Shown in pieces: positions 1 to 53,880 of a stretch of 53,880 nucleotides of DNA. The translations under genes and the position numbers were made by a program. The DNA lies in the IMG/VR virus record IMGVR_UViG_3300037467_001092, positions 1 to 53,880 of that record; one strand, given 5' to 3'. Position 1 is the first letter of the stretch. The number at the start of each line of letters is the position of its first letter. The DNA comes from a virus (lineage: Duplodnaviria; Caudoviricetes). Below the pieces are notes generated by a model. It did no database searches. It saw only the letters and a list, made by a program, of their open reading frames with translations, and was not told the origin of the DNA.

Positions 1-37
1 GATAGGCGGGGGCCGTGTCTGTACTGCGTCCAGCCAT
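1..37 (-). CDS. Head spike base protein, N-terminal fragment truncated by the window edge
   Basis: Identical to the start of 46274-46519 (MAGRSTDTAPAY). Confidence 0.8.
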   Translation of the reverse strand, partial: MAGRSTDTAPAY

Positions 38-46
38 GGGGCGCTC

Positions 47-745
47 CTAGCAGTCGGGTTGGAAGAAGACCGACGCGGACTCTTCGTCGTAGGAGGAGAG
101 CTGCGCATAGAGCTGCGCGGCCCTCTCCTCGATCTTCTGAGCCTTGGCCGGGTTGATGAGGTGAAGATCGTAGGGAAGCGCCAGGCGGGCCGCGAGGCCG
201 TACTGGATCACTTCGACCCACTCCTGCGGAACGTCGAAATCATCGTCCAGCGCGTCGAGGTCCTCGATCACGCGGAGATAGGTGTAACGAAGGGTTGTGG
301 AAGCCGCGATTGTCGCGTCAGGCACGCCCACGATGTAGAGGGTCCGGGTTCCGCGCTGCGGATCGAAGTACCAGGCGCGCGGCTGACCGGTGGCCGTCTT
401 CTGCGGCTCGTCGTAATACTCTTGGCGGCTTAGCGGCGTGAGCGGCGTGTCGTTGTTGGAGATCCGCTTGCGAACCTCGATCACCTTCCGGGCGCCAGGG
501 GTGGTTCCCAGGCTGTAGGAGGCGGTCGAGGCCACCAGGGTCAGCGAGGTCTCAGTGAGAAGCCACAGCTTCGGCCGAGGGTCCGCACTCCAGGTCTTCA
601 CCATCAGATTGGCGGCCTTCAGCGCGGCGCTCATGTCCGCGGCTTCCGGCGTATCGCCTCGAGCGATGGCCCCCACCATGACAAGAGCCTCGGTGGCGGC
701 CTCGCGAAGGGTCTGGCTGAAGTTGGTGGAGCCTGACGTCGCCAT
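47..745 (-). CDS. Head-tail adaptor (P22 gp4-like)
   Basis: N-terminal helical motif REAATEALVMVGAIARGDTPEAADMSAALKAANLMVKTW, position downstream of capsid genes, paralogue at 46529. Confidence 0.7.
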   Translation of the reverse strand: MATSGSTNFSQTLREAATEALVMVGAIARGDTPEAADMSAALKAANLMVKTWSADPRPKLWLLTETSLTLVASTASYSLGTTPGARKVIEVRKRISNNDTPLTPLSRQEYYDEPQKTATGQPRAWYFDPQRGTRTLYIVGVPDATIAASTTLRYTYLRVIEDLDALDDDFDVPQEWVEVIQYGLAARLALPYDLHLINPAKAQKIEERAAQLYAQLSSYDEESASVFFQPDC

Positions 746-754
746 GCAGAGCTC

Positions 755-1012
755 CTAGAGATCCGCCGCCGTAACGGACCCGGCCGCGATGAACACGTCA
801 GTTCCCTCCGGCCGCGACCAGGGAACCGTTTCCTTGTCGGGGGTTACCCGCACGAAGTCCTGAGGGTGGCGCTGGGCCTCTTCCCCCACGAACCGACGCA
901 GGACACGCTTGTTGTCCCACGTCAGAACGGAGTCGGAGGCCCAGCCGACGAAGCCGGACAGATCGCAGACGAATTTCCAATCGCCCGGTCGGTTTTCGGC
1001 CTCGCCCTTCAT
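755..1012 (-). CDS. Conserved podovirus small protein (85 aa)
   Basis: MKGEAENRPGDWKFVCDLSGF...RHPQDFVR. The ATG overlaps the upstream TAA, and a homologue lies at 47231-47488. The longer called ORF 755-1780 is a shadow frame. Confidence 0.75.
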   Translation of the reverse strand: MKGEAENRPGDWKFVCDLSGFVGWASDSVLTWDNKRVLRRFVGEEAQRHPQDFVRVTPDKETVPWSRPEGTDVFIAAGSVTAADL

Positions 1013-1980
1013 TAGCTGTCGGCCGTCGGCAGGACGTAACCCGTAGCGCCGGCCACGCCGCTCTCGCGGTTTTCGAAGAAGCCGAAGCCCGAGGACGCGG
1101 TGACCAGCACTTCGCCAGCCGTGTCGGCGGTCTGGACGTAGTTGCGGGCGATGATGCCGCTGTTGGTCGATCCGTCCGTGGTGATCAGGGCGCCGCCGGT
1201 CGCCGTGTCGGTGTTCAGGCGGTAGAGGCGGTTTTCCTCCATGCGGAGCGAGGTCACCACCTTGCCGGTCGCAATCGCCATCACGCTGGCGACGTTGTTG
1301 TTCACGCCGAGGTTCAGGTAGTTGTTGGAGAAGGTGATATCGGCGTTCGTGCCGTCCATCTTGATGAAGCCGAGCGTCGCCAGGTCGGGCTCCACCCACT
1401 TGCAGCCGTCGATGTAGAGGCCGTCGGCGTCGTTCGAGGTGGCGTTGGTGTCCACGACGTTCAGGAAGTTCATGTTCGTGGCCGTGGCCTTGATGGAGCA
1501 GGCCTCCAGCGTGAAGAACTTGGCCGTGGTCAGCGTGAAGACGCTCACGATATCGGCGAAGTTGGCCGTGAAGATGAAGTTGCGGAACGCCACGTTGGCA
1601 GCGGAAACGCTGATGGTCGCGGTCGTCGCGGTATCCAGGGTGATCGTCGGACGCGCCGTGCCTACACCCAGACCGATGATCGCAACACCAGCCACGTCGG
1701 CGGTGATGCCCCCAGCGGCCGAAACGGTCTCGGCATGGCCGGGCTTCACCATGATGATATCGCCGCGCCCCGCCACGCACTGGCCAATGGCGTAGTCGAT
1801 GGTCGCGAACGGGCTGTTGAACGTGCCCCGGTTGCCATCGGAGCCGCCGCGCTGGCCCTCCAACAGGGTGGTGGCATTGGACACCCAGAACACCCGGCCG
1901 GGGTGCGATTGGGTGATCGGAAGGCCGCGAATGGTCACCCCATTCGGAAAGCCGTTGGGGAAGGAGGAGAGCAGAGCCAT
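1012..1980 (-). CDS. Virion protein with probable parallel beta-helix (head-associated fibre or decoration)
   Basis: SPFATIDYAIGQCVAGRGDIIMVKPGH cap motif, Asn/Thr-rich beta repeats, SD AGAAGGA. About 13 substitutions versus copy 2. Confidence 0.6.
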   Translation of the reverse strand: MALLSSFPNGFPNGVTIRGLPITQSHPGRVFWVSNATTLLEGQRGGSDGNRGTFNSPFATIDYAIGQCVAGRGDIIMVKPGHAETVSAAGGITADVAGVAIIGLGVGTARPTITLDTATTATISVSAANVAFRNFIFTANFADIVSVFTLTTAKFFTLEACSIKATATNMNFLNVVDTNATSNDADGLYIDGCKWVEPDLATLGFIKMDGTNADITFSNNYLNLGVNNNVASVMAIATGKVVTSLRMEENRLYRLNTDTATGGALITTDGSTNSGIIARNYVQTADTAGEVLVTASSGFGFFENRESGVAGATGYVLPTADS

Positions 1981-2036
1981 GATGGGTCCTTCTCTGAACC
2001 GCGGTGCGGTCAGGGTCTGAAAGCTTCAGAGTTCGG

Positions 2037-2071
2037 GAAAAGGGAGGCCCGCCCCACGAAGGAGGCGGGCC
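2037..2071 (-). terminator. Intrinsic terminator after major capsid gene
   Basis: GGCCCGCC-loop-GGCGGGCC followed by TCCCTTTT on minus strand, conserved at 48513-48547. Confidence 0.65.
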
Positions 2072-2083
2072 GGTAGCGAAGGC

Positions 2084-2992
2084 TTAGGCGCCGCCGCCGT
2101 TCGAGTAGATGCCGCGGAAGTCGGTCCAGCCGAAGCTGTACCGCTCGTAGCCCTTGTAGCGGAGGTTGTCGGTGCCGAAGTCCGTGTCTTGGTCGAACTC
2201 GGCGGCCTCGCGCTCGAAGTGGATCATACCCTGGTCGGCGTCGGTGCGGACGAAGAACGCATCCGAGTCATCGAACCAGTGATTGACCTTGGCGCCATCC
2301 TTGAAAACGCCCATCGAACGCAGAGCGTTGACGGCATTGTTCGCGGTGTCGTTCTGGCCCATCGACTTGAGCACCCGAGTCGCCTCGAACATGAGGGCGG
2401 TCGGGATGTGCAGGCTCTTGATCTCCAGGGCGGCCTTCAGGCCCACTTCGTCCGTCGCGTTGGCGATGAGGACGCAGAGGTCTTCCAGCGCAGCCTCGGA
2501 GAAGTCCGCCGCCGTGGTCAGGCGGTTGGACTGGCTGCCGACGATGGTCGGGTGGTCGGTGGCGCAGAGCGCCTTACCGTCGGCGCCCAGATACGAGCCG
2601 CTGTGCGCGCGGTTGTAGACGTTGGAGGCGACCGTTTCCTTGGTGTGCCGAAACGCCTTCGAGAGCATCTTGGCGGCCTTGAGAGCCTTGCCCTTGTACT
2701 GGTTGTCGGCGATGGCCTCGCGGGTGATCATGAAGCCCGAACCGTAGGCGACATGGGTGTAGCGCGTGGTCAGGCCTTGGCTCGTGGTCTGGAAGACCGT
2801 TGCGGCGCCTTCGGCCTTGATGCCCGCCAGGCCGAGGCCGGGCATGAGCTGGTCTTCCTCGTAGTTCTTGGACGAGGATTGCGTCTCGAACAGGTCCTTG
2901 TACTCGAACGGGTGGTCCTTGTAGGTCCCCCAGATCTCGTTGAGGCCGGGCTTGAGAAGCTTGGCGGCGTTGCCGGTGTTGAATGCGGACAT
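2084..2992 (-). CDS. Major capsid protein
   Basis: 302 aa with GADGKALCATDHP and ERYSFGWTDFRGIY motifs typical of this capsid family, located after scaffold and decoration genes. Confidence 0.88.
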   Translation of the reverse strand: MSAFNTGNAAKLLKPGLNEIWGTYKDHPFEYKDLFETQSSSKNYEEDQLMPGLGLAGIKAEGAATVFQTTSQGLTTRYTHVAYGSGFMITREAIADNQYKGKALKAAKMLSKAFRHTKETVASNVYNRAHSGSYLGADGKALCATDHPTIVGSQSNRLTTAADFSEAALEDLCVLIANATDEVGLKAALEIKSLHIPTALMFEATRVLKSMGQNDTANNAVNALRSMGVFKDGAKVNHWFDDSDAFFVRTDADQGMIHFEREAAEFDQDTDFGTDNLRYKGYERYSFGWTDFRGIYSNGGGA

Positions 2993-2995
2993 GGT

Positions 2996-3580
2996 TTAGA
3001 CCCCCGCCACTTGATCGACGTAACGATGACGGTTGATCCGAACCAGCCACTTGGCGTTTTCGCCAATGGCGTTGTCGGGGCGATTGACGAAGCCCACGAG
3101 CTTCAGGTCGAGGGTGTTCGTGGTGGCCTCGCCGACGTTGTTCAGTTCCACACCCGAGAATCCCGTGGTGGTGGAGCCGGTGCCCACAACGAAGTTGGCG
3201 TTGAGGCCAAGATCGTTCGCGGTCAACGCGGTGCCGCCGCTGACTTCCTGAATCTCGAACAGGAGGTTCGGGTCGTCGGCCACGTAGAGCACGCGCTGGG
3301 TGGAGGCGGCACGGTAGGGAAGCGAGGCTTCCGTCACCGGCTGCACGCCAACCACAACGCCGGTGATGACGTCGCCGGTAGCGGCTTGCACCACGTCCAG
3401 CATCACCTTGCCGTTGATCGTTTGGGCGGTGCCGACGCCCGCGGTCGTAACCGGGTCGCCGACGAAGATGGCGGTCGCATTGCCGGCCGCCACGGAGTAT
3501 TCGCGGAAGGCTCCGTTGTAGGGAGCGCCGCCGACGTAGCAAACGGGACGAAGCCCGTTCACAATATCAGGGTTTGCCAT
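2996..3580 (-). CDS. Capsid decoration/cement protein
   Basis: MANPD..GLRPV..IFVGDPV..VADDPNLLFEIQ, beta-rich, immediately upstream of the capsid gene. Confidence 0.6.
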   Translation of the reverse strand: MANPDIVNGLRPVCYVGGAPYNGAFREYSVAAGNATAIFVGDPVTTAGVGTAQTINGKVMLDVVQAATGDVITGVVVGVQPVTEASLPYRAASTQRVLYVADDPNLLFEIQEVSGGTALTANDLGLNANFVVGTGSTTTGFSGVELNNVGEATTNTLDLKLVGFVNRPDNAIGENAKWLVRINRHRYVDQVAGV

Positions 3581-3598
3581 GAGTGAAGTCCTTGGGCG

Positions 3599-4039
3599 TT
3601 AGCCCGAGCGAGTAAGTGTGCTCTGGCCCTTGGGCACGTATGCGCCATCGACCTGTCCGGTCGGGTCGCCAGAGCGGCGAATGGTGTCCTCGAACTGCTG
3701 ACGGTGCTCTTCCTTGTCAGACAGGCCGTAGGCGAATTCTTCCTCGGGGGTCTCCATGAGGACGGCCTGCATAGGCGCCCCATCTTCCAGCTTCCCCGCG
3801 TGGCGGGTGATCCGGGTTCCCTTCCCGTCCGTGCGGCTTTTTCCTTCGCCGGCAGGATCGGAAACGAGAGTGTAGCCCAGCTCTTCCATCTTCATGATGC
3901 GGCTGGGATCGCCGTTGACGAAGCGGCGAACGAAGCCGGGGCGGCTCGGGGCGTCCAGCTTGAGGGCAAAGCCCCCGACTGAAGCGCGCGGCCGGCGGCG
4001 CGCGGGAGGAGTGGCAGCCGTGGGGTTTTCTTGAGTCAC
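3599..4039 (-). CDS. Conserved head-module protein
   Basis: GTG start overlaps the scaffold stop. RPGFVRRFVNGDPSR...AVLMETP is conserved in copy 2 (50084-50527). Confidence 0.75.
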   Translation of the reverse strand: MTQENPTAATPPARRRPRASVGGFALKLDAPSRPGFVRRFVNGDPSRIMKMEELGYTLVSDPAGEGKSRTDGKGTRITRHAGKLEDGAPMQAVLMETPEEEFAYGLSDKEEHRQQFEDTIRRSGDPTGQVDGAYVPKGQSTLTRSG

Positions 4040-4860
4040 GAGAAGTACTCCTTCACGTACTTGTCCTTGGTGAGGCTCGGGATGTCCTTCATGAGCTCCA
4101 GGCACATAGCCTGGGCATCGGCGGGGAGATCCGAGAAGGTCTTGGCGCCCGAGCGGCGAGCGGCTCCAGCGCCTTCGACGGCGGCCGGAGCGGCGCGGTT
4201 CGGGTTGGTCGGCTTGGCGTACTTGTGGGGGAACTCCTCGCGGAGCTTCCGATCCACCTCCTTCGCCAGAGCCTTGCCGCTGTAGCCGTCCTTGATCGCC
4301 TCTTCAGCGAAGGCGGCGGCCGACGCGGAGCGGGCCTTGTCGGTCCCGAACCAATCGTTCTCGGCCTTCCAGTCGACGAACCACTCAGGCTCGTCGTCAT
4401 CCGTCGCAGCCTCGGCCTTTGCGAGGGTGTCCCGCTCCAGCTCGACGATGTCCTTGGTGATCGCCCGGACGTCGGCCGCATTGCCTGCGGCGGCGGCGGC
4501 GTCCAGTTCGGCCTCCAGATCGGCCTTGGCGCGCTCGTAAGCCCGCTGTTCGGCCTTGCTGCTGTGAGAGATCGCGGTCTTGACCGCCTTCTCCAGGCCT
4601 TCGATCTTCTTGTATGCGCCGGCCAGCTCCTTCCTAAGGAAGGGCATGATGGTCTTGCCGCGCTCCACGTATTCGGCGGCGGAAACGAACTTGTCCTTCG
4701 GGCCTTTGAACTGGCTTTCGGGCTTCCAGCCCATCGCCAGAGCTTCTAGCTCGATGTCCTCGTCAGTCTCGCCGGATACGTCGGGGGCGGCTTTTTCCGC
4801 ACCGGCTTCCGGGGCTAGTTCAGGCGCTTCCGGCTCTCTGGCCTCTGCGGTGTCGCTCAT
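4036..4860 (-). CDS. Scaffolding protein
   Basis: Acidic N-terminus, coiled coil, WKAENDWFG motif, C-terminal helix pair, located between portal and capsid. Confidence 0.75.
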   Translation of the reverse strand: MSDTAEAREPEAPELAPEAGAEKAAPDVSGETDEDIELEALAMGWKPESQFKGPKDKFVSAAEYVERGKTIMPFLRKELAGAYKKIEGLEKAVKTAISHSSKAEQRAYERAKADLEAELDAAAAAGNAADVRAITKDIVELERDTLAKAEAATDDDEPEWFVDWKAENDWFGTDKARSASAAAFAEEAIKDGYSGKALAKEVDRKLREEFPHKYAKPTNPNRAAPAAVEGAGAARRSGAKTFSDLPADAQAMCLELMKDIPSLTKDKYVKEYFS

Positions 4861-5177
4861 TGGACTTCCTCGATGATGGCCAGGAGGTCTTTGTCGTTCA
4901 TGACGACGTAATCCTCTCCGTCAGCACCCTTCTCTCTGGCGCCGGTGTATTGGGCGAAGATCACCCGATCACCTGGCTTGGGTTTCTTGGCCGCCTCGCC
5001 CCATTCCAGGAACGCATTGCAGCCCACGGCCACGACAGTCGCCTTGGTGGCGGCGTACTTGGCCTTGTCCTTCACGACGTCCGGGCGGATGATCCCGCCA
5101 GCCGTCACTTCCTCAACCGGATCGGGCTTGACCACGATACGGAGATCCACCGGGGCTAGCCCGCTGGTGTTCACCAT
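4857..5177 (-). CDS. groES: GroES/Cpn10-like co-chaperonin
   Basis: LAPVDLRIVVKP, EEVTAGGII mobile loop, VVAVG, KPGDRVIFAQYTG, YVVMNDKDLLAII. Confidence 0.9.
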   Translation of the reverse strand: MVNTSGLAPVDLRIVVKPDPVEEVTAGGIIRPDVVKDKAKYAATKATVVAVGCNAFLEWGEAAKKPKPGDRVIFAQYTGAREKGADGEDYVVMNDKDLLAIIEEVQ

Positions 5178-5228
5178 GCTTTGCCTGTGTGCTGGTGCTG
5201 AGCCCGGTTTCTGGCGGGCTATCGGGCG

Positions 5229-5489
5229 CTACTGCGCGCCGGATTCTGTCTCTTCGTCGGCCTCGGCCGGGATCTCGTAGAAGTCTCTAACCGTTGACCA
5301 TTCCAGGGTCGAAAGCTCCAGCATCAGGAGCGATTTCACCTGGCTGTTCGGCGACATCGAGACCCCCCGGCCCCAGTCCGCCATCATCTGCTGGCGCTGG
5401 TCCTCCAGAAATTGGAGGAACGGGGCCGTCGCCCGGCTCTCCTTCCATTCCTGAAAGCTCTTGCGGTTGAACCGGGGGCTTTCCGCCAT
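5229..5489 (-). CDS. Hypothetical 86-aa protein overlapping the portal C-terminus
   Basis: Only 2 aa differ from 52064-52324, and the composition is globular. Confidence 0.7.
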   Translation of the reverse strand: MAESPRFNRKSFQEWKESRATAPFLQFLEDQRQQMMADWGRGVSMSPNSQVKSLLMLELSTLEWSTVRDFYEIPAEADEETESGAQ

Positions 5490-7404
5490 TTTCCACCATC
5501 GCTAGGGCTTGCTGCACCGCGCCGCGCACGATCTCGGTCATGGAGGCCAGGAACTCCGGCCCCATCAGCGCCAGTTCGGCCTTGGCCTGTTCGGTCTGGG
5601 CGTCCTTCAGGGCGATATCCGACGCGGCAACGCGCTGCTTGATCTCGATCTCGCCGTCCTTCTGGTCGAGCTCGCGCTCATGCAGCCTGGCCTTGGCTTC
5701 GACCTCCAGCATCTTCGGGTCCGGCGGTGGAGGCTGTTCAGGGCCTAGCAGCTCGTCCAGATCGGGCACGCGCGCCGCCTGCAAGGCACGCTCGGCGGCC
5801 TTCCGCGGCGGGATCACGCCCGGCATGGCCTCCGCGATGCTCATCACGAACTGTGCCTGCTGCATCCGCTGCATGTCGGTCGCCATGTTCGGATCCGAAA
5901 CCGGAACCACGTCCATATCGCCGGCCGCATAGTCCGCCTGCGCGACGCTGCCTTCCTCGTCCTGGAAGGTGAAATACACCTCCGGCTCAAGATACCGCCC
6001 GTTCAGGGCGTAGAGGATCGCCAGTTCCTTCTTCAGCGCCCGGTGAAGGCGCTTCACGATGGCCGTGAAGGTCTTCAGGCCCTGTTCGATTAGCGCCGAG
6101 ACCGTACCCACCGGAAGCGAGCCCTTGCCGGAATCCCCGCCAAGGATATCCTGCGTCGCGGTCACGTCGCGGGCCGCCTCGATCAGCATGCCCAGCAGCT
6201 GGAACAGGACGCTGGACGGCTCCTTCGTCGGCAGCGGGACGATGTTCTCCCGCAGGTTCCCGCCTTCGGTCGTCGCCCTACGCCATTCGCCCGGCCGGAA
6301 GGTCTGAGACCCCGACTTGATCGACACGCCCGCCCCGATGAACCCGCCCTGCACGTTTGCCAGGTGGCCGGCGTCCATGAGCTGGTTGATCGTGGAGTTG
6401 ATCGTCTCGCTCAGTGGGTTGAGGAGCGTCCCGAAGCCGATGTCATAGAACGAACCATCGGGAGCCGGGATGAAGCCGTACTTGGTGAACACCCGCGTCG
6501 GAACAATCCGAACGATGGCCCCGTCTTCCCGCTGCGTCACGCCCCGCTCATCGAAGCGGGCCATGATACGCACGACCTTGCCGGATTCCTTCTCCACGGT
6601 GACCGTGTAAGGTTCCGGATAACCGTCCTCGTCCAGATCCCAGAGCCGCGCTTGCTCGTAGAAGGTGAACGGCGCGTCGTCGTCGTTGTCCGCGGACTGA
6701 GGACGGCCCAGGTCCACCTCGAGCCAAACGCCCGAGAGCATCTTCTCGCGGACCTCGTACGGGTAGAACGTCAGGACGTGAGTGGCCCGAGGGCACGTCT
6801 CCAGGTCCTTGGTCCAGTAGTTGACCACGAAGTCGAGAGCGGACACGAGGTGACTACAATTGTAGCCCTTCAGCGGGTCGAACCACGTCTTGCGAAACGC
6901 GCAGCCCACGATAGGCAACTGCATCAGGAGGCGGTCGGTGTCCTCCTCCCAGTCGTCCATCTCCTCGAGGAGCTGATACGACATGTGCGCGCCGACCCGA
7001 TCAGCACGGGCGACCTTCTCCGGCGTCGGGCGGCCCTTCACGGCGCCCTTGACGATCTCGGGCCCGTCGATGATCGCAGGATAGGCCCTGGCGTTGAACT
7101 GGATCGCAGCCGTGGAGATCAGCGGGTACTTGACGTTCGACGCGTTCGGCCACGGATAGTTCTTGGCCTCCTTCGTCTGGAGCGCCAGCTTCATGGCGTC
7201 CTTGTAGCGTTCTTCCCAGCCGCTCTCCTTGCGACTTTGCTCATCGATCTTGAACTCTTCGATGACCTTCGCGCCGATCTGGGCGAGGATGCTATCATCG
7301 AGGTCTTCGGCGATGTTCGGAGACTGGATAGCCGCCATCAGGTCGAAGGCGGGGGCTTGCTCAGCCTCTTCGGTTTCGAACTCAGCTTCGTAGGCTTCGC
7401 TCAT
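5287..7404 (-). CDS. Portal protein
   Basis: 705 aa after the terminase with KNYPWPNASNVKYPLI and FYDIGFGTLLNPL...NQLMDAG motifs of podoviral portals. Confidence 0.9.
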   Translation of the reverse strand: MSEAYEAEFETEEAEQAPAFDLMAAIQSPNIAEDLDDSILAQIGAKVIEEFKIDEQSRKESGWEERYKDAMKLALQTKEAKNYPWPNASNVKYPLISTAAIQFNARAYPAIIDGPEIVKGAVKGRPTPEKVARADRVGAHMSYQLLEEMDDWEEDTDRLLMQLPIVGCAFRKTWFDPLKGYNCSHLVSALDFVVNYWTKDLETCPRATHVLTFYPYEVREKMLSGVWLEVDLGRPQSADNDDDAPFTFYEQARLWDLDEDGYPEPYTVTVEKESGKVVRIMARFDERGVTQREDGAIVRIVPTRVFTKYGFIPAPDGSFYDIGFGTLLNPLSETINSTINQLMDAGHLANVQGGFIGAGVSIKSGSQTFRPGEWRRATTEGGNLRENIVPLPTKEPSSVLFQLLGMLIEAARDVTATQDILGGDSGKGSLPVGTVSALIEQGLKTFTAIVKRLHRALKKELAILYALNGRYLEPEVYFTFQDEEGSVAQADYAAGDMDVVPVSDPNMATDMQRMQQAQFVMSIAEAMPGVIPPRKAAERALQAARVPDLDELLGPEQPPPPDPKMLEVEAKARLHERELDQKDGEIEIKQRVAASDIALKDAQTEQAKAELALMGPEFLASMTEIVRGAVQQALAMVENGGKPPVQPQELSGMEGEPGDGPVPPISGGPAPADDGGLGPGGLDVAEQPGEIAPDAGAFDPGMVNG

Positions 7405-7667
7405 GCGAAGGCCCGTTCGTATTTCCAGCCCTCATGGCCCAGCGGAAAACATGCCTCCGCGATGGCCCTCCACTGCCAGGTCTGCGGCGCCGTGGCGCTG
7501 CCGTCGTTCGCGTGCATGGCAACGCGCGTCACCAGCAGGCGCGAGCCAACACGGACGCGGATCTCAGCTTGGTTGCTGCCTTCCTCGATCTCGATGTTGA
7601 TCGCCCCTCGCTTGTTGACGAACCAGTGGCGAGCAAGCTTGCAGGGAGGGAGCGGCTTCTGGGTCAT
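7401..7667 (-). CDS. Hypothetical protein
   Basis: Fills the terL-portal gap with abutting and overlapping start/stop codons. Confidence 0.6.
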   Translation of the reverse strand: MTQKPLPPCKLARHWFVNKRGAINIEIEEGSNQAEIRVRVGSRLLVTRVAMHANDGSATAPQTWQWRAIAEACFPLGHEGWKYERAFA

Positions 7668-9014
7668 CTAGTACCCAGTGGCGGCGTTGCGTCCGGCTTC
7701 ATCGCGCCACTCCTCTTCGTCGGGTCGGTCATCGACTTCGCGGGGCTTGCCCACTGCGAAGGTGCGGAAGGCGTCCGCCGGGTCGCTCGCCCAGTCGTGC
7801 AGCGGCTTGTCTCGATAGGCCTTCAGCTTCTCGTCCCACTCGCGGCGGTAGGACCGCAGGGCGTCGATGCCGTGGGCGCACTTCTCTTTGTCAAAAACGC
7901 AGAGCGGAATGATCTTCCGCACCTCGTTGATATCGTTCGCCACGCTCTTGGTGCGGGGAATTACGCGGACGTTCTTCAGCCCGAGCTTGACGACCGTATC
8001 CTTGATCGACGACGCCTCGGGCAGCGCCAGCCGCTGGTCATCGCCGTCATGAGGCAAGAGGTGTTCGCCGTAGCTGTACGGCTTGGCCTTCACCTCGCGG
8101 ACATACCAATCAATCCCGACCGAGGTGTTCGCCAGGTAGTCGATCACCGCCCAGCCGGTGGGCGTCTTCTGGAAGAACCAGACGACCGTCTGGTCATTGG
8201 CTCCGAGATCCCAGGCCGTGTGAACCTGCCGCCCCGGATTGTGCGGCACGCGGCAAACCCCGCCGTCGCGCTCCAGCCTGTCAATCGTCCGGCCGTAGTA
8301 GGCGCCCGGAAGGGCTGCCGACCACGACGTCATGTACTCCTGCTCGAAGATGGCATCGCCATCCTCTTCGCCACGCTCGCTGATCAGCTCGGCCCGCTCC
8401 GTCGCCAGAGACTCGGGCGAAAACACCCCCGTCGTCTGCGACGTCAGCTTCTCGGCGAACCAGTCCTCAGACGTCTCCGCCATCTGGAACATGCGGTAGG
8501 CGTGGTTTCGTCCTCGAGGCGTGGTGATGAAGATCGACCAGCCGCCGTTTTCCAACAGGATCGGGCGAATCAGCGACCAAGCCTGCGGATTGCTCAACGC
8601 CCATTCGGAGAACACCACCCCGATAGGCGGCGTGCCCACCAGGGCGTCGTAGTTGTCGGACCCGATCACCTGCCACGTGGATCCGGTCTTGAACCGGATC
8701 AACATGTCCTGTTCGCGCGTCGTCTCCCTCAGTTCGTGAGGAAACGCGTCATCGATCCTTCGCCGGCCAGTGTGCGGGTTAACCGCATCCCAGATCGCTT
8801 TGCGGGCCTGGTTCTGCTGGGGCAGCAGATGCCAGTAGACCCCGACCCGCTCATGAGCCGCGCAGGCCGTGTAGTGAAGCGCCAGGTCGTCCTTGCCATG
8901 ACGGCGAGGCCAGATGGCGATGGCCCGCTTGCCACCACCATGCATGTAGCGCCAGAGGTTGCGCTGATAGTCCCGCGGTTGCCACTGGTGCGGCAGTTCG
9001 ATGCTACGCGTCAC
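7668..9014 (-). CDS. terL: Terminase large subunit
   Basis: PRDYQ, Walker A WPRRHGKD, VVFSEW Walker B, ITTPRG, nuclease AWDLG and DAFR. GTG start at 9014 overlaps the terS stop. Confidence 0.95.
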   Translation of the reverse strand: MTRSIELPHQWQPRDYQRNLWRYMHGGGKRAIAIWPRRHGKDDLALHYTACAAHERVGVYWHLLPQQNQARKAIWDAVNPHTGRRRIDDAFPHELRETTREQDMLIRFKTGSTWQVIGSDNYDALVGTPPIGVVFSEWALSNPQAWSLIRPILLENGGWSIFITTPRGRNHAYRMFQMAETSEDWFAEKLTSQTTGVFSPESLATERAELISERGEEDGDAIFEQEYMTSWSAALPGAYYGRTIDRLERDGGVCRVPHNPGRQVHTAWDLGANDQTVVWFFQKTPTGWAVIDYLANTSVGIDWYVREVKAKPYSYGEHLLPHDGDDQRLALPEASSIKDTVVKLGLKNVRVIPRTKSVANDINEVRKIIPLCVFDKEKCAHGIDALRSYRREWDEKLKAYRDKPLHDWASDPADAFRTFAVGKPREVDDRPDEEEWRDEAGRNAATGY

Positions 9015-9439
9015 GCGGGCTTGTTGATGACGACGGTCAACGGCGCGAGGTCGTCGGCCTGACCCAGCGCCAGCTTGTCGCCGTAGCGCTTCGGGTCCCA
9101 CTTCGCGAGCAGCTTCAGGCGGGTCTCAACGCGCAGTCGTGAGCGCGAAATCCACTCACTGTTGCACAGGTCGGTATCGTTCGGCCCCTTCTTCGTGTCG
9201 AGCGCCGCATCATCCGCGATAGCCAGCGCATCCAGCGCGATCTGATCGAAGCCGGTCTCGCGTGCGCGCGCGATGTCCCGAGCAATGGCCTCGTTCCCGT
9301 TCGCCCAATTCCGAACAGTGTCGTCGCAAGGCATGTGATCATCACGACAGATGACCGTGAGCGGCTCACCCTTCGAGAGGCGGGCGCAGATCTCGTCGAG
9401 AAGCTCCGGCTTGAACTTGGTTGGGCGGCCTCCCGCCAT
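9011..9439 (-). CDS. terS: Terminase small subunit (Sf6 gp1-like)
   Basis: GRPTKF..EICARLSKGEPLTVICRDDHMP..TVRNW and RLRVETRLKLLAKWDPKRYGD. Confidence 0.9.
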   Translation of the reverse strand: MAGGRPTKFKPELLDEICARLSKGEPLTVICRDDHMPCDDTVRNWANGNEAIARDIARARETGFDQIALDALAIADDAALDTKKGPNDTDLCNSEWISRSRLRVETRLKLLAKWDPKRYGDKLALGQADDLAPLTVVINKPA

Positions 9440-9473
9440 AGTCCCCTCCTCCGCATTCTTGGCGGGTTCGGTT

Positions 9474-9689
9474 TCAGTTGATCTCTCTGGACGCGGGCTC
9501 GAGGTCTTCGATGTCCGGATCGAGCGCGTAGCCCTTGCGGCTGGCGTACTCGGCAGACAGTTCCTGAATCGCTGCGTCGTTGCGCTCGAAAACCTGGGCG
9601 GCCCAATGCTTCATGCGATGGCAGTAGACGGCGGCGGCTTCCAACTCCTCGTTGGATAGCTCTTGAGGTCTCTTGCCGTCGTAGAGCAT
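9474..9689 (-). CDS. Hypothetical protein
   Basis: 71 aa, SD GGAGG, flanked by 14-bp direct repeats. Confidence 0.6.
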   Translation of the reverse strand: MLYDGKRPQELSNEELEAAAVYCHRMKHWAAQVFERNDAAIQELSAEYASRKGYALDPDIEDLEPASREIN

Positions 9690-9726
9690 GGCGACCTCCG
9701 CCGCGGTTGAGGCGGGTTCGGTTTGT

Positions 9727-9769
9727 GGTGATATCAGTCTAGCGCTCCAGCCGGCTCGGTGATATCACC
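9727..9769. promoter_or_regulatory. Pair of operator sites for the adjacent RHH protein
   Basis: GGTGATATCA at 9727 and the perfect palindrome GGTGATATCACC at 9758-9769, just before ATG 9774. Confidence 0.55.
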
Positions 9770-9773
9770 AGGC

Positions 9774-9923
9774 ATGGTCACGAAGCTGAAGCGGTTCCTT
9801 GTCACGCTGTTCCCCGAAGACCGGAGCCGCCTCGAGGCGCTCGCGAAGATCTTTGGGTTGGATAAGTCTGCCACGATCAGGAAGCTGATCAGCGACGCGG
9901 CCAAGATGCGGGGCCTCAAGTGA
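9774..9923 (+). CDS. Ribbon-helix-helix (CopG-like) DNA-binding protein, 49 aa, below the ORF-track cutoff
   Basis: MVTKLKRFLVTLFPEDRSRLEALAKIFGLDKSATIRKLISDAAKMRGLK shows a strand-helix-G-x-x-x-S-helix pattern. Confidence 0.7.
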   Translation: MVTKLKRFLVTLFPEDRSRLEALAKIFGLDKSATIRKLISDAAKMRGLK

Positions 9924-10000
9924 CCCGCTCCGAACTCCACCTCGCGCTCCTGGCGCTGGCCTCCGCCTTCGTGGCCGGGCTTTCCGTAGGAGCGTTGGGC

Positions 10001-10198
10001 CTAACGATCCTCTTGGGTGAGCTTCCCAACAAGGAAGTCTTCAGCATCCTCTATGGACAGGAGGTGACCGATCACCACCCATCCGACAGGGTGTAGCTTC
10101 CAGACTTTGATCTTATCGCCTTCGTTCTTGTAGCGGTAGGGTAGCGCTTCGGCGTCGTGCCTGGCCTTCTGGAGGAGGCCGTGGACTATGCTGGCCAT
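10001..10198 (-). CDS. Hypothetical protein
   Basis: 65 aa, TGATG-coupled to the upstream small ORF, lower GC. Confidence 0.55.
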   Translation of the reverse strand: MASIVHGLLQKARHDAEALPYRYKNEGDKIKVWKLHPVGWVVIGHLLSIEDAEDFLVGKLTQEDR

Positions 10199-10344
10199 CA
10201 GGTCACGTACGGCTTCAGAAGCTTACGAAGCTCTGCGTTCTCTTTGTTGAGCTGATCGCATCGATGAGCGAACAGCCAAGCTGCAAGGCCCAGCTTAGCC
10301 CCAAGAACGCTCACCACGATAAGGGCTAGAGCTTCTTGGGACAT
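10198..10344 (-). CDS. Small membrane protein (48 aa)
   Basis: MSQEALALIVVSVLGAKLGLAAWLFAHRCDQLNKENAELRKLLKPYVT, one TM plus a coiled coil, SD GAGG. Confidence 0.5.
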   Translation of the reverse strand: MSQEALALIVVSVLGAKLGLAAWLFAHRCDQLNKENAELRKLLKPYVT

Positions 10345-10661
10345 GGGGACCTCGGACTGAGGTGGAAGCCAGCTCGCAGACCTCTTGCGTAAGTGGCCGT
10401 ACGGCTAAGGTGCGTGTGTCTGGGCTGGCTGTAGGGCGGCGGGGGAGCGCTTCGTGCGCAACATCCCCGCCTAGTAAATCCCTACTAGGTTCGGCGATTT
10501 GGTGCAACAGCTAAGTTTGGACCACTACATGTGGTGGTTTGTCGCAGCGTACACGAGCGATATGAGCGCCCAGCGATAAGCGCCTTCCGGAAATGATTTG
10601 CTGCCAATTCCAACGGCCGCGCACCCCAGGATATAGACGACCAAATACGCCCACGCGTTGA

Positions 10662-11219
10662 TCACGCCGCCACCCTCCCCGGTTCCTGATACTGCCTGCG
10701 CAGAGCTTCCACGGACGCCACCACGAGCGCTGTCTGCCGATCCCTCACATGGATGCCCAGCCGCTCCATGACGCCCCTCCAGGCCATGGGCCGGTCTTCC
10801 TCGACCGTCGCCACCATGAAGGTCTCAAGGATCACACGGGAGAGCGGGTCAACCTCGCCAAGCGCTCGGGATACCGCCCGGCCGGCGCGGATCATTCTGT
10901 CCGTCACCAGCTCAGCGCAACCGGACCCGCCGTCCACCGCTTCCCCGAAGCTGTCGCCCTTGCCGTCCAGGCCCTTCCAGGCCGCCCAGTCGTTGGCCAG
11001 CGTATAGGCTGCATCGTAGTGGTCGGCGCTGATCGTGCCGCGCTGAAGCAGGAGGTTGAAGACGTTGGTGAGTCTGGCGCTCACCACCTTGCCGCCTCGG
11101 TCCAAGGTCAGCTTGGCGCCCAAGGCGATGAGGCGGGCCTTCTCGGCTTCACGCTCTCGCTTTTCAAGGGCGGCTTCCGTGGCCTTGGCCGGGTCGAAAG
11201 GCTTGTTACGTCGTGCCAT
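10662..11219 (-). CDS. Putative late-gene activator/antiterminator (DUF6456-like, Q position)
   Basis: LLQRGTISADHYDAA and VDGGSG motifs, C-terminal HTH-like segment, last gene before the late intergenic region. Confidence 0.55.
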   Translation of the reverse strand: MARRNKPFDPAKATEAALEKREREAEKARLIALGAKLTLDRGGKVVSARLTNVFNLLLQRGTISADHYDAAYTLANDWAAWKGLDGKGDSFGEAVDGGSGCAELVTDRMIRAGRAVSRALGEVDPLSRVILETFMVATVEEDRPMAWRGVMERLGIHVRDRQTALVVASVEALRRQYQEPGRVAA

Positions 11220-12700
11220 CAGCTCGCCCTTTCCGTTTCGACATAGCGGCGCTCGTCCTTGGAGAAGTGCATGCGCACCTCGCCCGGCTTGCCGATCACC
11301 TCGTGGTAGCGGGACTTCTGGACCTTGATCAGCGTGTCATCCTCGTTCTCGCGGTGAACGATCACGCCCAGGTCGGCCTTATTGTACCAATTCGCACTGC
11401 CCGAGATGTCGTACAGCGTCGGCATCTTGTAGTTCCCGTCCCCGTCCTTCACGCTCTTGGTCGGGTGGGCGATGACGCAGATGTGGACCTTGAAGGCCTT
11501 GGCGAAACGCTTGAGCGTGCGGATCGCACGGCCGATGTACTCGGTCTCGCTCTCCCCCTGTCTGCGGTCGTGTTCGAGTTCGTTCCAGGGGTCGATGACG
11601 ATGATGCGCGCGGCATACCGGGCCACAGCGAGTTCCATCTTCTCCAACAGCCAGTCGAGGGTCGCGTCCTCATCCTCGCGGGGGATCAGGAACAGGTGCA
11701 TGGCGTCGATCCACCTGTCCGCGGCATCCCGCTCCGGTGGCGTCAGGTCGATCTCGCGGCGGCCGGTGAACCAGCTACGCAGGTTGCGCCTATGGTCCCG
11801 TTGGGGCTCCTGCTCGAAGCTCGCCCAGGCAATCGCCAGATTGTGGTCGTAGGCGATGCCGCAGAACAGGTCATTGGCAAAGCTGGTCTTGCCGAAGCCG
11901 GGGGTTCCGGTGATCACCGAGAAGTCGCCCAAGCGGCACTTGAAGTTCTCGCGGAACAGCTCGTGGCGGGGCTCGTAGATCACCGAGGCCGGCAGGGGTG
12001 GAAGCTCCCCCATCCGGTACACGCCATCCACCCGCAGCCATTGCGCCCGGTGGATCGTCTCGACCAGGCCCTTGGACCCGTAGAACTGGAGAACCTCGTT
12101 CAGATCCTTGCAGCGCTCGCGGCCCAGGTTGGCGCGCGCCGGAGCCTTGGGGTAGGTCAGGAACTTGCAGCGGTAGCGGCCGAAGAGAACCGAGAGGTCT
12201 TGCATCAGGGCCGCGCCGTTATCGTCGGCGTCCGTCGCTAGGATGATCTCGGGAACCCGGTCCTTGGACAGCAGGGCGCGGATGTCCTTCAGCCACTCAT
12301 ACTTCGATCCCCCTTCGAGCTCATCCTTGGAGCGGTCCCCAGGGGGCGGGGCGCCATCGGGAACGCTGATCGTGCGGGGGAACCCGGCTTGGATCGCCGC
12401 CACGGCATCAAGCTCGCCCTCGGTGACGATCAGGGGGAGCTCCAGCAGGCTGTCGTCGCGAAGGCAGTCCTCGTTGTAGGCGATCCGCTGACCGCCCTTG
12501 TCCTGCTGCCACTTGGCCCCACCTTCGGTCACATCGAAGCGCCGGTACTTGCGCCTGACAACCTGGCCCTCGCGGACAAACGGGATGACGAGCGCGTCAC
12601 CATCCCCGCGCCGCATGCTGGCGAGGCCGAGCTTGTCTGCCAGCTCCACGTCGATCCCACGGGCGGCCAGCTTGTCCATGTGTTCGGTGCTCAACGTCAT
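11219..12700 (-). CDS. TOPRIM primase-SF4 helicase (T7 gp4/Twinkle-like) lacking the zinc domain
   Basis: IVTEGELDAVA, SVPDGA, ATDADDNG, Walker A GTPGFGKTS, IVIDP, VIAHP, DISGS. SD AAGGGAG precedes ATG 12700. Confidence 0.9.
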   Translation of the reverse strand: MTLSTEHMDKLAARGIDVELADKLGLASMRRGDGDALVIPFVREGQVVRRKYRRFDVTEGGAKWQQDKGGQRIAYNEDCLRDDSLLELPLIVTEGELDAVAAIQAGFPRTISVPDGAPPPGDRSKDELEGGSKYEWLKDIRALLSKDRVPEIILATDADDNGAALMQDLSVLFGRYRCKFLTYPKAPARANLGRERCKDLNEVLQFYGSKGLVETIHRAQWLRVDGVYRMGELPPLPASVIYEPRHELFRENFKCRLGDFSVITGTPGFGKTSFANDLFCGIAYDHNLAIAWASFEQEPQRDHRRNLRSWFTGRREIDLTPPERDAADRWIDAMHLFLIPREDEDATLDWLLEKMELAVARYAARIIVIDPWNELEHDRRQGESETEYIGRAIRTLKRFAKAFKVHICVIAHPTKSVKDGDGNYKMPTLYDISGSANWYNKADLGVIVHRENEDDTLIKVQKSRYHEVIGKPGEVRMHFSKDERRYVETERAS

Positions 12701-12896
12701 CGGACAGGGCTCCCTTGAAATCGTGGCAGTGGTGGCAGCAGTACCGGATGGTCTCGCCATCGACGGTCACGTGCAGGCAGGGGTCGCGCTTCTTGCGGCG
12801 CTGGGGTGAGCATGCCGGGCACGGCGTGCGGTAGTCGGCGCGGCCCGCGATGAGCGGGATGCCGAGCTCCTGCGCCTTGGCTTCCTTGGTCGCCAT
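12597..12896 (-). CDS. Stand-alone primase zinc-binding domain
   Basis: CPACSPQRRKKRDPCLHV...YCCHHC, as in Twinkle-type N-termini. Confidence 0.75.
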   Translation of the reverse strand: MATKEAKAQELGIPLIAGRADYRTPCPACSPQRRKKRDPCLHVTVDGETIRYCCHHCHDFKGALSDDVEHRTHGQAGRPWDRRGAGRQARPRQHAARGW

Positions 12897-13597
12897 CAGA
12901 CGAAGCTCACGCGCTTTGCGGGACCAGCCTGGCGCTTCCGATTGCGGGCCTGCGCGGCGCGGGTGAGGAAGGCTTGCGGGTCCTTCGTGCCGAGGTGCTC
13001 CGCCTCGCCAATGGCGCCCAGGAGTTCGCTCGCCTCCAGACCGTTGACCGACAGGAGCTTGCCGAAGAACGCCCCGGCGCTTTCTGGGGACATCTTGCCT
13101 TGGGCGATGAGCACGGTCTTCGCCGCTGCCCAGGCTTTCGAATTTGCTGTGGGCGGTTCGCCGCCAGAAGCGTTAGCTTCTGTACTTATATGGTTCTGGT
13201 TCTGGTTATGTAGGCAATTGCTTTCCGTTTGCTTAGCAATTGCTTCGGTCGGGCCGTTGTTATCATTAGCCTTTTGGCGACCACCCCGTTTTCCGGCCTC
13301 TGAGCGCTTACCGGAGGTGTTTTCGTACTTGGCCATTTCGAGCGCGACGCGCTTGTGCGTCAGGCGACCCCGAGAGCGTCGGAAAAACGGCAGGATGACA
13401 TCGCGGATCTCGGCCCACTGGTCGGCCGAACACTTCGCCAGCTTCGCCAGGTTGACGTCCGCAGCCGGCAGTACGCCGCCCGCGCGCCACATGGCCATCA
13501 GCAGGAGCATGTAGGCCCCATGCTCAGCGGTGCTTAGGTGGTGCGTGTCGCCCAGGTAATCGGCGACGTACAACTTCATGTAGGGTGGCGCGCTCAC
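12896..13597 (-). CDS. Replication initiator, YdaU/DUF1376 family
   Basis: PYMKLYVADYLGDTHHLSTAEHGAYMLLL and RSEAGKRGG motifs. Confidence 0.85.
   Translation of the reverse strand: MSAPPYMKLYVADYLGDTHHLSTAEHGAYMLLLMAMWRAGGVLPAADVNLAKLAKCSADQWAEIRDVILPFFRRSRGRLTHKRVALEMAKYENTSGKRSEAGKRGGRQKANDNNGPTEAIAKQTESNCLHNQNQNHISTEANASGGEPPTANSKAWAAAKTVLIAQGKMSPESAGAFFGKLLSVNGLEASELLGAIGEAEHLGTKDPQAFLTRAAQARNRKRQAGPAKRVSFV
13180..13275. other. Candidate replication origin inside the initiator gene
   Basis: AT-rich stretch with GCAATTGCTT at 13214 and 13236 and GGTTCT repeats, the lambdoid placement of ori within the O-like gene. Confidence 0.45.
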
Positions 13598-13782
13598 AGC
13601 CGGGCTCCGGACGCAAGCGCGTCAGCAAGCTCAGCTAGGCGCCGTGAGTAGCGGTTGGCGGCATTGGCCAGGGCGTCGCTTTCGCAGGGGTCTCGCGACT
13701 CCGCTGCGGCCTGTCGGCATCGAGTCGCACAAATGGCGGCCTGCAGCATCTGCTCCACAACGCTGTATGTCCGGGTCTTCAT
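13594..13782 (-). CDS. Hypothetical protein
   Basis: MKTRTYSVV..., ATGA coupling on both sides. Confidence 0.6.
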   Translation of the reverse strand: MKTRTYSVVEQMLQAAICATRCRQAAAESRDPCESDALANAANRYSRRLAELADALASGARL

Positions 13783-14309
13783 GCCGCCTCCCGCTCTTGC
13801 TCGAGGCGGGCGGAATGGGCGTTGGCCCCCGCCAGGATCGAGGTGTGGTGGCGGTTGAACCAGTGCGCGATCTGCGGAAGCGAGAAGCCCGAGGTCCAGA
13901 GCCTCCACCAGACTTGTTGGCGTGGCTTCGTGTAGAGCTTGTGGCGGCGCTCTCCGACCATCTCAGACCAGGTGATCGCGTAGAGGTCGCAGACTTCTCG
14001 GATGATCTTGTAGGCCCGCGCAGGCATGGCCTTGTCACCCCGCTTGGGGGGCGGCGGTCGGCGGATCACTGGCGCACGCTCAGGCGCCTTGGGTTGACCG
14101 TAGGTTCTGCGCGGCGCGCGCTCGAGGCTGAGAGCTTCACGGGCCGCCGTCACCTCCTGAACGCCACGCATGAGCATCTTGGCGACGGCGGAGTCAGGAA
14201 CGCCCTTCCGCGCCATACCGGCGATGAACTCCATGTCGTGGCTGTCCAGGCCGCCCCGGCGGGCGGTCGCGAACTCGCCCCCGCGGGCGGATGAAATTGG
14301 GCCGCTCAT
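13779..14309 (-). CDS. DnaA C-terminal (domain IV) HTH protein
   Basis: IIREVCDLYAITWSEMVGERR...PRQ...SLPQIAHWFNRHHTSIL. Confidence 0.8.
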   Translation of the reverse strand: MSGPISSARGGEFATARRGGLDSHDMEFIAGMARKGVPDSAVAKMLMRGVQEVTAAREALSLERAPRRTYGQPKAPERAPVIRRPPPPKRGDKAMPARAYKIIREVCDLYAITWSEMVGERRHKLYTKPRQQVWWRLWTSGFSLPQIAHWFNRHHTSILAGANAHSARLEQEREAA

Positions 14310-14659
14310 GACATCCCCCGAAGCGTGATGGAGACGCCGCCGGGCTTGCTGGGGGCGTGATCGCTCCAGGCCAGGATGATGCGGCGGGCAAGGCTGTCGT
14401 CCTCGATCACGCCGCAGGACACGAGAAGGTCCAGCGGGGCTTTGGCTAGTCCGTCAAGGTCGCGCTTGCGTCGGTCGGGCGGGCTGCACTCGATGGAGAT
14501 GCAGAAGTGACCCTTGAGGCCCGGGCAACCCTGCGCCAGGAGATGGAGCGCCGCGGCGCGGGTCCAGGCGGTATAGCGCTCAGTCTTGATCCGGCGCTTG
14601 CCGGCGTTGCGATAGAGGTTGTTGACGGCCGGGGGCCAGGGGAGCTCGAGTGCGATCAC
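14306..14659 (-). CDS. rusA: RusA Holliday junction resolvase
   Basis: LPWPPAVNNLYR and PPDRRKRDLDGLAKAPLDLLVSCGVIEDDS. Confidence 0.9.
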   Translation of the reverse strand: MIALELPWPPAVNNLYRNAGKRRIKTERYTAWTRAAALHLLAQGCPGLKGHFCISIECSPPDRRKRDLDGLAKAPLDLLVSCGVIEDDSLARRIILAWSDHAPSKPGGVSITLRGMS

Positions 14660-14908
14660 CGCCCCTCCTCCGTCGCATTGCGAAGGGCCTTGGCGGGATA
14701 GCTGATGGCCTCGACGTAGCGTTCGCAGTCGTCGCGCAGGAGGCGGTCGTTGGGCTTCAACGAAAAAGACCCCGACGCCGAAACGCCGGGGAGTTCTTCA
14801 GGGAGGGGTGCGCGGCCTAGCTCCCCGGCCGCCAGGGATTGCTGCAGTTCTTCGGAGGCCTCGGCGATCAGCTGATGGCCCAGGTCAGACAGGAATCCGC
14901 CGACGTCG

Positions 14909-15307
14909 CTAAGCCGCCGACCGACCCACAGCTTGGAGCACGCGACCGGCGCGCGCCTCCAGTGATCGAAGGTGATCGCGACGCGCGCGTGCGCGCTCGG
15001 CTTCTCGTTCGTGCTCATCTGCGACGCCCCTTAGGAATTCCTCGTAAGACCCTCCCGCCATGGCTTCCCCGATAGCCATGACAAGGGGCCAGCCTTCCGC
15101 CTTGAGCGCCTTCGCAAGCGAGCGCTCGGAGCAGTGGCCTTTGGTTAGGTTCTCAGCTGCGGTGAACTTGAGGTCGTACTTCCGCGCCACGGTCTTGGCC
15201 GTGTCGTGCGGGTACGCCGCTCGAACGAAGCGGGCGATGAGACCGCCCAGGTTCTCCGTCGTTTCTTGCCGGTTGAGATGCATGAAAGTCGCTGCCACCT
15301 GAGCCAT
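14909..15307 (-). CDS. Putative CII-like regulator
   Basis: HTH-like YPHDTAKTVARKYDLKFTAAENL, downstream of cro and upstream of replication genes. Confidence 0.5.
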   Translation of the reverse strand: MAQVAATFMHLNRQETTENLGGLIARFVRAAYPHDTAKTVARKYDLKFTAAENLTKGHCSERSLAKALKAEGWPLVMAIGEAMAGGSYEEFLRGVADEHEREAERARARRDHLRSLEARAGRVLQAVGRSAA

Positions 15308-15351
15308 TAGTTGCCTCGGTAGCGGCGCGTTGCCGCAGGACAGAGGGTCAC

Positions 15352-15585
15352 ATGGACTTCATGACGGGAGGCGAATCGGACGCTCTGGAATGCCGGGATC
15401 GGTGCTTGGCGGCACTGGTCTCGGAAGCTGACTTCGAGACGGCCCAGGCGCTTTGGCGAGCGGCTGGGCGGTACAACATGCGCAATAGGATAGAGCGGGC
15501 TGGTCGACTGGAAATCACCAGCCCGCTCTCGCACGCGGCCTGCGGGGAACAGGCTGGGGTACTGGCGCGCGATGTGAATTTCTGA
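15352..15585 (+). CDS. Hypothetical protein antisense to the cro operon
   Basis: 77-aa ORF with SD-like GAGGG. Confidence 0.4.
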   Translation: MDFMTGGESDALECRDRCLAALVSEADFETAQALWRAAGRYNMRNRIERAGRLEITSPLSHAACGEQAGVLARDVNF

Positions 15586-15731
15586 GTGGGCCATGGGCTC
15601 AGCTCACCAGGGCCACGAGGCCCGCCCAGCAAGCGATGCTGAAGCCGAGGCCGCCGATCAGGCCGAACGCCGGCCCGTAATGGGTAGGCCGCCGCATGGC
15701 CTCGCGGAATTTCCTCGATACGGTATGGAGG

Positions 15732-16025
15732 ATGAACCTGATGGCCCAACCCCCGCCCGCCGGCCAGCGGCCGAACGTCGCCGTTGGCTTGGCGATCCTG
15801 CTGCTCATGCTGTTGGCGGAGGAGAAGCCGAAGCGGCTGAAACGCTTCCGCGAACTGCTCGACGACAAGGCGATCCACGCCAAGGTCAAGCGCCTGCGGG
15901 GCGAGCGCACCTCTGCCGAGTGGGATCTGCTGTTCGCCGTCACGAAGGAAGTGGGCGAGCCGGTGTTGCAGATGATCGAGGAAATGCTCGCCGAAAGGCC
16001 GCCCAAGCGACGCAAGCAGAAGTAG
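15732..16025 (+). CDS. Hypothetical protein antisense to the cro operon
   Basis: SD GGAGG before MNLMAQ, GC3-rich codons. Confidence 0.55.
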   Translation: MNLMAQPPPAGQRPNVAVGLAILLLMLLAEEKPKRLKRFRELLDDKAIHAKVKRLRGERTSAEWDLLFAVTKEVGEPVLQMIEEMLAERPPKRRKQK

Positions 16026-16336
16026 CGACAAGTCGCCACAGTATCGCTGCGCAAGCTGGTCTGCCACAACCCAACCGGGGACACCTTAAGTTGGGGGCGA
16101 GTATTGCCAAAACCTTTACGCGCGGTGGAGCACGACGCTGCGTTACTGGCCATTGCGGCGTTGTCAGCAGTCGGCCGCACAGAAAAAGAAACCCGGAAAG
16201 CCTGCCGCAAGCTGCGGCGCATGGCCGTCAGGAGGCTGATGGTCTCCCACGGGTTGCGATCGCTGAACGACGACGCAGCCGCCTGCATCGCGCGGGCTTG
16301 TGGCGCCTGCGGAGGATGCAAGGGGGTCGCGAACAT

Positions 16337-16558
16337 CTAGGCCGCTCCCTGGAACCGCTCGAGCACCGCAATCTCGTCTTCAGTCGCATCGCTGATCGCG
16401 CCGAAGCGCTGTCCGGTAGCCCGGAAGATGCGGATGGCGGTAGCTGCTGGCGGCGTCTTGACACCACTGAGGATCTGGCTCGCGTAGGGCACGCTGATGC
16501 CAGCCGCTCGGGCGAGGTTGGTCGGAGTGAGGCCGGGCTCGTTGTTCGCCATAGGCAT
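16337..16558 (-). CDS. cro: Cro-like HTH protein
   Basis: LTPTNLARAAGISVPYASQILSGVKTP, divergent from the repressor. Confidence 0.8.
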   Translation of the reverse strand: MPMANNEPGLTPTNLARAAGISVPYASQILSGVKTPPAATAIRIFRATGQRFGAISDATEDEIAVLERFQGAA

Positions 16559-16562
16559 TATG

Positions 16563-16577
16563 TTTGCCTAAGGCTAA
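16563..16577. promoter_or_regulatory. Repressor operator (OR-like)
   Basis: TTTGCCTAAGGCTAA matches TTTGCCCGTGGCTAA (17592) and TTTGCCAGTGGCGTA (17557). Confidence 0.65.
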
Positions 16578-16642
16578 CTCGTTTGTCCAGTGTAAAATCA
16601 TGCCCAGGGCGCGACGACATGTCTGAGGCGCGAGGCCACAAT

Positions 16643-16966
16643 ATGCGCATGGCCCGCCACAAGAAGAATCTCTGGTATCTGAAGCAGTGGCGGAAATACC
16701 GCGGCTACACCCAGGATCGGCTTGCCGAGATGACGGGGCTGTCCAAGCCCTTCATCAGCCAGCTAGAGCGCGGCGAGCGGGGCTACACTCAAGACACGTT
16801 GGAGCTCTTTGCCGAGGCCCTTCAATGCGACATTGCAGACCTTCTCGTGCGCGACCCGACTGACCCTGACGGCATCTGGTCGATCTGGGATCAGCTCCGC
16901 CCCGTTGAGCGCAGCCAGGTCGTCGAGATCGCGAAGACGCTGAAGCGGACGGGCACTGATGGTTAG
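16643..16966 (+). CDS. cI: CI-like XRE HTH repressor without peptidase domain
   Basis: YLKQWRKYRGYTQDRLAEMTGLSKPFISQLERGERGYTQDTLELFAEAL, about 105 aa, start 16643 or 16649. Confidence 0.85.
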   Translation: MRMARHKKNLWYLKQWRKYRGYTQDRLAEMTGLSKPFISQLERGERGYTQDTLELFAEALQCDIADLLVRDPTDPDGIWSIWDQLRPVERSQVVEIAKTLKRTGTDG

Positions 16967-17291
16967 GTGGCGCTGGGCTCTCGGTGGGCTCGCCGCTCTC
17001 GTCGCCAGTAGCGCCGCCGCAGCACCTTTCTGTGTGGTCTCTTCGACCGGCGAGAACTGCTGGTACTTCGACTATCCCTCGTGCCAGCGGGCCGCCGCAC
17101 AGGCGCGGGGAGCCTGCGTTGCTCAGCAGGAGGAAGCCCCCAGGCAGTCCTATCAGCCCCGGCCGGCAGCGGGCGCTCCGTTCTGCGTCGTGACGTCCTA
17201 CGGGACGAACTGCTGGTACTATGACGCCCCATCCTGTCAGCGGGCCGCACAGTCCGCGCGCGGGGCTTGCGTCGTGAACCCCGACCGCTAG
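16959..17291 (+). CDS. Secreted Cys-rich two-repeat protein (DUF3551-like)
   Basis: Signal peptide plus two copies of APFCVV...NCWY.D.PSCQRAA..ARGACV. Confidence 0.75.
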   Translation: MVRWRWALGGLAALVASSAAAAPFCVVSSTGENCWYFDYPSCQRAAAQARGACVAQQEEAPRQSYQPRPAAGAPFCVVTSYGTNCWYYDAPSCQRAAQSARGACVVNPDR

Positions 17292-17497
17292 CCCATTCGG
17301 CGCGGTCGATCCCACAAGTCCTGCACCGGCCAGCCCGTCACCTCGTATAGATCCACGCGCTCGCGCCTCCGCTTGAGGCGGTCCCTCACGGCTCGCGCTT
17401 CCTCCAGCGTATAGAACTGCTGCGCCTCTCCGCGCACGAGCTGACCCTTGCGGCGCTCGTACGGCAGCACGCAAAACCGCGTCACCTTGAACATCAC
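17288..17497 (-). CDS. Hypothetical protein
   Basis: 69 aa, SD GAGGTGG. Confidence 0.55.
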   Translation of the reverse strand: MMFKVTRFCVLPYERRKGQLVRGEAQQFYTLEEARAVRDRLKRRRERVDLYEVTGWPVQDLWDRPRRMG

Positions 17498-17556
17498 CCA
17501 CCTCTTTTGACGGAGGCTACCGGCGGCCTGCGTCAGAATCGGTCGCAGGAGAAAAG

Positions 17557-17609
17557 TTTGCCAGTGGCGTACATTTCCCTTGCGGAGCGCGTTTGCCCGT
17601 GGCTAATAT
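17557..17609 (+). promoter_or_regulatory. PL-like promoter with two operators
   Basis: -35 TTGCGG (17580), -10 TAATAT (17604), overlapped by TTTGCC-N3-GGC operators. Confidence 0.6.
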
Positions 17610-17636
17610 CTCCAGGTCAACAAGGGACGCCACCCC

Positions 17637-17861
17637 ATGGCCTACGACGCCCAACACAAGCCGGTCACCGCCTGGACGACCTACGCAGAACTCACCCCCG
17701 ACCAGCGCGCCCGGTATGGCGCCTACGTCCTGGCGAAGGAGCAGTTCACCCAGCGGGCCGCCTACAACCAAGAGCAACGCCGTCGCGCCGGGGAGGCCCT
17801 GAAGGCTACCGGCGGGGACAAGCTGGCGGCTCTCGGCCTCATGCTGAACGGGGGCGTGTGA
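17637..17861 (+). CDS. Hypothetical early protein
   Basis: First ORF after the promoter, TGATG-coupled to the next gene. Confidence 0.65.
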   Translation: MAYDAQHKPVTAWTTYAELTPDQRARYGAYVLAKEQFTQRAAYNQEQRRRAGEALKATGGDKLAALGLMLNGGV

Positions 17862-17998
17862 TGCGCGAGCTGTCCGGCTACCGCCACGAGATCACCATCT
17901 ACCCCACCCGGTTCTCCTGGTGCATCGCAGAGGCCTTCCGCCTCGCCGCCATCGCCGGGCTCATCGCCCTGATCGCTCGCGTGCTGGGGTTCTGGTGA
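17861..17998 (+). CDS. Small membrane protein
   Basis: MRELSGY...LAAIAGLIALIARVLGFW, coupled on both sides. Confidence 0.55.
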   Translation: MRELSGYRHEITIYPTRFSWCIAEAFRLAAIAGLIALIARVLGFW

Positions 17999-18213
17999 TG
18001 GGGTTCCTGAACATCGCCCGGGAGATCGTCTCCCCGTCGACGCCGCCCCTCTGCTGCGACCTCTGTCAGTGGCCGATGGGCGCTCACGAGATCGTCCGCA
18101 ACGAGGACGGCTCAATCCCCGGCCTGCTCGTCTGCTCTCTCTGTGTGGAGGACAACCTTGCGACAGCCGACCAGCCCCGCTGCGAAGTGGGCTTGGTGGG
18201 AACAAGCCTGTGA
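17998..18213 (+). CDS. Small zinc-finger protein
   Basis: CDLC...CSLC. Confidence 0.55.
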   Translation: MGFLNIAREIVSPSTPPLCCDLCQWPMGAHEIVRNEDGSIPGLLVCSLCVEDNLATADQPRCEVGLVGTSL

Positions 18214-18532
18214 AGGCCTGTCACCGCCCGTCCATGACGACGAACCGCAAGCCGGGTTCTTCGCTGTCCGGCGCTTCCGGTACGGCGAGTGGACCAAGGG
18301 TCCGTTCGTCCCTGCCCGCATCTGGTGGGAGGACGGAGAGATCGACCCCGAGACCGGCGAACTTCTCACCGATGAGCGCTGCCGCTGCGAGATCGACGGC
18401 AAGCCCGCAGACCCTTGGAGAACTTGGTCATGGTTAGCCCGGCGACCGATACCCTTGAGCGAGTACGATTGGCTGAAGGCGATGAGCCCGCTGCTGCCCA
18501 CATCGATACCCCCGAAGCGCCGCTCAGCCTGA
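18143..18532 (+). CDS. Conserved phage protein
   Basis: EPQAGFF..GPFVPARIWWE.GEIDPETGELLTDE, precedes the ERF gene. Confidence 0.6.
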   Translation: MWRTTLRQPTSPAAKWAWWEQACEGLSPPVHDDEPQAGFFAVRRFRYGEWTKGPFVPARIWWEDGEIDPETGELLTDERCRCEIDGKPADPWRTWSWLARRPIPLSEYDWLKAMSPLLPTSIPPKRRSA

Positions 18533-19158
18533 AGCAGCGCCTCGCGGCGATCCGCGACGAGTGCGCGAATATCGCTAAGGACAAGATCAAGATGGGGACC
18601 TTTGACATCAAGGGTCACACCTTCGAAGCCGTCCTGTCCGAAGTCCGTCCCCTGCTCCTGAAGCACGGCGTAGACGTGACCCCCAACCTCGCCGAGCGGA
18701 CCTACACCGGAAATCGCTGTGACGTGCTGATCGACTTCACGTTCGAGCGCACCGACGACAGCGACGAAACCCGCGTGATCCGCTGGGGGGGCGCTGGGAC
18801 CGACAACGGCGACAAGGCCTTTGCCAAGGCCGGGACCAACGCGGTCAAGGAGATGCTCAAGAAGCGCTTCCTGATCACCGACCGCGAGGATGCCAAGGAG
18901 GCGGAGGAGGCCGTAGAGCACAAGCCCGAAGGCTCCGGCGGCGCTGTCGTCGAGAAGGCCAAGGAGACGGCGGCGCGCGCGCTCCAGCAATGGGCGTCCA
19001 CGTTCAAGGCCGCGCTGGAGAGCGCCAGCACCACCAAGGAGATTGATCGCCTTCGCGTCGAAAACGCCGACCAGCTAGCGGACGAGCACGTCCCCTCGGT
19101 CACTCGCCAATTCTTCTTCGACCTGATCCAGCGCCGCAAGGCGGAGCTACCCAAGTGA
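18415..19158 (+). CDS. erf: ERF-family single-strand annealing protein (start uncertain)
   Basis: VRPLLLKHGV and GAGTDNGDKAFAKAGTNAVKEMLKKRFLI. Confidence 0.75.
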   Translation: MENLVMVSPATDTLERVRLAEGDEPAAAHIDTPEAPLSLKQRLAAIRDECANIAKDKIKMGTFDIKGHTFEAVLSEVRPLLLKHGVDVTPNLAERTYTGNRCDVLIDFTFERTDDSDETRVIRWGGAGTDNGDKAFAKAGTNAVKEMLKKRFLITDREDAKEAEEAVEHKPEGSGGAVVEKAKETAARALQQWASTFKAALESASTTKEIDRLRVENADQLADEHVPSVTRQFFFDLIQRRKAELPK

Positions 19159-19267
19159 GCCGCCCCCGCTACATGCCCTTCCAGGGCGAGCGCGTGAGCG
19201 TCGAAGAGGGCCGCCGATTTCGCGCGGGAGGTGCTGAACGCCTTCCCCGGAACGGTCGTCACCATTC

Positions 19268-19732
19268 ATGACCCAGAGCCAGACCATGGAACGCAAGGTC
19301 TACACCCTCAAGAACCGGGACACCCGCAACACGGTCGCTCTGATCGTGGGAAGCCTTCCGCTAGGAACGCGGGTGGAGATCGGTGAGGAAACCCGCACCC
19401 AGCGCCAGAACCGGGCCATCCACGGGCTCATCGGCCAGATCATGAAGCAGCGTCCCGTTCACCGCGGGATCGAGATGACCATGGAGGCATATAAAGCCGC
19501 CTTTATGCACGGCCTCGGCCGGGAGATCGACATGATCCCCAGCCTCGACGGCAAGAGCATGGTCCCGCTCGGCCTCAGCACCTCGGCGCTCAGCGTCACC
19601 GACTTCAACCAGTTGATGGAGTTCACGTTGGCCTGGGCGGCGAACGAAGGGCTCACCATTCGGCATTTCGACGGCGGCAGGGACGCGGCGGGTGGGGGCG
19701 AGAGCTCGAAGCCCGCCGCGCGTGCCGCGTGA
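19268..19732 (+). CDS. ninB: NinB/Orf recombination mediator
   Basis: RTQRQNRAIH, PSLDG, STSALSVTDFNQLMEFTLAWA. Confidence 0.8.
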   Translation: MTQSQTMERKVYTLKNRDTRNTVALIVGSLPLGTRVEIGEETRTQRQNRAIHGLIGQIMKQRPVHRGIEMTMEAYKAAFMHGLGREIDMIPSLDGKSMVPLGLSTSALSVTDFNQLMEFTLAWAANEGLTIRHFDGGRDAAGGGESSKPAARAA

Positions 19733-20127
19733 AGCTCCTCCTCGCCCGCGACCTGATCGACGGAACCCCGCGCCAAGGGTTCACGCCTAAGCAACGCCAA
19801 GCCGTCTGGGATGCCTCGGAAGGCCTCTGCTGCGGCTGCGAGGACGCCCTACAGCCCGGTTGGCATTGCGACCACATCCTGCCCCTGGCCCTGAACGGAA
19901 AGCACGACCTGACCAACTGGCAGGCCCTCTGTCCGTCGTGTCACCGGGGCAAGACGAAGTTCGACGTGACACGGATCGCGAAGGCGAAGCGCCAGCGTGG
20001 GCTTGTGGAGGAAATCCAGCCCAGCAAGCGGCCGATCCAGTCCCGCAATGAGTGGCCGAAGGGGTCCAGCTTCCGGCGCAGCGAGACTCACAAGCGGACG
20101 GTCGATGGCCGGGTGGTGCCGAGATGA
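19729..20127 (+). CDS. HNH endonuclease
   Basis: CCGC...DHILPLALNGKHDLTNWQALCPSCHRGKT. Confidence 0.9.
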   Translation: MKLLLARDLIDGTPRQGFTPKQRQAVWDASEGLCCGCEDALQPGWHCDHILPLALNGKHDLTNWQALCPSCHRGKTKFDVTRIAKAKRQRGLVEEIQPSKRPIQSRNEWPKGSSFRRSETHKRTVDGRVVPR

Positions 20128-20294
20128 GTGCCCGTGTCGCGCCCCTGGCTGAGGCCGTCCGCCAATGCATCCCGCGCACGGATGGCGGCTACTGGATCGT
20201 CACCAAGAAATCACACGCGGTGTCTCCCACTGCGATCCCCGAAGGAACCTCCGTCGTCATTCGCGACGGGCAAGCGGTGAGGGCTGTTCGATGA
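20124..20294 (+). CDS. Hypothetical protein
   Basis: ATGA-coupled small ORF (MSARVAPL). Confidence 0.55.
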   Translation: MSARVAPLAEAVRQCIPRTDGGYWIVTKKSHAVSPTAIPEGTSVVIRDGQAVRAVR

Positions 20295-20545
20295 CCGATG
20301 AAGCTCCGAAGAAGCGCAAGCCACGCAAGGTCAAGCCGACGCTCGTTGAGAAGCGTCTGGAGGCCGGCGCCATGATCCTGAAGACGTCCGACCCGGACGC
20401 GCCGCGAGGGGCCTTCTGGACCTTCCTCGACACTGGCCGGGCGGCTCGTGCGGACATCGTGGAGCGGCTGATCCAGGCCGGGAAGCTGAAACCTCGCGGG
20501 GACGGCCTGTTCGGCGATGACGGTCAGACCTGGGGTCTCGCATGA
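20291..20545 (+). CDS. Hypothetical protein
   Basis: MTDEAPKK...LKPRGDGLFGDDGQTW. Confidence 0.6.
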   Translation: MTDEAPKKRKPRKVKPTLVEKRLEAGAMILKTSDPDAPRGAFWTFLDTGRAARADIVERLIQAGKLKPRGDGLFGDDGQTWGLA

Positions 20546-20679
20546 CCCAACCCCAATCCAAGGATGGACGGAGAGAAGATATGGCCGTGATCCCGGGGCC
20601 TACCGAACAACCTGTGGGCCCTCCGGTGCAGTTGCCCGTCGGGTCACCAAACTCCAACGCTGACCTGAAAGGATCGACT

Positions 20680-21627
20680 ATGTGGAACGAGATCAAGCGC
20701 GTTGACGACGACGCCGAGCGGGTCACGAAGTTCGTCTTCTCGAACGAAAGTGCTGTCGCCGAGGCTGTTCTCTACCGCTACCCCACCTACGCGGAGCGTA
20801 CGGTCATCTGCATCTCGACGCAGAGCGGCTGTCCGGTCGGCTGCCGGTTCTGCGGCGCTGGCGATGCGTTCGTTCGTTCGCTCTCGGCCGACGAGATCGT
20901 GTCCCAGGCCGACCATTGCCTCCAGACCGCTTACGAGGCTGAAGGCGTTGTGGCCGCCGACATGGGCCGCCTCCAGATCATGTTCATGTCGATGGGCGAG
21001 CCGCTCCTCAACATGAAGGCGCTCGCCCCGGCCATCCGGCGGCTGCACGGCATGTATCCGAACGCGGCGCTGCTGATCTCCACGTCGGCGCCCAAGACGG
21101 ACTACGAGGCCGTCAACGCCCTGTCGGTCGAGGTTCCCACGGTCGGCTTGCAATTTTCCGTCCACGAGTCCACCGACGCCGCCCGCGACCTCCTTGTGCC
21201 GTTCAAGGCGAAGCTGACGCTGGAGGAGATCGCCCGGGCTGGGGAGCGATGGTTCGCCGAGACTGGCCGCCACCCGTTCTTCAACTACTGCGCCCACGAC
21301 GGAAATAGCTCCTACGAAGACGCCCGCCGCCTTCTGGTGCTGTTCGACCCGCGCGTCTGGTGCGCCACCGTCTCGGTCGTCTGTGAGCGTAACGAGGGCT
21401 TGCCAGCGACGAACGATCATCAGCGGAGCCTCGCGATCGACTTCGGCAACGCCCTTGCTGGCTGTGGCTATGACGTACGCGTCTTCGATCCGGCTGGCCA
21501 AGACACCATCGGCGGCGGCTGCGGCCAACTCTGGTTCGTGCAGGACTGGCTGAGGACGCGACCCGACCTTGCCAGGCCCTCCATCGGCGCTGGGAAGCCA
21601 GTCGTTCACGCTCCCGCCGCCGCATAA
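20680..21627 (+). CDS. RlmN/Cfr-type radical SAM methyltransferase
   Basis: TVICISTQSGCPVGCRFC (CxxxCxxC plus upstream Cys), MSMGEPLLN, SVH, GGCGQL. SD GAAAGGA before ATG 20680; the frame is open back to 20542. Confidence 0.88.
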   Translation: MWNEIKRVDDDAERVTKFVFSNESAVAEAVLYRYPTYAERTVICISTQSGCPVGCRFCGAGDAFVRSLSADEIVSQADHCLQTAYEAEGVVAADMGRLQIMFMSMGEPLLNMKALAPAIRRLHGMYPNAALLISTSAPKTDYEAVNALSVEVPTVGLQFSVHESTDAARDLLVPFKAKLTLEEIARAGERWFAETGRHPFFNYCAHDGNSSYEDARRLLVLFDPRVWCATVSVVCERNEGLPATNDHQRSLAIDFGNALAGCGYDVRVFDPAGQDTIGGGCGQLWFVQDWLRTRPDLARPSIGAGKPVVHAPAAA

Positions 21628-21694
21628 TTCAGACCGCTGCCACGCCCGAAGTTGCGGCGAAGCCGTCGCCCCAATCGCAGAACTAGAGGCCATC

Positions 21695-21943
21695 ATGACC
21701 CCTACCAAGAAGGAAGCTGCTGGGCTGGAGCAAGCGCGCAACCCCGGAAACCTCGATGACATCCGCATCTGCGCGGAGGAGATCGTCGAGTGCTCAGGCC
21801 TGACCCGAGGTCAGTTCGAGCTTGAGGGACCGGCAGTTCTGATGGCGCGGCTCGATACGGTTTCGACGCTGGCGAAGGACATCCTGCAAACCCTGGCTGC
21901 TCACCAAGAGCGCCACGCCGAGGCTCACGCCAATGACCGCTGA
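21695..21943 (+). CDS. Hypothetical protein
   Basis: MTPTKKEAAG, SD GAGG. Confidence 0.6.
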   Translation: MTPTKKEAAGLEQARNPGNLDDIRICAEEIVECSGLTRGQFELEGPAVLMARLDTVSTLAKDILQTLAAHQERHAEAHANDR

Positions 21944-22568
21944 CCTGCAAAGCTGCCCGTTCTGCGGGAACCGCGCTGACGTCGGAAACTACATCGTCGA
22001 GGCCTGCGCCAAGTGCGTCGGTTGCGGCGCCGCGATCACTCGACGCCACGCGGCTGAATGGGACAGCGGCGTCCCTGCCGCCATCGCCGCATGGAACCAA
22101 CGCCCCCTCCCCGTCTCTGCCCCGGCTGCTGGGGTGGAGGAAGCGGTTGCGTTCCTGAGCGAGGCGCTGAACTTCGCCTACCGGCACGGCCTGCATGAGC
22201 CGGGCTACAATCCACTGACCGCCATGCTCTCCGCCCTTCCTGTGTCTGTGGGTGGGGATGGTTCATCCGTTGCTGGATTGCCTGCGCACGTTGCTACGCA
22301 TGGCTCCGCAACGGCGACGGATACTCAGCACTCCGCTGGATGGGCGCTGCCGGAACCGCCCCAGACCATTACGTTGCACACGCCGATCACGGGCGGCATG
22401 GCGCATGAGGAAGTCGTCGCTCTATTCGACAAGTACGCCGGTTATCGGCCGCCGACGATCCTGCGGGATGAGTTGGTCGCCTTCTATGTCTGGGCTCGCT
22501 ACGGCGAGAAGGTAGCTGCCCTCGCTGCAACTGCTCCCCAGAAGAAGCCGGAAGGGGAAGGGTCGTGA
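21933..22568 (+). CDS. Lar-like restriction alleviation domain fused to further modules
   Basis: LQSCPFCG...CVGCGA...AIAAWNQR. Confidence 0.7.
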   Translation: MTADLQSCPFCGNRADVGNYIVEACAKCVGCGAAITRRHAAEWDSGVPAAIAAWNQRPLPVSAPAAGVEEAVAFLSEALNFAYRHGLHEPGYNPLTAMLSALPVSVGGDGSSVAGLPAHVATHGSATATDTQHSAGWALPEPPQTITLHTPITGGMAHEEVVALFDKYAGYRPPTILRDELVAFYVWARYGEKVAALAATAPQKKPEGEGS

Positions 22569-22900
22569 GCCCCGACGAGATCAGGAGCTACAAGGCCAGT
22601 GGTCGCTCTGGCCGGCACCTCGCCGAGACTGGCGCGGTCGGCTATCGCTACACGGTCGGATACATCACCACTCCGTACGGCGTGGTTGGCATCTACATGG
22701 AGCGAAACCACACCTCGGCCGTGATCGTGCTTGGCGGTCGCGAGCACCGAGGCTTCTGGCGCCGGGATTTCACCGAACGCGGTCTCGTCGCCGCCTGCAG
22801 GCGCTTCGCCGCCCGGATGGCCGATAGCAAGGATGGCACCACTGAACGCCCGGGGACAGATCCCGGGAGGCCCCAAACCCCTTCCTCCGAGGGCGAGTAG
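22565..22900 (+). CDS. Hypothetical protein ending in a boundary element
   Basis: GTGA-coupled; the C-terminus KDGTTERPG is encoded by the repeat. Confidence 0.6.
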   Translation: MSPDEIRSYKASGRSGRHLAETGAVGYRYTVGYITTPYGVVGIYMERNHTSAVIVLGGREHRGFWRRDFTERGLVAACRRFAARMADSKDGTTERPGTDPGRPQTPSSEGE

Positions 22901-22901
22901 C

Positions 22902-23135
22902 ATGGGCGAGAAGATCACGAAGGCCATGCGGGCCTGCCTCAACTATTATCTGACCAACGAGCTCAACCCCGTGAGGGTACAGCGACCGCCATATGCCTGG
23001 ACGACCCGCCAGTTGAACTCAGCGCTGGACCGAAGTTGGCTGTGTGTCGGCCCTGGCGGTTGGCACATTCTCACCCCCGTCGGTCGTGCGGCCCTGTCGG
23101 AGGGCGACAACCTCAACTCAGGAAAGGAAGACTGA
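22902..23135 (+). CDS. Hypothetical winged-helix-like protein
   Basis: MGEKITKAM...HILTPVGRAAL. Confidence 0.55.
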   Translation: MGEKITKAMRACLNYYLTNELNPVRVQRPPYAWTTRQLNSALDRSWLCVGPGGWHILTPVGRAALSEGDNLNSGKED

Positions 23136-23238
23136 TGTACCGCTATCTGATGAATCTGGTGGACCCCACCGTGACCGTTCACGGGGGTCGCACCGTCGCC
23201 AAGATCTCATTCTGGCGCCGCCTGCTAGGTCGGGGCGC

Positions 23239-24003
23239 ATGACCACCCACCTGAACGGGGCGGACTACGCCGAACTGCGACGGATCGCGGAGACCCTCAA
23301 AGGCTATCCGCTTATTGTATCGGACCCGAACAGCCTGACGGCCCTACGCTCGATCATGAGCTCGGCGTCCGCGGGTCTCCTCTCGATGCTGGAAGCCCTG
23401 GAAGCCGCCGAGCGGGAGCGGGACGAAGCGCGAGCCGCGCTGGCCTACGTGCTCGATCACGCCGTTTACAGCGACAGCTACGGCGTACACGGCAGCGACT
23501 TCACGTGCTGCCACTTCTGCCAAGGCGGCGGTGCTCCCGGCGTAGCCTTGGAGCACGATGCAGACTGTCCAGTCGGACGGTACCCCCGCGCCGTGGCGGA
23601 TTGGTTCGAGGAAATGGAGGCGGAGCGAGCCGACCGCGAAGCCGCCGAGTCCAAGGTCTCCGATCTAGAGCGGGAGCTGTCCAAGTTCATGGACCTGTAT
23701 GACGCCGCTCGTGGTGACGTCGTAACGCTCGAAGTCCGCCAGGAAGCCGCCGAGCGACAGCTTGGAGAGGTGCGGGGAGCAGTGTTCGGTATCGCCGACG
23801 ACTACATGACGAGCGAGAACCATCATCCCGGCTACGTGCTCATCCCCGTGGAAAAGTTCGAGCGGCTTCGAAGCTTTGGCGAGGCCCCGGCCCTGTTGTC
23901 TTCCCTTCCCTGTGGAGGAGATGAGGGTTCATCCGTTGCCGAGAGCGGAAGTACGGCTTCGCCGAAATCCGATGGGCTCTGCAAGTCGGAAGGTGAAGAC
24001 TGA
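23239..24003 (+). CDS. Ead/Ea22-like coiled-coil accessory protein with Cys/His motif
   Basis: LLSMLEALEAAERERDEAR and CHFC...EHDADCP. Confidence 0.55.
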   Translation: MTTHLNGADYAELRRIAETLKGYPLIVSDPNSLTALRSIMSSASAGLLSMLEALEAAERERDEARAALAYVLDHAVYSDSYGVHGSDFTCCHFCQGGGAPGVALEHDADCPVGRYPRAVADWFEEMEAERADREAAESKVSDLERELSKFMDLYDAARGDVVTLEVRQEAAERQLGEVRGAVFGIADDYMTSENHHPGYVLIPVEKFERLRSFGEAPALLSSLPCGGDEGSSVAESGSTASPKSDGLCKSEGED

Positions 24004-24788
24004 TGCCCGGCGTGAACAACTGGCGCGTGGGCCTCCCGTGGCCAAAAGAACACCTCGACTTGGAGGACATCGGCGACGTCGAGTACCTCTATGAGGACGA
24101 TGACGGCGCGACGAAGAACAGCTTCGATCAAGGACGCGCCTTGGCCGCGATGCTCCTGGCCGAAGCCATCTTTCTGAACTCCAACTGGTGGTTCAGCTCC
24201 TGGCCTGACGAAGCCAAGAAAACAGTCGCTCTCTGCGTAAACACGAATGACGTGTTCGCCTGGGGGTGTGCTGACGCCGAGAACATCACCTACGATCAGA
24301 TTGAAGAGGTCTATCGATACTGGGCGAAAGACCCGCAGTGGGGCACCGCAATCTGGGCCATCATAAACGCCAAAGAACTTCCGCAGCGCCCAGTGGCGGA
24401 CTCCATCCGGAAGGCCGGCATCTGGGACCTTGACGCGTTAACTGCCGAGCATGGACTTCGTGCCAACCACTACGACGGAGTGAGCCGCGTTCTGGCGCTC
24501 CATAAGTACGAGGCGTTTTGCGCCTGGGCCGCGAGGACCGGCCGCGAAGTTCTCGAGTTCACGTCTGGTTGGTGGGCTGGCTGGAAAGAGTACACGGCCG
24601 CCAACCCAGGTTGGTACGATGACGCCTGGAAGGCCGAAGACGACCGACGCGCCGATGCGTTCAAGGTTGAGAACGGCTTCTCGGCGCCCTCCAGCGAAGC
24701 TGTGAGCCCGCAGTCCGAGCCGCAGGCGAGTGCAGGCAATCTTCCACCGGATGAACCTTCAAATCCTGATCCTAAGGTGCAGCCGTGA
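24003..24788 (+). CDS. Trp-rich hypothetical protein
   Basis: 261 aa, VNTNDVFAWGCADAE, TGATG-coupled. Confidence 0.7.
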   Translation: MPGVNNWRVGLPWPKEHLDLEDIGDVEYLYEDDDGATKNSFDQGRALAAMLLAEAIFLNSNWWFSSWPDEAKKTVALCVNTNDVFAWGCADAENITYDQIEEVYRYWAKDPQWGTAIWAIINAKELPQRPVADSIRKAGIWDLDALTAEHGLRANHYDGVSRVLALHKYEAFCAWAARTGREVLEFTSGWWAGWKEYTAANPGWYDDAWKAEDDRRADAFKVENGFSAPSSEAVSPQSEPQASAGNLPPDEPSNPDPKVQP

Positions 24789-25135
24789 GCGCCTTCGAAC
24801 TCCGGACGATCAGCGACAAGGAGGCCGCTGACCGGCTGGGCTTCAACGTGCGCGCCCTGCGTCCAATCCTTGACCAGAACGCGCTCTGCCTTCGTCATGG
24901 TCGCCAGCGTCGCCTCACCGAGGCCGACTTCGTTCGCCTGCAAACCCTGCTGAGGCCGGAATGCCCATCAAGCCCTATCTCCGTCCGAATGGGATCTACC
25001 ACCTCCGGGGCACGGTCCAAGGCGTACGTGTCGACGAAAGCGCGCGAACGTCTAGCCGAAGCGAAGCTGAAGCGCTCGCGGCCAAAATGTCGGCGGACAT
25101 CTTCAAGCGGGCTGTCTACGGCGACAAGGCTGTAG
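24785..25135 (+). CDS. Putative excisionase
   Basis: HTH-like ISDKEAADRLGFNVRAL..GRQRRL, overlaps the integrase 5' end. Confidence 0.55.
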   Translation: MSAFELRTISDKEAADRLGFNVRALRPILDQNALCLRHGRQRRLTEADFVRLQTLLRPECPSSPISVRMGSTTSGARSKAYVSTKARERLAEAKLKRSRPKCRRTSSSGLSTATRL

Positions 25136-26016
25136 CGACCTTCGATGAGGCGGTTGTCGTCTATCTCGATGCCGGCGGAGCGCCTGAACACCTAGACGCC
25201 ATCATGGACCGGATCGGGCAACGCAAGCTGTCCGAGATCAACCAGCCCTTGGTGGACAAGCTGGCCCGCGAGCTGAAGCCGGACGCCAGCCCCGCCACTA
25301 GGCTGCGTCAGGTCTACACCCCCATCCTTGCCGTCATGAATGCCGCCTGTGGCGCCGGTCTCTGCGACCCGATCCGGCTGAAGAAGCCGAAGGTCTCGGG
25401 CGGCCGGACGGAGTACCTGACCCCTCAGGAGGCTGAGGACTGGCTAGCCGCCCTCCCCGCACATCTCCGCCGCATCGTGACGTTCTATCTCGGCACCGGT
25501 TGCCGCGCGACGGAAGGCCTCTCGCTGATCTGGAAGGACGTCACCCTGGGGGAGCGCCGGGCGGTCTTCTGGGACACCAAGGAGGACTACGCCCGCGGCG
25601 TGGATCTGGGCAAGCGGGTGCGCAAGGAACTGCCGAAGCGCGCGGACAAGTCCGACATGCTGGTGTTCCTCAACTCGAAGGGCGTGCCATGGCACGGCTA
25701 CGACGCGATCAACCTGATGCTCAAGCGCGTCAGGGCCAGACGGGAGAAGCAGATTGCGGAGGGGGCCAGACTGCCGCCGCTCGCGCCCGCGCATTGCCAC
25801 TTGTTCCGCCACACCTGGGCGACGTGGGCCTATGCCTGCACGCGGGACATGACCTACCTCATGAGCCAGGGCGGATGGAAAACCGCGTCCATGGTCATGC
25901 GCTACGCACACGTCGGGACGGACGATCTCGCACGTGCGGTTCTGGAGGCGGGTTGGGAGTTCGGCGGCAAGGAACTGCCGCTCCCTCCGGCCGGCAAGCG
26001 CAAGGCTTCTCGATGA
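24961..26016 (+). CDS. int: Tyrosine integrase
   Basis: TGCRATE, HLFRHTWA, GGWK, MRYAH catalytic residues, adjacent att core. Confidence 0.95.
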   Translation: MPIKPYLRPNGIYHLRGTVQGVRVDESARTSSRSEAEALAAKMSADIFKRAVYGDKAVATFDEAVVVYLDAGGAPEHLDAIMDRIGQRKLSEINQPLVDKLARELKPDASPATRLRQVYTPILAVMNAACGAGLCDPIRLKKPKVSGGRTEYLTPQEAEDWLAALPAHLRRIVTFYLGTGCRATEGLSLIWKDVTLGERRAVFWDTKEDYARGVDLGKRVRKELPKRADKSDMLVFLNSKGVPWHGYDAINLMLKRVRARREKQIAEGARLPPLAPAHCHLFRHTWATWAYACTRDMTYLMSQGGWKTASMVMRYAHVGTDDLARAVLEAGWEFGGKELPLPPAGKRKASR

Positions 26017-26101
26017 GGGGCCTTGGGAGGAATTTGGGAACACGATCCTGGGAGGTCGGATTTCCCGTGCAAGATCAGTTGCTTGCAGAAACGCACGCCC
26101 A

Positions 26102-26148
26102 CCTTGGTAAGGCTGAGGTCGGCAGTTCAATCCTGCCCGGCGGCACCA
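26102..26148 (+). other. att core: 3' half of tRNA-Thr(GGT)
   Basis: CCTTGGTAAGGCTGAGGTCGGCAGTTCAATCCTGCCCGGCGGCACCA has anticodon loop, T arm and CCA but no D arm. TGGGA(G/A) arm-type repeats lie at 26023-26054 and 26256-26272. Confidence 0.9.
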
Positions 26149-26180
26149 CTATTTTCCCTTGTAGTTCAAGGGACTTAGAC

Positions 26181-26213
26181 AACCCGGAGGCCAGAAATGG
26201 TTCTCCGGGTTTT
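26181..26213 (+). terminator. Intrinsic terminator supplied downstream of the tRNA core
   Basis: AACCCGGAG-GCCAGAAATGGTT-CTCCGGGTTTT. Confidence 0.8.
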
Positions 26214-26227
26214 GTCGTTTCGGGCGT

Positions 26228-26242
26228 GAACGCGTCGAGAAC
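26228..26242. promoter_or_regulatory. Alphaproteobacterial LexA-type box in the att arm
   Basis: GAAC-GCGTCGA-GAAC. Confidence 0.45.
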
Positions 26243-26279
26243 ATCAGCCTCGGCTTGGGAGATTCGTGGGAGGCCGCTT

Positions 26280-26462
26280 TCAGCCTCCGCGTCTCTTCAG
26301 CTCATTTTCCACGGCCTCGCGGATGAAGGCCGCCATGCGGTTCTGGCCGGCGACCGCTTCAATGCGGCGCATAATGTCACCGGTCAGTCGCACTGCCGTT
26401 GTGATGGTCTTCTCGCCGGCCTTGAGTGGAGGTCGCCCCATTCTCGCGGCTGTATCCGTCAT
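26280..26462 (-). CDS. Ribbon-helix-helix regulator (Arc/CopG-like)
   Basis: MGRPPL..TTAVRLTGDIMRRIEAVAGQNRMAAFIREAVENEL. Confidence 0.75.
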   Translation of the reverse strand: MTDTAARMGRPPLKAGEKTITTAVRLTGDIMRRIEAVAGQNRMAAFIREAVENELKRRGG

Positions 26463-26492
26463 CGGAAAATCACTCAAGGGCTCCACCGTTTC

Positions 26493-26548
26493 CGTTATCG
26501 CTTATTGACACCAGTAAGCGTCATCGCTTATATAACCGTCATCGCTTA
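26493..26548 (+). promoter_or_regulatory. Strong sigma70 promoter with three 12-bp direct-repeat operators
   Basis: TTGACA 26505, TATATA 26529, CGT(C/T)ATCGCTTA at 26493, 26519 and 26537, SD AAGGAGG. Confidence 0.8.
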
Positions 26549-26561
26549 AGGAGGCAAGCAG

Positions 26562-26729
26562 ATGACCCGCCAGGAAGTCATGGAGACGCTGAAAGCTGCA
26601 CAGGAGCGCGTCGCCAACGAGACGCTACCGCTGGCGGTCCGCATTCGATCCAAGGAGACGGTCGCGCTATGCGAAGAGCGCATCAGGCAAGATGCCGCTC
26701 TCTCCGCCGAACGTGCGGGGGCGAAGTGA
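26562..26729 (+). CDS. Small helical protein, first gene of the RHH-controlled operon
   Basis: MTRQEVMETLKAAQERV (55 aa), perfect SD. Confidence 0.7.
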   Translation: MTRQEVMETLKAAQERVANETLPLAVRIRSKETVALCEERIRQDAALSAERAGAK

Positions 26730-26971
26730 TGCCGTCCGCCCACCATGACGGCTACCGGGTCAGCGACGACCGGTCGTCGCCCAAGCCCCGCGAATCCGAC
26801 CCAGGCCGTAGCATCGCCCTGATCGCCCTGGACAACGCCGGCTACCAGCCCGGCCTGATGCTGGAGGCGATCATCCACCACGCCTTCGATCAGCTGTGCT
26901 GGCATCGGACCACGCCTGAACTTGAGGCCTTCATCGAGGGCCTGCGCGAACTGATGTCGGAGGACGCCTGA
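26729..26971 (+). CDS. Hypothetical protein
   Basis: TGATG-coupled, MPSAHHDG. Confidence 0.6.
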   Translation: MPSAHHDGYRVSDDRSSPKPRESDPGRSIALIALDNAGYQPGLMLEAIIHHAFDQLCWHRTTPELEAFIEGLRELMSEDA

Positions 26972-26972
26972 C

Positions 26973-27200
26973 ATGACAGCCGAGGACTACAAGCGCGCTG
27001 CCGAACTGCTTAAGGACCCCGATAGCGAGGACAATGAGCGCTTTGCCAGTTGGTACGGCAACCACCTCCTGACTGTCGCTCAGAACGCCAGCCACGCCAT
27101 TCGGGACCTAGTGGCGCTGATCGAGAGCGTGGCGCCCGAGTACTTGGAATCGACCGTAGTGGCTAACGCTCGTGCCGCTCTGGCAGAAGCCGAGCGGTGA
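26973..27200 (+). CDS. Hypothetical protein
   Basis: 75 aa, SD GGAGG. Confidence 0.6.
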   Translation: MTAEDYKRAAELLKDPDSEDNERFASWYGNHLLTVAQNASHAIRDLVALIESVAPEYLESTVVANARAALAEAER

Positions 27201-27235
27201 TCTCTCCCTCTCCCCCGAACGCTCTGGAGTGAAGA

Positions 27236-27628
27236 ATGAAGGGAATCAATGATATGGCCTCAAACGCCAGTCGTGCGGCGCATGGGGACCCTGCCCATGC
27301 TGCCCCCAAGGCCCAGCCCTCTGCGGCGCACACGCCGGGGCCTTGGGTAAAAGGTCGATACGGCGAGCTCCAGGGCTCCGATGGCGCCACGGTCTGCGTC
27401 AAAGGCTTGGGCGTATCCATTTCGCTCAGCGGCGATCCTTACCCAGTAGCCGAGGCCAACGCCCGCCTGATCGCCGCCGCTCCTGACATGTACGAGGCGC
27501 TGAAGGAAGCGGAGCGAATCCTAGACTACTTCGCGAACGGCCGAACCTCGTTCGTCGGTGGAGGAACACCGCGGAACGCCCACGAGATGGTCCGCGCCGC
27601 CATCGCCCGCGCCGAGAACCCGTCGTGA
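27236..27628 (+). CDS. Phage protein with HTPGPW...ANARLIAAAP motif
   Basis: Common phage accessory motif; the N-terminus is encoded by a repeat shared with 28154. Confidence 0.7.
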   Translation: MKGINDMASNASRAAHGDPAHAAPKAQPSAAHTPGPWVKGRYGELQGSDGATVCVKGLGVSISLSGDPYPVAEANARLIAAAPDMYEALKEAERILDYFANGRTSFVGGGTPRNAHEMVRAAIARAENPS

Positions 27629-27671
27629 ACCCCCTAGTGAGTTCTGAGATCGAGATAGGGATTGAAAAGCT

Positions 27672-27881
27672 ATGAACAACGACCACTGCTTCATCTGCGC
27701 CGCGCCTCTAGTCGAAGGCCAGATGGTGCTGCCGGATATGTCCGGCGGTCTCGGACACCGAGTCTGCTTCGGCTACGACCGGGAAGGCTTCGTCAAGGAC
27801 ATCGAAACCGGAGAACCGCTCGGGCCGCATGACGCCATCCCCACCGGGTTCCCCTATGCTCCGGAGATCGAAACGCCATGA
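27672..27881 (+). CDS. Small Zn-binding protein
   Basis: CFIC...HRVC. Confidence 0.55.
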   Translation: MNNDHCFICAAPLVEGQMVLPDMSGGLGHRVCFGYDREGFVKDIETGEPLGPHDAIPTGFPYAPEIETP

Positions 27882-27901
27882 GTGAGACAGGAACCTGAGC
27901 G

Positions 27902-28063
27902 ATGAGCGCCGACTTCGTCTTTCAGGCCTTCGTCATTGCTGTCGTGGGCGTCCCCTTCTTCAAGATCGGCTTAGACGTGCTGTTGCGGCGCGACCCGCCC
28001 GTGCGACCCCTACAGCCGCATCGCATCCGCCGACGCTCCAAGACCCCTGAGACAGGGACCTGA
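27902..28063 (+). CDS. Small membrane peptide (53 aa)
   Basis: MSADFVFQAFVIAVVGVPFFKIGLDVLL, flanked by a 16-bp direct repeat. Confidence 0.45.
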   Translation: MSADFVFQAFVIAVVGVPFFKIGLDVLLRRDPPVRPLQPHRIRRRSKTPETGT

Positions 28064-28153
28064 CAGCCGTGAGCCATGTTCGCAAACTCGGCCGCCGTAC
28101 CCACAAACCTACCCCTCCCCGATCCGCCCACCCCCTCCCTAGGAGGAGAATAA

Positions 28154-28405
28154 ATGGAAGATATGGCATCAAGAGCCAGTCGTGCGCGGACAGGGCCCCT
28201 GCCCCGTCCTGACACAGACGCCGAGCCTTCTGCGGCCTGTTCAAACTGCCCGATGGAGCTCGGGTGCGGCTCGTTCGAGGTCTGTCGGATCATGTCAATG
28301 ACCAACGACGAGATCATCGCATCGACGCCAGATGCCGAGCGGGTTGCGGAGGAGATGCGGGCGATCCTGCTGGACGCCATCGCCAAGGCGGAGGGACGCG
28401 CGTGA
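28154..28405 (+). CDS. Hypothetical protein
   Basis: SD AGGAGG, CxxC motif. Confidence 0.6.
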   Translation: MEDMASRASRARTGPLPRPDTDAEPSAACSNCPMELGCGSFEVCRIMSMTNDEIIASTPDAERVAEEMRAILLDAIAKAEGRA

Positions 28406-28584
28406 AACTGCGACTATATTGCGCCTACTGTGGTCAGTCTTGGTACGAGGGACAGAGGCCGCTCTGCAACCACACCGAAGACGTGGTGCCTTACGAGGCG
28501 ATCCACTCTCAGGATGGCACCACTGAACGCCAGCCAGAGCCCCGGGAGGAATCCCAAACATCCTGCGATCTGAAGGGAAGATGA
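28402..28584 (+). CDS. Small CxxC protein ending in a boundary element
   Basis: GTGA-coupled, CAYC, C-terminal QDGTTERQ. Confidence 0.55.
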   Translation: MKLRLYCAYCGQSWYEGQRPLCNHTEDVVPYEAIHSQDGTTERQPEPREESQTSCDLKGR

Positions 28585-28880
28585 TGTTCGATATGGTGGA
28601 GCGAGTAGCGAGGGCGATCTACGAGGCCGCCCGCGCGCCGCAGGAGGGCATTCCGTGGGAAATGGCGGAACAAGAAGAGGCCATCCGAGAGGCCCGCGCC
28701 GCTATCGACACCACCAAGATCGCATTGAAAGAACACCTCGCGACATTGGAAGAAGTGTTCGGGCCGGCCAAGAGCGCGGAGCATGTGACGGAGCGTATCT
28801 GGCACGCGTTCTACACCGGACCGCAATTCTATGACGCCGCCCTGGCCGAGGGAACCGAGGCCCCACAGGTTGACGGCTAG
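28581..28880 (+). CDS. Hypothetical protein
   Basis: MVERVARAIY...ARAAI motif; the stop lies in a boundary element. Confidence 0.65.
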   Translation: MMFDMVERVARAIYEAARAPQEGIPWEMAEQEEAIREARAAIDTTKIALKEHLATLEEVFGPAKSAEHVTERIWHAFYTGPQFYDAALAEGTEAPQVDG

Positions 28881-28896
28881 GCCCCGGGAACGAACC

Positions 28897-29100
28897 ATGA
28901 CCGAAAGAACCTACCTCCCAGGCCTAGAAGACCAACCTCATGATGTGGTCCTAACCCTACCTGCCAGGGAGTGGGCGGCTCTGGTGATGCTGAGGGACCA
29001 GACGTTCAGTGGCCGGCCGCTCGAGCTCGTGGCCCGAAAGCTGGTTCAGGACGGGCTCATCCAGTGTGGAATTTTAGCGCCCCAGAAGGGAAGACAATGA
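28897..29100 (+). CDS. Hypothetical protein
   Basis: ATG directly after the element GGGAACGAACC. Confidence 0.55.
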   Translation: MTERTYLPGLEDQPHDVVLTLPAREWAALVMLRDQTFSGRPLELVARKLVQDGLIQCGILAPQKGRQ

Positions 29101-29384
29101 GCGACCTCCAGAAATTCGCCATCGTCTTTGCGACCGCTGCCATGGGGTGGTTCACCACTGGCGCCATCGCCGCGTCATGGACGGCAAGCGAACTGCTGGG
29201 CGCCGGCGGTTGGGCAGACTTGGCAATAGTCTCGATTGTGGGCGGATCGGCTGGCTGCCTGGCGTGGTCTCTTCTTTTGATCGCTCTGGCGTTCATCCGA
29301 GGCAAGGCGGCGGGGCGCAAGTGGCTGCAGCGGCTAAGCGCCCTCACGGGTCACTTCGCCCCTCCCGCAAGAGGGACGTCGTAG
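29097..29384 (+). CDS. Two-TM membrane protein
   Basis: MSDLQKFAIVFATAAMGW..., two hydrophobic segments. Confidence 0.6.
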   Translation: MSDLQKFAIVFATAAMGWFTTGAIAASWTASELLGAGGWADLAIVSIVGGSAGCLAWSLLLIALAFIRGKAAGRKWLQRLSALTGHFAPPARGTS

Positions 29385-29410
29385 GCCGCTGCAGCACGCT
29401 CCAGATAGCA

Positions 29411-29441
29411 GAAAGGCCGGCCCCTGTGAAGGAACCGGCCT
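29411..29441 (-). terminator. Terminator between convergent operons
   Basis: AGGCCGG-loop-CCGGCCT followed by TTC on the minus strand. Confidence 0.55.
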
Positions 29442-29484
29442 GAGGCGGTCTAGCCGCTGGGGATCATGCGTAAGCCCGCCGGCG

Positions 29485-29733
29485 TCAGAACAGGCCGAAG
29501 CGTTTTCGCTTCTTCGGCTGAGCGCTGTCCACGATAGCCACCACAGCGGCTCTCCGCTTGTCGCACTCCTGCAAGGCCGCCTCCTGATCCTTGGCGAAGG
29601 ACGCCAGATCCCCGACCGTACGCATAGGGCTTACCGGTCCTACGCACTTGGCCCTGAGGCTATCGGAGATCGTCAGCGTCGGAGCACGCGGGGTCACCGT
29701 CCCGCAGGCTTGCAAGCCCAGCGCAGAGAGCAT
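29485..29733 (-). CDS. o-spanin (Rz1-like lipoprotein)
   Basis: Lipobox LQAC, overlaps the 3' end of the i-spanin. Confidence 0.7.
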   Translation of the reverse strand: MLSALGLQACGTVTPRAPTLTISDSLRAKCVGPVSPMRTVGDLASFAKDQEAALQECDKRRAAVVAIVDSAQPKKRKRFGLF

Positions 29734-30007
29734 CACGAAGGGCAGGGTCAAGCGGCTGGTCAGCAGTCGGGGCTTGGCGGATCGAACGCTCTGCATTGGC
29801 GGCCTTCTCTCGAATGACGATAGTCTGAGTGTGGTAGCGGTCGAGCACCTTCGCCGAGGCCGTATCGACCTTGCTCTGAGCTTCGGCGTTTGACGCCCTT
29901 GTCTCGGCGGCCTTTCGACGACCGAAAGGGTCGAAGGACCAGGCCAGCCACCCCATCACCAGAATGACGGCCAGGGCGGCGACGGCGTAGAAGGCTAGCC
30001 GTTTCAT
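29660..30007 (-). CDS. i-spanin (Rz-like)
   Basis: N-terminal TM plus helical periplasmic part, coupled to the endolysin stop. Confidence 0.7.
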   Translation of the reverse strand: MKRLAFYAVAALAVILVMGWLAWSFDPFGRRKAAETRASNAEAQSKVDTASAKVLDRYHTQTIVIREKAANAERSIRQAPTADQPLDPALRDALCAGLASLRDGDPACSDADDLR

Positions 30008-30750
30008 CAGTGTTTCGCCCCCCGCGCGTCCAGCCAACGGAACACCATGATCGCGATGCCCGCGGCGACGATCACCCCGGCGATGATCCCGCCCAGCTTG
30101 GCGAGGTATTCGGAGTAGTAGGCCTGGGGCGCGACAAGCGCCTGAACCTGCCGCGCGCCTTCGGCCACACCTGAGACCGCGACGGTCGCCCCAGCCCACA
30201 TGGTTTTCGACTGCACCATGGGCTTGACGGTCGCCTCGGGCGCGGGGGGCGTGGGGATTATCCTAGTCACTGAGGATGGGACGTGAGCCTCTTCCGGGCT
30301 GTCCGACAGCCAGAGGTTCACTTCGGCCTGTCGGCGACGCTCTAGGCCGCGCAGCACCTTCCCACCGGCGCGGTTGAAGCGCTTGATCTGGTCGGGAACC
30401 GCGGCGAACTCTTTCCGGCGCAGGAAGCCCCAGATCTTCCATTCCGGCGATGAGCCCCCGGTGCCCAGGTTGAACACGAAGCTCACCATGGCGCCGTACT
30501 GGCCCTCGCCCAGCGCGGCCACGACCTCGGCCCCGATCTTGCGCTCAAGGCGCTTGGCGGCGATCTGGAGGTCTTCTTCGAACCACATGTCCGACTGGCG
30601 TTGGGTGATCCTCGTGCCGATCTTGCCGCCGGGGACCACATGCCCCCTGCCCCCGGTCACGATGCCCACGCCATCGTCGTAGAGGGTCAGGACGTCTTTC
30701 TCATAGTCGGCAATGAGCGCACGGGCTCGCGCCGGGACTGGCCGGGTCAT
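30007..30750 (-). CDS. GH24 lysozyme endolysin with C-terminal hydrophobic helices
   Basis: E-x8-D-x5-T triad (YEKDVLTLYDDGVGIVT), SFVFNLG, GLERRRQAE. Confidence 0.9.
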   Translation of the reverse strand: MTRPVPARARALIADYEKDVLTLYDDGVGIVTGGRGHVVPGGKIGTRITQRQSDMWFEEDLQIAAKRLERKIGAEVVAALGEGQYGAMVSFVFNLGTGGSSPEWKIWGFLRRKEFAAVPDQIKRFNRAGGKVLRGLERRRQAEVNLWLSDSPEEAHVPSSVTRIIPTPPAPEATVKPMVQSKTMWAGATVAVSGVAEGARQVQALVAPQAYYSEYLAKLGGIIAGVIVAAGIAIMVFRWLDARGAKH

Positions 30751-30888
30751 GGAAACCTCGCGATGTGAGGGGCTATGCGCTTCAGCGCATAAGGTTGGTT
30801 TATGCCGTTTGGGGCATACTCTGGCGGCGTGTTGGGCCGGTGATGTACAGGTTTCTGTACAGGTCTAGGCGGCTGATCGAACGTCGCC

Positions 30889-30923
30889 GTTCTCTTGTTG
30901 TTCGCGCTGGTTGGTGGTATATT
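30889..30923 (+). promoter_or_regulatory. Promoter overlapped by a LexA-type box
   Basis: GTTC-TCTTGTT-GTTC (30889-30903) over -35 TTGTTG, extended -10 TGgTATATT 6 nt before ATG 30930. Confidence 0.6.
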
Positions 30924-30929
30924 CCTGCG

Positions 30930-31601
30930 ATGAAGCAGGTTGATCACACAGGCGCGCGCTTCGGTTCGTGGACAGCCCTGTCGCTCGCCAGGACGGACGG
31001 GCATCGTACGTGGTGGCTTGTTCGGTGCGACTGTGGCCTAGAAAAAACCTTGCGCGCAGATAGCCTTACAACCGGTCGCTCACGTCGCTGCGTGAGGTGC
31101 CAAGCTGCTGAGAGCAGCGTCAACAATCGGACGCACGGAAAGTCTCATGGGCCAACGTGGCGGTCCTGGGCCTCGATGCGCGAACGATGCTCTAGACCAG
31201 CCACGGCGGGTTATATGGACTATGGCGGCCGAGGCATCTCGGTCTGTGAGCGATGGCAATCCTTTGAGTGCTTCTACGCGGATATGGGCGAGCGCCCTGC
31301 TGGGACTACGCTTGACCGCATAGACCCGGACGGCAACTACGAGCCAGATAACTGCCGCTGGGCAACGCCCAAGCAGCAGAACCGCAATCGGCGCAGGACG
31401 GTGTTCCTGTCCGCGAACGGGCGAAGGCAGAGCCTAAGCGCGTGGGCCGAGGAGTTGGGCTTCTCTCACATCACGCTTTACAAGCGATATGTCGCAGGCT
31501 GGCCGGACGATAAGATCGTCAACACGCCGAAGCTTCCCCCGCACTGCCCTAAGCCGCGCGCACGTCAGCTCCGTCCCCCGAGTAGCGAGAGCGAACACTA
31601 A
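30930..31601 (+). CDS. HNH homing-endonuclease-like protein, antisense in the lysis cassette
   Basis: GARFGSW, CDCG, YGGRGISVCERW, TLDRIDPDGNYEPDNCRWAT. Confidence 0.85.
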   Translation: MKQVDHTGARFGSWTALSLARTDGHRTWWLVRCDCGLEKTLRADSLTTGRSRRCVRCQAAESSVNNRTHGKSHGPTWRSWASMRERCSRPATAGYMDYGGRGISVCERWQSFECFYADMGERPAGTTLDRIDPDGNYEPDNCRWATPKQQNRNRRRTVFLSANGRRQSLSAWAEELGFSHITLYKRYVAGWPDDKIVNTPKLPPHCPKPRARQLRPPSSESEH

Positions 31602-32661
31602 GCATCGACTTGAACTCAATGTCGGTGATGAGTCCACCTTGGACGGTCATGGGCACGACTCCCCACCACCATCCCGTCGGCGCCCCATGCTGGATGTAGT
31701 GCTCGATCTCCCCCCACGGCAGCGCGCACCCGACCTCAACCATGGATATCACATCGAGCGGGCCGATCTTCGCCGCATCATGAAGCTGCTTGCGATGCGT
31801 GTGACCGCCTACAACGGGCACGGTGCTCTTGTTCGCCGCACGCTGCGGCCCGGTCTCACCGCCAAACGCCCGCCCGGCCCCGTTGGTCGCATGATGGGCG
31901 AACCCGACTTGCTCGATGTAGTGCAGCTCGCCATACGGTCTGACGCGCCAGCCGAACTGCGCGAAGGTCTCATCACGCGCCAGCGTGAACGTGCCCACGC
32001 TTTCCGGATGACTGTTCTCCCATCGCTCCAGTCGGTGCTCGTGATTCCCCATGAGGAAATCCAGCTTGGGGCGGTAGTCTTCCGCCATGCCCCTCCGGAA
32101 AGCCTGATGGGAGGCCGTGAGGTTGCCAAGGTCGTCCTTGAAGCCGGGCTTGAACCTTGCAGCCATGCTGTCCGGCTTGTCATGGCTGGAGGCGCAATCG
32201 AACGTCCCCCAATCACCGATCTGGATAATGCGGTCGAAGCGTTGCTCCGATGCAAAGCGGGCGATCCAGGTCAGGACGTCCAGACGGTGCTCGTGCCTCG
32301 GGTCTTGGTGGAGATCCCCGATTACGAGAATCCGCTGTGAGCGGCCCGAGGGCTGCATAAAGATCGGGTCCGGCGGCGGAGCCGGGTGGAGCACCACGCG
32401 AGGCGTGGGCATCTGGTACCGCGCCGCTCGATACAGGCCCCAGTCCGGCTCGAACCCCGTTCCGCTAAGGGATCTAGCAGCGCTGTCGAAGGCGTTGGGA
32501 CTGTGGAACTCACCTTCCTTGACGGCCTCTTGAGCCGCCATGGTGATGGCGCCGAAGCCGGGGCCGTGGAGACCTGGGGGCCGGTGGCCTTCGCGGAGTT
32601 TCTGCTCGATGCGATGCTTCACCGATAGCTTCTGGTCGTCAGTCCGAGGCGGTGTTGGCAA
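31549..32661 (-). CDS. Calcineurin-like metallophosphoesterase
   Basis: GDLH, GDWG.FD, GNHE, GHTH motifs. Confidence 0.85.
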   Translation of the reverse strand: MPTPPRTDDQKLSVKHRIEQKLREGHRPPGLHGPGFGAITMAAQEAVKEGEFHSPNAFDSAARSLSGTGFEPDWGLYRAARYQMPTPRVVLHPAPPPDPIFMQPSGRSQRILVIGDLHQDPRHEHRLDVLTWIARFASEQRFDRIIQIGDWGTFDCASSHDKPDSMAARFKPGFKDDLGNLTASHQAFRRGMAEDYRPKLDFLMGNHEHRLERWENSHPESVGTFTLARDETFAQFGWRVRPYGELHYIEQVGFAHHATNGAGRAFGGETGPQRAANKSTVPVVGGHTHRKQLHDAAKIGPLDVISMVEVGCALPWGEIEHYIQHGAPTGWWWGVVPMTVQGGLITDIEFKSMLSVRSRYSGDGADVRAA

Positions 32662-32664
32662 GTG

Positions 32665-32844
32665 TCAGCCTTCCTCATCGGCGAGACCATCGAAGGTCCC
32701 CGGTGCTGGTTTCCGCCTCACGCCGCGCTTGGGCAGCGGGTGGAGCTGGTTTTCGGGATCGGCGTTCCACTGGTACCGGACGAGCCGGTAAGCGTGGTGG
32801 CAGGCGGGCCAGAAGACCCGCCAGTTGGTTTCTTCAAGGATCAT
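32665..32844 (-). CDS. Hypothetical protein preceded by a boundary element
   Basis: MILEETNWRVFW; the SD GGGAGG is supplied by the repeat. Confidence 0.5.
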   Translation of the reverse strand: MILEETNWRVFWPACHHAYRLVRYQWNADPENQLHPLPKRGVRRKPAPGTFDGLADEEG

Positions 32845-33002
32845 GACGGTTCCTCCCGGGACCACGCCCCGGGCGTTCATTGGTGTCTTGAATTTCTGCC
32901 GCGCGCCTGTAGACTCGAAATGTCCGAAAGGATCGCGACCCGGCGCGAGTGGGGGTGGCTCCGGTAACAGCGCCCCCGCCTCTCACTTGAGAGGAACATC
33001 CG

Positions 33003-33242
33003 ATGGGTTCAAACTCGGTCATCATGGACGCCCAGCGTCGCTCACTACTAGCAACGGTCGGTCTCTTCGTTATTGGCGGCTACGTGATCGGTTTCGCCGT
33101 CGCGATTTGGGTTCTGCAACCCGAAAGACCTTGGTTGCTGCTATTCTCCGCGGGTGTCGCGGTCATCTGTCTGGCCGCCGCAAGAATGTGGCTGGCGCTG
33201 AGTCGCGCCGAGGGCACCGAGGCCGCAACCACGCCTCGCTAG
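33003..33242 (+). CDS. Two-TM moron protein
   Basis: Hydrophobic, SD GAGG, stop inside a boundary element. Confidence 0.6.
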   Translation: MGSNSVIMDAQRRSLLATVGLFVIGGYVIGFAVAIWVLQPERPWLLLFSAGVAVICLAAARMWLALSRAEGTEAATTPR

Positions 33243-33257
33243 GCCCTGGGATGAACC

Positions 33258-33371
33258 CTAAAACGCCACCGTCACTCGAAGCAGCTCTGCTCGGATGACT
33301 ACTGAGCGAGGGGCCGAGGCGCACCCCGCAACATAGATCCCGGCCAGGAGAACAAGCGCCAGGCGGGTCAT
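33258..33371 (-). CDS. Small lipoprotein (37 aa)
   Basis: MTRLALVLLAGIYVAGC lipobox, ATGA-coupled. Confidence 0.45.
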   Translation of the reverse strand: MTRLALVLLAGIYVAGCASAPRSVVIRAELLRVTVAF

Positions 33372-33610
33372 CCGATCAGGCCTGTCTTGAACAAGACCAC
33401 GGTGACCAAGAGCACGATGGCCGTTCCCGAGACGGCGAGCAGGATGCTCTGGAGGAGGTTCTTGTGAGCGGCGTTGTCCGCCTTCAGGTCGCCAAGCTTC
33501 TCAAAGATGGCGCTGTAGCGCTCCGCGCAGACCGCCTCGTGGCTGTCGATCTTCGCATGTGCGTTTTCAGCCACGGCCAGGGCCACAGCCGCGGTCGGTC
33601 GCTCTGTCAT
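33368..33610 (-). CDS. Holin/XhlA-like membrane protein
   Basis: HEAVCAERY coiled coil plus C-terminal TM, upstream of lysis genes. Confidence 0.55.
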   Translation of the reverse strand: MTERPTAAVALAVAENAHAKIDSHEAVCAERYSAIFEKLGDLKADNAAHKNLLQSILLAVSGTAIVLLVTVVLFKTGLIG

Positions 33611-33975
33611 TCATCGGGGCTTTCGGCTGGGCGGGGAAGGGTTGCGGAGCCGGACTCCGCGACATACGGTCAAGCTGTTCAGGTGGAGCTTCAAGTGACC
33701 GCAGTTTTGATGACCGCAGTCGGCGGCGTGGTTGGTGTCGTTGCGGTATTCGCCGCGCTGTTGGCCCTTGGGCGCCGCGCCTTCACGGATGACGGCCTTG
33801 CGGTTCAGCCTCGCGCGTGCGCCTGGGCGGACGAAAGCAAGCGGCGCAGCTGGGCGGAGCGCTTCGGCGCTTAAGCCTCAGACTCGCGCCCTAGGTGTGG
33901 CGGGTTGACGCGGGCGCCTGCGCGGGTAGAGTCGCCTTAGGCGGCATCCCGCCGACGACGGGCCGGGGGGCTCAC

Positions 33976-34620
33976 ATGACGCTGACGGTTGATCTCGTAG
34001 AGGCGAACCGGTCGCAGGGCCGGGTTATCGACGACCACTTCCTCTATAAGGCTTGGGAGCGCACCAATCAGGCGCTCTGGCACATGCCGCGTAACGTCAA
34101 CTCCATCCTCGACATCGGCTGTGCGGATGGGCGAGGAACCTCGGTGTTCCGCTTTGCCTATCCCAATGCCAGGATCGAGGGCATGGAAGGTGTACCAGAG
34201 CGGGCCGAGATGGCGCGCAAGTGGTGCGACAGGGTGCATACCTGTTTTCTGCAGGATGCCGACTTCAACGCCGGAAGCTTCGATGTGGTCTATTCCGGCG
34301 AGGTGGTCGAGCACGTTCCTTACGAGGACGCTGACGCCTTCATCGCTGCCTACGCCCGCGTCCTGAAGCCTGGCGGGGTCGCCATTCTCACGACGCCAAA
34401 CCCCAACTACATCCGCTTGTGGCTGACCGGCCGGAAGGTGACCGACGATCCGTCCCACTTCTCGGAATGGTCGGTGACGAACCTACGCCGGCTGGTCGAG
34501 AAGCACGGCCTGAAGTTCCGTCTCGCCCAAGGCACCGGCCGCATGGCGCGCAAGCTCGGCACCGCCCTTCCGGTCAGCCCGTTCTATGGCTCCTACATGC
34601 TGGTAGCGGAAAAACCCTAG
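33976..34620 (+). CDS. Class I SAM-dependent methyltransferase (moron)
   Basis: ILDIGCADG, FDVVYSGEVVEHV, RVLKPGG, TTPN. Own promoter TTGACG (33905) and TAGAGT (33927). Confidence 0.85.
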   Translation: MTLTVDLVEANRSQGRVIDDHFLYKAWERTNQALWHMPRNVNSILDIGCADGRGTSVFRFAYPNARIEGMEGVPERAEMARKWCDRVHTCFLQDADFNAGSFDVVYSGEVVEHVPYEDADAFIAAYARVLKPGGVAILTTPNPNYIRLWLTGRKVTDDPSHFSEWSVTNLRRLVEKHGLKFRLAQGTGRMARKLGTALPVSPFYGSYMLVAEKP

Positions 34621-34730
34621 AAGGCGTGCCCGAGGTAGAGCAGCCACAGGACGCCGTAGACGGCCGCCGCGCTGCCTGCGATCAGAACGAAGAGCGTGAA
34701 GTTGTCGCTGTCGCGGTTCGGGCGCTTCAT
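34617..34730 (-). CDS. Small membrane peptide (37 aa)
   Basis: MKRPNRDSDNFTLFVLIAGSAAAVYGVLWLLYLGHAF. Confidence 0.4.
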   Translation of the reverse strand: MKRPNRDSDNFTLFVLIAGSAAAVYGVLWLLYLGHAF

Positions 34731-34762
34731 AGCCAAGGTTTAGCCGATGCCCTTTCTGTCGG

Positions 34763-37537
34763 CTAGAGACCTATCCCGATGCGCATTGCGAGCGAGCCTT
34801 GGCGCTGGCTGGTACCGCCTCCAGAGGCCGGGACCACCAGTTCTAGCGCCGCTGGGTTCGTATAGCCCCCGTCATTGGTGAAGGTAATGCTGTGCGTCCC
34901 TGGGGCGGACGGCGTGAAGGTGAAGGTGAGCCCGTTCGACCCGGCCGGCATGCTTTGGGGGTTGAGTGTCCAGGTGCCGCCCTTGTCGCTCGCCGCCGTG
35001 ATGTTACTGATCGCCTTCGGATAGCCAACCGCCTGCACGAGGAAGTCCACCGGGGTTCCGATGGCGTAGGGGCCGGCGGTCTGGGTAGAGGATATCAGCG
35101 TCAGGACCGGCGGCCACACCTCGGAGTCCGCCGCTGACAGGTTCGTCCCCGAGACCTTGGCCCAGGCCCCGTTCGCACCTTGGTTCGGGTTTCCGCTGTT
35201 CCAGGTCGCAGCCACGCCGACACAGAAGTGGGACGGCTGCGTACCGCCCAACGGGGCCTCGCCGTTCGCGCCGATATAGGCGGCGTCGAATTTGTCGCGA
35301 ATGGTGCTGTCGTTGAGGTCGAGGGCGACGCCAGGGTGCAGCCAGTAATAGCCCAAGAGACCCGTGAAGGTCGATCCGAGTTGGCCTTGCGTCGCGCCAT
35401 CCCAGTTCAGCACACCACCACTGGACCAGGTTGAAGCTGCGGTGTTGTCCGCTACCCCGTCCACATAGACGATCAGGCCCGCCGAGGATGTGGCCTGCGA
35501 CAGATCCACCGACATGAGCACGGTGTGGAGCGTGTTGTTGTCTACCGGCGTCGCCGCCAGGTTGACAATCATGATGTTGGAGTTCGCCGAGTTGGTGAGC
35601 GTAACCCGGATCTTCTTGGTGGAGTTCAGCATCTGAACCGAGACACGGCCGATGTTGGACGGATTGGTGAACACCAGCGTATTGTCTGAAGAGATGGTGT
35701 TGAGCTTGTACTGGAACGCCAGCGTGAGCTTGCTATTGTCGGTAGAGCCATAGCCTCCGGCCGCCGTCTGGCGCCAAAGGCTGTCGCTGCTCCACTGGTT
35801 GAGAGGAAAGGCCACGGTGCTCTCCGTTCCGAGACGCCAGGTAAAGCTCTCGCTGCCGACGCTGAAGGTCTTGTTGAGGGTGACAGCGCCCGCGGAACTG
35901 CTCGTCGCGCGGACCTGAAGGAACTTGCCGTCCGTGACGCTCCCGGTGGAGGATGACCACGACGTGGCGTTGGTACCGCTGGTATCGTCTGCCGAGCGCC
36001 ACTCGACACCCGAGCCGGGGGTTATCGTCCTGGTGGTCTTGCCGGCGTGGATATAGCCCCACTCGCTGGTCACCAGCGTGTTGAGCGCCTGGTCCAGCTT
36101 GTCGCGAATGCCGACGTAGGACGGCAGATCGGTGTAGGGCTTGCTGTCGGTAGACCAGCGGGCGCGGAAGGTCGAGATCGTGTCACCCGACCGCACAGCG
36201 CCGTAGTCGGCATAGGCCGACTTGGGCGTGAAGGTCGAGATCACCTCGCTATCCGTGTCGATGACGCTCCAGTCCGCCGGTTGGTTGAAGCCAGTGTTGT
36301 AGGACGAAGCGGACGCGCCGGTGGGCAGGATGAGGTTCGGCGTGTGAGATGCATCCACCTCGGCGCGGTAGATCATCCGCTCGCCGATGTTGTGACCGAT
36401 GAAGTTCTTGCCGGCATAGTTGGGATCGTTGACCACATCGAATGTGGACGCGTTCACGGTGGAGGCTGGCTTGCCGGTATTCGGGTTGGCGTAGAGCTCG
36501 TTCTGCCTGGCCGTATTCCGTGTCGGAATCGTCAGGACCGTATTGCGGTAGACATACGCATAGGCTGATCCGCGCGTGCCTTCGTTGTTTAGGCAGACCC
36601 CTTTGTCTGAGATGCGCGAGAGCAGCAGATTGTCCACGACGAGGGGCGCGACGAAAGGATAGCCCAGCGGAACGTCACTGAGGAACACGCGCTGCGGCTG
36701 GCCTCGATAATTCTCGCCGTAGTAGGCGATATTCCCAGCCAGGACGAGATTGGTAATCGGCGTCGTGCTGTCGCCGCTGCCCGTGTCGGCGCTGAAGATC
36801 TGGAACAGGTCGGCGTGCGGGTTCTCGGGGTCTTGCGGCTGACACCAACCGGAGTTCTCAAACAGGTTCCCGGTGATGTCGAGAAGCTGAATGGGCGTGA
36901 AGGACCCGCCGGGGAAGCAGACGAGGATGCTGTCGGCGTAGGAGCGTCGGAAGTTGTTGTTGCGGATCTTGTACGTGCCGCCGCCCGCCAACAGAAGGAC
37001 GAGCTGCGTGCCGTTGTCCTCGAAATCGCAGTTCTGGATGGTCAGGTCGCCGGTCGCATACGACGAGGTGTTGCGGAAACCCGTGGTGTAGACGTAGAAG
37101 CCGTTGGTCACCGGCCAGTTGGAAGTTGCCCCGTCCCCGATCTCGGCAATGTACTTGTTGCCGGCATTCGTCGGGTCGAGATCCGCCCAGCTGTCAGGCC
37201 CGTAGCCCGAGCGGATCTTCAGGTTATCGAGGACGGTCCCGCCAAGGTTCCCCGTGGCGTACTCGAACATGTACGACTTCACCTGACCATCTACGGCCGG
37301 GTTCCAGTTCATCTGGATCGTGAAGTCCTGGAACGTGATGCCGGGCTTCTGGACCTTGATCGATGCGATAGTCGCTGCCCGCGTCTGGCCGCGGATCGTG
37401 ATCGGAGAAGCCGTTGTGCTCGGCACGGTGAGGTGCGTGAACGTGCCCGTCGTGGTCAGTTCGAGCACATCGCCCGCCACGCACGCGGCGAGTTGCGTGA
37501 CGAAGCTGGCGTCGTCGGTGGCCTGCCGGACTGTCAT
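34763..37537 (-). CDS. Fibre/spike protein: beta-helix depolymerase-like domain, lectin (LamG-like) and Ig-like domains
   Basis: AGDVLEL cap, HADLFQIF, Asn-ladder repeats, HTVLMSVD..IVYVDG, C-terminal MRIGIGL. Confidence 0.7.
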   Translation of the reverse strand: MTVRQATDDASFVTQLAACVAGDVLELTTTGTFTHLTVPSTTASPITIRGQTRAATIASIKVQKPGITFQDFTIQMNWNPAVDGQVKSYMFEYATGNLGGTVLDNLKIRSGYGPDSWADLDPTNAGNKYIAEIGDGATSNWPVTNGFYVYTTGFRNTSSYATGDLTIQNCDFEDNGTQLVLLLAGGGTYKIRNNNFRRSYADSILVCFPGGSFTPIQLLDITGNLFENSGWCQPQDPENPHADLFQIFSADTGSGDSTTPITNLVLAGNIAYYGENYRGQPQRVFLSDVPLGYPFVAPLVVDNLLLSRISDKGVCLNNEGTRGSAYAYVYRNTVLTIPTRNTARQNELYANPNTGKPASTVNASTFDVVNDPNYAGKNFIGHNIGERMIYRAEVDASHTPNLILPTGASASSYNTGFNQPADWSVIDTDSEVISTFTPKSAYADYGAVRSGDTISTFRARWSTDSKPYTDLPSYVGIRDKLDQALNTLVTSEWGYIHAGKTTRTITPGSGVEWRSADDTSGTNATSWSSSTGSVTDGKFLQVRATSSSAGAVTLNKTFSVGSESFTWRLGTESTVAFPLNQWSSDSLWRQTAAGGYGSTDNSKLTLAFQYKLNTISSDNTLVFTNPSNIGRVSVQMLNSTKKIRVTLTNSANSNIMIVNLAATPVDNNTLHTVLMSVDLSQATSSAGLIVYVDGVADNTAASTWSSGGVLNWDGATQGQLGSTFTGLLGYYWLHPGVALDLNDSTIRDKFDAAYIGANGEAPLGGTQPSHFCVGVAATWNSGNPNQGANGAWAKVSGTNLSAADSEVWPPVLTLISSTQTAGPYAIGTPVDFLVQAVGYPKAISNITAASDKGGTWTLNPQSMPAGSNGLTFTFTPSAPGTHSITFTNDGGYTNPAALELVVPASGGGTSQRQGSLAMRIGIGL

Positions 37538-37546
37538 CGGCTGGCC

Positions 37547-38572
37547 TTAGGTTTCGCCGTAGCCGCGCTTCGGGCGGACGAGATACTTGCCGTTCATCGT
37601 GTTGGCGGAGATCAGCAGGCGAATGTTGGTCGCCCGGCCGTAGGTCGCGCCGCAGAAGGCAAAGCCGGTGAAGGTGGTATATTCGCCCGTGTTGGCGATG
37701 CCATCGGCCCGCCAGCGGATCACGGTGGCCTCGTTGCCGCTCGTGGGGGTGACGATATCGAAGGTGATCCGGCCGGATTTGTTGGCCGCGCCGTTCATGT
37801 TCGACGTGATCTGGGCGCTTGTCGCCGTCGTGTGCGCCGTCACCGTGTTGCCGGTCCCGGTGAGCGCCTGGTTATACATGTAGTCGTAGTCAGCCGCGCC
37901 GGACTTGTAGGTCCCGCCGCTGTCGTGGCTGGTGCGGAGCGAGATGTTGCCGTTGCCGGCCTGGCCGAAGTCCCAGATTTCCACTTCGTAGGCCCGAACG
38001 CCGGTCGGGTCGTTCGGCAAGGTGATGTCTACCTGCGTCACGCCCGCGAAGGTCGTGGCCTCCGTGTAGACGACGCCCGCGAGCTTCTTGCTGTTTTCCT
38101 TGATGCGTCCGGTGACGTTGAACAGGGCGGCGTCGGCAGTCCAGCTGTCGGCCTGGGTGCCGTTCCAGCCCCCAAGGCGGCCCGTGCCCCCGGTGTTGTC
38201 CGGAGAGGCGTCCCCGGTCTCCCAGTAGGTGATGCCGCCCGAGCCGCGGATCTGGACCCGCGAGTTGGTGAAATCCTTGCTGAAGGTGGAGCCGTCAGAG
38301 CCCACGGCGGGAACGTCGTCGATGCTGTCCAGCACGTTGTTCGAGGCGTCGAGGATCGCGACGTCGTAGTTGGCCGAGGCGCAGAAGATTTGCGGCGCCC
38401 AGCCGTCGCTGTCCGCCACCACGGGATTGGTGAGCGGCGTGGTTAGGCCGGTGTCGCTGTAAAGGCTGGCGAGCGTGGTGGTGTTTGCGTTGTAGACCCG
38501 AACCTTGCCGCCATTGACGACGACATTTGCCGCCGTGGTCACGCGGAACACAGGGGGAAGGAGTGACGCCAT
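37547..38572 (-). CDS. Tail fibre/spike with virion-attachment N-terminus
   Basis: GGKVRVYNANTTTLASLYSD..TPLTNPVVADSDG. Confidence 0.7.
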   Translation of the reverse strand: MASLLPPVFRVTTAANVVVNGGKVRVYNANTTTLASLYSDTGLTTPLTNPVVADSDGWAPQIFCASANYDVAILDASNNVLDSIDDVPAVGSDGSTFSKDFTNSRVQIRGSGGITYWETGDASPDNTGGTGRLGGWNGTQADSWTADAALFNVTGRIKENSKKLAGVVYTEATTFAGVTQVDITLPNDPTGVRAYEVEIWDFGQAGNGNISLRTSHDSGGTYKSGAADYDYMYNQALTGTGNTVTAHTTATSAQITSNMNGAANKSGRITFDIVTPTSGNEATVIRWRADGIANTGEYTTFTGFAFCGATYGRATNIRLLISANTMNGKYLVRPKRGYGET

Positions 38573-38628
38573 TCAGGCCTCATGCGAAATGCCGCGCAGA
38601 AGCCGCGCGGGTGTGGTAGGGGTGGGTT

Positions 38629-38862
38629 GTGAGAGACGACGAAATCCGCTGGGAACTCGGCGAGCGCGTGATGGCCTCGAACGGGTTCGTCCCCGGTCTG
38701 TTTATCTTCGTGTACGCAGCCGTGATCGGCTGGAAGTGGACGGCTAGGGCTGTGCGAAGGGGTTGGCTGGCGGTGCGGCCCGTGCCCCGCCTGCGACTCC
38801 CGCCGCCCTTGAAAGCTTTGCCGCCACCTGCTGATAGAGTTCCCTGGCCGCTGGATCGTTAG
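38629..38862 (+). CDS. Small antisense membrane protein
   Basis: One TM, sits in the gap after the ejection gene where P22-like phages carry morons. Confidence 0.35.
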   Translation: MRDDEIRWELGERVMASNGFVPGLFIFVYAAVIGWKWTARAVRRGWLAVRPVPRLRLPPPLKALPPPADRVPWPLDR

Positions 38863-40507
38863 CGGCCTCTTCCGCCAAGGCAGCGAGAAGCTGGCGCTGT
38901 TCCTGCCCGGCGATGCGTTCGTTCAGCAGCCGGTTGGCAATCTCAACGGCGCGCGGGCTATAGGCCGCCGCCGTCCCGCCAATCGTAGCCGCCATGGGCA
39001 GGACGGATAGCGGATTGGACAGAGCCGCAGCCCCGCCCCCGCCCGAAATCGCCATCTGCGCAACGCGCCGGCCGGTCCCGCTGTCCGGCGTCTTGTTCGA
39101 CAGGATGCGCTCGCCTGCCAGCGCCAGGTCCTGGTTCAGAACCTCGCCTCGAGCGATGCCCCGACGACGGATGCGCTTGTCACCGGAGCTGATCGCAGCG
39201 GCGAATTGCTTGGGCGTGAACACCCCGCCCTCCGCCCCTCGGGTCGAAGCGGCTTTTTCCGCCTGCGCCAGGGTCGCCCATCCGCGGTCGATGGCGGCTT
39301 TTTCAGAGGCGAACTTGGGGTTCTGCCGCACGGCGAGGTTGGCCAGGGAATCGCGAACGGTCTTCAGCGCCTCAGTCATAGCGACGTGATCAGGGTCGGC
39401 GGAGCCTGAGTAACGGTTGATTTCGAAGTCCAGGCCGGTTTCGATCTGCTTGAAGCGCTTGCCGTCGATCACCCCGCCGTCTGCCGCCGAGATGCTGGTG
39501 ACGCGCTTGTCGAGGATGCGAGCAAGATCCTTCTGCGCGCCCTCGCTCATGGTCTCGGCGGTCGGGCCGATCTTGCGGACGTTGGCGACGAAGCGGGCGT
39601 CTGGACGGATCGTCCCCTCGGGTAGCACCTTCTTGTAGGCGGCCGAGAGCTTGTCCCCGGCGTACTTCACCGACGCCGAGCCCGGCGCAACCGTGTCGGG
39701 CACGGTCTCGCCGATGGGCTTCAGGGCGCGGTTCAGGACGGCGCGGTTGAAGCTCTCCTGCCCTTCCGTCTGGCGCGCGACGATGCGGTCTCCGCCGAAG
39801 GGTATGGAGGTTGCGGCCTCTTCCGCGGTCTTCGCGACCTTGCCCCGCATCTGACCGTGGGTTAGCTGCACGCCCTCGCCAGCCAATAGGGCAACGTCCC
39901 TGTCCACCGGCTTCGGCGCCTTTGCCGTACGAGGCGTAGCAAGCGCTCCACCCGCAGCACCGAGACCCAACGTCACCGGGTCGCGAGCGGCCCTAGACGC
40001 GGCTCCCAGGCGCTGGCGGGCCGTCCCACGGTCAGCGGCGGCATAGGTGGCCGCCTGAAGCCCCGCGGTCGTGGCTCCTCGGGCCATATTGGCGGCCATG
40101 GAGCCTTGCGCGAACAGATTGGCCGTGTTGCCCGCTGGCACAGCCGCAGTCGCCGCCATGCCCGTTCCGCGCGCCAGGGCTGCGGCGCGGGGGCGGTCGG
40201 CCGCATAGCTGTCTTCGATCTGGCGTTGCTCCGCCATCGAGCGCTTGAAGTCTCCGACCACGCCGGACACAGGGGTTTTGCCCGAGATGACGTTCCCGGC
40301 CGTCTTGAACCCGGCCGCCATCTCGTCGCCCACGCCCAGGCCACGGTTGAAGTTCGCCATGGCGCCGGTGACTTCGCCGAACAGGTTGCGCTTCGGCGCT
40401 GCCCTCTGCTGGGCATAGGTCCGCATTGCGCGGTCCACCACGGACGGGTCGGTCCCATCCGGGAACTCGTGGATCTGACCATCGGCGGATTGGGCGCGGA
40501 TGCTCAT
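38744..40507 (-). CDS. Large DNA ejection protein
   Basis: Start MSIRAQSADG at 40507, Ala/Gly-rich helical, third of the ejection cluster. Confidence 0.65.
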   Translation of the reverse strand: MSIRAQSADGQIHEFPDGTDPSVVDRAMRTYAQQRAAPKRNLFGEVTGAMANFNRGLGVGDEMAAGFKTAGNVISGKTPVSGVVGDFKRSMAEQRQIEDSYAADRPRAAALARGTGMAATAAVPAGNTANLFAQGSMAANMARGATTAGLQAATYAAADRGTARQRLGAASRAARDPVTLGLGAAGGALATPRTAKAPKPVDRDVALLAGEGVQLTHGQMRGKVAKTAEEAATSIPFGGDRIVARQTEGQESFNRAVLNRALKPIGETVPDTVAPGSASVKYAGDKLSAAYKKVLPEGTIRPDARFVANVRKIGPTAETMSEGAQKDLARILDKRVTSISAADGGVIDGKRFKQIETGLDFEINRYSGSADPDHVAMTEALKTVRDSLANLAVRQNPKFASEKAAIDRGWATLAQAEKAASTRGAEGGVFTPKQFAAAISSGDKRIRRRGIARGEVLNQDLALAGERILSNKTPDSGTGRRVAQMAISGGGGAAALSNPLSVLPMAATIGGTAAAYSPRAVEIANRLLNERIAGQEQRQLLAALAEEAANDPAARELYQQVAAKLSRAAGVAGGARAAPPANPFAQP

Positions 40508-41103
40508 TTGATGCGATTGCCTTGCGCGTCGTAGCGGATGACGTTGCCTTGCGCGACCGTCGGGGCGGGGCGTGGAGCGAAGGGGTTGGTCACGTTGGCG
40601 GCCAACGGCCCGGCGCGCCCCATGGCGCCCTCGAACGCGGCCTTGCGGACTTCGCGCTTCTGGGCGGCAGTCGCAGGCCCCTCGCCGAAACCAGGGAAGT
40701 AGGTGCGGGGAGCGTCGCGGCCCTCCTGCATGTTCTGCCCCGCCCCGGTCATGGCCTTCAGTTGAGCGTCTTGGAACGCGCGCTCCGCCGCCCGGCCACG
40801 GTCTGCCCTGTCGTCGCGGATCAGGGGAGCGAGGCCGCCGATCACCGGCGTGTCCTCGATGGCGCGGGCGAACGAGTTGATCGGGCCGCCCGGATTGTAG
40901 CCGTCGCGAACCGCCTTCTCGTATTGTTGTTCGGAGACGGACATGAGCTTGGCGTAGGTCAGGGACTTGCCCATGTCCTCGGTCGGCTTGCCGGCGTTGG
41001 TCGTCTGGGCGGTCTTCGATGGGGCGGCCGGAACCCACTTGCCGTCCACGAGCATCAGGCGCTCGCCGGTCTTTGGGTTCACGGCGTAGTGCGCACCGGC
41101 CAT
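40504..41103 (-). CDS. Ejection-cluster protein
   Basis: AVNPKTGERLML..GKWVP, coupled to its neighbours. Confidence 0.6.
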   Translation of the reverse strand: MAGAHYAVNPKTGERLMLVDGKWVPAAPSKTAQTTNAGKPTEDMGKSLTYAKLMSVSEQQYEKAVRDGYNPGGPINSFARAIEDTPVIGGLAPLIRDDRADRGRAAERAFQDAQLKAMTGAGQNMQEGRDAPRTYFPGFGEGPATAAQKREVRKAAFEGAMGRAGPLAANVTNPFAPRPAPTVAQGNVIRYDAQGNRIK

Positions 41104-41106
41104 CGC

Positions 41107-41829
41107 CTATTTCTCCATCACGAAACCGGGGGGAAGGTTGGGGATTCCGCCACCACCCGAACGCCCACCGCCTGCACGGGCACGGGACGGCGCAAAGGTC
41201 TTCGGATTGCGGCCGATCACCTGCTTGGTCTCGGGGTCTACCGCGACGCCGCCGTTGCCGATAACCACGGGGCGCATGTCCGGCTCGACCCCGCCCGCTT
41301 TCTGGCCGGTGCGCATGTCCATCACGTCGTAGCCGCCATTGCCGCGGTTGATGACCTGATAGTGCTTCTGAACCTCGCCCGCGAAGAGGCCGAGTTGATC
41401 GTCCGTCAGTTGCTGCTCGGTCAGGCCGGCGAACGGCGTAGGGTCGATGCCGATCTGTTGGAAGATCGGAAGCGACTGCTGCAGGGCGGCGGCGCGTTGC
41501 CCGGCAGGGACCGAGCGGAGGCCCTCAGCGATCTTGATCAGCGCTTGTGCTTGCTGCGCCTTCATTTTGGTTTCGCGGTCCTGCTCGATGTTGCCGCGCT
41601 CGTAAGCCCGGTCGTCATCGGCCTGCTGATCTGCCGTCATCCGCCGGGATTGGTCGATCATGCCGCCACCCGCGAAAGTCTTGGCCGCGCCGACACGATC
41701 CCCGCTCGCGAGCTGCCGACCCGCGCGAACCGTGGTGATGCGGTCGGTGACGCCCTGCTGGCGATCGAACCCGCGATCAAACGCGTTCTCGCCCGTCTCC
41801 AGGGGATCTTGGAAATAATTCCGAGCCAT
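41107..41829 (-). CDS. Ejection-cluster protein
   Basis: Gln/Gly-rich, ends in LPPGFVME. Confidence 0.6.
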   Translation of the reverse strand: MARNYFQDPLETGENAFDRGFDRQQGVTDRITTVRAGRQLASGDRVGAAKTFAGGGMIDQSRRMTADQQADDDRAYERGNIEQDRETKMKAQQAQALIKIAEGLRSVPAGQRAAALQQSLPIFQQIGIDPTPFAGLTEQQLTDDQLGLFAGEVQKHYQVINRGNGGYDVMDMRTGQKAGGVEPDMRPVVIGNGGVAVDPETKQVIGRNPKTFAPSRARAGGGRSGGGGIPNLPPGFVMEK

Positions 41830-43146
41830 CTACCAAGTCCCCCTTGCCCAGTTTCCGGTGAGAGCCGGCGTGCTAGAGCCGCCACCGCCTCCACCCCAGT
41901 TCGCGAAGAGGTTCGATGCTGTGCCCGCCAGGGAGCCCACCATCCCGCTGTTGGCGTTCGCTCGGGCATAGGCGGCATCCGCCTGGTTGTTCGCCTGGGA
42001 GCCGTAGATCCCGGTTTGCTGGTTGGCGTTGTTCGTCACCGCGCCGGAGACGTTGCCCGCTGCGCCCACGCCAATCCGCGTCAGGTCGAACAGGTTGCCG
42101 ATGCGAGTGTCTTCGCGGCCGGTCTGATAGCTGCGGTCGGTGTTGAAGTTCCGGTCCCCGCGGTCGGTGCCATACTGCCACAACGACGTGTCGTAGGCGC
42201 GCTGATTATTGTACTGGTTGTTGGCGTTGTTGTAGAGTGTGTTCTGACGCGCAAACCAGTTGTTGTATTCCTGGCTGGCAAGGTCGGACGATAGCGTTGC
42301 GAGCGACTTGGCGGCGTCGCCGGAGCGCAGCTTGCCGCGAACCGCCGACTTGGCGTTCACCCCATCGAGCGCCTGGTTGCGGCGGTAGGCGGCGCCCGGA
42401 TCGGCTTCGAAGTTGGAGAAGAACGAGTTCAGGTCCGGAGCTGCGCCAAACGAGGTCGGCGGAGCCTGCGCGTCCGGCCGGGCTGCGTTCATCAGGTTCG
42501 GAGCCGCGTTCGGGTCCTGCGCAGCGGGGGTTTGTGGAGCCTGAGACGCGACCGGAGCCGCGTTCGGGACGGGGCGGTCATGGAACGTCTGGGCGTGATA
42601 CTGCCCGTAGTCCATCGCATCGATCTTGCCGTCAGCGTTCATGTCGCCGATGGCGTTCGGGTCTATGGACACGACACGTTGGGCTTCGGCGGCGACGTCA
42701 GGGTTCTGGGCGAGGTAGGCGGCGTAGTCGGGCTGGTTGGCCTGCGCGGGCGCTTGCAGCGGCGAGGTGCCAGCCGGGCCACCGTAGGTCTTGGCCCCAC
42801 CTGGGGCGGGGTCGAAGCCGGCGGCGATCCGCGGCGGGGCTGCGGCAGGCGCACGATTGACGTTTCCCGAGGCGTCATAGCTCAGCGCCGGAGCGGGGGC
42901 CTGCCCAGTGACGCCCTGCCCACCGATGCCGAACTGCTGGAGGAGCGCCGCATAGGACTGCTGTCCGCCATTGATGAAGGGCTGGTTGAGGCCGGTGATG
43001 CGATCCAGTGCGGCTTGCTGGGCGGCAATCTGCTTGTCCGTGGCCGCGTCCTGCGCCTTCAGCGCCTTGTTGGAAGCCTTCTTGGCCTGCGACGCACCGT
43101 AGACGGTGGCGGCCCCGCCAATGACTGCGGCTGCGACTACTGGCAT
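41830..43146 (-). CDS. DNA transfer (pilot) protein, P22 gp7-like
   Basis: MPVVAAAVIGGAATVYGASQAKKA, ADPGAAYR, GKLRSG. Confidence 0.7.
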   Translation of the reverse strand: MPVVAAAVIGGAATVYGASQAKKASNKALKAQDAATDKQIAAQQAALDRITGLNQPFINGGQQSYAALLQQFGIGGQGVTGQAPAPALSYDASGNVNRAPAAAPPRIAAGFDPAPGGAKTYGGPAGTSPLQAPAQANQPDYAAYLAQNPDVAAEAQRVVSIDPNAIGDMNADGKIDAMDYGQYHAQTFHDRPVPNAAPVASQAPQTPAAQDPNAAPNLMNAARPDAQAPPTSFGAAPDLNSFFSNFEADPGAAYRRNQALDGVNAKSAVRGKLRSGDAAKSLATLSSDLASQEYNNWFARQNTLYNNANNQYNNQRAYDTSLWQYGTDRGDRNFNTDRSYQTGREDTRIGNLFDLTRIGVGAAGNVSGAVTNNANQQTGIYGSQANNQADAAYARANANSGMVGSLAGTASNLFANWGGGGGGSSTPALTGNWARGTW

Positions 43147-43604
43147 TGCGGCATCCTCTGGCGGGCGGGCGAGACTTCCCAGGCGCTACGGGTCAAAACC
43201 CACGTGCGGAGTTCGGCGGCGAGTTGCGGGACGTGATGAAAGGCGCTCGCCGGGGCGAAGCGAAACGAGAGCGGCGGCTGAGACCGACGATTGCCACGCA
43301 CCTCGTGCGTCACTACGAGGTCAGCGCCGGCAGAGAATATGCGGCTGAAGGCTTGCTTGGCGGCGCTAGCTACTTCGCGGCCCCAGCCCTCGGGGGTGTA
43401 CATGGTGTGCAGCTCGTAGACCCTTCCCAGGCCATCCAGGCGGATGAAGATGAAGCCGCCATGCTCCGAGGCCAGCGGCGTGACGGTCGGGTTCGTGACC
43501 ACTTCGGACAGGTCGAGTTCGTGGCCTAGCGTCACGTGCGGCTTGACCTCGGGGTGCTCACAGATTGCGTTCCAGAAGGTCGGATCGCGTTCCTCGCGGA
43601 TCAC
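43137..43604 (-). CDS. GNAT-fold virion assembly protein (P22 gp14-like)
   Basis: VYELHTMYTPEGWGREV, precedes the pilot protein, GTG start. Confidence 0.55.
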   Translation of the reverse strand: MIREERDPTFWNAICEHPEVKPHVTLGHELDLSEVVTNPTVTPLASEHGGFIFIRLDGLGRVYELHTMYTPEGWGREVASAAKQAFSRIFSAGADLVVTHEVRGNRRSQPPLSFRFAPASAFHHVPQLAAELRTWVLTRSAWEVSPARQRMPQCQ

Positions 43605-43852
43605 GCGAACACGTCCCAGAAGGCGACCGTCCCCCGGCCATCCGGCTCCGACACCGGCCCGAACGGCAGACGTTCCCGCGTTGGGAACGCCACCTCCCAC
43701 CAGGCCCGCATGTAGCGGGTCGGCGAGCGGTCCTGCTCCACCAGGGGCGTATTGGAGACGATGGGCTGGAGCGCACCCTTCTGGGCGCATTGCAGCCGCA
43801 TCGCCAGGGAGGCCTTGCCCCCCTCGAACAGCACGATGTTGCGGACGCTCAT
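43601..43852 (-). CDS. Hypothetical protein
   Basis: Coupled 83-aa ORF in the tail operon. Confidence 0.5.
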   Translation of the reverse strand: MSVRNIVLFEGGKASLAMRLQCAQKGALQPIVSNTPLVEQDRSPTRYMRAWWEVAFPTRERLPFGPVSEPDGRGTVAFWDVFA

Positions 43853-44280
43853 CGGCGGAACATGTTGTTTACTGGCGGGACAAGCCGACTACCAGGCTCG
43901 ACGTCCCTAAAGTAGTTCTGGAGCTGTGCTCCACTTCTGTATTTCAGATTGTCGGGCGACGCGAAGAAGATCCACTTACCGTCAGGCGTCTCTACCCAGT
44001 TGCCGCCCGTCTGCTGTTTTCCGCTATACTGACTTTCGGCGCTGAAAGTGGGGTGGTTGGGCTTCTTCCACGTGTCGGGAAGGTGGCCGTTACCCGCCTC
44101 TTGGGCGTTCGCCCTCCAGGCCCCGCGAAGGTCGTAATCGTCGATGTTTTGCAGGTTGCGCGGCAAGCGAGCTCGCCACTGCTGGAAGTTCGCCTCCTCT
44201 TGCGGTGACAGGCCGGTGTTGAATTGGGCTGCGAACGGATTAGGGGACATTGAAGGCAACCCCGGAAACCCGCCTGACAA
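43849..44280 (-). CDS. Conserved phage protein of unknown function (start may be 44250)
   Basis: DYDLRGAW...GHLPDTWKKPNHPTFSAES. Confidence 0.65.
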   Translation of the reverse strand: MSGGFPGLPSMSPNPFAAQFNTGLSPQEEANFQQWRARLPRNLQNIDDYDLRGAWRANAQEAGNGHLPDTWKKPNHPTFSAESQYSGKQQTGGNWVETPDGKWIFFASPDNLKYRSGAQLQNYFRDVEPGSRLVPPVNNMFRR

Positions 44281-45649
44281 CCGGATCGGAGATCAGGAAC
44301 TTGAGCCAGTAGCCGCGCGGAGCTCTTGCGGTCCCCAGCGACGCCCAGCGGGGCTGCTTGGCATAGTCGCCCGTCGCCCCCAGGCCCCGCTCCCGCGCAT
44401 CGCCGTAGGTCTTCGTCCCGTCCGACGAGATCTGCAGGACCACCTTCGGGTCACTGCCCTGCCCCGCCCGAGGCGAGCCCCCGACCTCGCAGTGCAGCTC
44501 CACGTTGGCGACAGGAATGCTGCGCTCCTTCGTCTCGATGACGGCGCAGAACTCCATGGCGAAGGTCGCGCCGGCGTCGCTCAGAAGGTCGGGGTCGAGC
44601 CGGTAGATCTGATTGCTCAGAGCGTCGCGCGCCAGCACCGCCCCGGCCTGGTTGCAGAACAGGTCCGCGCGCCAGTAGCTCAGCGTCGCGCTGGTGGCCG
44701 TGGTCCAGCGCTTGGAACTCAGGTCGTAGAGCCAGGTCGAGCCTGCCCCCAGCGTCAGGACGTAGACCGGATGTTGGTCCTTGATGAAGAACGAGGCGCG
44801 CACGTCCGCCGCAGCCGTTCGGCGAACCTGTTCGGCCAGTCCGCTATCGGAGATGACAGACGGCTCCCCGCCTGCCGTCATGCGAACCGAACCGTCCGCG
44901 TCCACGAAGATCAGCGTTCCGCGGCAGTTGACCGCGGCGAACAGGGACAAGCACCCCACGTCGAACTTAAGCCCGCCCACAGGCTCCAGAGGTGATGTGG
45001 CGTCTCCAGTGACGCGCCAGCCCTCAAGCGTGCTCTCGCCGAGAAGCCAGATGATCTCGCCGACGACGCGGGCGCCCTTCAGCTTGTCCGGCGCATACTC
45101 GGCCGAGGCGAATTGCAGGGCGTTCCACGTCGAACCGGCGGGCTCGATGTAATAGGCAGCGTCGGTCCCCGCTTCCGTCGCCACCCAGTAGCCCGAGATA
45201 TGCTGGACGGAGGTCGCCCCGGCATTCCCACTGTCGGGGAAGGTCTCTTGAACAACGGTGTTTGTGACGCCCTCCACGAGATAGAGGGCGTTTCCGGTGG
45301 CGATACGGGCGACACTGTTGAGATCGGCGTCTAGCGCCGCGTCGATGTCCACCAAATCGTCGCCGGCCACGGTCCCGGAGAGCGCCGTAACGGAACCGGT
45401 CGTGCTCACGCGGTAAAGGGTCGTCGAGGCCAGGATCAGGGCGTCGTCGTCGAACAGCCCTTGCTTCTGGAACACGCAGCGGATGGGCGCCGTGCCCACG
45501 GTCTTGTAGGCCTCGAGGCCGAAGCGGGCGATGAGCGCGATAGGCTCGGAACCGCTCGTCGGGTCGGTCTCCACCAGCACGTTGCGAGCGATGGCCTCGG
45601 GGAACCCCGTGCGCTTGGAGGCGGCGAAGACCAGGGACGCGGACGGCAC
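44240..45649 (-). CDS. Tail hub / DNA stabilization protein (P22 gp10-like)
   Basis: FASAEYAPD, IWLLGESTLEGW, TWLYDL, SSDGTKTYG..GATGDY, GTG start 45649. Confidence 0.8.
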   Translation of the reverse strand: MPSASLVFAASKRTGFPEAIARNVLVETDPTSGSEPIALIARFGLEAYKTVGTAPIRCVFQKQGLFDDDALILASTTLYRVSTTGSVTALSGTVAGDDLVDIDAALDADLNSVARIATGNALYLVEGVTNTVVQETFPDSGNAGATSVQHISGYWVATEAGTDAAYYIEPAGSTWNALQFASAEYAPDKLKGARVVGEIIWLLGESTLEGWRVTGDATSPLEPVGGLKFDVGCLSLFAAVNCRGTLIFVDADGSVRMTAGGEPSVISDSGLAEQVRRTAAADVRASFFIKDQHPVYVLTLGAGSTWLYDLSSKRWTTATSATLSYWRADLFCNQAGAVLARDALSNQIYRLDPDLLSDAGATFAMEFCAVIETKERSIPVANVELHCEVGGSPRAGQGSDPKVVLQISSDGTKTYGDARERGLGATGDYAKQPRWASLGTARAPRGYWLKFLISDPVVRRVSGVAFNVP

Positions 45650-45858
45650 TAGATCAAGCCCTCTTCCCGCGCGTGCTCGATGCAGTGGTTCTTGCTGAAC
45701 AGCAGGGTATCGATCAGGCTCGCGACGACGGACGCCCACACCCGCCCGCGATAGGACAGCGCCCCAACTCTGGCCGAGAACGAGTAGCGGGGATTGCCGC
45801 CGGTCAGGGCGTTGAGGAGGTGCGAGAAGCCGGAAACGACTGTCTTGAGGTAGTTCAA
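45649..45858 (-). CDS. Conserved small phage protein
   Basis: LNALTGGNP..SFSARVG...IDTLLF..NHC. Confidence 0.6.
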   Translation of the reverse strand: MNYLKTVVSGFSHLLNALTGGNPRYSFSARVGALSYRGRVWASVVASLIDTLLFSKNHCIEHAREEGLI

Positions 45859-46274
45859 GGCCAGCCCTCCTCTAGGTCGATGTTCAGCAGGGCGTCACGG
45901 GTCTCGACGGAGCGAGCCAGATCCTTCAGCCGCCACCAGTTGCGCTGGGCGAGATCGGCTTGCGTCAGCAGCGCCGCCATGCGCGCCAGGGCGTCGTTGG
46001 GGCTGATCTGGTACATGCGGTTGGAGGTGCAGCGGATCAGCGTTCCCGCCTCCACCACATCCCCGTAGCCGAGGGCGATCTTCAGTTGGCAATCCACCAC
46101 CAGGCCGAGCCAGTTGGTGCGATCCAGCACGTTGAGGCACTGGAGGCGTTCAGGCTCGGGTTGGTCTGGAAGGTCGGCGGTCAGGAAGCCTTGCGCCAAG
46201 TGCGACTGATAGCGGGCGTCTATCCGCTCCAGCAGCCTGTCGCGGAGCGGCGAGGCCGGAGCGAGCGGGCGCAC
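45855..46274 (-). CDS. DUF4376-like tail-associated protein
   Basis: DRTNWLGL, WRLKD, IDLEEGWP C-terminus. Confidence 0.55.
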   Translation of the reverse strand: MRPLAPASPLRDRLLERIDARYQSHLAQGFLTADLPDQPEPERLQCLNVLDRTNWLGLVVDCQLKIALGYGDVVEAGTLIRCTSNRMYQISPNDALARMAALLTQADLAQRNWWRLKDLARSVETRDALLNIDLEEGWP

Positions 46275-46519
46275 TAGTAGAGGGCGACGATATCGGTTGC
46301 GGTCGTCCCGGTGGACATGACCTTCGTCACCTGAACCGGAAGGATGCCCACCGGGACGGCCTTGAGGGTCACCGCAGCGGTATCCCCGGCGAAGATAACC
46401 GCCACATCACCGGTCACGCCCACGTAGAGCGCCCTCGTCTGCGGCAGGATGGTGGCATCACTCTTGGTTACGGCCGCTCCTCGATAGGCGGGGGCCGTGT
46501 CTGTACTGCGTCCAGCCAT
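46274..46519 (-). CDS. Head spike base protein (RcGTA Rcc01079-like)
   Basis: AVTKSD...TRALYVGVTGDVAV...GILPVQVTKVMSTGTTATDIVALY. Confidence 0.8.
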   Translation of the reverse strand: MAGRSTDTAPAYRGAAVTKSDATILPQTRALYVGVTGDVAVIFAGDTAAVTLKAVPVGILPVQVTKVMSTGTTATDIVALY

Positions 46520-46528
46520 GGGGCGCTC

Positions 46529-47230
46529 CTAGCAGTCGGGTTGGAAGAAGACCGACGCGGACTCTTCGTCGTAGGAGGAGAGCTGCGCATAGAGCTGCGC
46601 GGCCCTCTCTTCGATCTTCTGAGCCTTGGCCGGATTGATGAGATGGAGGTCGTAGGGAAGCGCCAGACGGGCCGCGAGGCCGTACTGGATCACCTCGACC
46701 CACTCCTGCGGAACGTCGAAATCATCGTCCAGCGCGTCGAGATCCTCGATCACGCGGAGGTAGGTGTAAGGGATGGTGGTGGAAGCGGCGATTGTCGCGT
46801 CTGGAACCGGCCAGACGTAGAGGATGCGCGCAGCCCGTTGGGGGTCGAAGTAGACTTCCAGCGGGGCGCCCGTGGAGAACTTGTTGGCGCGGTCGAGGTA
46901 CTCCTGACGGCCGATCACCGCGATTGGCGTATCGTTGGTCGCTGTTCCGGTTCCGGTCCTGCGACGCGCGGACATCACCTTTCGGGCCGCGGATAGGGTA
47001 TAGGAAGCAGTCGAGGCGATCAGGGTGACTGTGCCCTCCGTCTCCAGCCACAGCTTCGGATCTGGGTCCGCGCTCCAGGTCTTCACCATGAGGTTGGCTG
47101 CCTTCAGCGCGGCGCTCATGTCCGCGGCTTCCGGCGTATCGCCCCGAGCAATGGCCCCCACCATGACAAGAGCCTCGGTGGCGGCCTCGCGGAGCGTCTG
47201 GCTGAAGTTCGTGGAGCCTGACGTCGCCAT
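46529..47230 (-). CDS. Head-tail adaptor, copy 2
   Basis: Ends identical to 47-745, middle diverged. Confidence 0.75.
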   Translation of the reverse strand: MATSGSTNFSQTLREAATEALVMVGAIARGDTPEAADMSAALKAANLMVKTWSADPDPKLWLETEGTVTLIASTASYTLSAARKVMSARRRTGTGTATNDTPIAVIGRQEYLDRANKFSTGAPLEVYFDPQRAARILYVWPVPDATIAASTTIPYTYLRVIEDLDALDDDFDVPQEWVEVIQYGLAARLALPYDLHLINPAKAQKIEERAAQLYAQLSSYDEESASVFFQPDC

Positions 47231-47488
47231 TTAGAGATCCGCCGGAGTTACGTCGGAGGGGTCACGGAACGTCCAGGTGGGTTCAGGACGCGCCCACGGG
47301 ACGCGCCCCTCCTCCATTACACGCGGGCTTTGGCCCTCTTGCGGATGGCGCTGGGTCTCCTCGCCGACGAAGCGGCGGTTGACCCGATAGCCATTCCACG
47401 TCTTCACCGTCTCGGAGGCCCAGCAGGTCATGCCGCTGAAGTCACAGACAACCTTCCAATCCCCGGGACGCTGTCCGCTCGTGCTCAT
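47231..47488 (-). CDS. Conserved small protein, copy 2
   Basis: MSTSGQRPGDWKVVCDFSG...RHPQE. Confidence 0.75.
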   Translation of the reverse strand: MSTSGQRPGDWKVVCDFSGMTCWASETVKTWNGYRVNRRFVGEETQRHPQEGQSPRVMEEGRVPWARPEPTWTFRDPSDVTPADL

Positions 47489-48456
47489 TAGGAATCGGCC
47501 GCCGGCAGGACGTAGCCCGTGGCGCCGGCCACGCCGCTCTCGCGGTTTTCGAAGAAGCCGAAGCCCGAGGACGCGGTGACCAGCACTTCGCCAGCCGTGT
47601 CGGCGGTCTGGACGTAGTTGCGGGCGATAATGCCGCTGTTGGTCGAGCCGTCCGTGGTGATCAGGGCGCCGCCGGTCGCCGTGTCGGTGTTCAGGCGGTA
47701 GAGGCGATTTTCCTCCATGCGGAGTGAGGTCACCACCTTGCCGGTCGCAATCGCCATGACGCTGGCGACGTTGTTGTTCACGCCGAGGTTCAGGTAGTTG
47801 TTGGTGAACGTGATATCCGCGTTCGTGCCGTCCATCTTGATGAAGCCGAGCGTCGCCAGGTCGGGCTCCACCCACTTGCATCCGTCGATATAGAGACCGT
47901 CTGCGTCGTTCGAGGTGGCGTTGGTGTCCACGACGTTCAGGAAGTTCATGTTCGTGGCCGTGGCCTTGATGGAACAGGCCTCCAGCGTGAAGAACTTCGC
48001 CGCGGTCAGCGTGAAGACGCTCACGATGTCGGCGAAGTTGGCCGTGAAGATGATGTTGCGGAACGCGACGTTGGCCGCGGAAACGGTGATGGTCGCAGTC
48101 GCCGCCGTGTCCAGGGTGATGGTGGGTCGCGATGTGCCCACGCCAAGGCCGATGATCGCCACGCCGGCCACGTCGGCAGCAATGCCGCCCGCCGCAGAGA
48201 CGGTCTCAGCATGGCCCGGCTTAACGAGGATGATGTCGCCGCGTCCCGCCACGCACTGGCCGATGGCGTAGTCGATGGTCGAGAACGGGCTGTTGAACGT
48301 GCCCCGGTTGCCGTCAGAGCCGCCGCGCTGGCCCTCGAGCAAGGTGGTAGCGTTGGACACCCAGAACACCTTGCCCGGATGGGTTTGGGTGATCGGGAGG
48401 CCGCGAATGGTCACCCCATTCGGAAAGCCGTTGGGGAAGGAGGATTGCAGAGCCAT
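47488..48456 (-). CDS. Beta-helix virion protein, copy 2
   Basis: Near-identical to 1012-1980. Confidence 0.65.
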   Translation of the reverse strand: MALQSSFPNGFPNGVTIRGLPITQTHPGKVFWVSNATTLLEGQRGGSDGNRGTFNSPFSTIDYAIGQCVAGRGDIILVKPGHAETVSAAGGIAADVAGVAIIGLGVGTSRPTITLDTAATATITVSAANVAFRNIIFTANFADIVSVFTLTAAKFFTLEACSIKATATNMNFLNVVDTNATSNDADGLYIDGCKWVEPDLATLGFIKMDGTNADITFTNNYLNLGVNNNVASVMAIATGKVVTSLRMEENRLYRLNTDTATGGALITTDGSTNSGIIARNYVQTADTAGEVLVTASSGFGFFENRESGVAGATGYVLPAADS

Positions 48457-48512
48457 GATGGGTCCTTCTCTGAACCGCGGTGCGGTCAGGGTCTGAAAGC
48501 TTCAGAGTTCGG

Positions 48513-48547
48513 GAAAAGGGAGGCCCGCCCCACGATGGAGGCGGGCC
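48513..48547 (-). terminator. Terminator after capsid gene, copy 2
   Basis: Same stem as 2037-2071 with a loop substitution. Confidence 0.65.
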
Positions 48548-48559
48548 GGTAGCGAAGGC

Positions 48560-49471
48560 TTAGGCGCCGCCGCCGTTCGAGTAGACGCCGCGGAAATCAA
48601 CCCAGTTGGTCGAATACCGCTCGTAGACGCTGTACTTCAGGTTCTTCGTGTCGAAGTCGTTGTCTTCGTCGAAGATGGCCTCTTCACGTTGGAAGAAGAC
48701 CGGACCCTGTTCGGCGTCCGTCCGGACGAAGAACGCGTCGTCGTCGTCGAAGTAGTGGCTGACCTTGGCGCCATCCTGGAACAGCCCCATCGAACGCAGG
48801 GCGTTTATGGCGTTGTTCGCGGTGTCGTTCTGGCCGAGCGACTTCAGCACGCGCGCAGCCTCGAACATGAGACTGGTCGGGATGTGAAGGCTCTTCGGTT
48901 GCAGCGCCGCCGGCAGACCCACATCGTCCTTCGCGTTGGCGATCTGGATGCAGATGTCCTCCAGGGAGGCTTCCGAGAAGTCCGCCGCCGTGGTCAGTCG
49001 GTTGGACTGCGAGCCGCCCGCGCTGGTCGGGTGGTCGGTGGCGCACATCACCTTGCCGTCAGCGCCCAGGTAGGAGCTGTTGTGGGCGCGGTTGTACTGG
49101 TTGGCCGCGACGGTCTCCTTGGTGACGCGCGCAGCCTTCTTCAGCATGGTCGCGCCCTTCAGGGCCTTGGCCTTGTACTGGTTGTCGCGGATCGCCTCAA
49201 AGGTGATCATGAACCCCGAGCTGTACGCGGTGTGCGTCGTGCGCGTGGTCAGGCCTTGCGAGGTGTTCTGATAGATGGTCGGATTGCCCTCGGTCTTCAC
49301 CGAAAGCAGCCCAAGACCAGGCATCAGCTGATCTTCCTCGTACTGCTTGTCCGAGGACACCACCTCGAACAGGTCGCGATATTCGAAGGGGTGGTCCTTG
49401 TAGGTACCCCAGATGACCCGCAGGCCAGGCTTCAGGAGCTTGGCAGCGTTGCCGGTTGAAAATGCGGACAT
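48560..49471 (-). CDS. Major capsid protein, copy 2
   Basis: Homologous to 2084-2992 with many substitutions. Confidence 0.88.
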   Translation of the reverse strand: MSAFSTGNAAKLLKPGLRVIWGTYKDHPFEYRDLFEVVSSDKQYEEDQLMPGLGLLSVKTEGNPTIYQNTSQGLTTRTTHTAYSSGFMITFEAIRDNQYKAKALKGATMLKKAARVTKETVAANQYNRAHNSSYLGADGKVMCATDHPTSAGGSQSNRLTTAADFSEASLEDICIQIANAKDDVGLPAALQPKSLHIPTSLMFEAARVLKSLGQNDTANNAINALRSMGLFQDGAKVSHYFDDDDAFFVRTDAEQGPVFFQREEAIFDEDNDFDTKNLKYSVYERYSTNWVDFRGVYSNGGGA

Positions 49472-49483
49472 GTGCTTTGCTCC

Positions 49484-50065
49484 CTACACGCCGATGAGTT
49501 GGTCGACGAGGCGGTGACGGTTGATCCGCACGAGCCAGCGATTGGCGAGGCCAATGGACAGGTTCGGGCGATTGATCGGCGCCACGATCTTGCAGACCAG
49601 CGTGTTCGTGGTCGCCTCGGTCGTGTTGTCGAGAACCGTACCGGAGAGCCCCGTGGTGGTGCTGCCCGCGACGACCGAGAGCGACACGTTCATGCCGACG
49701 TCGTTCAGGGTGAACGGGGTCCCGGAGTTGCCCTCCTGAACCTCGTACAGCATGTTGGGGTCAGTGCAGACCAGCAGGCGGCGGAGCGTCGAGGCTGCGC
49801 GATAGGGAAGCGAGGCTTCCGTGTCCGCCAGCACCGCAACCACGACGCCGTCAATGATGTCGGTCGTCGCGGCGATCACGCAGTCGGGGTACATGACCCC
49901 GTTGACGGTCTGCCCAGTGCCGTTGCCGGTCTTGGTGACAGCGTCGCCAACATAGATGGCGGTACCATCGCCCGCCGGGGTCGTGAAGACCTCCAGAGAG
50001 CCGGAGTGGTAGCCGCCAACGGTGCGCACGGGCCGAAGCCCGAACGGAGCGTTTGCATTTGCCAT
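49484..50065 (-). CDS. Capsid decoration protein, copy 2
   Basis: Diverged homologue of 2996-3580. Confidence 0.6.
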   Translation of the reverse strand: MANANAPFGLRPVRTVGGYHSGSLEVFTTPAGDGTAIYVGDAVTKTGNGTGQTVNGVMYPDCVIAATTDIIDGVVVAVLADTEASLPYRAASTLRRLLVCTDPNMLYEVQEGNSGTPFTLNDVGMNVSLSVVAGSTTTGLSGTVLDNTTEATTNTLVCKIVAPINRPNLSIGLANRWLVRINRHRLVDQLIGV

Positions 50066-50083
50066 GATGAAGATCCTTGGGCC

Positions 50084-50527
50084 TTAGCCCGAGTGTTCGA
50101 TGGTGCTCTTGACCGCGGGCGCGTACTGGTTTTCCAGTTGGCCGGTCGGGTCGGCAGAGCGACGGATGACGTCTTCCACGGCTTTGCGGGCTTCTTCGCG
50201 ATCCGCGACGCCGTAGTTGAACTCGTGTTCCGGGGTCTCCATCAGCACCGCGTGCATGGGAGCCCCCTCCTCGGTCCGCCCCGCATGGCGGGTGATCCGC
50301 GTCCCCTGGCTGTCCGTGCGAGCCTTTCCTTCACCGGCTCGGTCGTTGACCATGGTGTAGCCCAGCGCCTCCATCTTCATGAGACGGTTGGGATCGCCGT
50401 TGACGAAGCGGCGGACGTAGCCGGGCCGCTGTTCGGCCTCCAGCTTCAGCGAAAAGCCTCCGACAGAGGTGCGGGGACGACGACGGGCGGGCGGAACGGC
50501 TTCAGTTGCCTTGGCGACGTCGTTCAT
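50084..50527 (-). CDS. Conserved head-module protein, copy 2
   Basis: MNDVAKAT start, homologue of 3599-4039. Confidence 0.75.
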   Translation of the reverse strand: MNDVAKATEAVPPARRRPRTSVGGFSLKLEAEQRPGYVRRFVNGDPNRLMKMEALGYTMVNDRAGEGKARTDSQGTRITRHAGRTEEGAPMHAVLMETPEHEFNYGVADREEARKAVEDVIRRSADPTGQLENQYAPAVKSTIEHSG

Positions 50528-51390
50528 CAGCGCTTCTCCTCTGCGAAATACTCTTTCGCGTAGTTTTCCTTGGTGATCGACTTCGACTGCTTCATCAGGT
50601 CCAGGCACATGTCCTGGTGCTCCCGCGGCATGTCGGAGAACGATTTCCCGCCCTGGCGGCGGATGACGGTGCCAGACCCCTCGACGGCGCCAGGAAGGCG
50701 GCGGTTGGGGTTTTCCGGCTTGGCGAACAGGCCGGGGAATTTCTCGCGCATCCGGCGATCAACTTCGGCGATCTGCGCCTTCCCGGTATAGCCCTCCTCG
50801 AACACCTTCTTGCCGATGGCGTCACAGGCGGCGGAATGGGCCTCATCGGTCCCGTACCAGGGGTTGGCCTCTCGCCAGGCGGTGAACTCGGACGGCTCCT
50901 CGGGAAGGTCTGCAACCTCTTCGCGGACCTCCTTTTCGAGCGCAACGATGTCCTTGGTGACGGACTTGACGTTCTCGACGTCGCCGGCCTCGGCGTACTG
51001 CGCCAACTCGGCCTGCAACTCGCGGGAGCGCTGTTCGTAACCGTCCTGACGGGCCTTGCTAATGTGCTTGATCGAAGCGTTGACGGCCTTCTTGAGGCCC
51101 TTGATCTCGTCTCGCGCATCCTCCAGCGACTTGCGCATGGAGGGCAGCACTTCGCCGGCCGCTTTCAGGATGAAGTCGGGCGCATCGATCCAGTCGGCCG
51201 GATCGCCCTTCCATTCGTCCTTGCCGGCCCAGCCGATCTTAGACGCCGTCGCCTCGATCTGAGACTTTGGGGCGGGTTCGGCGGGGGCCTCAGCTTTGGG
51301 CTCGGGCTTTTCCTGCGCTGCCGGAGCTTCCTCGGCGGCGATGGCGGCCTCGGCCTCTGCGATGAGGGATTCGTCGGTGGCGTCGCTCAT
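50527..51390 (-). CDS. Scaffolding protein, copy 2
   Basis: Strongly diverged homologue of 4036-4860. Confidence 0.75.
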   Translation of the reverse strand: MSDATDESLIAEAEAAIAAEEAPAAQEKPEPKAEAPAEPAPKSQIEATASKIGWAGKDEWKGDPADWIDAPDFILKAAGEVLPSMRKSLEDARDEIKGLKKAVNASIKHISKARQDGYEQRSRELQAELAQYAEAGDVENVKSVTKDIVALEKEVREEVADLPEEPSEFTAWREANPWYGTDEAHSAACDAIGKKVFEEGYTGKAQIAEVDRRMREKFPGLFAKPENPNRRLPGAVEGSGTVIRRQGGKSFSDMPREHQDMCLDLMKQSKSITKENYAKEYFAEEKR

Positions 51391-51707
51391 TGGGCTTCCT
51401 CGATGACGGCCAACAGGTCCTTGTCGTTCATGACGACGTAGTCCTGTCCGTCAGCGCCCTTTTCGCGGGCGCCGCTGTACTGGGCGAACAGCACGTGGTC
51501 GCCGGGCTTCGGCTTCCGCGCGGCGTCACCCCATTCCGAGAAGGCGTTCTCGCCTGCCGCAATGAAACGCGCCTTGGTCGCTGCGTACTTGGCCTTGTCT
51601 CTGACCGCCTCGGGCTTGATGATCCCGCCCGCAGTCCGCTCCTCCTCCACATCCGGCTTCACGAGGATGCGCAGGTCCACCGGCACTAGGCCGCTGGTGT
51701 TTTCCAT
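51387..51707 (-). CDS. groES: GroES-like co-chaperonin, copy 2
   Basis: LVPVDLRILVKP, TAGGII, KPGDHVLFAQYSG. Confidence 0.9.
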   Translation of the reverse strand: MENTSGLVPVDLRILVKPDVEEERTAGGIIKPEAVRDKAKYAATKARFIAAGENAFSEWGDAARKPKPGDHVLFAQYSGAREKGADGQDYVVMNDKDLLAVIEEAQ

Positions 51708-51790
51708 GGGTGCTCTTCGGCTGGTGCTGAGCCCGGTTTCTGGCGGGCTATCTGCTTCTACTGCGAAGCGGATTCTGGTATGCTGGCGCT

Positions 51791-52060
51791 GTGTCTGAGC
51801 AGCCTGATATTGACCGCATTGCTCGCCTTGTCTGGGAGCGGCAACGCGACGTTCACTTGGATCGGGGCGTCATCTTGTCCCGATGGGAAGACGAGGCCGA
51901 AGAGCTGCGCGAAGACTGGCGCAATATCGTCCGGTGGGTTCACGACGCCTCGGTCCCGAGCGCCGCCTTCATTCCCGCAAATCTTGCTTACCTTCTAGAG
52001 GAGCGCCGCAACCTCAAGCCCGGCGAGTGGCAGGTCGTGCCCCGCGGGTCGCTCGGATAG
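51791..52060 (+). CDS. Antisense moron gene present only in copy 2
   Basis: Occupies the insertion between groES and the 86-aa gene. Confidence 0.6.
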   Translation: MSEQPDIDRIARLVWERQRDVHLDRGVILSRWEDEAEELREDWRNIVRWVHDASVPSAAFIPANLAYLLEERRNLKPGEWQVVPRGSLG

Positions 52061-52063
52061 GCG

Positions 52064-52324
52064 CTACTGCGCGCCGGATTCCGTCTCTTCGTCGGCCTCG
52101 GCCGGGATCTCGTAGAAGTCTCTAACCGTCGACCATTCCAGGGTCGAAAGCTCCAGCATCAGGAGCGATTTCACCTGGCTGTTCGGCGACATCGAGACCC
52201 CCCGGCCCCAGTCCGCCATCATCTGCTGGCGCTGGTCCTCCAGAAATTGGAGGAACGGGGCCGTCGCCCGGCTGTCCCTCCATTCCTGGAAGCTCTTGCG
52301 GTTGAACCGGGGGCTTTCCGCCAT
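52064..52324 (-). CDS. 86-aa protein, copy 2
   Basis: Near-identical to 5229-5489. Confidence 0.7.
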   Translation of the reverse strand: MAESPRFNRKSFQEWRDSRATAPFLQFLEDQRQQMMADWGRGVSMSPNSQVKSLLMLELSTLEWSTVRDFYEIPAEADEETESGAQ

Positions 52325-53880
52325 TTTCCACCATCGCTAGGGCTTCTTGGATCGCGCCCTGAATGATCATCTTCATGTCGGCCATGAAGTCTGGACCCAT
52401 CATCGCGATCTCAGCCTGAAGCTTCTCGGATTGCAGGTTCTTCAAGGCCACATCCGCCACCGCGACACCCTGTTCGATGTCCACGCGGCGCTCATCCAGG
52501 CGGGCCTTGGCCTCAACCTCCAGCATCTTCGGGTCCGGCGGCGGAGGCTGTTCAGGGCCTAGCAGCTCGTCCAGATCCGGCACGCGGGCCGCCTGCAACG
52601 CACGCTCGGCGGCCTTCCGCGGCGGGATCACGCCCGGCATGGCCTCCGCGATGCTCATCACGAACTGCGCTTGCTGCATCCGCTGCATGTCGGTCGCCAT
52701 GTTCGGGTCCGAAACCGGAACCACGTCCATGTCACCCGCCGCATAGTCCGCCTGCGCGACGCTGCCTTCCTCGTCCTGGAAGGTGAAGTACACCTCAGGC
52801 TCCAGATACCGCCCGTTCAGGGCGTAGAGGATGCCAAGTTCCTTCTTCAGAGCCCGGTGAAGGCGCTTCACGATGGCCGTGAAGGTCTTCAGGCCCTGCT
52901 CGATCAGAGCCGACACGGTGCCCACGGGAAGCGAGCCCTTGCCCGAGTCCCCGCCAAGGATATCCTGCGTCGCGGTCACGTCTCGGGCCGCCTCGATCAG
53001 CATACCCAGCAATTGGAACAGGACGCTGGACGGCTCCTTCGTCGGCAGGGGGACGATGTTCTCCCGCAGATTGCCGCCTTCGGTCGTCGCCCGTCGCCAT
53101 TCACCCGGCCGGAAGGTCTGAGCGCCCGACTTGATCGACACGCCCGCCCCGATGAACCCGCCCTGCACGTTCGCCAAGTGGCCGGCGTCCATAAGCTGGT
53201 TGATCGTCGAGTTGATCGTCTCGCTCAGCGGGTTGAGCAGCGTCCCGAAGCCGATGTCATAGAACGAACCATCGGGCGCCGGGATGAAGCCGTACTTGGT
53301 GAACACCCGTGTCGGAACGATCCGAACAATGGTCCCGTCTTCCCGCTGCGTCACGCCCCGCTCATCGAAGCGGGCCACGATACGCACGACCTTGCCGGAT
53401 TCCTTCTCCACGGTGACCGTGTAGGGTTCCGGATAGCCGTCCTCGTCCAGATCCCAGAGCCGCGCTTGCTCGTAGAAGGTGAGCGGCGCGTCGTCGTCGT
53501 TGTCCGCGGACTGAGGCCGCCCCAGGTCCACCTCGAGCCAGACGCCAGACAGCATCTTCTCGCGGACCTCGTACGGGTAGAACGTCAGGACGTGGGTGGC
53601 CCGAGGGCACGTCTCCAGGTCCTTCGTCCAGTAGTTGACCACGAAATCCATAGCGGACACGAGCACGCTACAGTTGTAGCCCTTGAGCGGGTCGAACCAC
53701 GTCTTGCGGAACGCGCAGCCCACGATGGGGAGCTGCATCAGGAGGCGGTCGGTGTCCTCCTCCCAGTCGTCCATCTCCTCCAGGAGCTGATACGACATGT
53801 GCGCGCCGACCCGATCAGCACGGGCGACCTTCTCCGGCGTCGGGCGGCCCTTCACGGCGCCCTTGACGATCTCGGGCCCG
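52122..53880 (-). CDS. Portal protein, copy 2 (5' end beyond the window)
   Basis: Near-identical to 5287-7066 except a swapped segment near the C-terminus. Confidence 0.9.
   Translation of the reverse strand, partial: GPEIVKGAVKGRPTPEKVARADRVGAHMSYQLLEEMDDWEEDTDRLLMQLPIVGCAFRKTWFDPLKGYNCSVLVSAMDFVVNYWTKDLETCPRATHVLTFYPYEVREKMLSGVWLEVDLGRPQSADNDDDAPLTFYEQARLWDLDEDGYPEPYTVTVEKESGKVVRIVARFDERGVTQREDGTIVRIVPTRVFTKYGFIPAPDGSFYDIGFGTLLNPLSETINSTINQLMDAGHLANVQGGFIGAGVSIKSGAQTFRPGEWRRATTEGGNLRENIVPLPTKEPSSVLFQLLGMLIEAARDVTATQDILGGDSGKGSLPVGTVSALIEQGLKTFTAIVKRLHRALKKELGILYALNGRYLEPEVYFTFQDEEGSVAQADYAAGDMDVVPVSDPNMATDMQRMQQAQFVMSIAEAMPGVIPPRKAAERALQAARVPDLDELLGPEQPPPPDPKMLEVEAKARLDERRVDIEQGVAVADVALKNLQSEKLQAEIAMMGPDFMADMKMIIQGAIQEALAMVENGGKPPVQPQELPGMEGQPGDGPVPPISGGPAPADDGGLGPGGLDVAEQPGEIAPDAGAFDPGMVDG

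What the first reader, a model, noticed from the sequence alone, without database searches (positions are those of the whole stretch)
20561..33258. Dispersed boundary elements at accessory gene junctions: candidate phage gene-cassette/domain-shuffling system
Seen: at least 11 related 50-90 nt GC-rich elements, many with internal inverted repeats, in four sub-families (20561, 22260, 22830, 23926, 24684, 27251, 28160, 28511, 28845, 32848, 33207). Most end in a related motif (CCCGGGAGG, CCTGGGATGAACC, CCCGGGAACGAACC, CGGATGAACC). I noticed them only in accessory regions, in both orientations, on both sides of att, always at the start, end or inter-domain linker of unrelated ORFs. They are read through as low-complexity peptides or supply stop codons and SD sequences. 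Inference: they act as recombination joints, analogous in role to integron attC sites or lambdoid boundary sequences, but they lack the attC RYYYAAC/GTTRRRY ends. The enzyme is unknown; the local ERF, NinB, HNH and Int are candidates.
Basis: partly seen in the sequence, partly recalled or inferred. Interest (0 to 1): 0.85.

Follow-up and report, generated by a model that had tools for sequence, protein, structure and literature searches.

The report
Shared junction linkers for phage gene-swapping
Short GC-rich sequences at the ends of small accessory genes of this soil phage are almost the only DNA it shares with a related phage whose genes in between are different, which makes it a dense example of the known idea that phages swap genes at conserved boundary sequences.

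Summary
The elements are real. Their pairs are the strongest self-similarities in the window outside its duplicated ends: 3 hits of 37.2 bits or more, against 0.27 expected. All 11 overlap or abut short islands of 77-100% identity shared with one collinear relative, G001, a 50-kb IMG/VR phage. Between the islands the genes are unrelated: 26 of 34 window ORFs have no G001 homolog, and 4 of the 8 hits cover only termini or linkers. Of 22 short islands, 13 contain a gene boundary (3.9 expected). Element a occurs 7 times in 4 phage records, beside 6 different upstream and 7 different downstream genes, and is read in three frames or untranslated. It has no significant fold, no Rfam match, no attC cores, and is not a host repeat. 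Most likely these are boundary or linker sequences. They carry stop, Shine-Dalgarno and start signals or in-frame linkers, and they give enough homology for general recombination, possibly by the phage's ERF and NinB, to swap cassettes and protein modules. This is a new variant of a known kind, not an integron-like system. The evidence rests on one collinear relative.

The parts
22830..22884 (+). Element a1. It forms the C-terminal tail of orf111 (22565-22900) and holds two CCCGGG sites and GGAGG. Its 3' part and the next gene's start (22862-22924) are 95% identical to G001.
28511..28563 (+). Element a2. It forms the C-terminal tail of orf60 (28402-28584). Its first 21 nt are identical to a1.
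32839..32894 (-). Element a3, on the minus strand in a divergent intergenic region. Its GGAGG lies about 7 nt before the ATG of orf59 (32665-32844). Its 3' half is identical (23 of 23) to the G001 copy at 10749-10771.
22228..22273 (+). Element b1, an in-frame linker inside the Lar-fusion ORF (21933-22568). It is 46 of 46 identical to G001, while the protein segments on both sides are unrelated.
23906..23993 (+). Element b2 plus the C-terminal tail of orf254. It shares the 14-mer with b1, and 23939-23993 is 96% identical to G001.
27204..27327 (+). Element c1: the leader, the start and the first ~30 codons of orf130. The PHROG 1273 domain starts only at residue 30. It is 82% identical to G001, where it heads a different protein.
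28045..28236 (+). Element c2 with its upstream leader: the junction of orf53 and orf83 and the N-terminal codons of orf83. 28045-28179 is 90% identical to G001.
28841..28896 (+). Element d1: the end of orf99, then TAG, a CCCGGG site and the ATG of orf67. It is 91% identical to G001 (exact run of 35).
33203..33258 (+). Element d2: the end of orf79 and TAG. The G001 identity island (33260-33286, 27 of 27) starts right after it.
20542..20637 (+). Composite leader that starts at an ATGA stop/start overlap and contains an inverted d element (d3, 20581-20637, minus strand). Its first 26 codons are shared with G001 (97% nt) but are fused to a radical-SAM body here and to an unrelated 282-aa protein in G001.
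24744..24786 (+). Junction of orf261 and the xis-like ORF. 24753-24786 is 97% identical to G001, where a d-type element precedes it.
21694..21727 (+). Single-copy junction island: the start of orf82, 34 of 34 identical to G001, where it heads a different, longer ORF.
22105..22147 (+). In-frame linker island inside the Lar-fusion ORF, just after the Lar domain (95% to G001). In protein P0002 the same Lar domain is joined at about this point to DUF4326.
22523..22570 (+). Junction island between the Lar-fusion ORF and orf111 (92% to G001).
23081..23283 (+). Two junction islands, 23081-23130 and 23235-23283, at the orf77/orf35/orf254 junctions (88% and 94% to G001).
27611..27652 (+). Junction island at the end of orf130 (95% to G001).
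28553..28586 (+). Junction island between orf60 and orf99 (97%). In G001 a 134-codon gene lies between element a and this sequence.
30747..30874 (.). Island over the endolysin start and the divergent intergenic region (97% to G001). The G001 coding sequence beside it has no detectable homology to the window's endolysin.
18415..19158 (+). ERF-family single-strand annealing protein (PF04404, E 1.2e-7, 32.2 bits against a cut-off of 25). Candidate recombinase by inference only.
19268..19732 (+). NinB (PF05772, E 1.7e-16), 99% identical in protein to G001's. Candidate recombination mediator by inference only.
24961..26148 (+). Tyrosine integrase (24961-26016) and an att core (26102-26148) that looks like the 3' part of a tRNA. 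The core is 47 of 47 identical to a Phenylobacterium prophage end. Context only; I found no link to the elements.

Best explanation
The elements are conserved boundary (linker) sequences of a pool of soil alphaproteobacterial temperate phages. Each is 30-80 nt long and sits where one small accessory gene or protein module ends and the next begins. It encodes a low-complexity tail or in-frame linker. It often also supplies a stop codon (TAG before a CCCGGG site), a Shine-Dalgarno sequence (GGAGG) and a start (ATGA overlaps, ATGACC).

Different phages carry the same junction sequence beside different genes. General homologous recombination within these short identities, during co-infection or with resident prophages, can therefore replace, insert or delete a cassette while leaving a working joint. 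The phage's own ERF annealing protein with NinB is the most plausible catalyst; host RecA is the alternative. Most junctions are single-copy and slot-specific, which keeps gene order. The four repeated families (a-d) are junction sequences that have spread to several slots, and so would also allow slot changes, deletions and inversions.

Shown: the repeats, their conservation between otherwise non-homologous collinear regions, their concentration at gene and module boundaries, and their independence of flanking genes and of reading frame. Inferred: that recombination happens in them, and which enzyme does it.
For: (1) Window and G001 are collinear from NinB to 33.6 kb but share only islands. 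There are 24 in 19.7-33.7 kb, of which 22 are 27-135 nt at 77-100% identity.
(2) Of 34 window ORFs, 26 have no tblastn hit in G001 at E<=1e-3. Four hits are confined to termini or linkers: the rSAM leader (26 aa), the orf77 tail (17 aa), the Lar-fusion ORF and orf254. Only NinB, HNH (31%), orf67 and orf80 match along their length.
(3) 13 of 22 short islands contain a gene boundary against 3.9 expected (0 of 20,000 permutations reach this). 15 of 22 lie within 15 nt against 5.8 expected. The intragenic ones are linkers between unrelated protein segments.
(5) Element a has 7 copies in 4 records: window x3, G001 x2, L009 and L026 (with L025). These have 6 different upstream and 7 different downstream protein bodies, and no pair among them is similar apart from island-encoded termini. 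L009 shares no other DNA with the window, and L026 only weak 70-75% stretches in structural genes.
(6) Element a is read as ..DGTTE.. in 4 copies and as ..PLNAS.. in 2, and lies upstream of the start in 1. Element d is read in 2 frames, untranslated or inverted.
(7) The two halves of element a occur in all four combinations. The G001 copy has the window-a2 left half (20 of 20) and the window-a3 right half (23 of 23).
(8) 19 of 24 islands hold an exact run of 23 nt or more. The minimal pairing segment quoted for Red-beta is 23-27 bp, and an Erf protein recombined diverged substrates as well as Red (PMC3945230, passages read).
(9) ERF and NinB are encoded next to the region.
(10) Indels against G001 lie exactly at junction motifs. 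Orf126 sits between two ATGA overlaps. A 134-codon gene in G001 lies between element a and the next junction island. A small gene in G001 follows the CCCGGG site of d1.
(11) A third architecture exists: protein P0002 joins the same Lar domain (69% identity) through a similar linker to DUF4326, which is a separate gene in G001.
(12) Weak population hints come from Logan contigs of 4 soil or rhizosphere runs. 36-83% of laid contigs run on into unlike sequence. One contig joins 22926 to 23076, the two islands that bracket the orf77 body. One joins 27272 to 22282-22320 to 27593 (side 39). One joins c1 to c2 in register (side only 21). These are single contigs.
Against: Only one collinear relative could be found. 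NinB and orf80 searches of viral, genome and metagenome collections returned only G001 or nothing, so the breakpoint statistics rest on a single pair.

My gene calls were made by eye, from ORF lists and stop/start coupling.

No recombination event was observed directly. The contig joints are single contigs with short sides, and the tool warns that such joints can come from other organisms or repeats.

Some indel joints show only 4-nt ATGA microhomology. That fits illegitimate recombination as well.

Within the window alone the repeats are only modestly above chance: individual BLAST E-values run from 0.001 to 3.7.

The signals in the elements (stop, SD, start) could by themselves select for some conservation.

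Both the window and G001 are metagenome assemblies. The window's ends overlap as two diverged variants, so linkage along the record could be partly chimeric. However, 10 runs hold half or more of the sampled words of 20500-29500 (7 of these hold 98% or more, and those 7 are flagged as possible sources), and the exact Lar-fusion protein is on 9 contigs.

A short conserved island also exists inside orf130 (about 27450-27490), where it matches a protein motif. So not every island is a joint.
Confidence: 0.6

Rival explanations
1. Expression signals only. The junction sequences are conserved because they work as translational-coupling or ribosome-binding and stop modules, or as linker peptides, like the start-associated sequences of Cluster K mycobacteriophages. 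On this reading they play no causal part in recombination.
For: Elements contain GGAGG, TAG, and ATGA or ATGACC starts. In 3 of 7 a copies, GGAGG lies 4-7 nt before an ATG. Stop/start overlaps are common in the region. SAS/ESAS are a precedent for conserved start-linked repeats of unknown function (PMC3203893, passages read).
Against: Signals of 4-9 nt do not explain 27-61 nt exact runs next to non-homologous genes. In a1 and a2 no start codon follows GGAGG at a usable distance. Islands also lie in-frame inside ORFs. ESAS travel with their gene family (PMC3203893), whereas element a does not.
Confidence: 0.15
2. Passive scars. Cassettes are exchanged by illegitimate recombination or by other means, and selection keeps only joints at gene ends. 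The shared short sequences would then be leftover donor flanks or remnants of recent common ancestry, not recombination substrates.
For: The orf126 indel is flanked only by ATGA. Illegitimate recombination is the favoured general model where no boundary sequence is seen (PMC3029335, passages read). A few whole genes are also near-identical (NinB 97%, orf80 96% nt), which shows recent shared ancestry or exchange.
Against: About 20 tiny remnants would each have to be left between independent replacements, each spanning a boundary (13 of 22 observed against 3.9 expected). This is unlikely unless exchanges end in them. The same element lies at non-orthologous junctions and in otherwise unrelated phages, and element halves are reassorted.
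Confidence: 0.12
3. A dedicated site-specific cassette system, integron-like. A recombinase would recognise the elements as folded or sequence-specific sites and excise or insert cassettes as circles.
For: The elements are dispersed and occur in both orientations. They carry a palindromic CCCGGG core. Four of the window's 11 CCCGGG sites fall in collinear islands that cover 6.3% of the window (binomial P 0.004). An integrase and HNH genes lie nearby.
Against: There is no fold beyond shuffles and no shared hairpin: only 3 of 7 a copies have the CCCGGGG..CCCGGG stem. attC cores are absent from 11 of 11 elements. There is no Rfam match. The window and G001 carry the same junction sequences but integrases with no detectable similarity. 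Most islands are unique sequences, not copies of one site.
Confidence: 0.05
4. Artefact or host repeat. The pattern would come from chimeric metagenome assembly at shared k-mers, or the elements would be host REP/MITE repeats picked up by the phage.
For: The window is longer than one genome unit, and its ends are two diverged variants. Logan contigs break at many junction islands.
Against: Assemblers join reads but do not invent shared sequence, so the shared islands must exist in the samples. The exact 20-mer and the gapped a pattern give 1 hit (an actinobacterium, judged chance) and 0 hits in representatives of 185,579 species. The core GCCCCGGGA..G is not enriched in a Phenylobacterium genome: 53 matches against 65 for the reversed control.
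Confidence: 0.05

Closest known systems
Short conserved boundary ('linker') sequences at mosaic joints of lambdoid phages. This is the modular-evolution model, as summarised in PMC3029335 (passages read). The original papers usually cited, Susskind & Botstein 1978 and Clark et al. 2001, are recalled and were not read here.
   Same: Short sequences at gene or module boundaries are conserved between phages whose flanking modules differ. They are proposed substrates for general recombination. They lie in the early and accessory (nin-like) region next to NinB and a phage recombinase.
   Different: The host group differs (soil alphaproteobacterial, probably Caulobacterales) and the sequences are GC-rich. 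They are unusually dense: 22 short islands in 14 kb against one relative. Many are translated as tails, or as in-frame linkers inside ORFs, so protein modules are swapped as well as genes. Some have spread to several slots, in both orientations, and into otherwise unrelated phages. There is a recurrent CCCGGG core.
PeSLs (promoter-early stem-loops) of T4-type phages. See Arbiol et al. 2010, PMC2839356 (abstract and section 16 read), and PMC4122927 (search listing only).
   Same: Repeated ~100-bp intergenic elements are dispersed among small ORFan genes of plastic regions. Differences between close relatives map to them. They bring expression signals with the cassette. The proposed mechanism is homologous recombination between copies.
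   Different: PeSLs are a sigma-70 promoter plus a terminator hairpin. Here no promoter-like or terminator-like site lies in any element and no fold is significant; the signals are translational. Mini-circles were shown for PeSLs and have not been shown here. Most junction sequences here are single-copy.
Start-associated sequences (SAS/ESAS) of Cluster K mycobacteriophages (PMC3203893, passages read).
   Same: Conserved short repeats lie directly upstream of start codons of non-structural genes and include the ribosome-binding region. Some have inverted repeats. Their function is unproven.
   Different: ESAS are tied to particular gene families across genomes. Element a here sits beside unrelated genes, also lies at gene ends and inside ORFs, and marks homology breakpoints.
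Integron attC sites and gene cassettes.
   Same: Small promoterless genes are separated by recognisable joints, and cassette content differs between relatives.
   Different: There is no attC structure or core, no IntI-type integrase next to an attI, and no single orientation. The sequences are translated. Exchange is most simply explained by homology.

Membership tests
Phage boundary/linker sequences at mosaic joints | A short conserved sequence lies at gene or module boundaries | tested here: met
   13 of 22 short islands contain a gene boundary (3.9 expected). 15 of 22 lie within 15 nt (5.8 expected). The remainder are linkers inside two ORFs.
Phage boundary/linker sequences at mosaic joints | The modules flanking the conserved sequence are non-homologous or strongly diverged between related phages | tested here: met
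   26 of 34 ORFs have no tblastn hit in G001, and 4 of the 8 hits are confined to termini or linkers.
Phage boundary/linker sequences at mosaic joints | The same sequence is shared by several members of an exchanging phage pool | tested here: inconclusive
   All islands are shared by the window and G001, and element a also by L009 and L026/L025. Only one collinear relative was found.
Phage boundary/linker sequences at mosaic joints | Recombination actually takes place within the sequence | tested here: inconclusive
   Element a halves occur in all four combinations, and single-contig joints exist in metagenomes. No direct event was seen; this needs an experiment.
Integron attC / cassette system | Imperfect inverted repeats fold into a conserved hairpin | tested here: not met
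   Fold z-scores run from -1.63 to +0.71 for 10 element sequences. The stem is present in only 3 of 7 a copies.
Integron attC / cassette system | RYYYAAC and GTTRRRY core sites at the ends | tested here: not met
   0 of 11 elements contain either pattern.
Integron attC / cassette system | An IntI-type integrase with attI and Pc next to the array | not tested
   The only integrase (PF00589) lies next to a tRNA-type att core. No IntI-specific model was run.
PeSL regulatory cassettes (T4-type phages) | A sigma-70-type early promoter plus a terminator stem-loop in each element | tested here: not met
   The consensus scan of 19200-34700 found 1 promoter-like and 5 terminator-like sites. These are fewer than in shuffles, and none lies inside an element.
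PeSL regulatory cassettes (T4-type phages) | Dispersed copies flank ORFan genes in plastic regions, and differences between relatives map to them | tested here: met
PeSL regulatory cassettes (T4-type phages) | Mini-circles form by recombination between neighbouring copies | not testable with these tools
   Only assembled contigs were available, not raw reads.
SAS/ESAS (Cluster K mycobacteriophages) | The repeat lies immediately upstream of start codons and is tied to particular gene families | tested here: not met
   GGAGG lies 4-7 nt before an ATG in 3 of 7 a copies only. The flanking proteins are unrelated.
Host REP/MITE repeats | Many copies in the host chromosome, outside prophages | tested here: not met
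   The exact 20-mer gives 1 hit, in an actinobacterium (judged chance), and the gapped pattern gives 0 hits in genome contigs. The core motif gives 53 matches against 65 for the control in a 4.4-Mb Phenylobacterium genome. The true host genome is unknown.

The most novel reading that the evidence does not exclude
The junction sequences may be more than passive homology. Their CCCGGG palindrome may be a cut site for a nuclease: a host restriction enzyme of that specificity, or one of the phage HNH proteins.

CCCGGG is depleted in these phages overall (window 11 observed against 21 Markov-expected; G001 12 against 19.5). Yet it is concentrated in the junctions: 7 of the window's 11 sites lie in elements, and 4 of 11 lie in collinear islands that cover 6.3% of the sequence.

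Double-strand breaks placed exactly at gene and domain joints would then be repaired by ERF/NinB annealing with any co-resident phage that carries the same linker. That would amount to a break-guided cassette- and domain-shuffling system that also builds in-frame fusion proteins.
Probability: 0.1. Interest if true: 0.8.

Novelty: new variant of a known kind. Interest (0 to 1): 0.45.

Why it matters
How phage genomes become mosaic is an old, unsettled question. One view is homologous exchange at conserved linkers. The other is random illegitimate joining followed by selection. The main argument against the linker model has been that linkers are seen at few joints (PMC3029335, passages read).

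In this pair, nearly every junction of a 14-kb accessory region carries such a sequence next to unrelated genes. Some linkers lie in-frame inside proteins, so the same process appears to shuffle protein modules. The Lar domain is one example, with two different partners. An HNH endonuclease bracketed by the termini of a 77-aa protein is another.

The phage occurs in at least 11 soil and rhizosphere runs. Breakpoints could therefore be counted in natural populations, and the role of an ERF/NinB pair tested if a host is found.

It does not reveal a new kind of machinery. The earlier notes in this scan that I cite (e1-448563, e1-252535, e1-181966, e1-202249, e1-507707, e1-131579) describe similar junction linkers in coliphages.

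Tried and rejected
Searches for relatives.
- The phage collection gave no near match, and only distant hits to single conserved genes.
- Integrase relatives (L002-L008) share only int, xis and att DNA with the window.
- NinB and orf80 searches found only G001, or nothing.
- The family c pattern gave 0 viral contigs.

Weak or chance matches that I do not count.
- The a-like sites in the Phenylobacterium prophage L006 (nhmmer E 2.2 and 5.6).
- The Rhizocola 20-mer hit (nhmmer E 0.0012 over 21 positions only).

RNA and regulatory readings.
- Folding, Rfam and the promoter/terminator scan gave nothing that points to an RNA or transcriptional element.

Link to the att site.
- Element a and the att core share a 9-mer (read). 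About 0.4 such matches are expected by chance in 54 kb (my own estimate). G001 shares the junctions but not the integrase. I dropped this idea.

Metagenome contigs.
- Parts of the region without cover in some runs say nothing.
- 21 of 64 listed contig-piece ends fall within 10 nt of an island. That table shows only 32 of 368 pieces, so I give it no weight.

Earlier notes of this scan.
- There are none for this genome or this sequence.

Corrected slips.
- In one search, three of my ORF coordinates were out of frame. The count was redone with corrected coordinates.
- In one search, one G001 ORF was out of frame. It was redone.

Full report
Context.
The window is a virus record of 53,880 nt. Its first 7.4 kb and last 7.4 kb are two diverged versions of the same structural genes, 69-97% identical at a spacing of about 46.5 kb. 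The record therefore covers more than one genome unit.

The finding lies in the early and accessory part of the genome. This part runs from an ERF-family annealing protein (18415-19158) through NinB (19268-19732) and HNH (19729-20127) to a string of small ORFs. It continues with a tyrosine integrase (24961-26016), an att core that looks like the 3' part of a tRNA (26102-26148; ARAGORN finds no whole tRNA), more small ORFs, a lysis cassette, a second HNH-like gene, a metallophosphoesterase and a methyltransferase. The att core is 47 of 47 identical to the end of a Phenylobacterium prophage whose integrase is 80% identical. The host is therefore probably in the Caulobacterales. Phage genes continue on both sides of att, so 'both sides of att' means one phage genome in its attP form.

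The observation.
- 22830-22850 against 28511-28531, 21 of 21, 41.1 bits;
- 27251-27296 against 28160-28204, 83% of 46, 37.2 bits;
- 22837-22870 against 32885-32852, inverted, 85% of 34, 37.2 bits;
- 20591-20623 against 28889-28857, inverted, 85% of 33, 35.3 bits.

In 30 dinucleotide shuffles of the non-duplicated part, no shuffle reached 41.1 bits. Hits of 37.2 bits or more averaged 0.27 against 3 observed. Within the window alone the signal is real but modest.

The families are:
- a: 22830, 28511, and 32848 inverted;
- b: a 14-mer at 22260 and 23926;
- c: 27251 and 28160;
- d: 28845, 33207, and 20591 inverted.

Site 24684 is not a convincing repeat on its own. The repeated cores are 14-46 nt, shorter than the 50-90 nt stated. 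They form C-terminal tails (orf111, orf60, orf99, orf79, orf254), N-terminal leaders (orf130, orf83, the radical-SAM ORF), an in-frame linker (the Lar-fusion ORF) or a 5' leader (orf59).

The decisive comparison.
Pattern scans of public collections with elements a and d led to three further phage records. One of them, G001, is an IMG/VR contig of 50,221 nt estimated 97% complete. It is collinear with the window from NinB onwards.

The two phages share very little DNA. In 19.7-33.7 kb there are 24 matches. Two cover whole small genes (orf67, orf80). The other 22 are islands of 27-135 nt at 77-100% identity. Nineteen of the 24 contain an exact run of at least 23 nt, and the longest is 61 nt.

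The genes between the islands are unrelated. Of 34 window ORFs, 26 have no tblastn hit in G001 at E<=1e-3. Four of the 8 hits are confined to termini or linkers. Position-matched protein pairs are similar only over their first 10-32 or last 12-33 residues. Pfam confirms different content. Examples are an HNH endonuclease in G001 bracketed by the first 10 and last 17 residues of the window's 77-aa orf77, and DUF4326 where the window has an unrelated 261-aa ORF.

Thirteen of the 22 short islands contain a gene boundary, against 3.9 expected (0 of 20,000 random placements reach this). Fifteen lie within 15 nt, against 5.8 expected. I made the gene calls by eye.

The islands that lie inside ORFs are linkers. 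The Lar-fusion protein and its G001 counterpart share three short stretches, and the segments between those stretches are unrelated.

Indels also sit at the junction motifs. Orf126 is present only in the window, between two ATGA stop/start overlaps. G001 has a 134-codon gene between its element a and the junction sequence that directly follows a2 in the window. G001 also has a small extra gene right after the CCCGGG site of d1.

Independence from neighbours and from reading frame.
Element a has seven copies in four records: three in the window, two in G001, one in L009 and one in L026 (L025 is a short contig with the same copy). L009 shares no other DNA with the window. L026 shares only weak 70-75% similarity in structural genes.

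The six upstream and seven downstream protein bodies are mutually unrelated, apart from island-encoded termini. In L026 the element lies in a 31-codon mini-ORF between a DNA methyltransferase gene and another gene. Four copies are read in one frame, two in another, and one lies upstream of a start. Element d is read in two frames, untranslated, or inverted inside a leader. Conservation is therefore at the DNA level.

The two halves of element a are found in all four combinations. The G001 copy has the left half of window a2 (20 of 20) and the right half of window a3 (23 of 23). This is what recombination within the element would give.

G001's copy at the a1 position is a hybrid of a and d. The families are related through a common CCCGGG-containing 3' part.

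What the elements are not.
- No element folds better than its shuffles.
- There is no Rfam match at E<=1.
- No promoter-like or terminator-like site lies in an element.
- attC core motifs are absent from 11 of 11 elements.
- The exact 20-mer and the gapped pattern of element a are absent from representative genomes of 185,579 species, except for one actinobacterial hit that I judge to be chance.
- The core motif is not enriched in a Phenylobacterium chromosome: 53 matches against 65 for the reversed control.
- Profiles of a and d find no copies in the structural genes.

Mechanism.
The simplest account is the boundary-sequence model. The junctions are shared by a pool of phages. They are long and exact enough for homologous pairing. 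The quoted minimal pairing segment is 23-27 bp for Red-beta, and an Erf protein recombined diverged substrates as well as Red (PMC3945230, passages read). The phage encodes ERF and NinB. Because the junctions carry stop, SD and start signals or in-frame linkers, every exchange gives a working joint.

Single-copy junctions preserve slot order. The repeated families would allow slot changes, as proposed for the PeSLs of T4-type phages (PMC2839356, abstract and section 16 read).

A third architecture supports module shuffling. Protein P0002 joins the same Lar domain (69% identity) by a similar linker to DUF4326, which is a separate gene in G001.

Population data are only suggestive. In Logan contigs of four soil or rhizosphere runs, 36-83% of laid contigs run on into unlike sequence. 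Single contigs join 22926 to 23076 (the islands bracketing the orf77 body), join 27272 to 22282-22320 to 27593, and join c1 to c2 in register with a side of only 21 nt.

That recombination occurs in the elements is inferred, not shown, and so is the enzyme. The rival readings are expression signals only, passive scars of illegitimate recombination, a site-specific system, and an assembly artefact or host repeat. They are weighed in their own sections.

An unexplained feature.
CCCGGG is under-represented in both phages (window 11 observed against 21 Markov-expected; G001 12 against 19.5). Yet 7 of the window's 11 sites lie in elements. Four of 11 lie in collinear islands that make up 6.3% of the window (binomial P 0.004). 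This may only reflect common descent of families a and d. It also allows the bolder reading that breaks at this palindrome focus recombination on the joints. That double-strand cuts stimulate Red recombination in lambda is recalled from memory and was not read here.

Comparison and verdict.
The closest known kinds are lambdoid boundary sequences (PMC3029335, passages read; the original papers are recalled only) and PeSLs. This case differs in several ways: host group, density, translation of the linkers, sub-genic use, spread of some junctions to several slots and to unrelated phages, and the CCCGGG core.

It fails the tested defining features of attC sites, of PeSLs (promoter plus terminator), of SAS/ESAS (tie to a gene family) and of host REP repeats.

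I rate it a new variant of a known kind. It is of moderate interest mainly as an unusually clear natural test bed for an old model. Two limits apply: there is a single collinear relative, and both records are metagenome assemblies.

The earlier notes in this scan that I cite (e1-448563, e1-252535, e1-181966, e1-202249, e1-507707, e1-131579) describe analogous junction linkers in coliphages. They agree with this reading but are not independent evidence, and I did not test them.

Noticed in passing
window 1-7400 and 46483-53880: The two ends of the record are diverged versions (69-97% identity in blocks) of the same structural genes, about 46.5 kb apart. The record therefore spans more than one genome unit. 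It is either a tandem of two related phages or a strain-mixed assembly of a circular or permuted genome.
   Followed up: partly
window 26102-26148; L006 11079-11125: The att core resembles the 3' part of a tRNA, and ARAGORN finds no whole tRNA. It is 47 of 47 identical to the end of a prophage in Phenylobacterium sp. VNQ135 whose integrase is 80% identical. This points to a Caulobacterales host.
   Followed up: partly
whole window and G001: GGGCCC is strongly avoided. The window has 4 sites against 16 Markov-expected, and G001 has 0 against 18. CCCGGG is also depleted. This may be restriction avoidance. The Phenylobacterium locus L006 shows no such depletion (7 against 8.5; 10 against 10.3).
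   Followed up: partly
window 26493-26549: Three direct copies of a 12-13-nt sequence lie in the intergenic region between the divergent ribbon-helix-helix-like gene (26280-26486, minus strand) and orf55. They look like operator sites.
   Followed up: no
L021 (G001) 2956-3549 against window 22902-23135: A 197-aa HNH endonuclease with an HTH domain in G001 begins with the first 10 residues of the window's 77-aa orf77 and ends with its last 17. It looks like a homing-type gene set between the same termini.
   Followed up: partly
window 27450-27490 (inside orf130, PHROG 1273): A ~40-nt stretch that encodes a conserved motif is covered at much higher depth than its surroundings in four soil or rhizosphere runs. 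Many different contigs diverge on both sides of it. It is a short conserved island that is a protein motif rather than a gene junction.
   Followed up: no
window 20542-21627: A radical-SAM ORF carries a 46-codon N-terminal extension that starts at an ATGA overlap with the preceding gene. The first 26 codons head an unrelated 282-aa protein in G001.
   Followed up: partly
window 26763-26780: A perfect 18-nt palindrome lies inside the ORF 26729-26971. It is among the top self-matches of the window.
   Followed up: no
window 31236-31330 (HNH-like gene 30930-31601): A conserved stretch of this gene matches HNH endonuclease genes of many unrelated phages (Ralstonia, Burkholderia, Synechococcus and others, 69-77% nt). 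It is deeply covered in the metagenomes.
   Followed up: no
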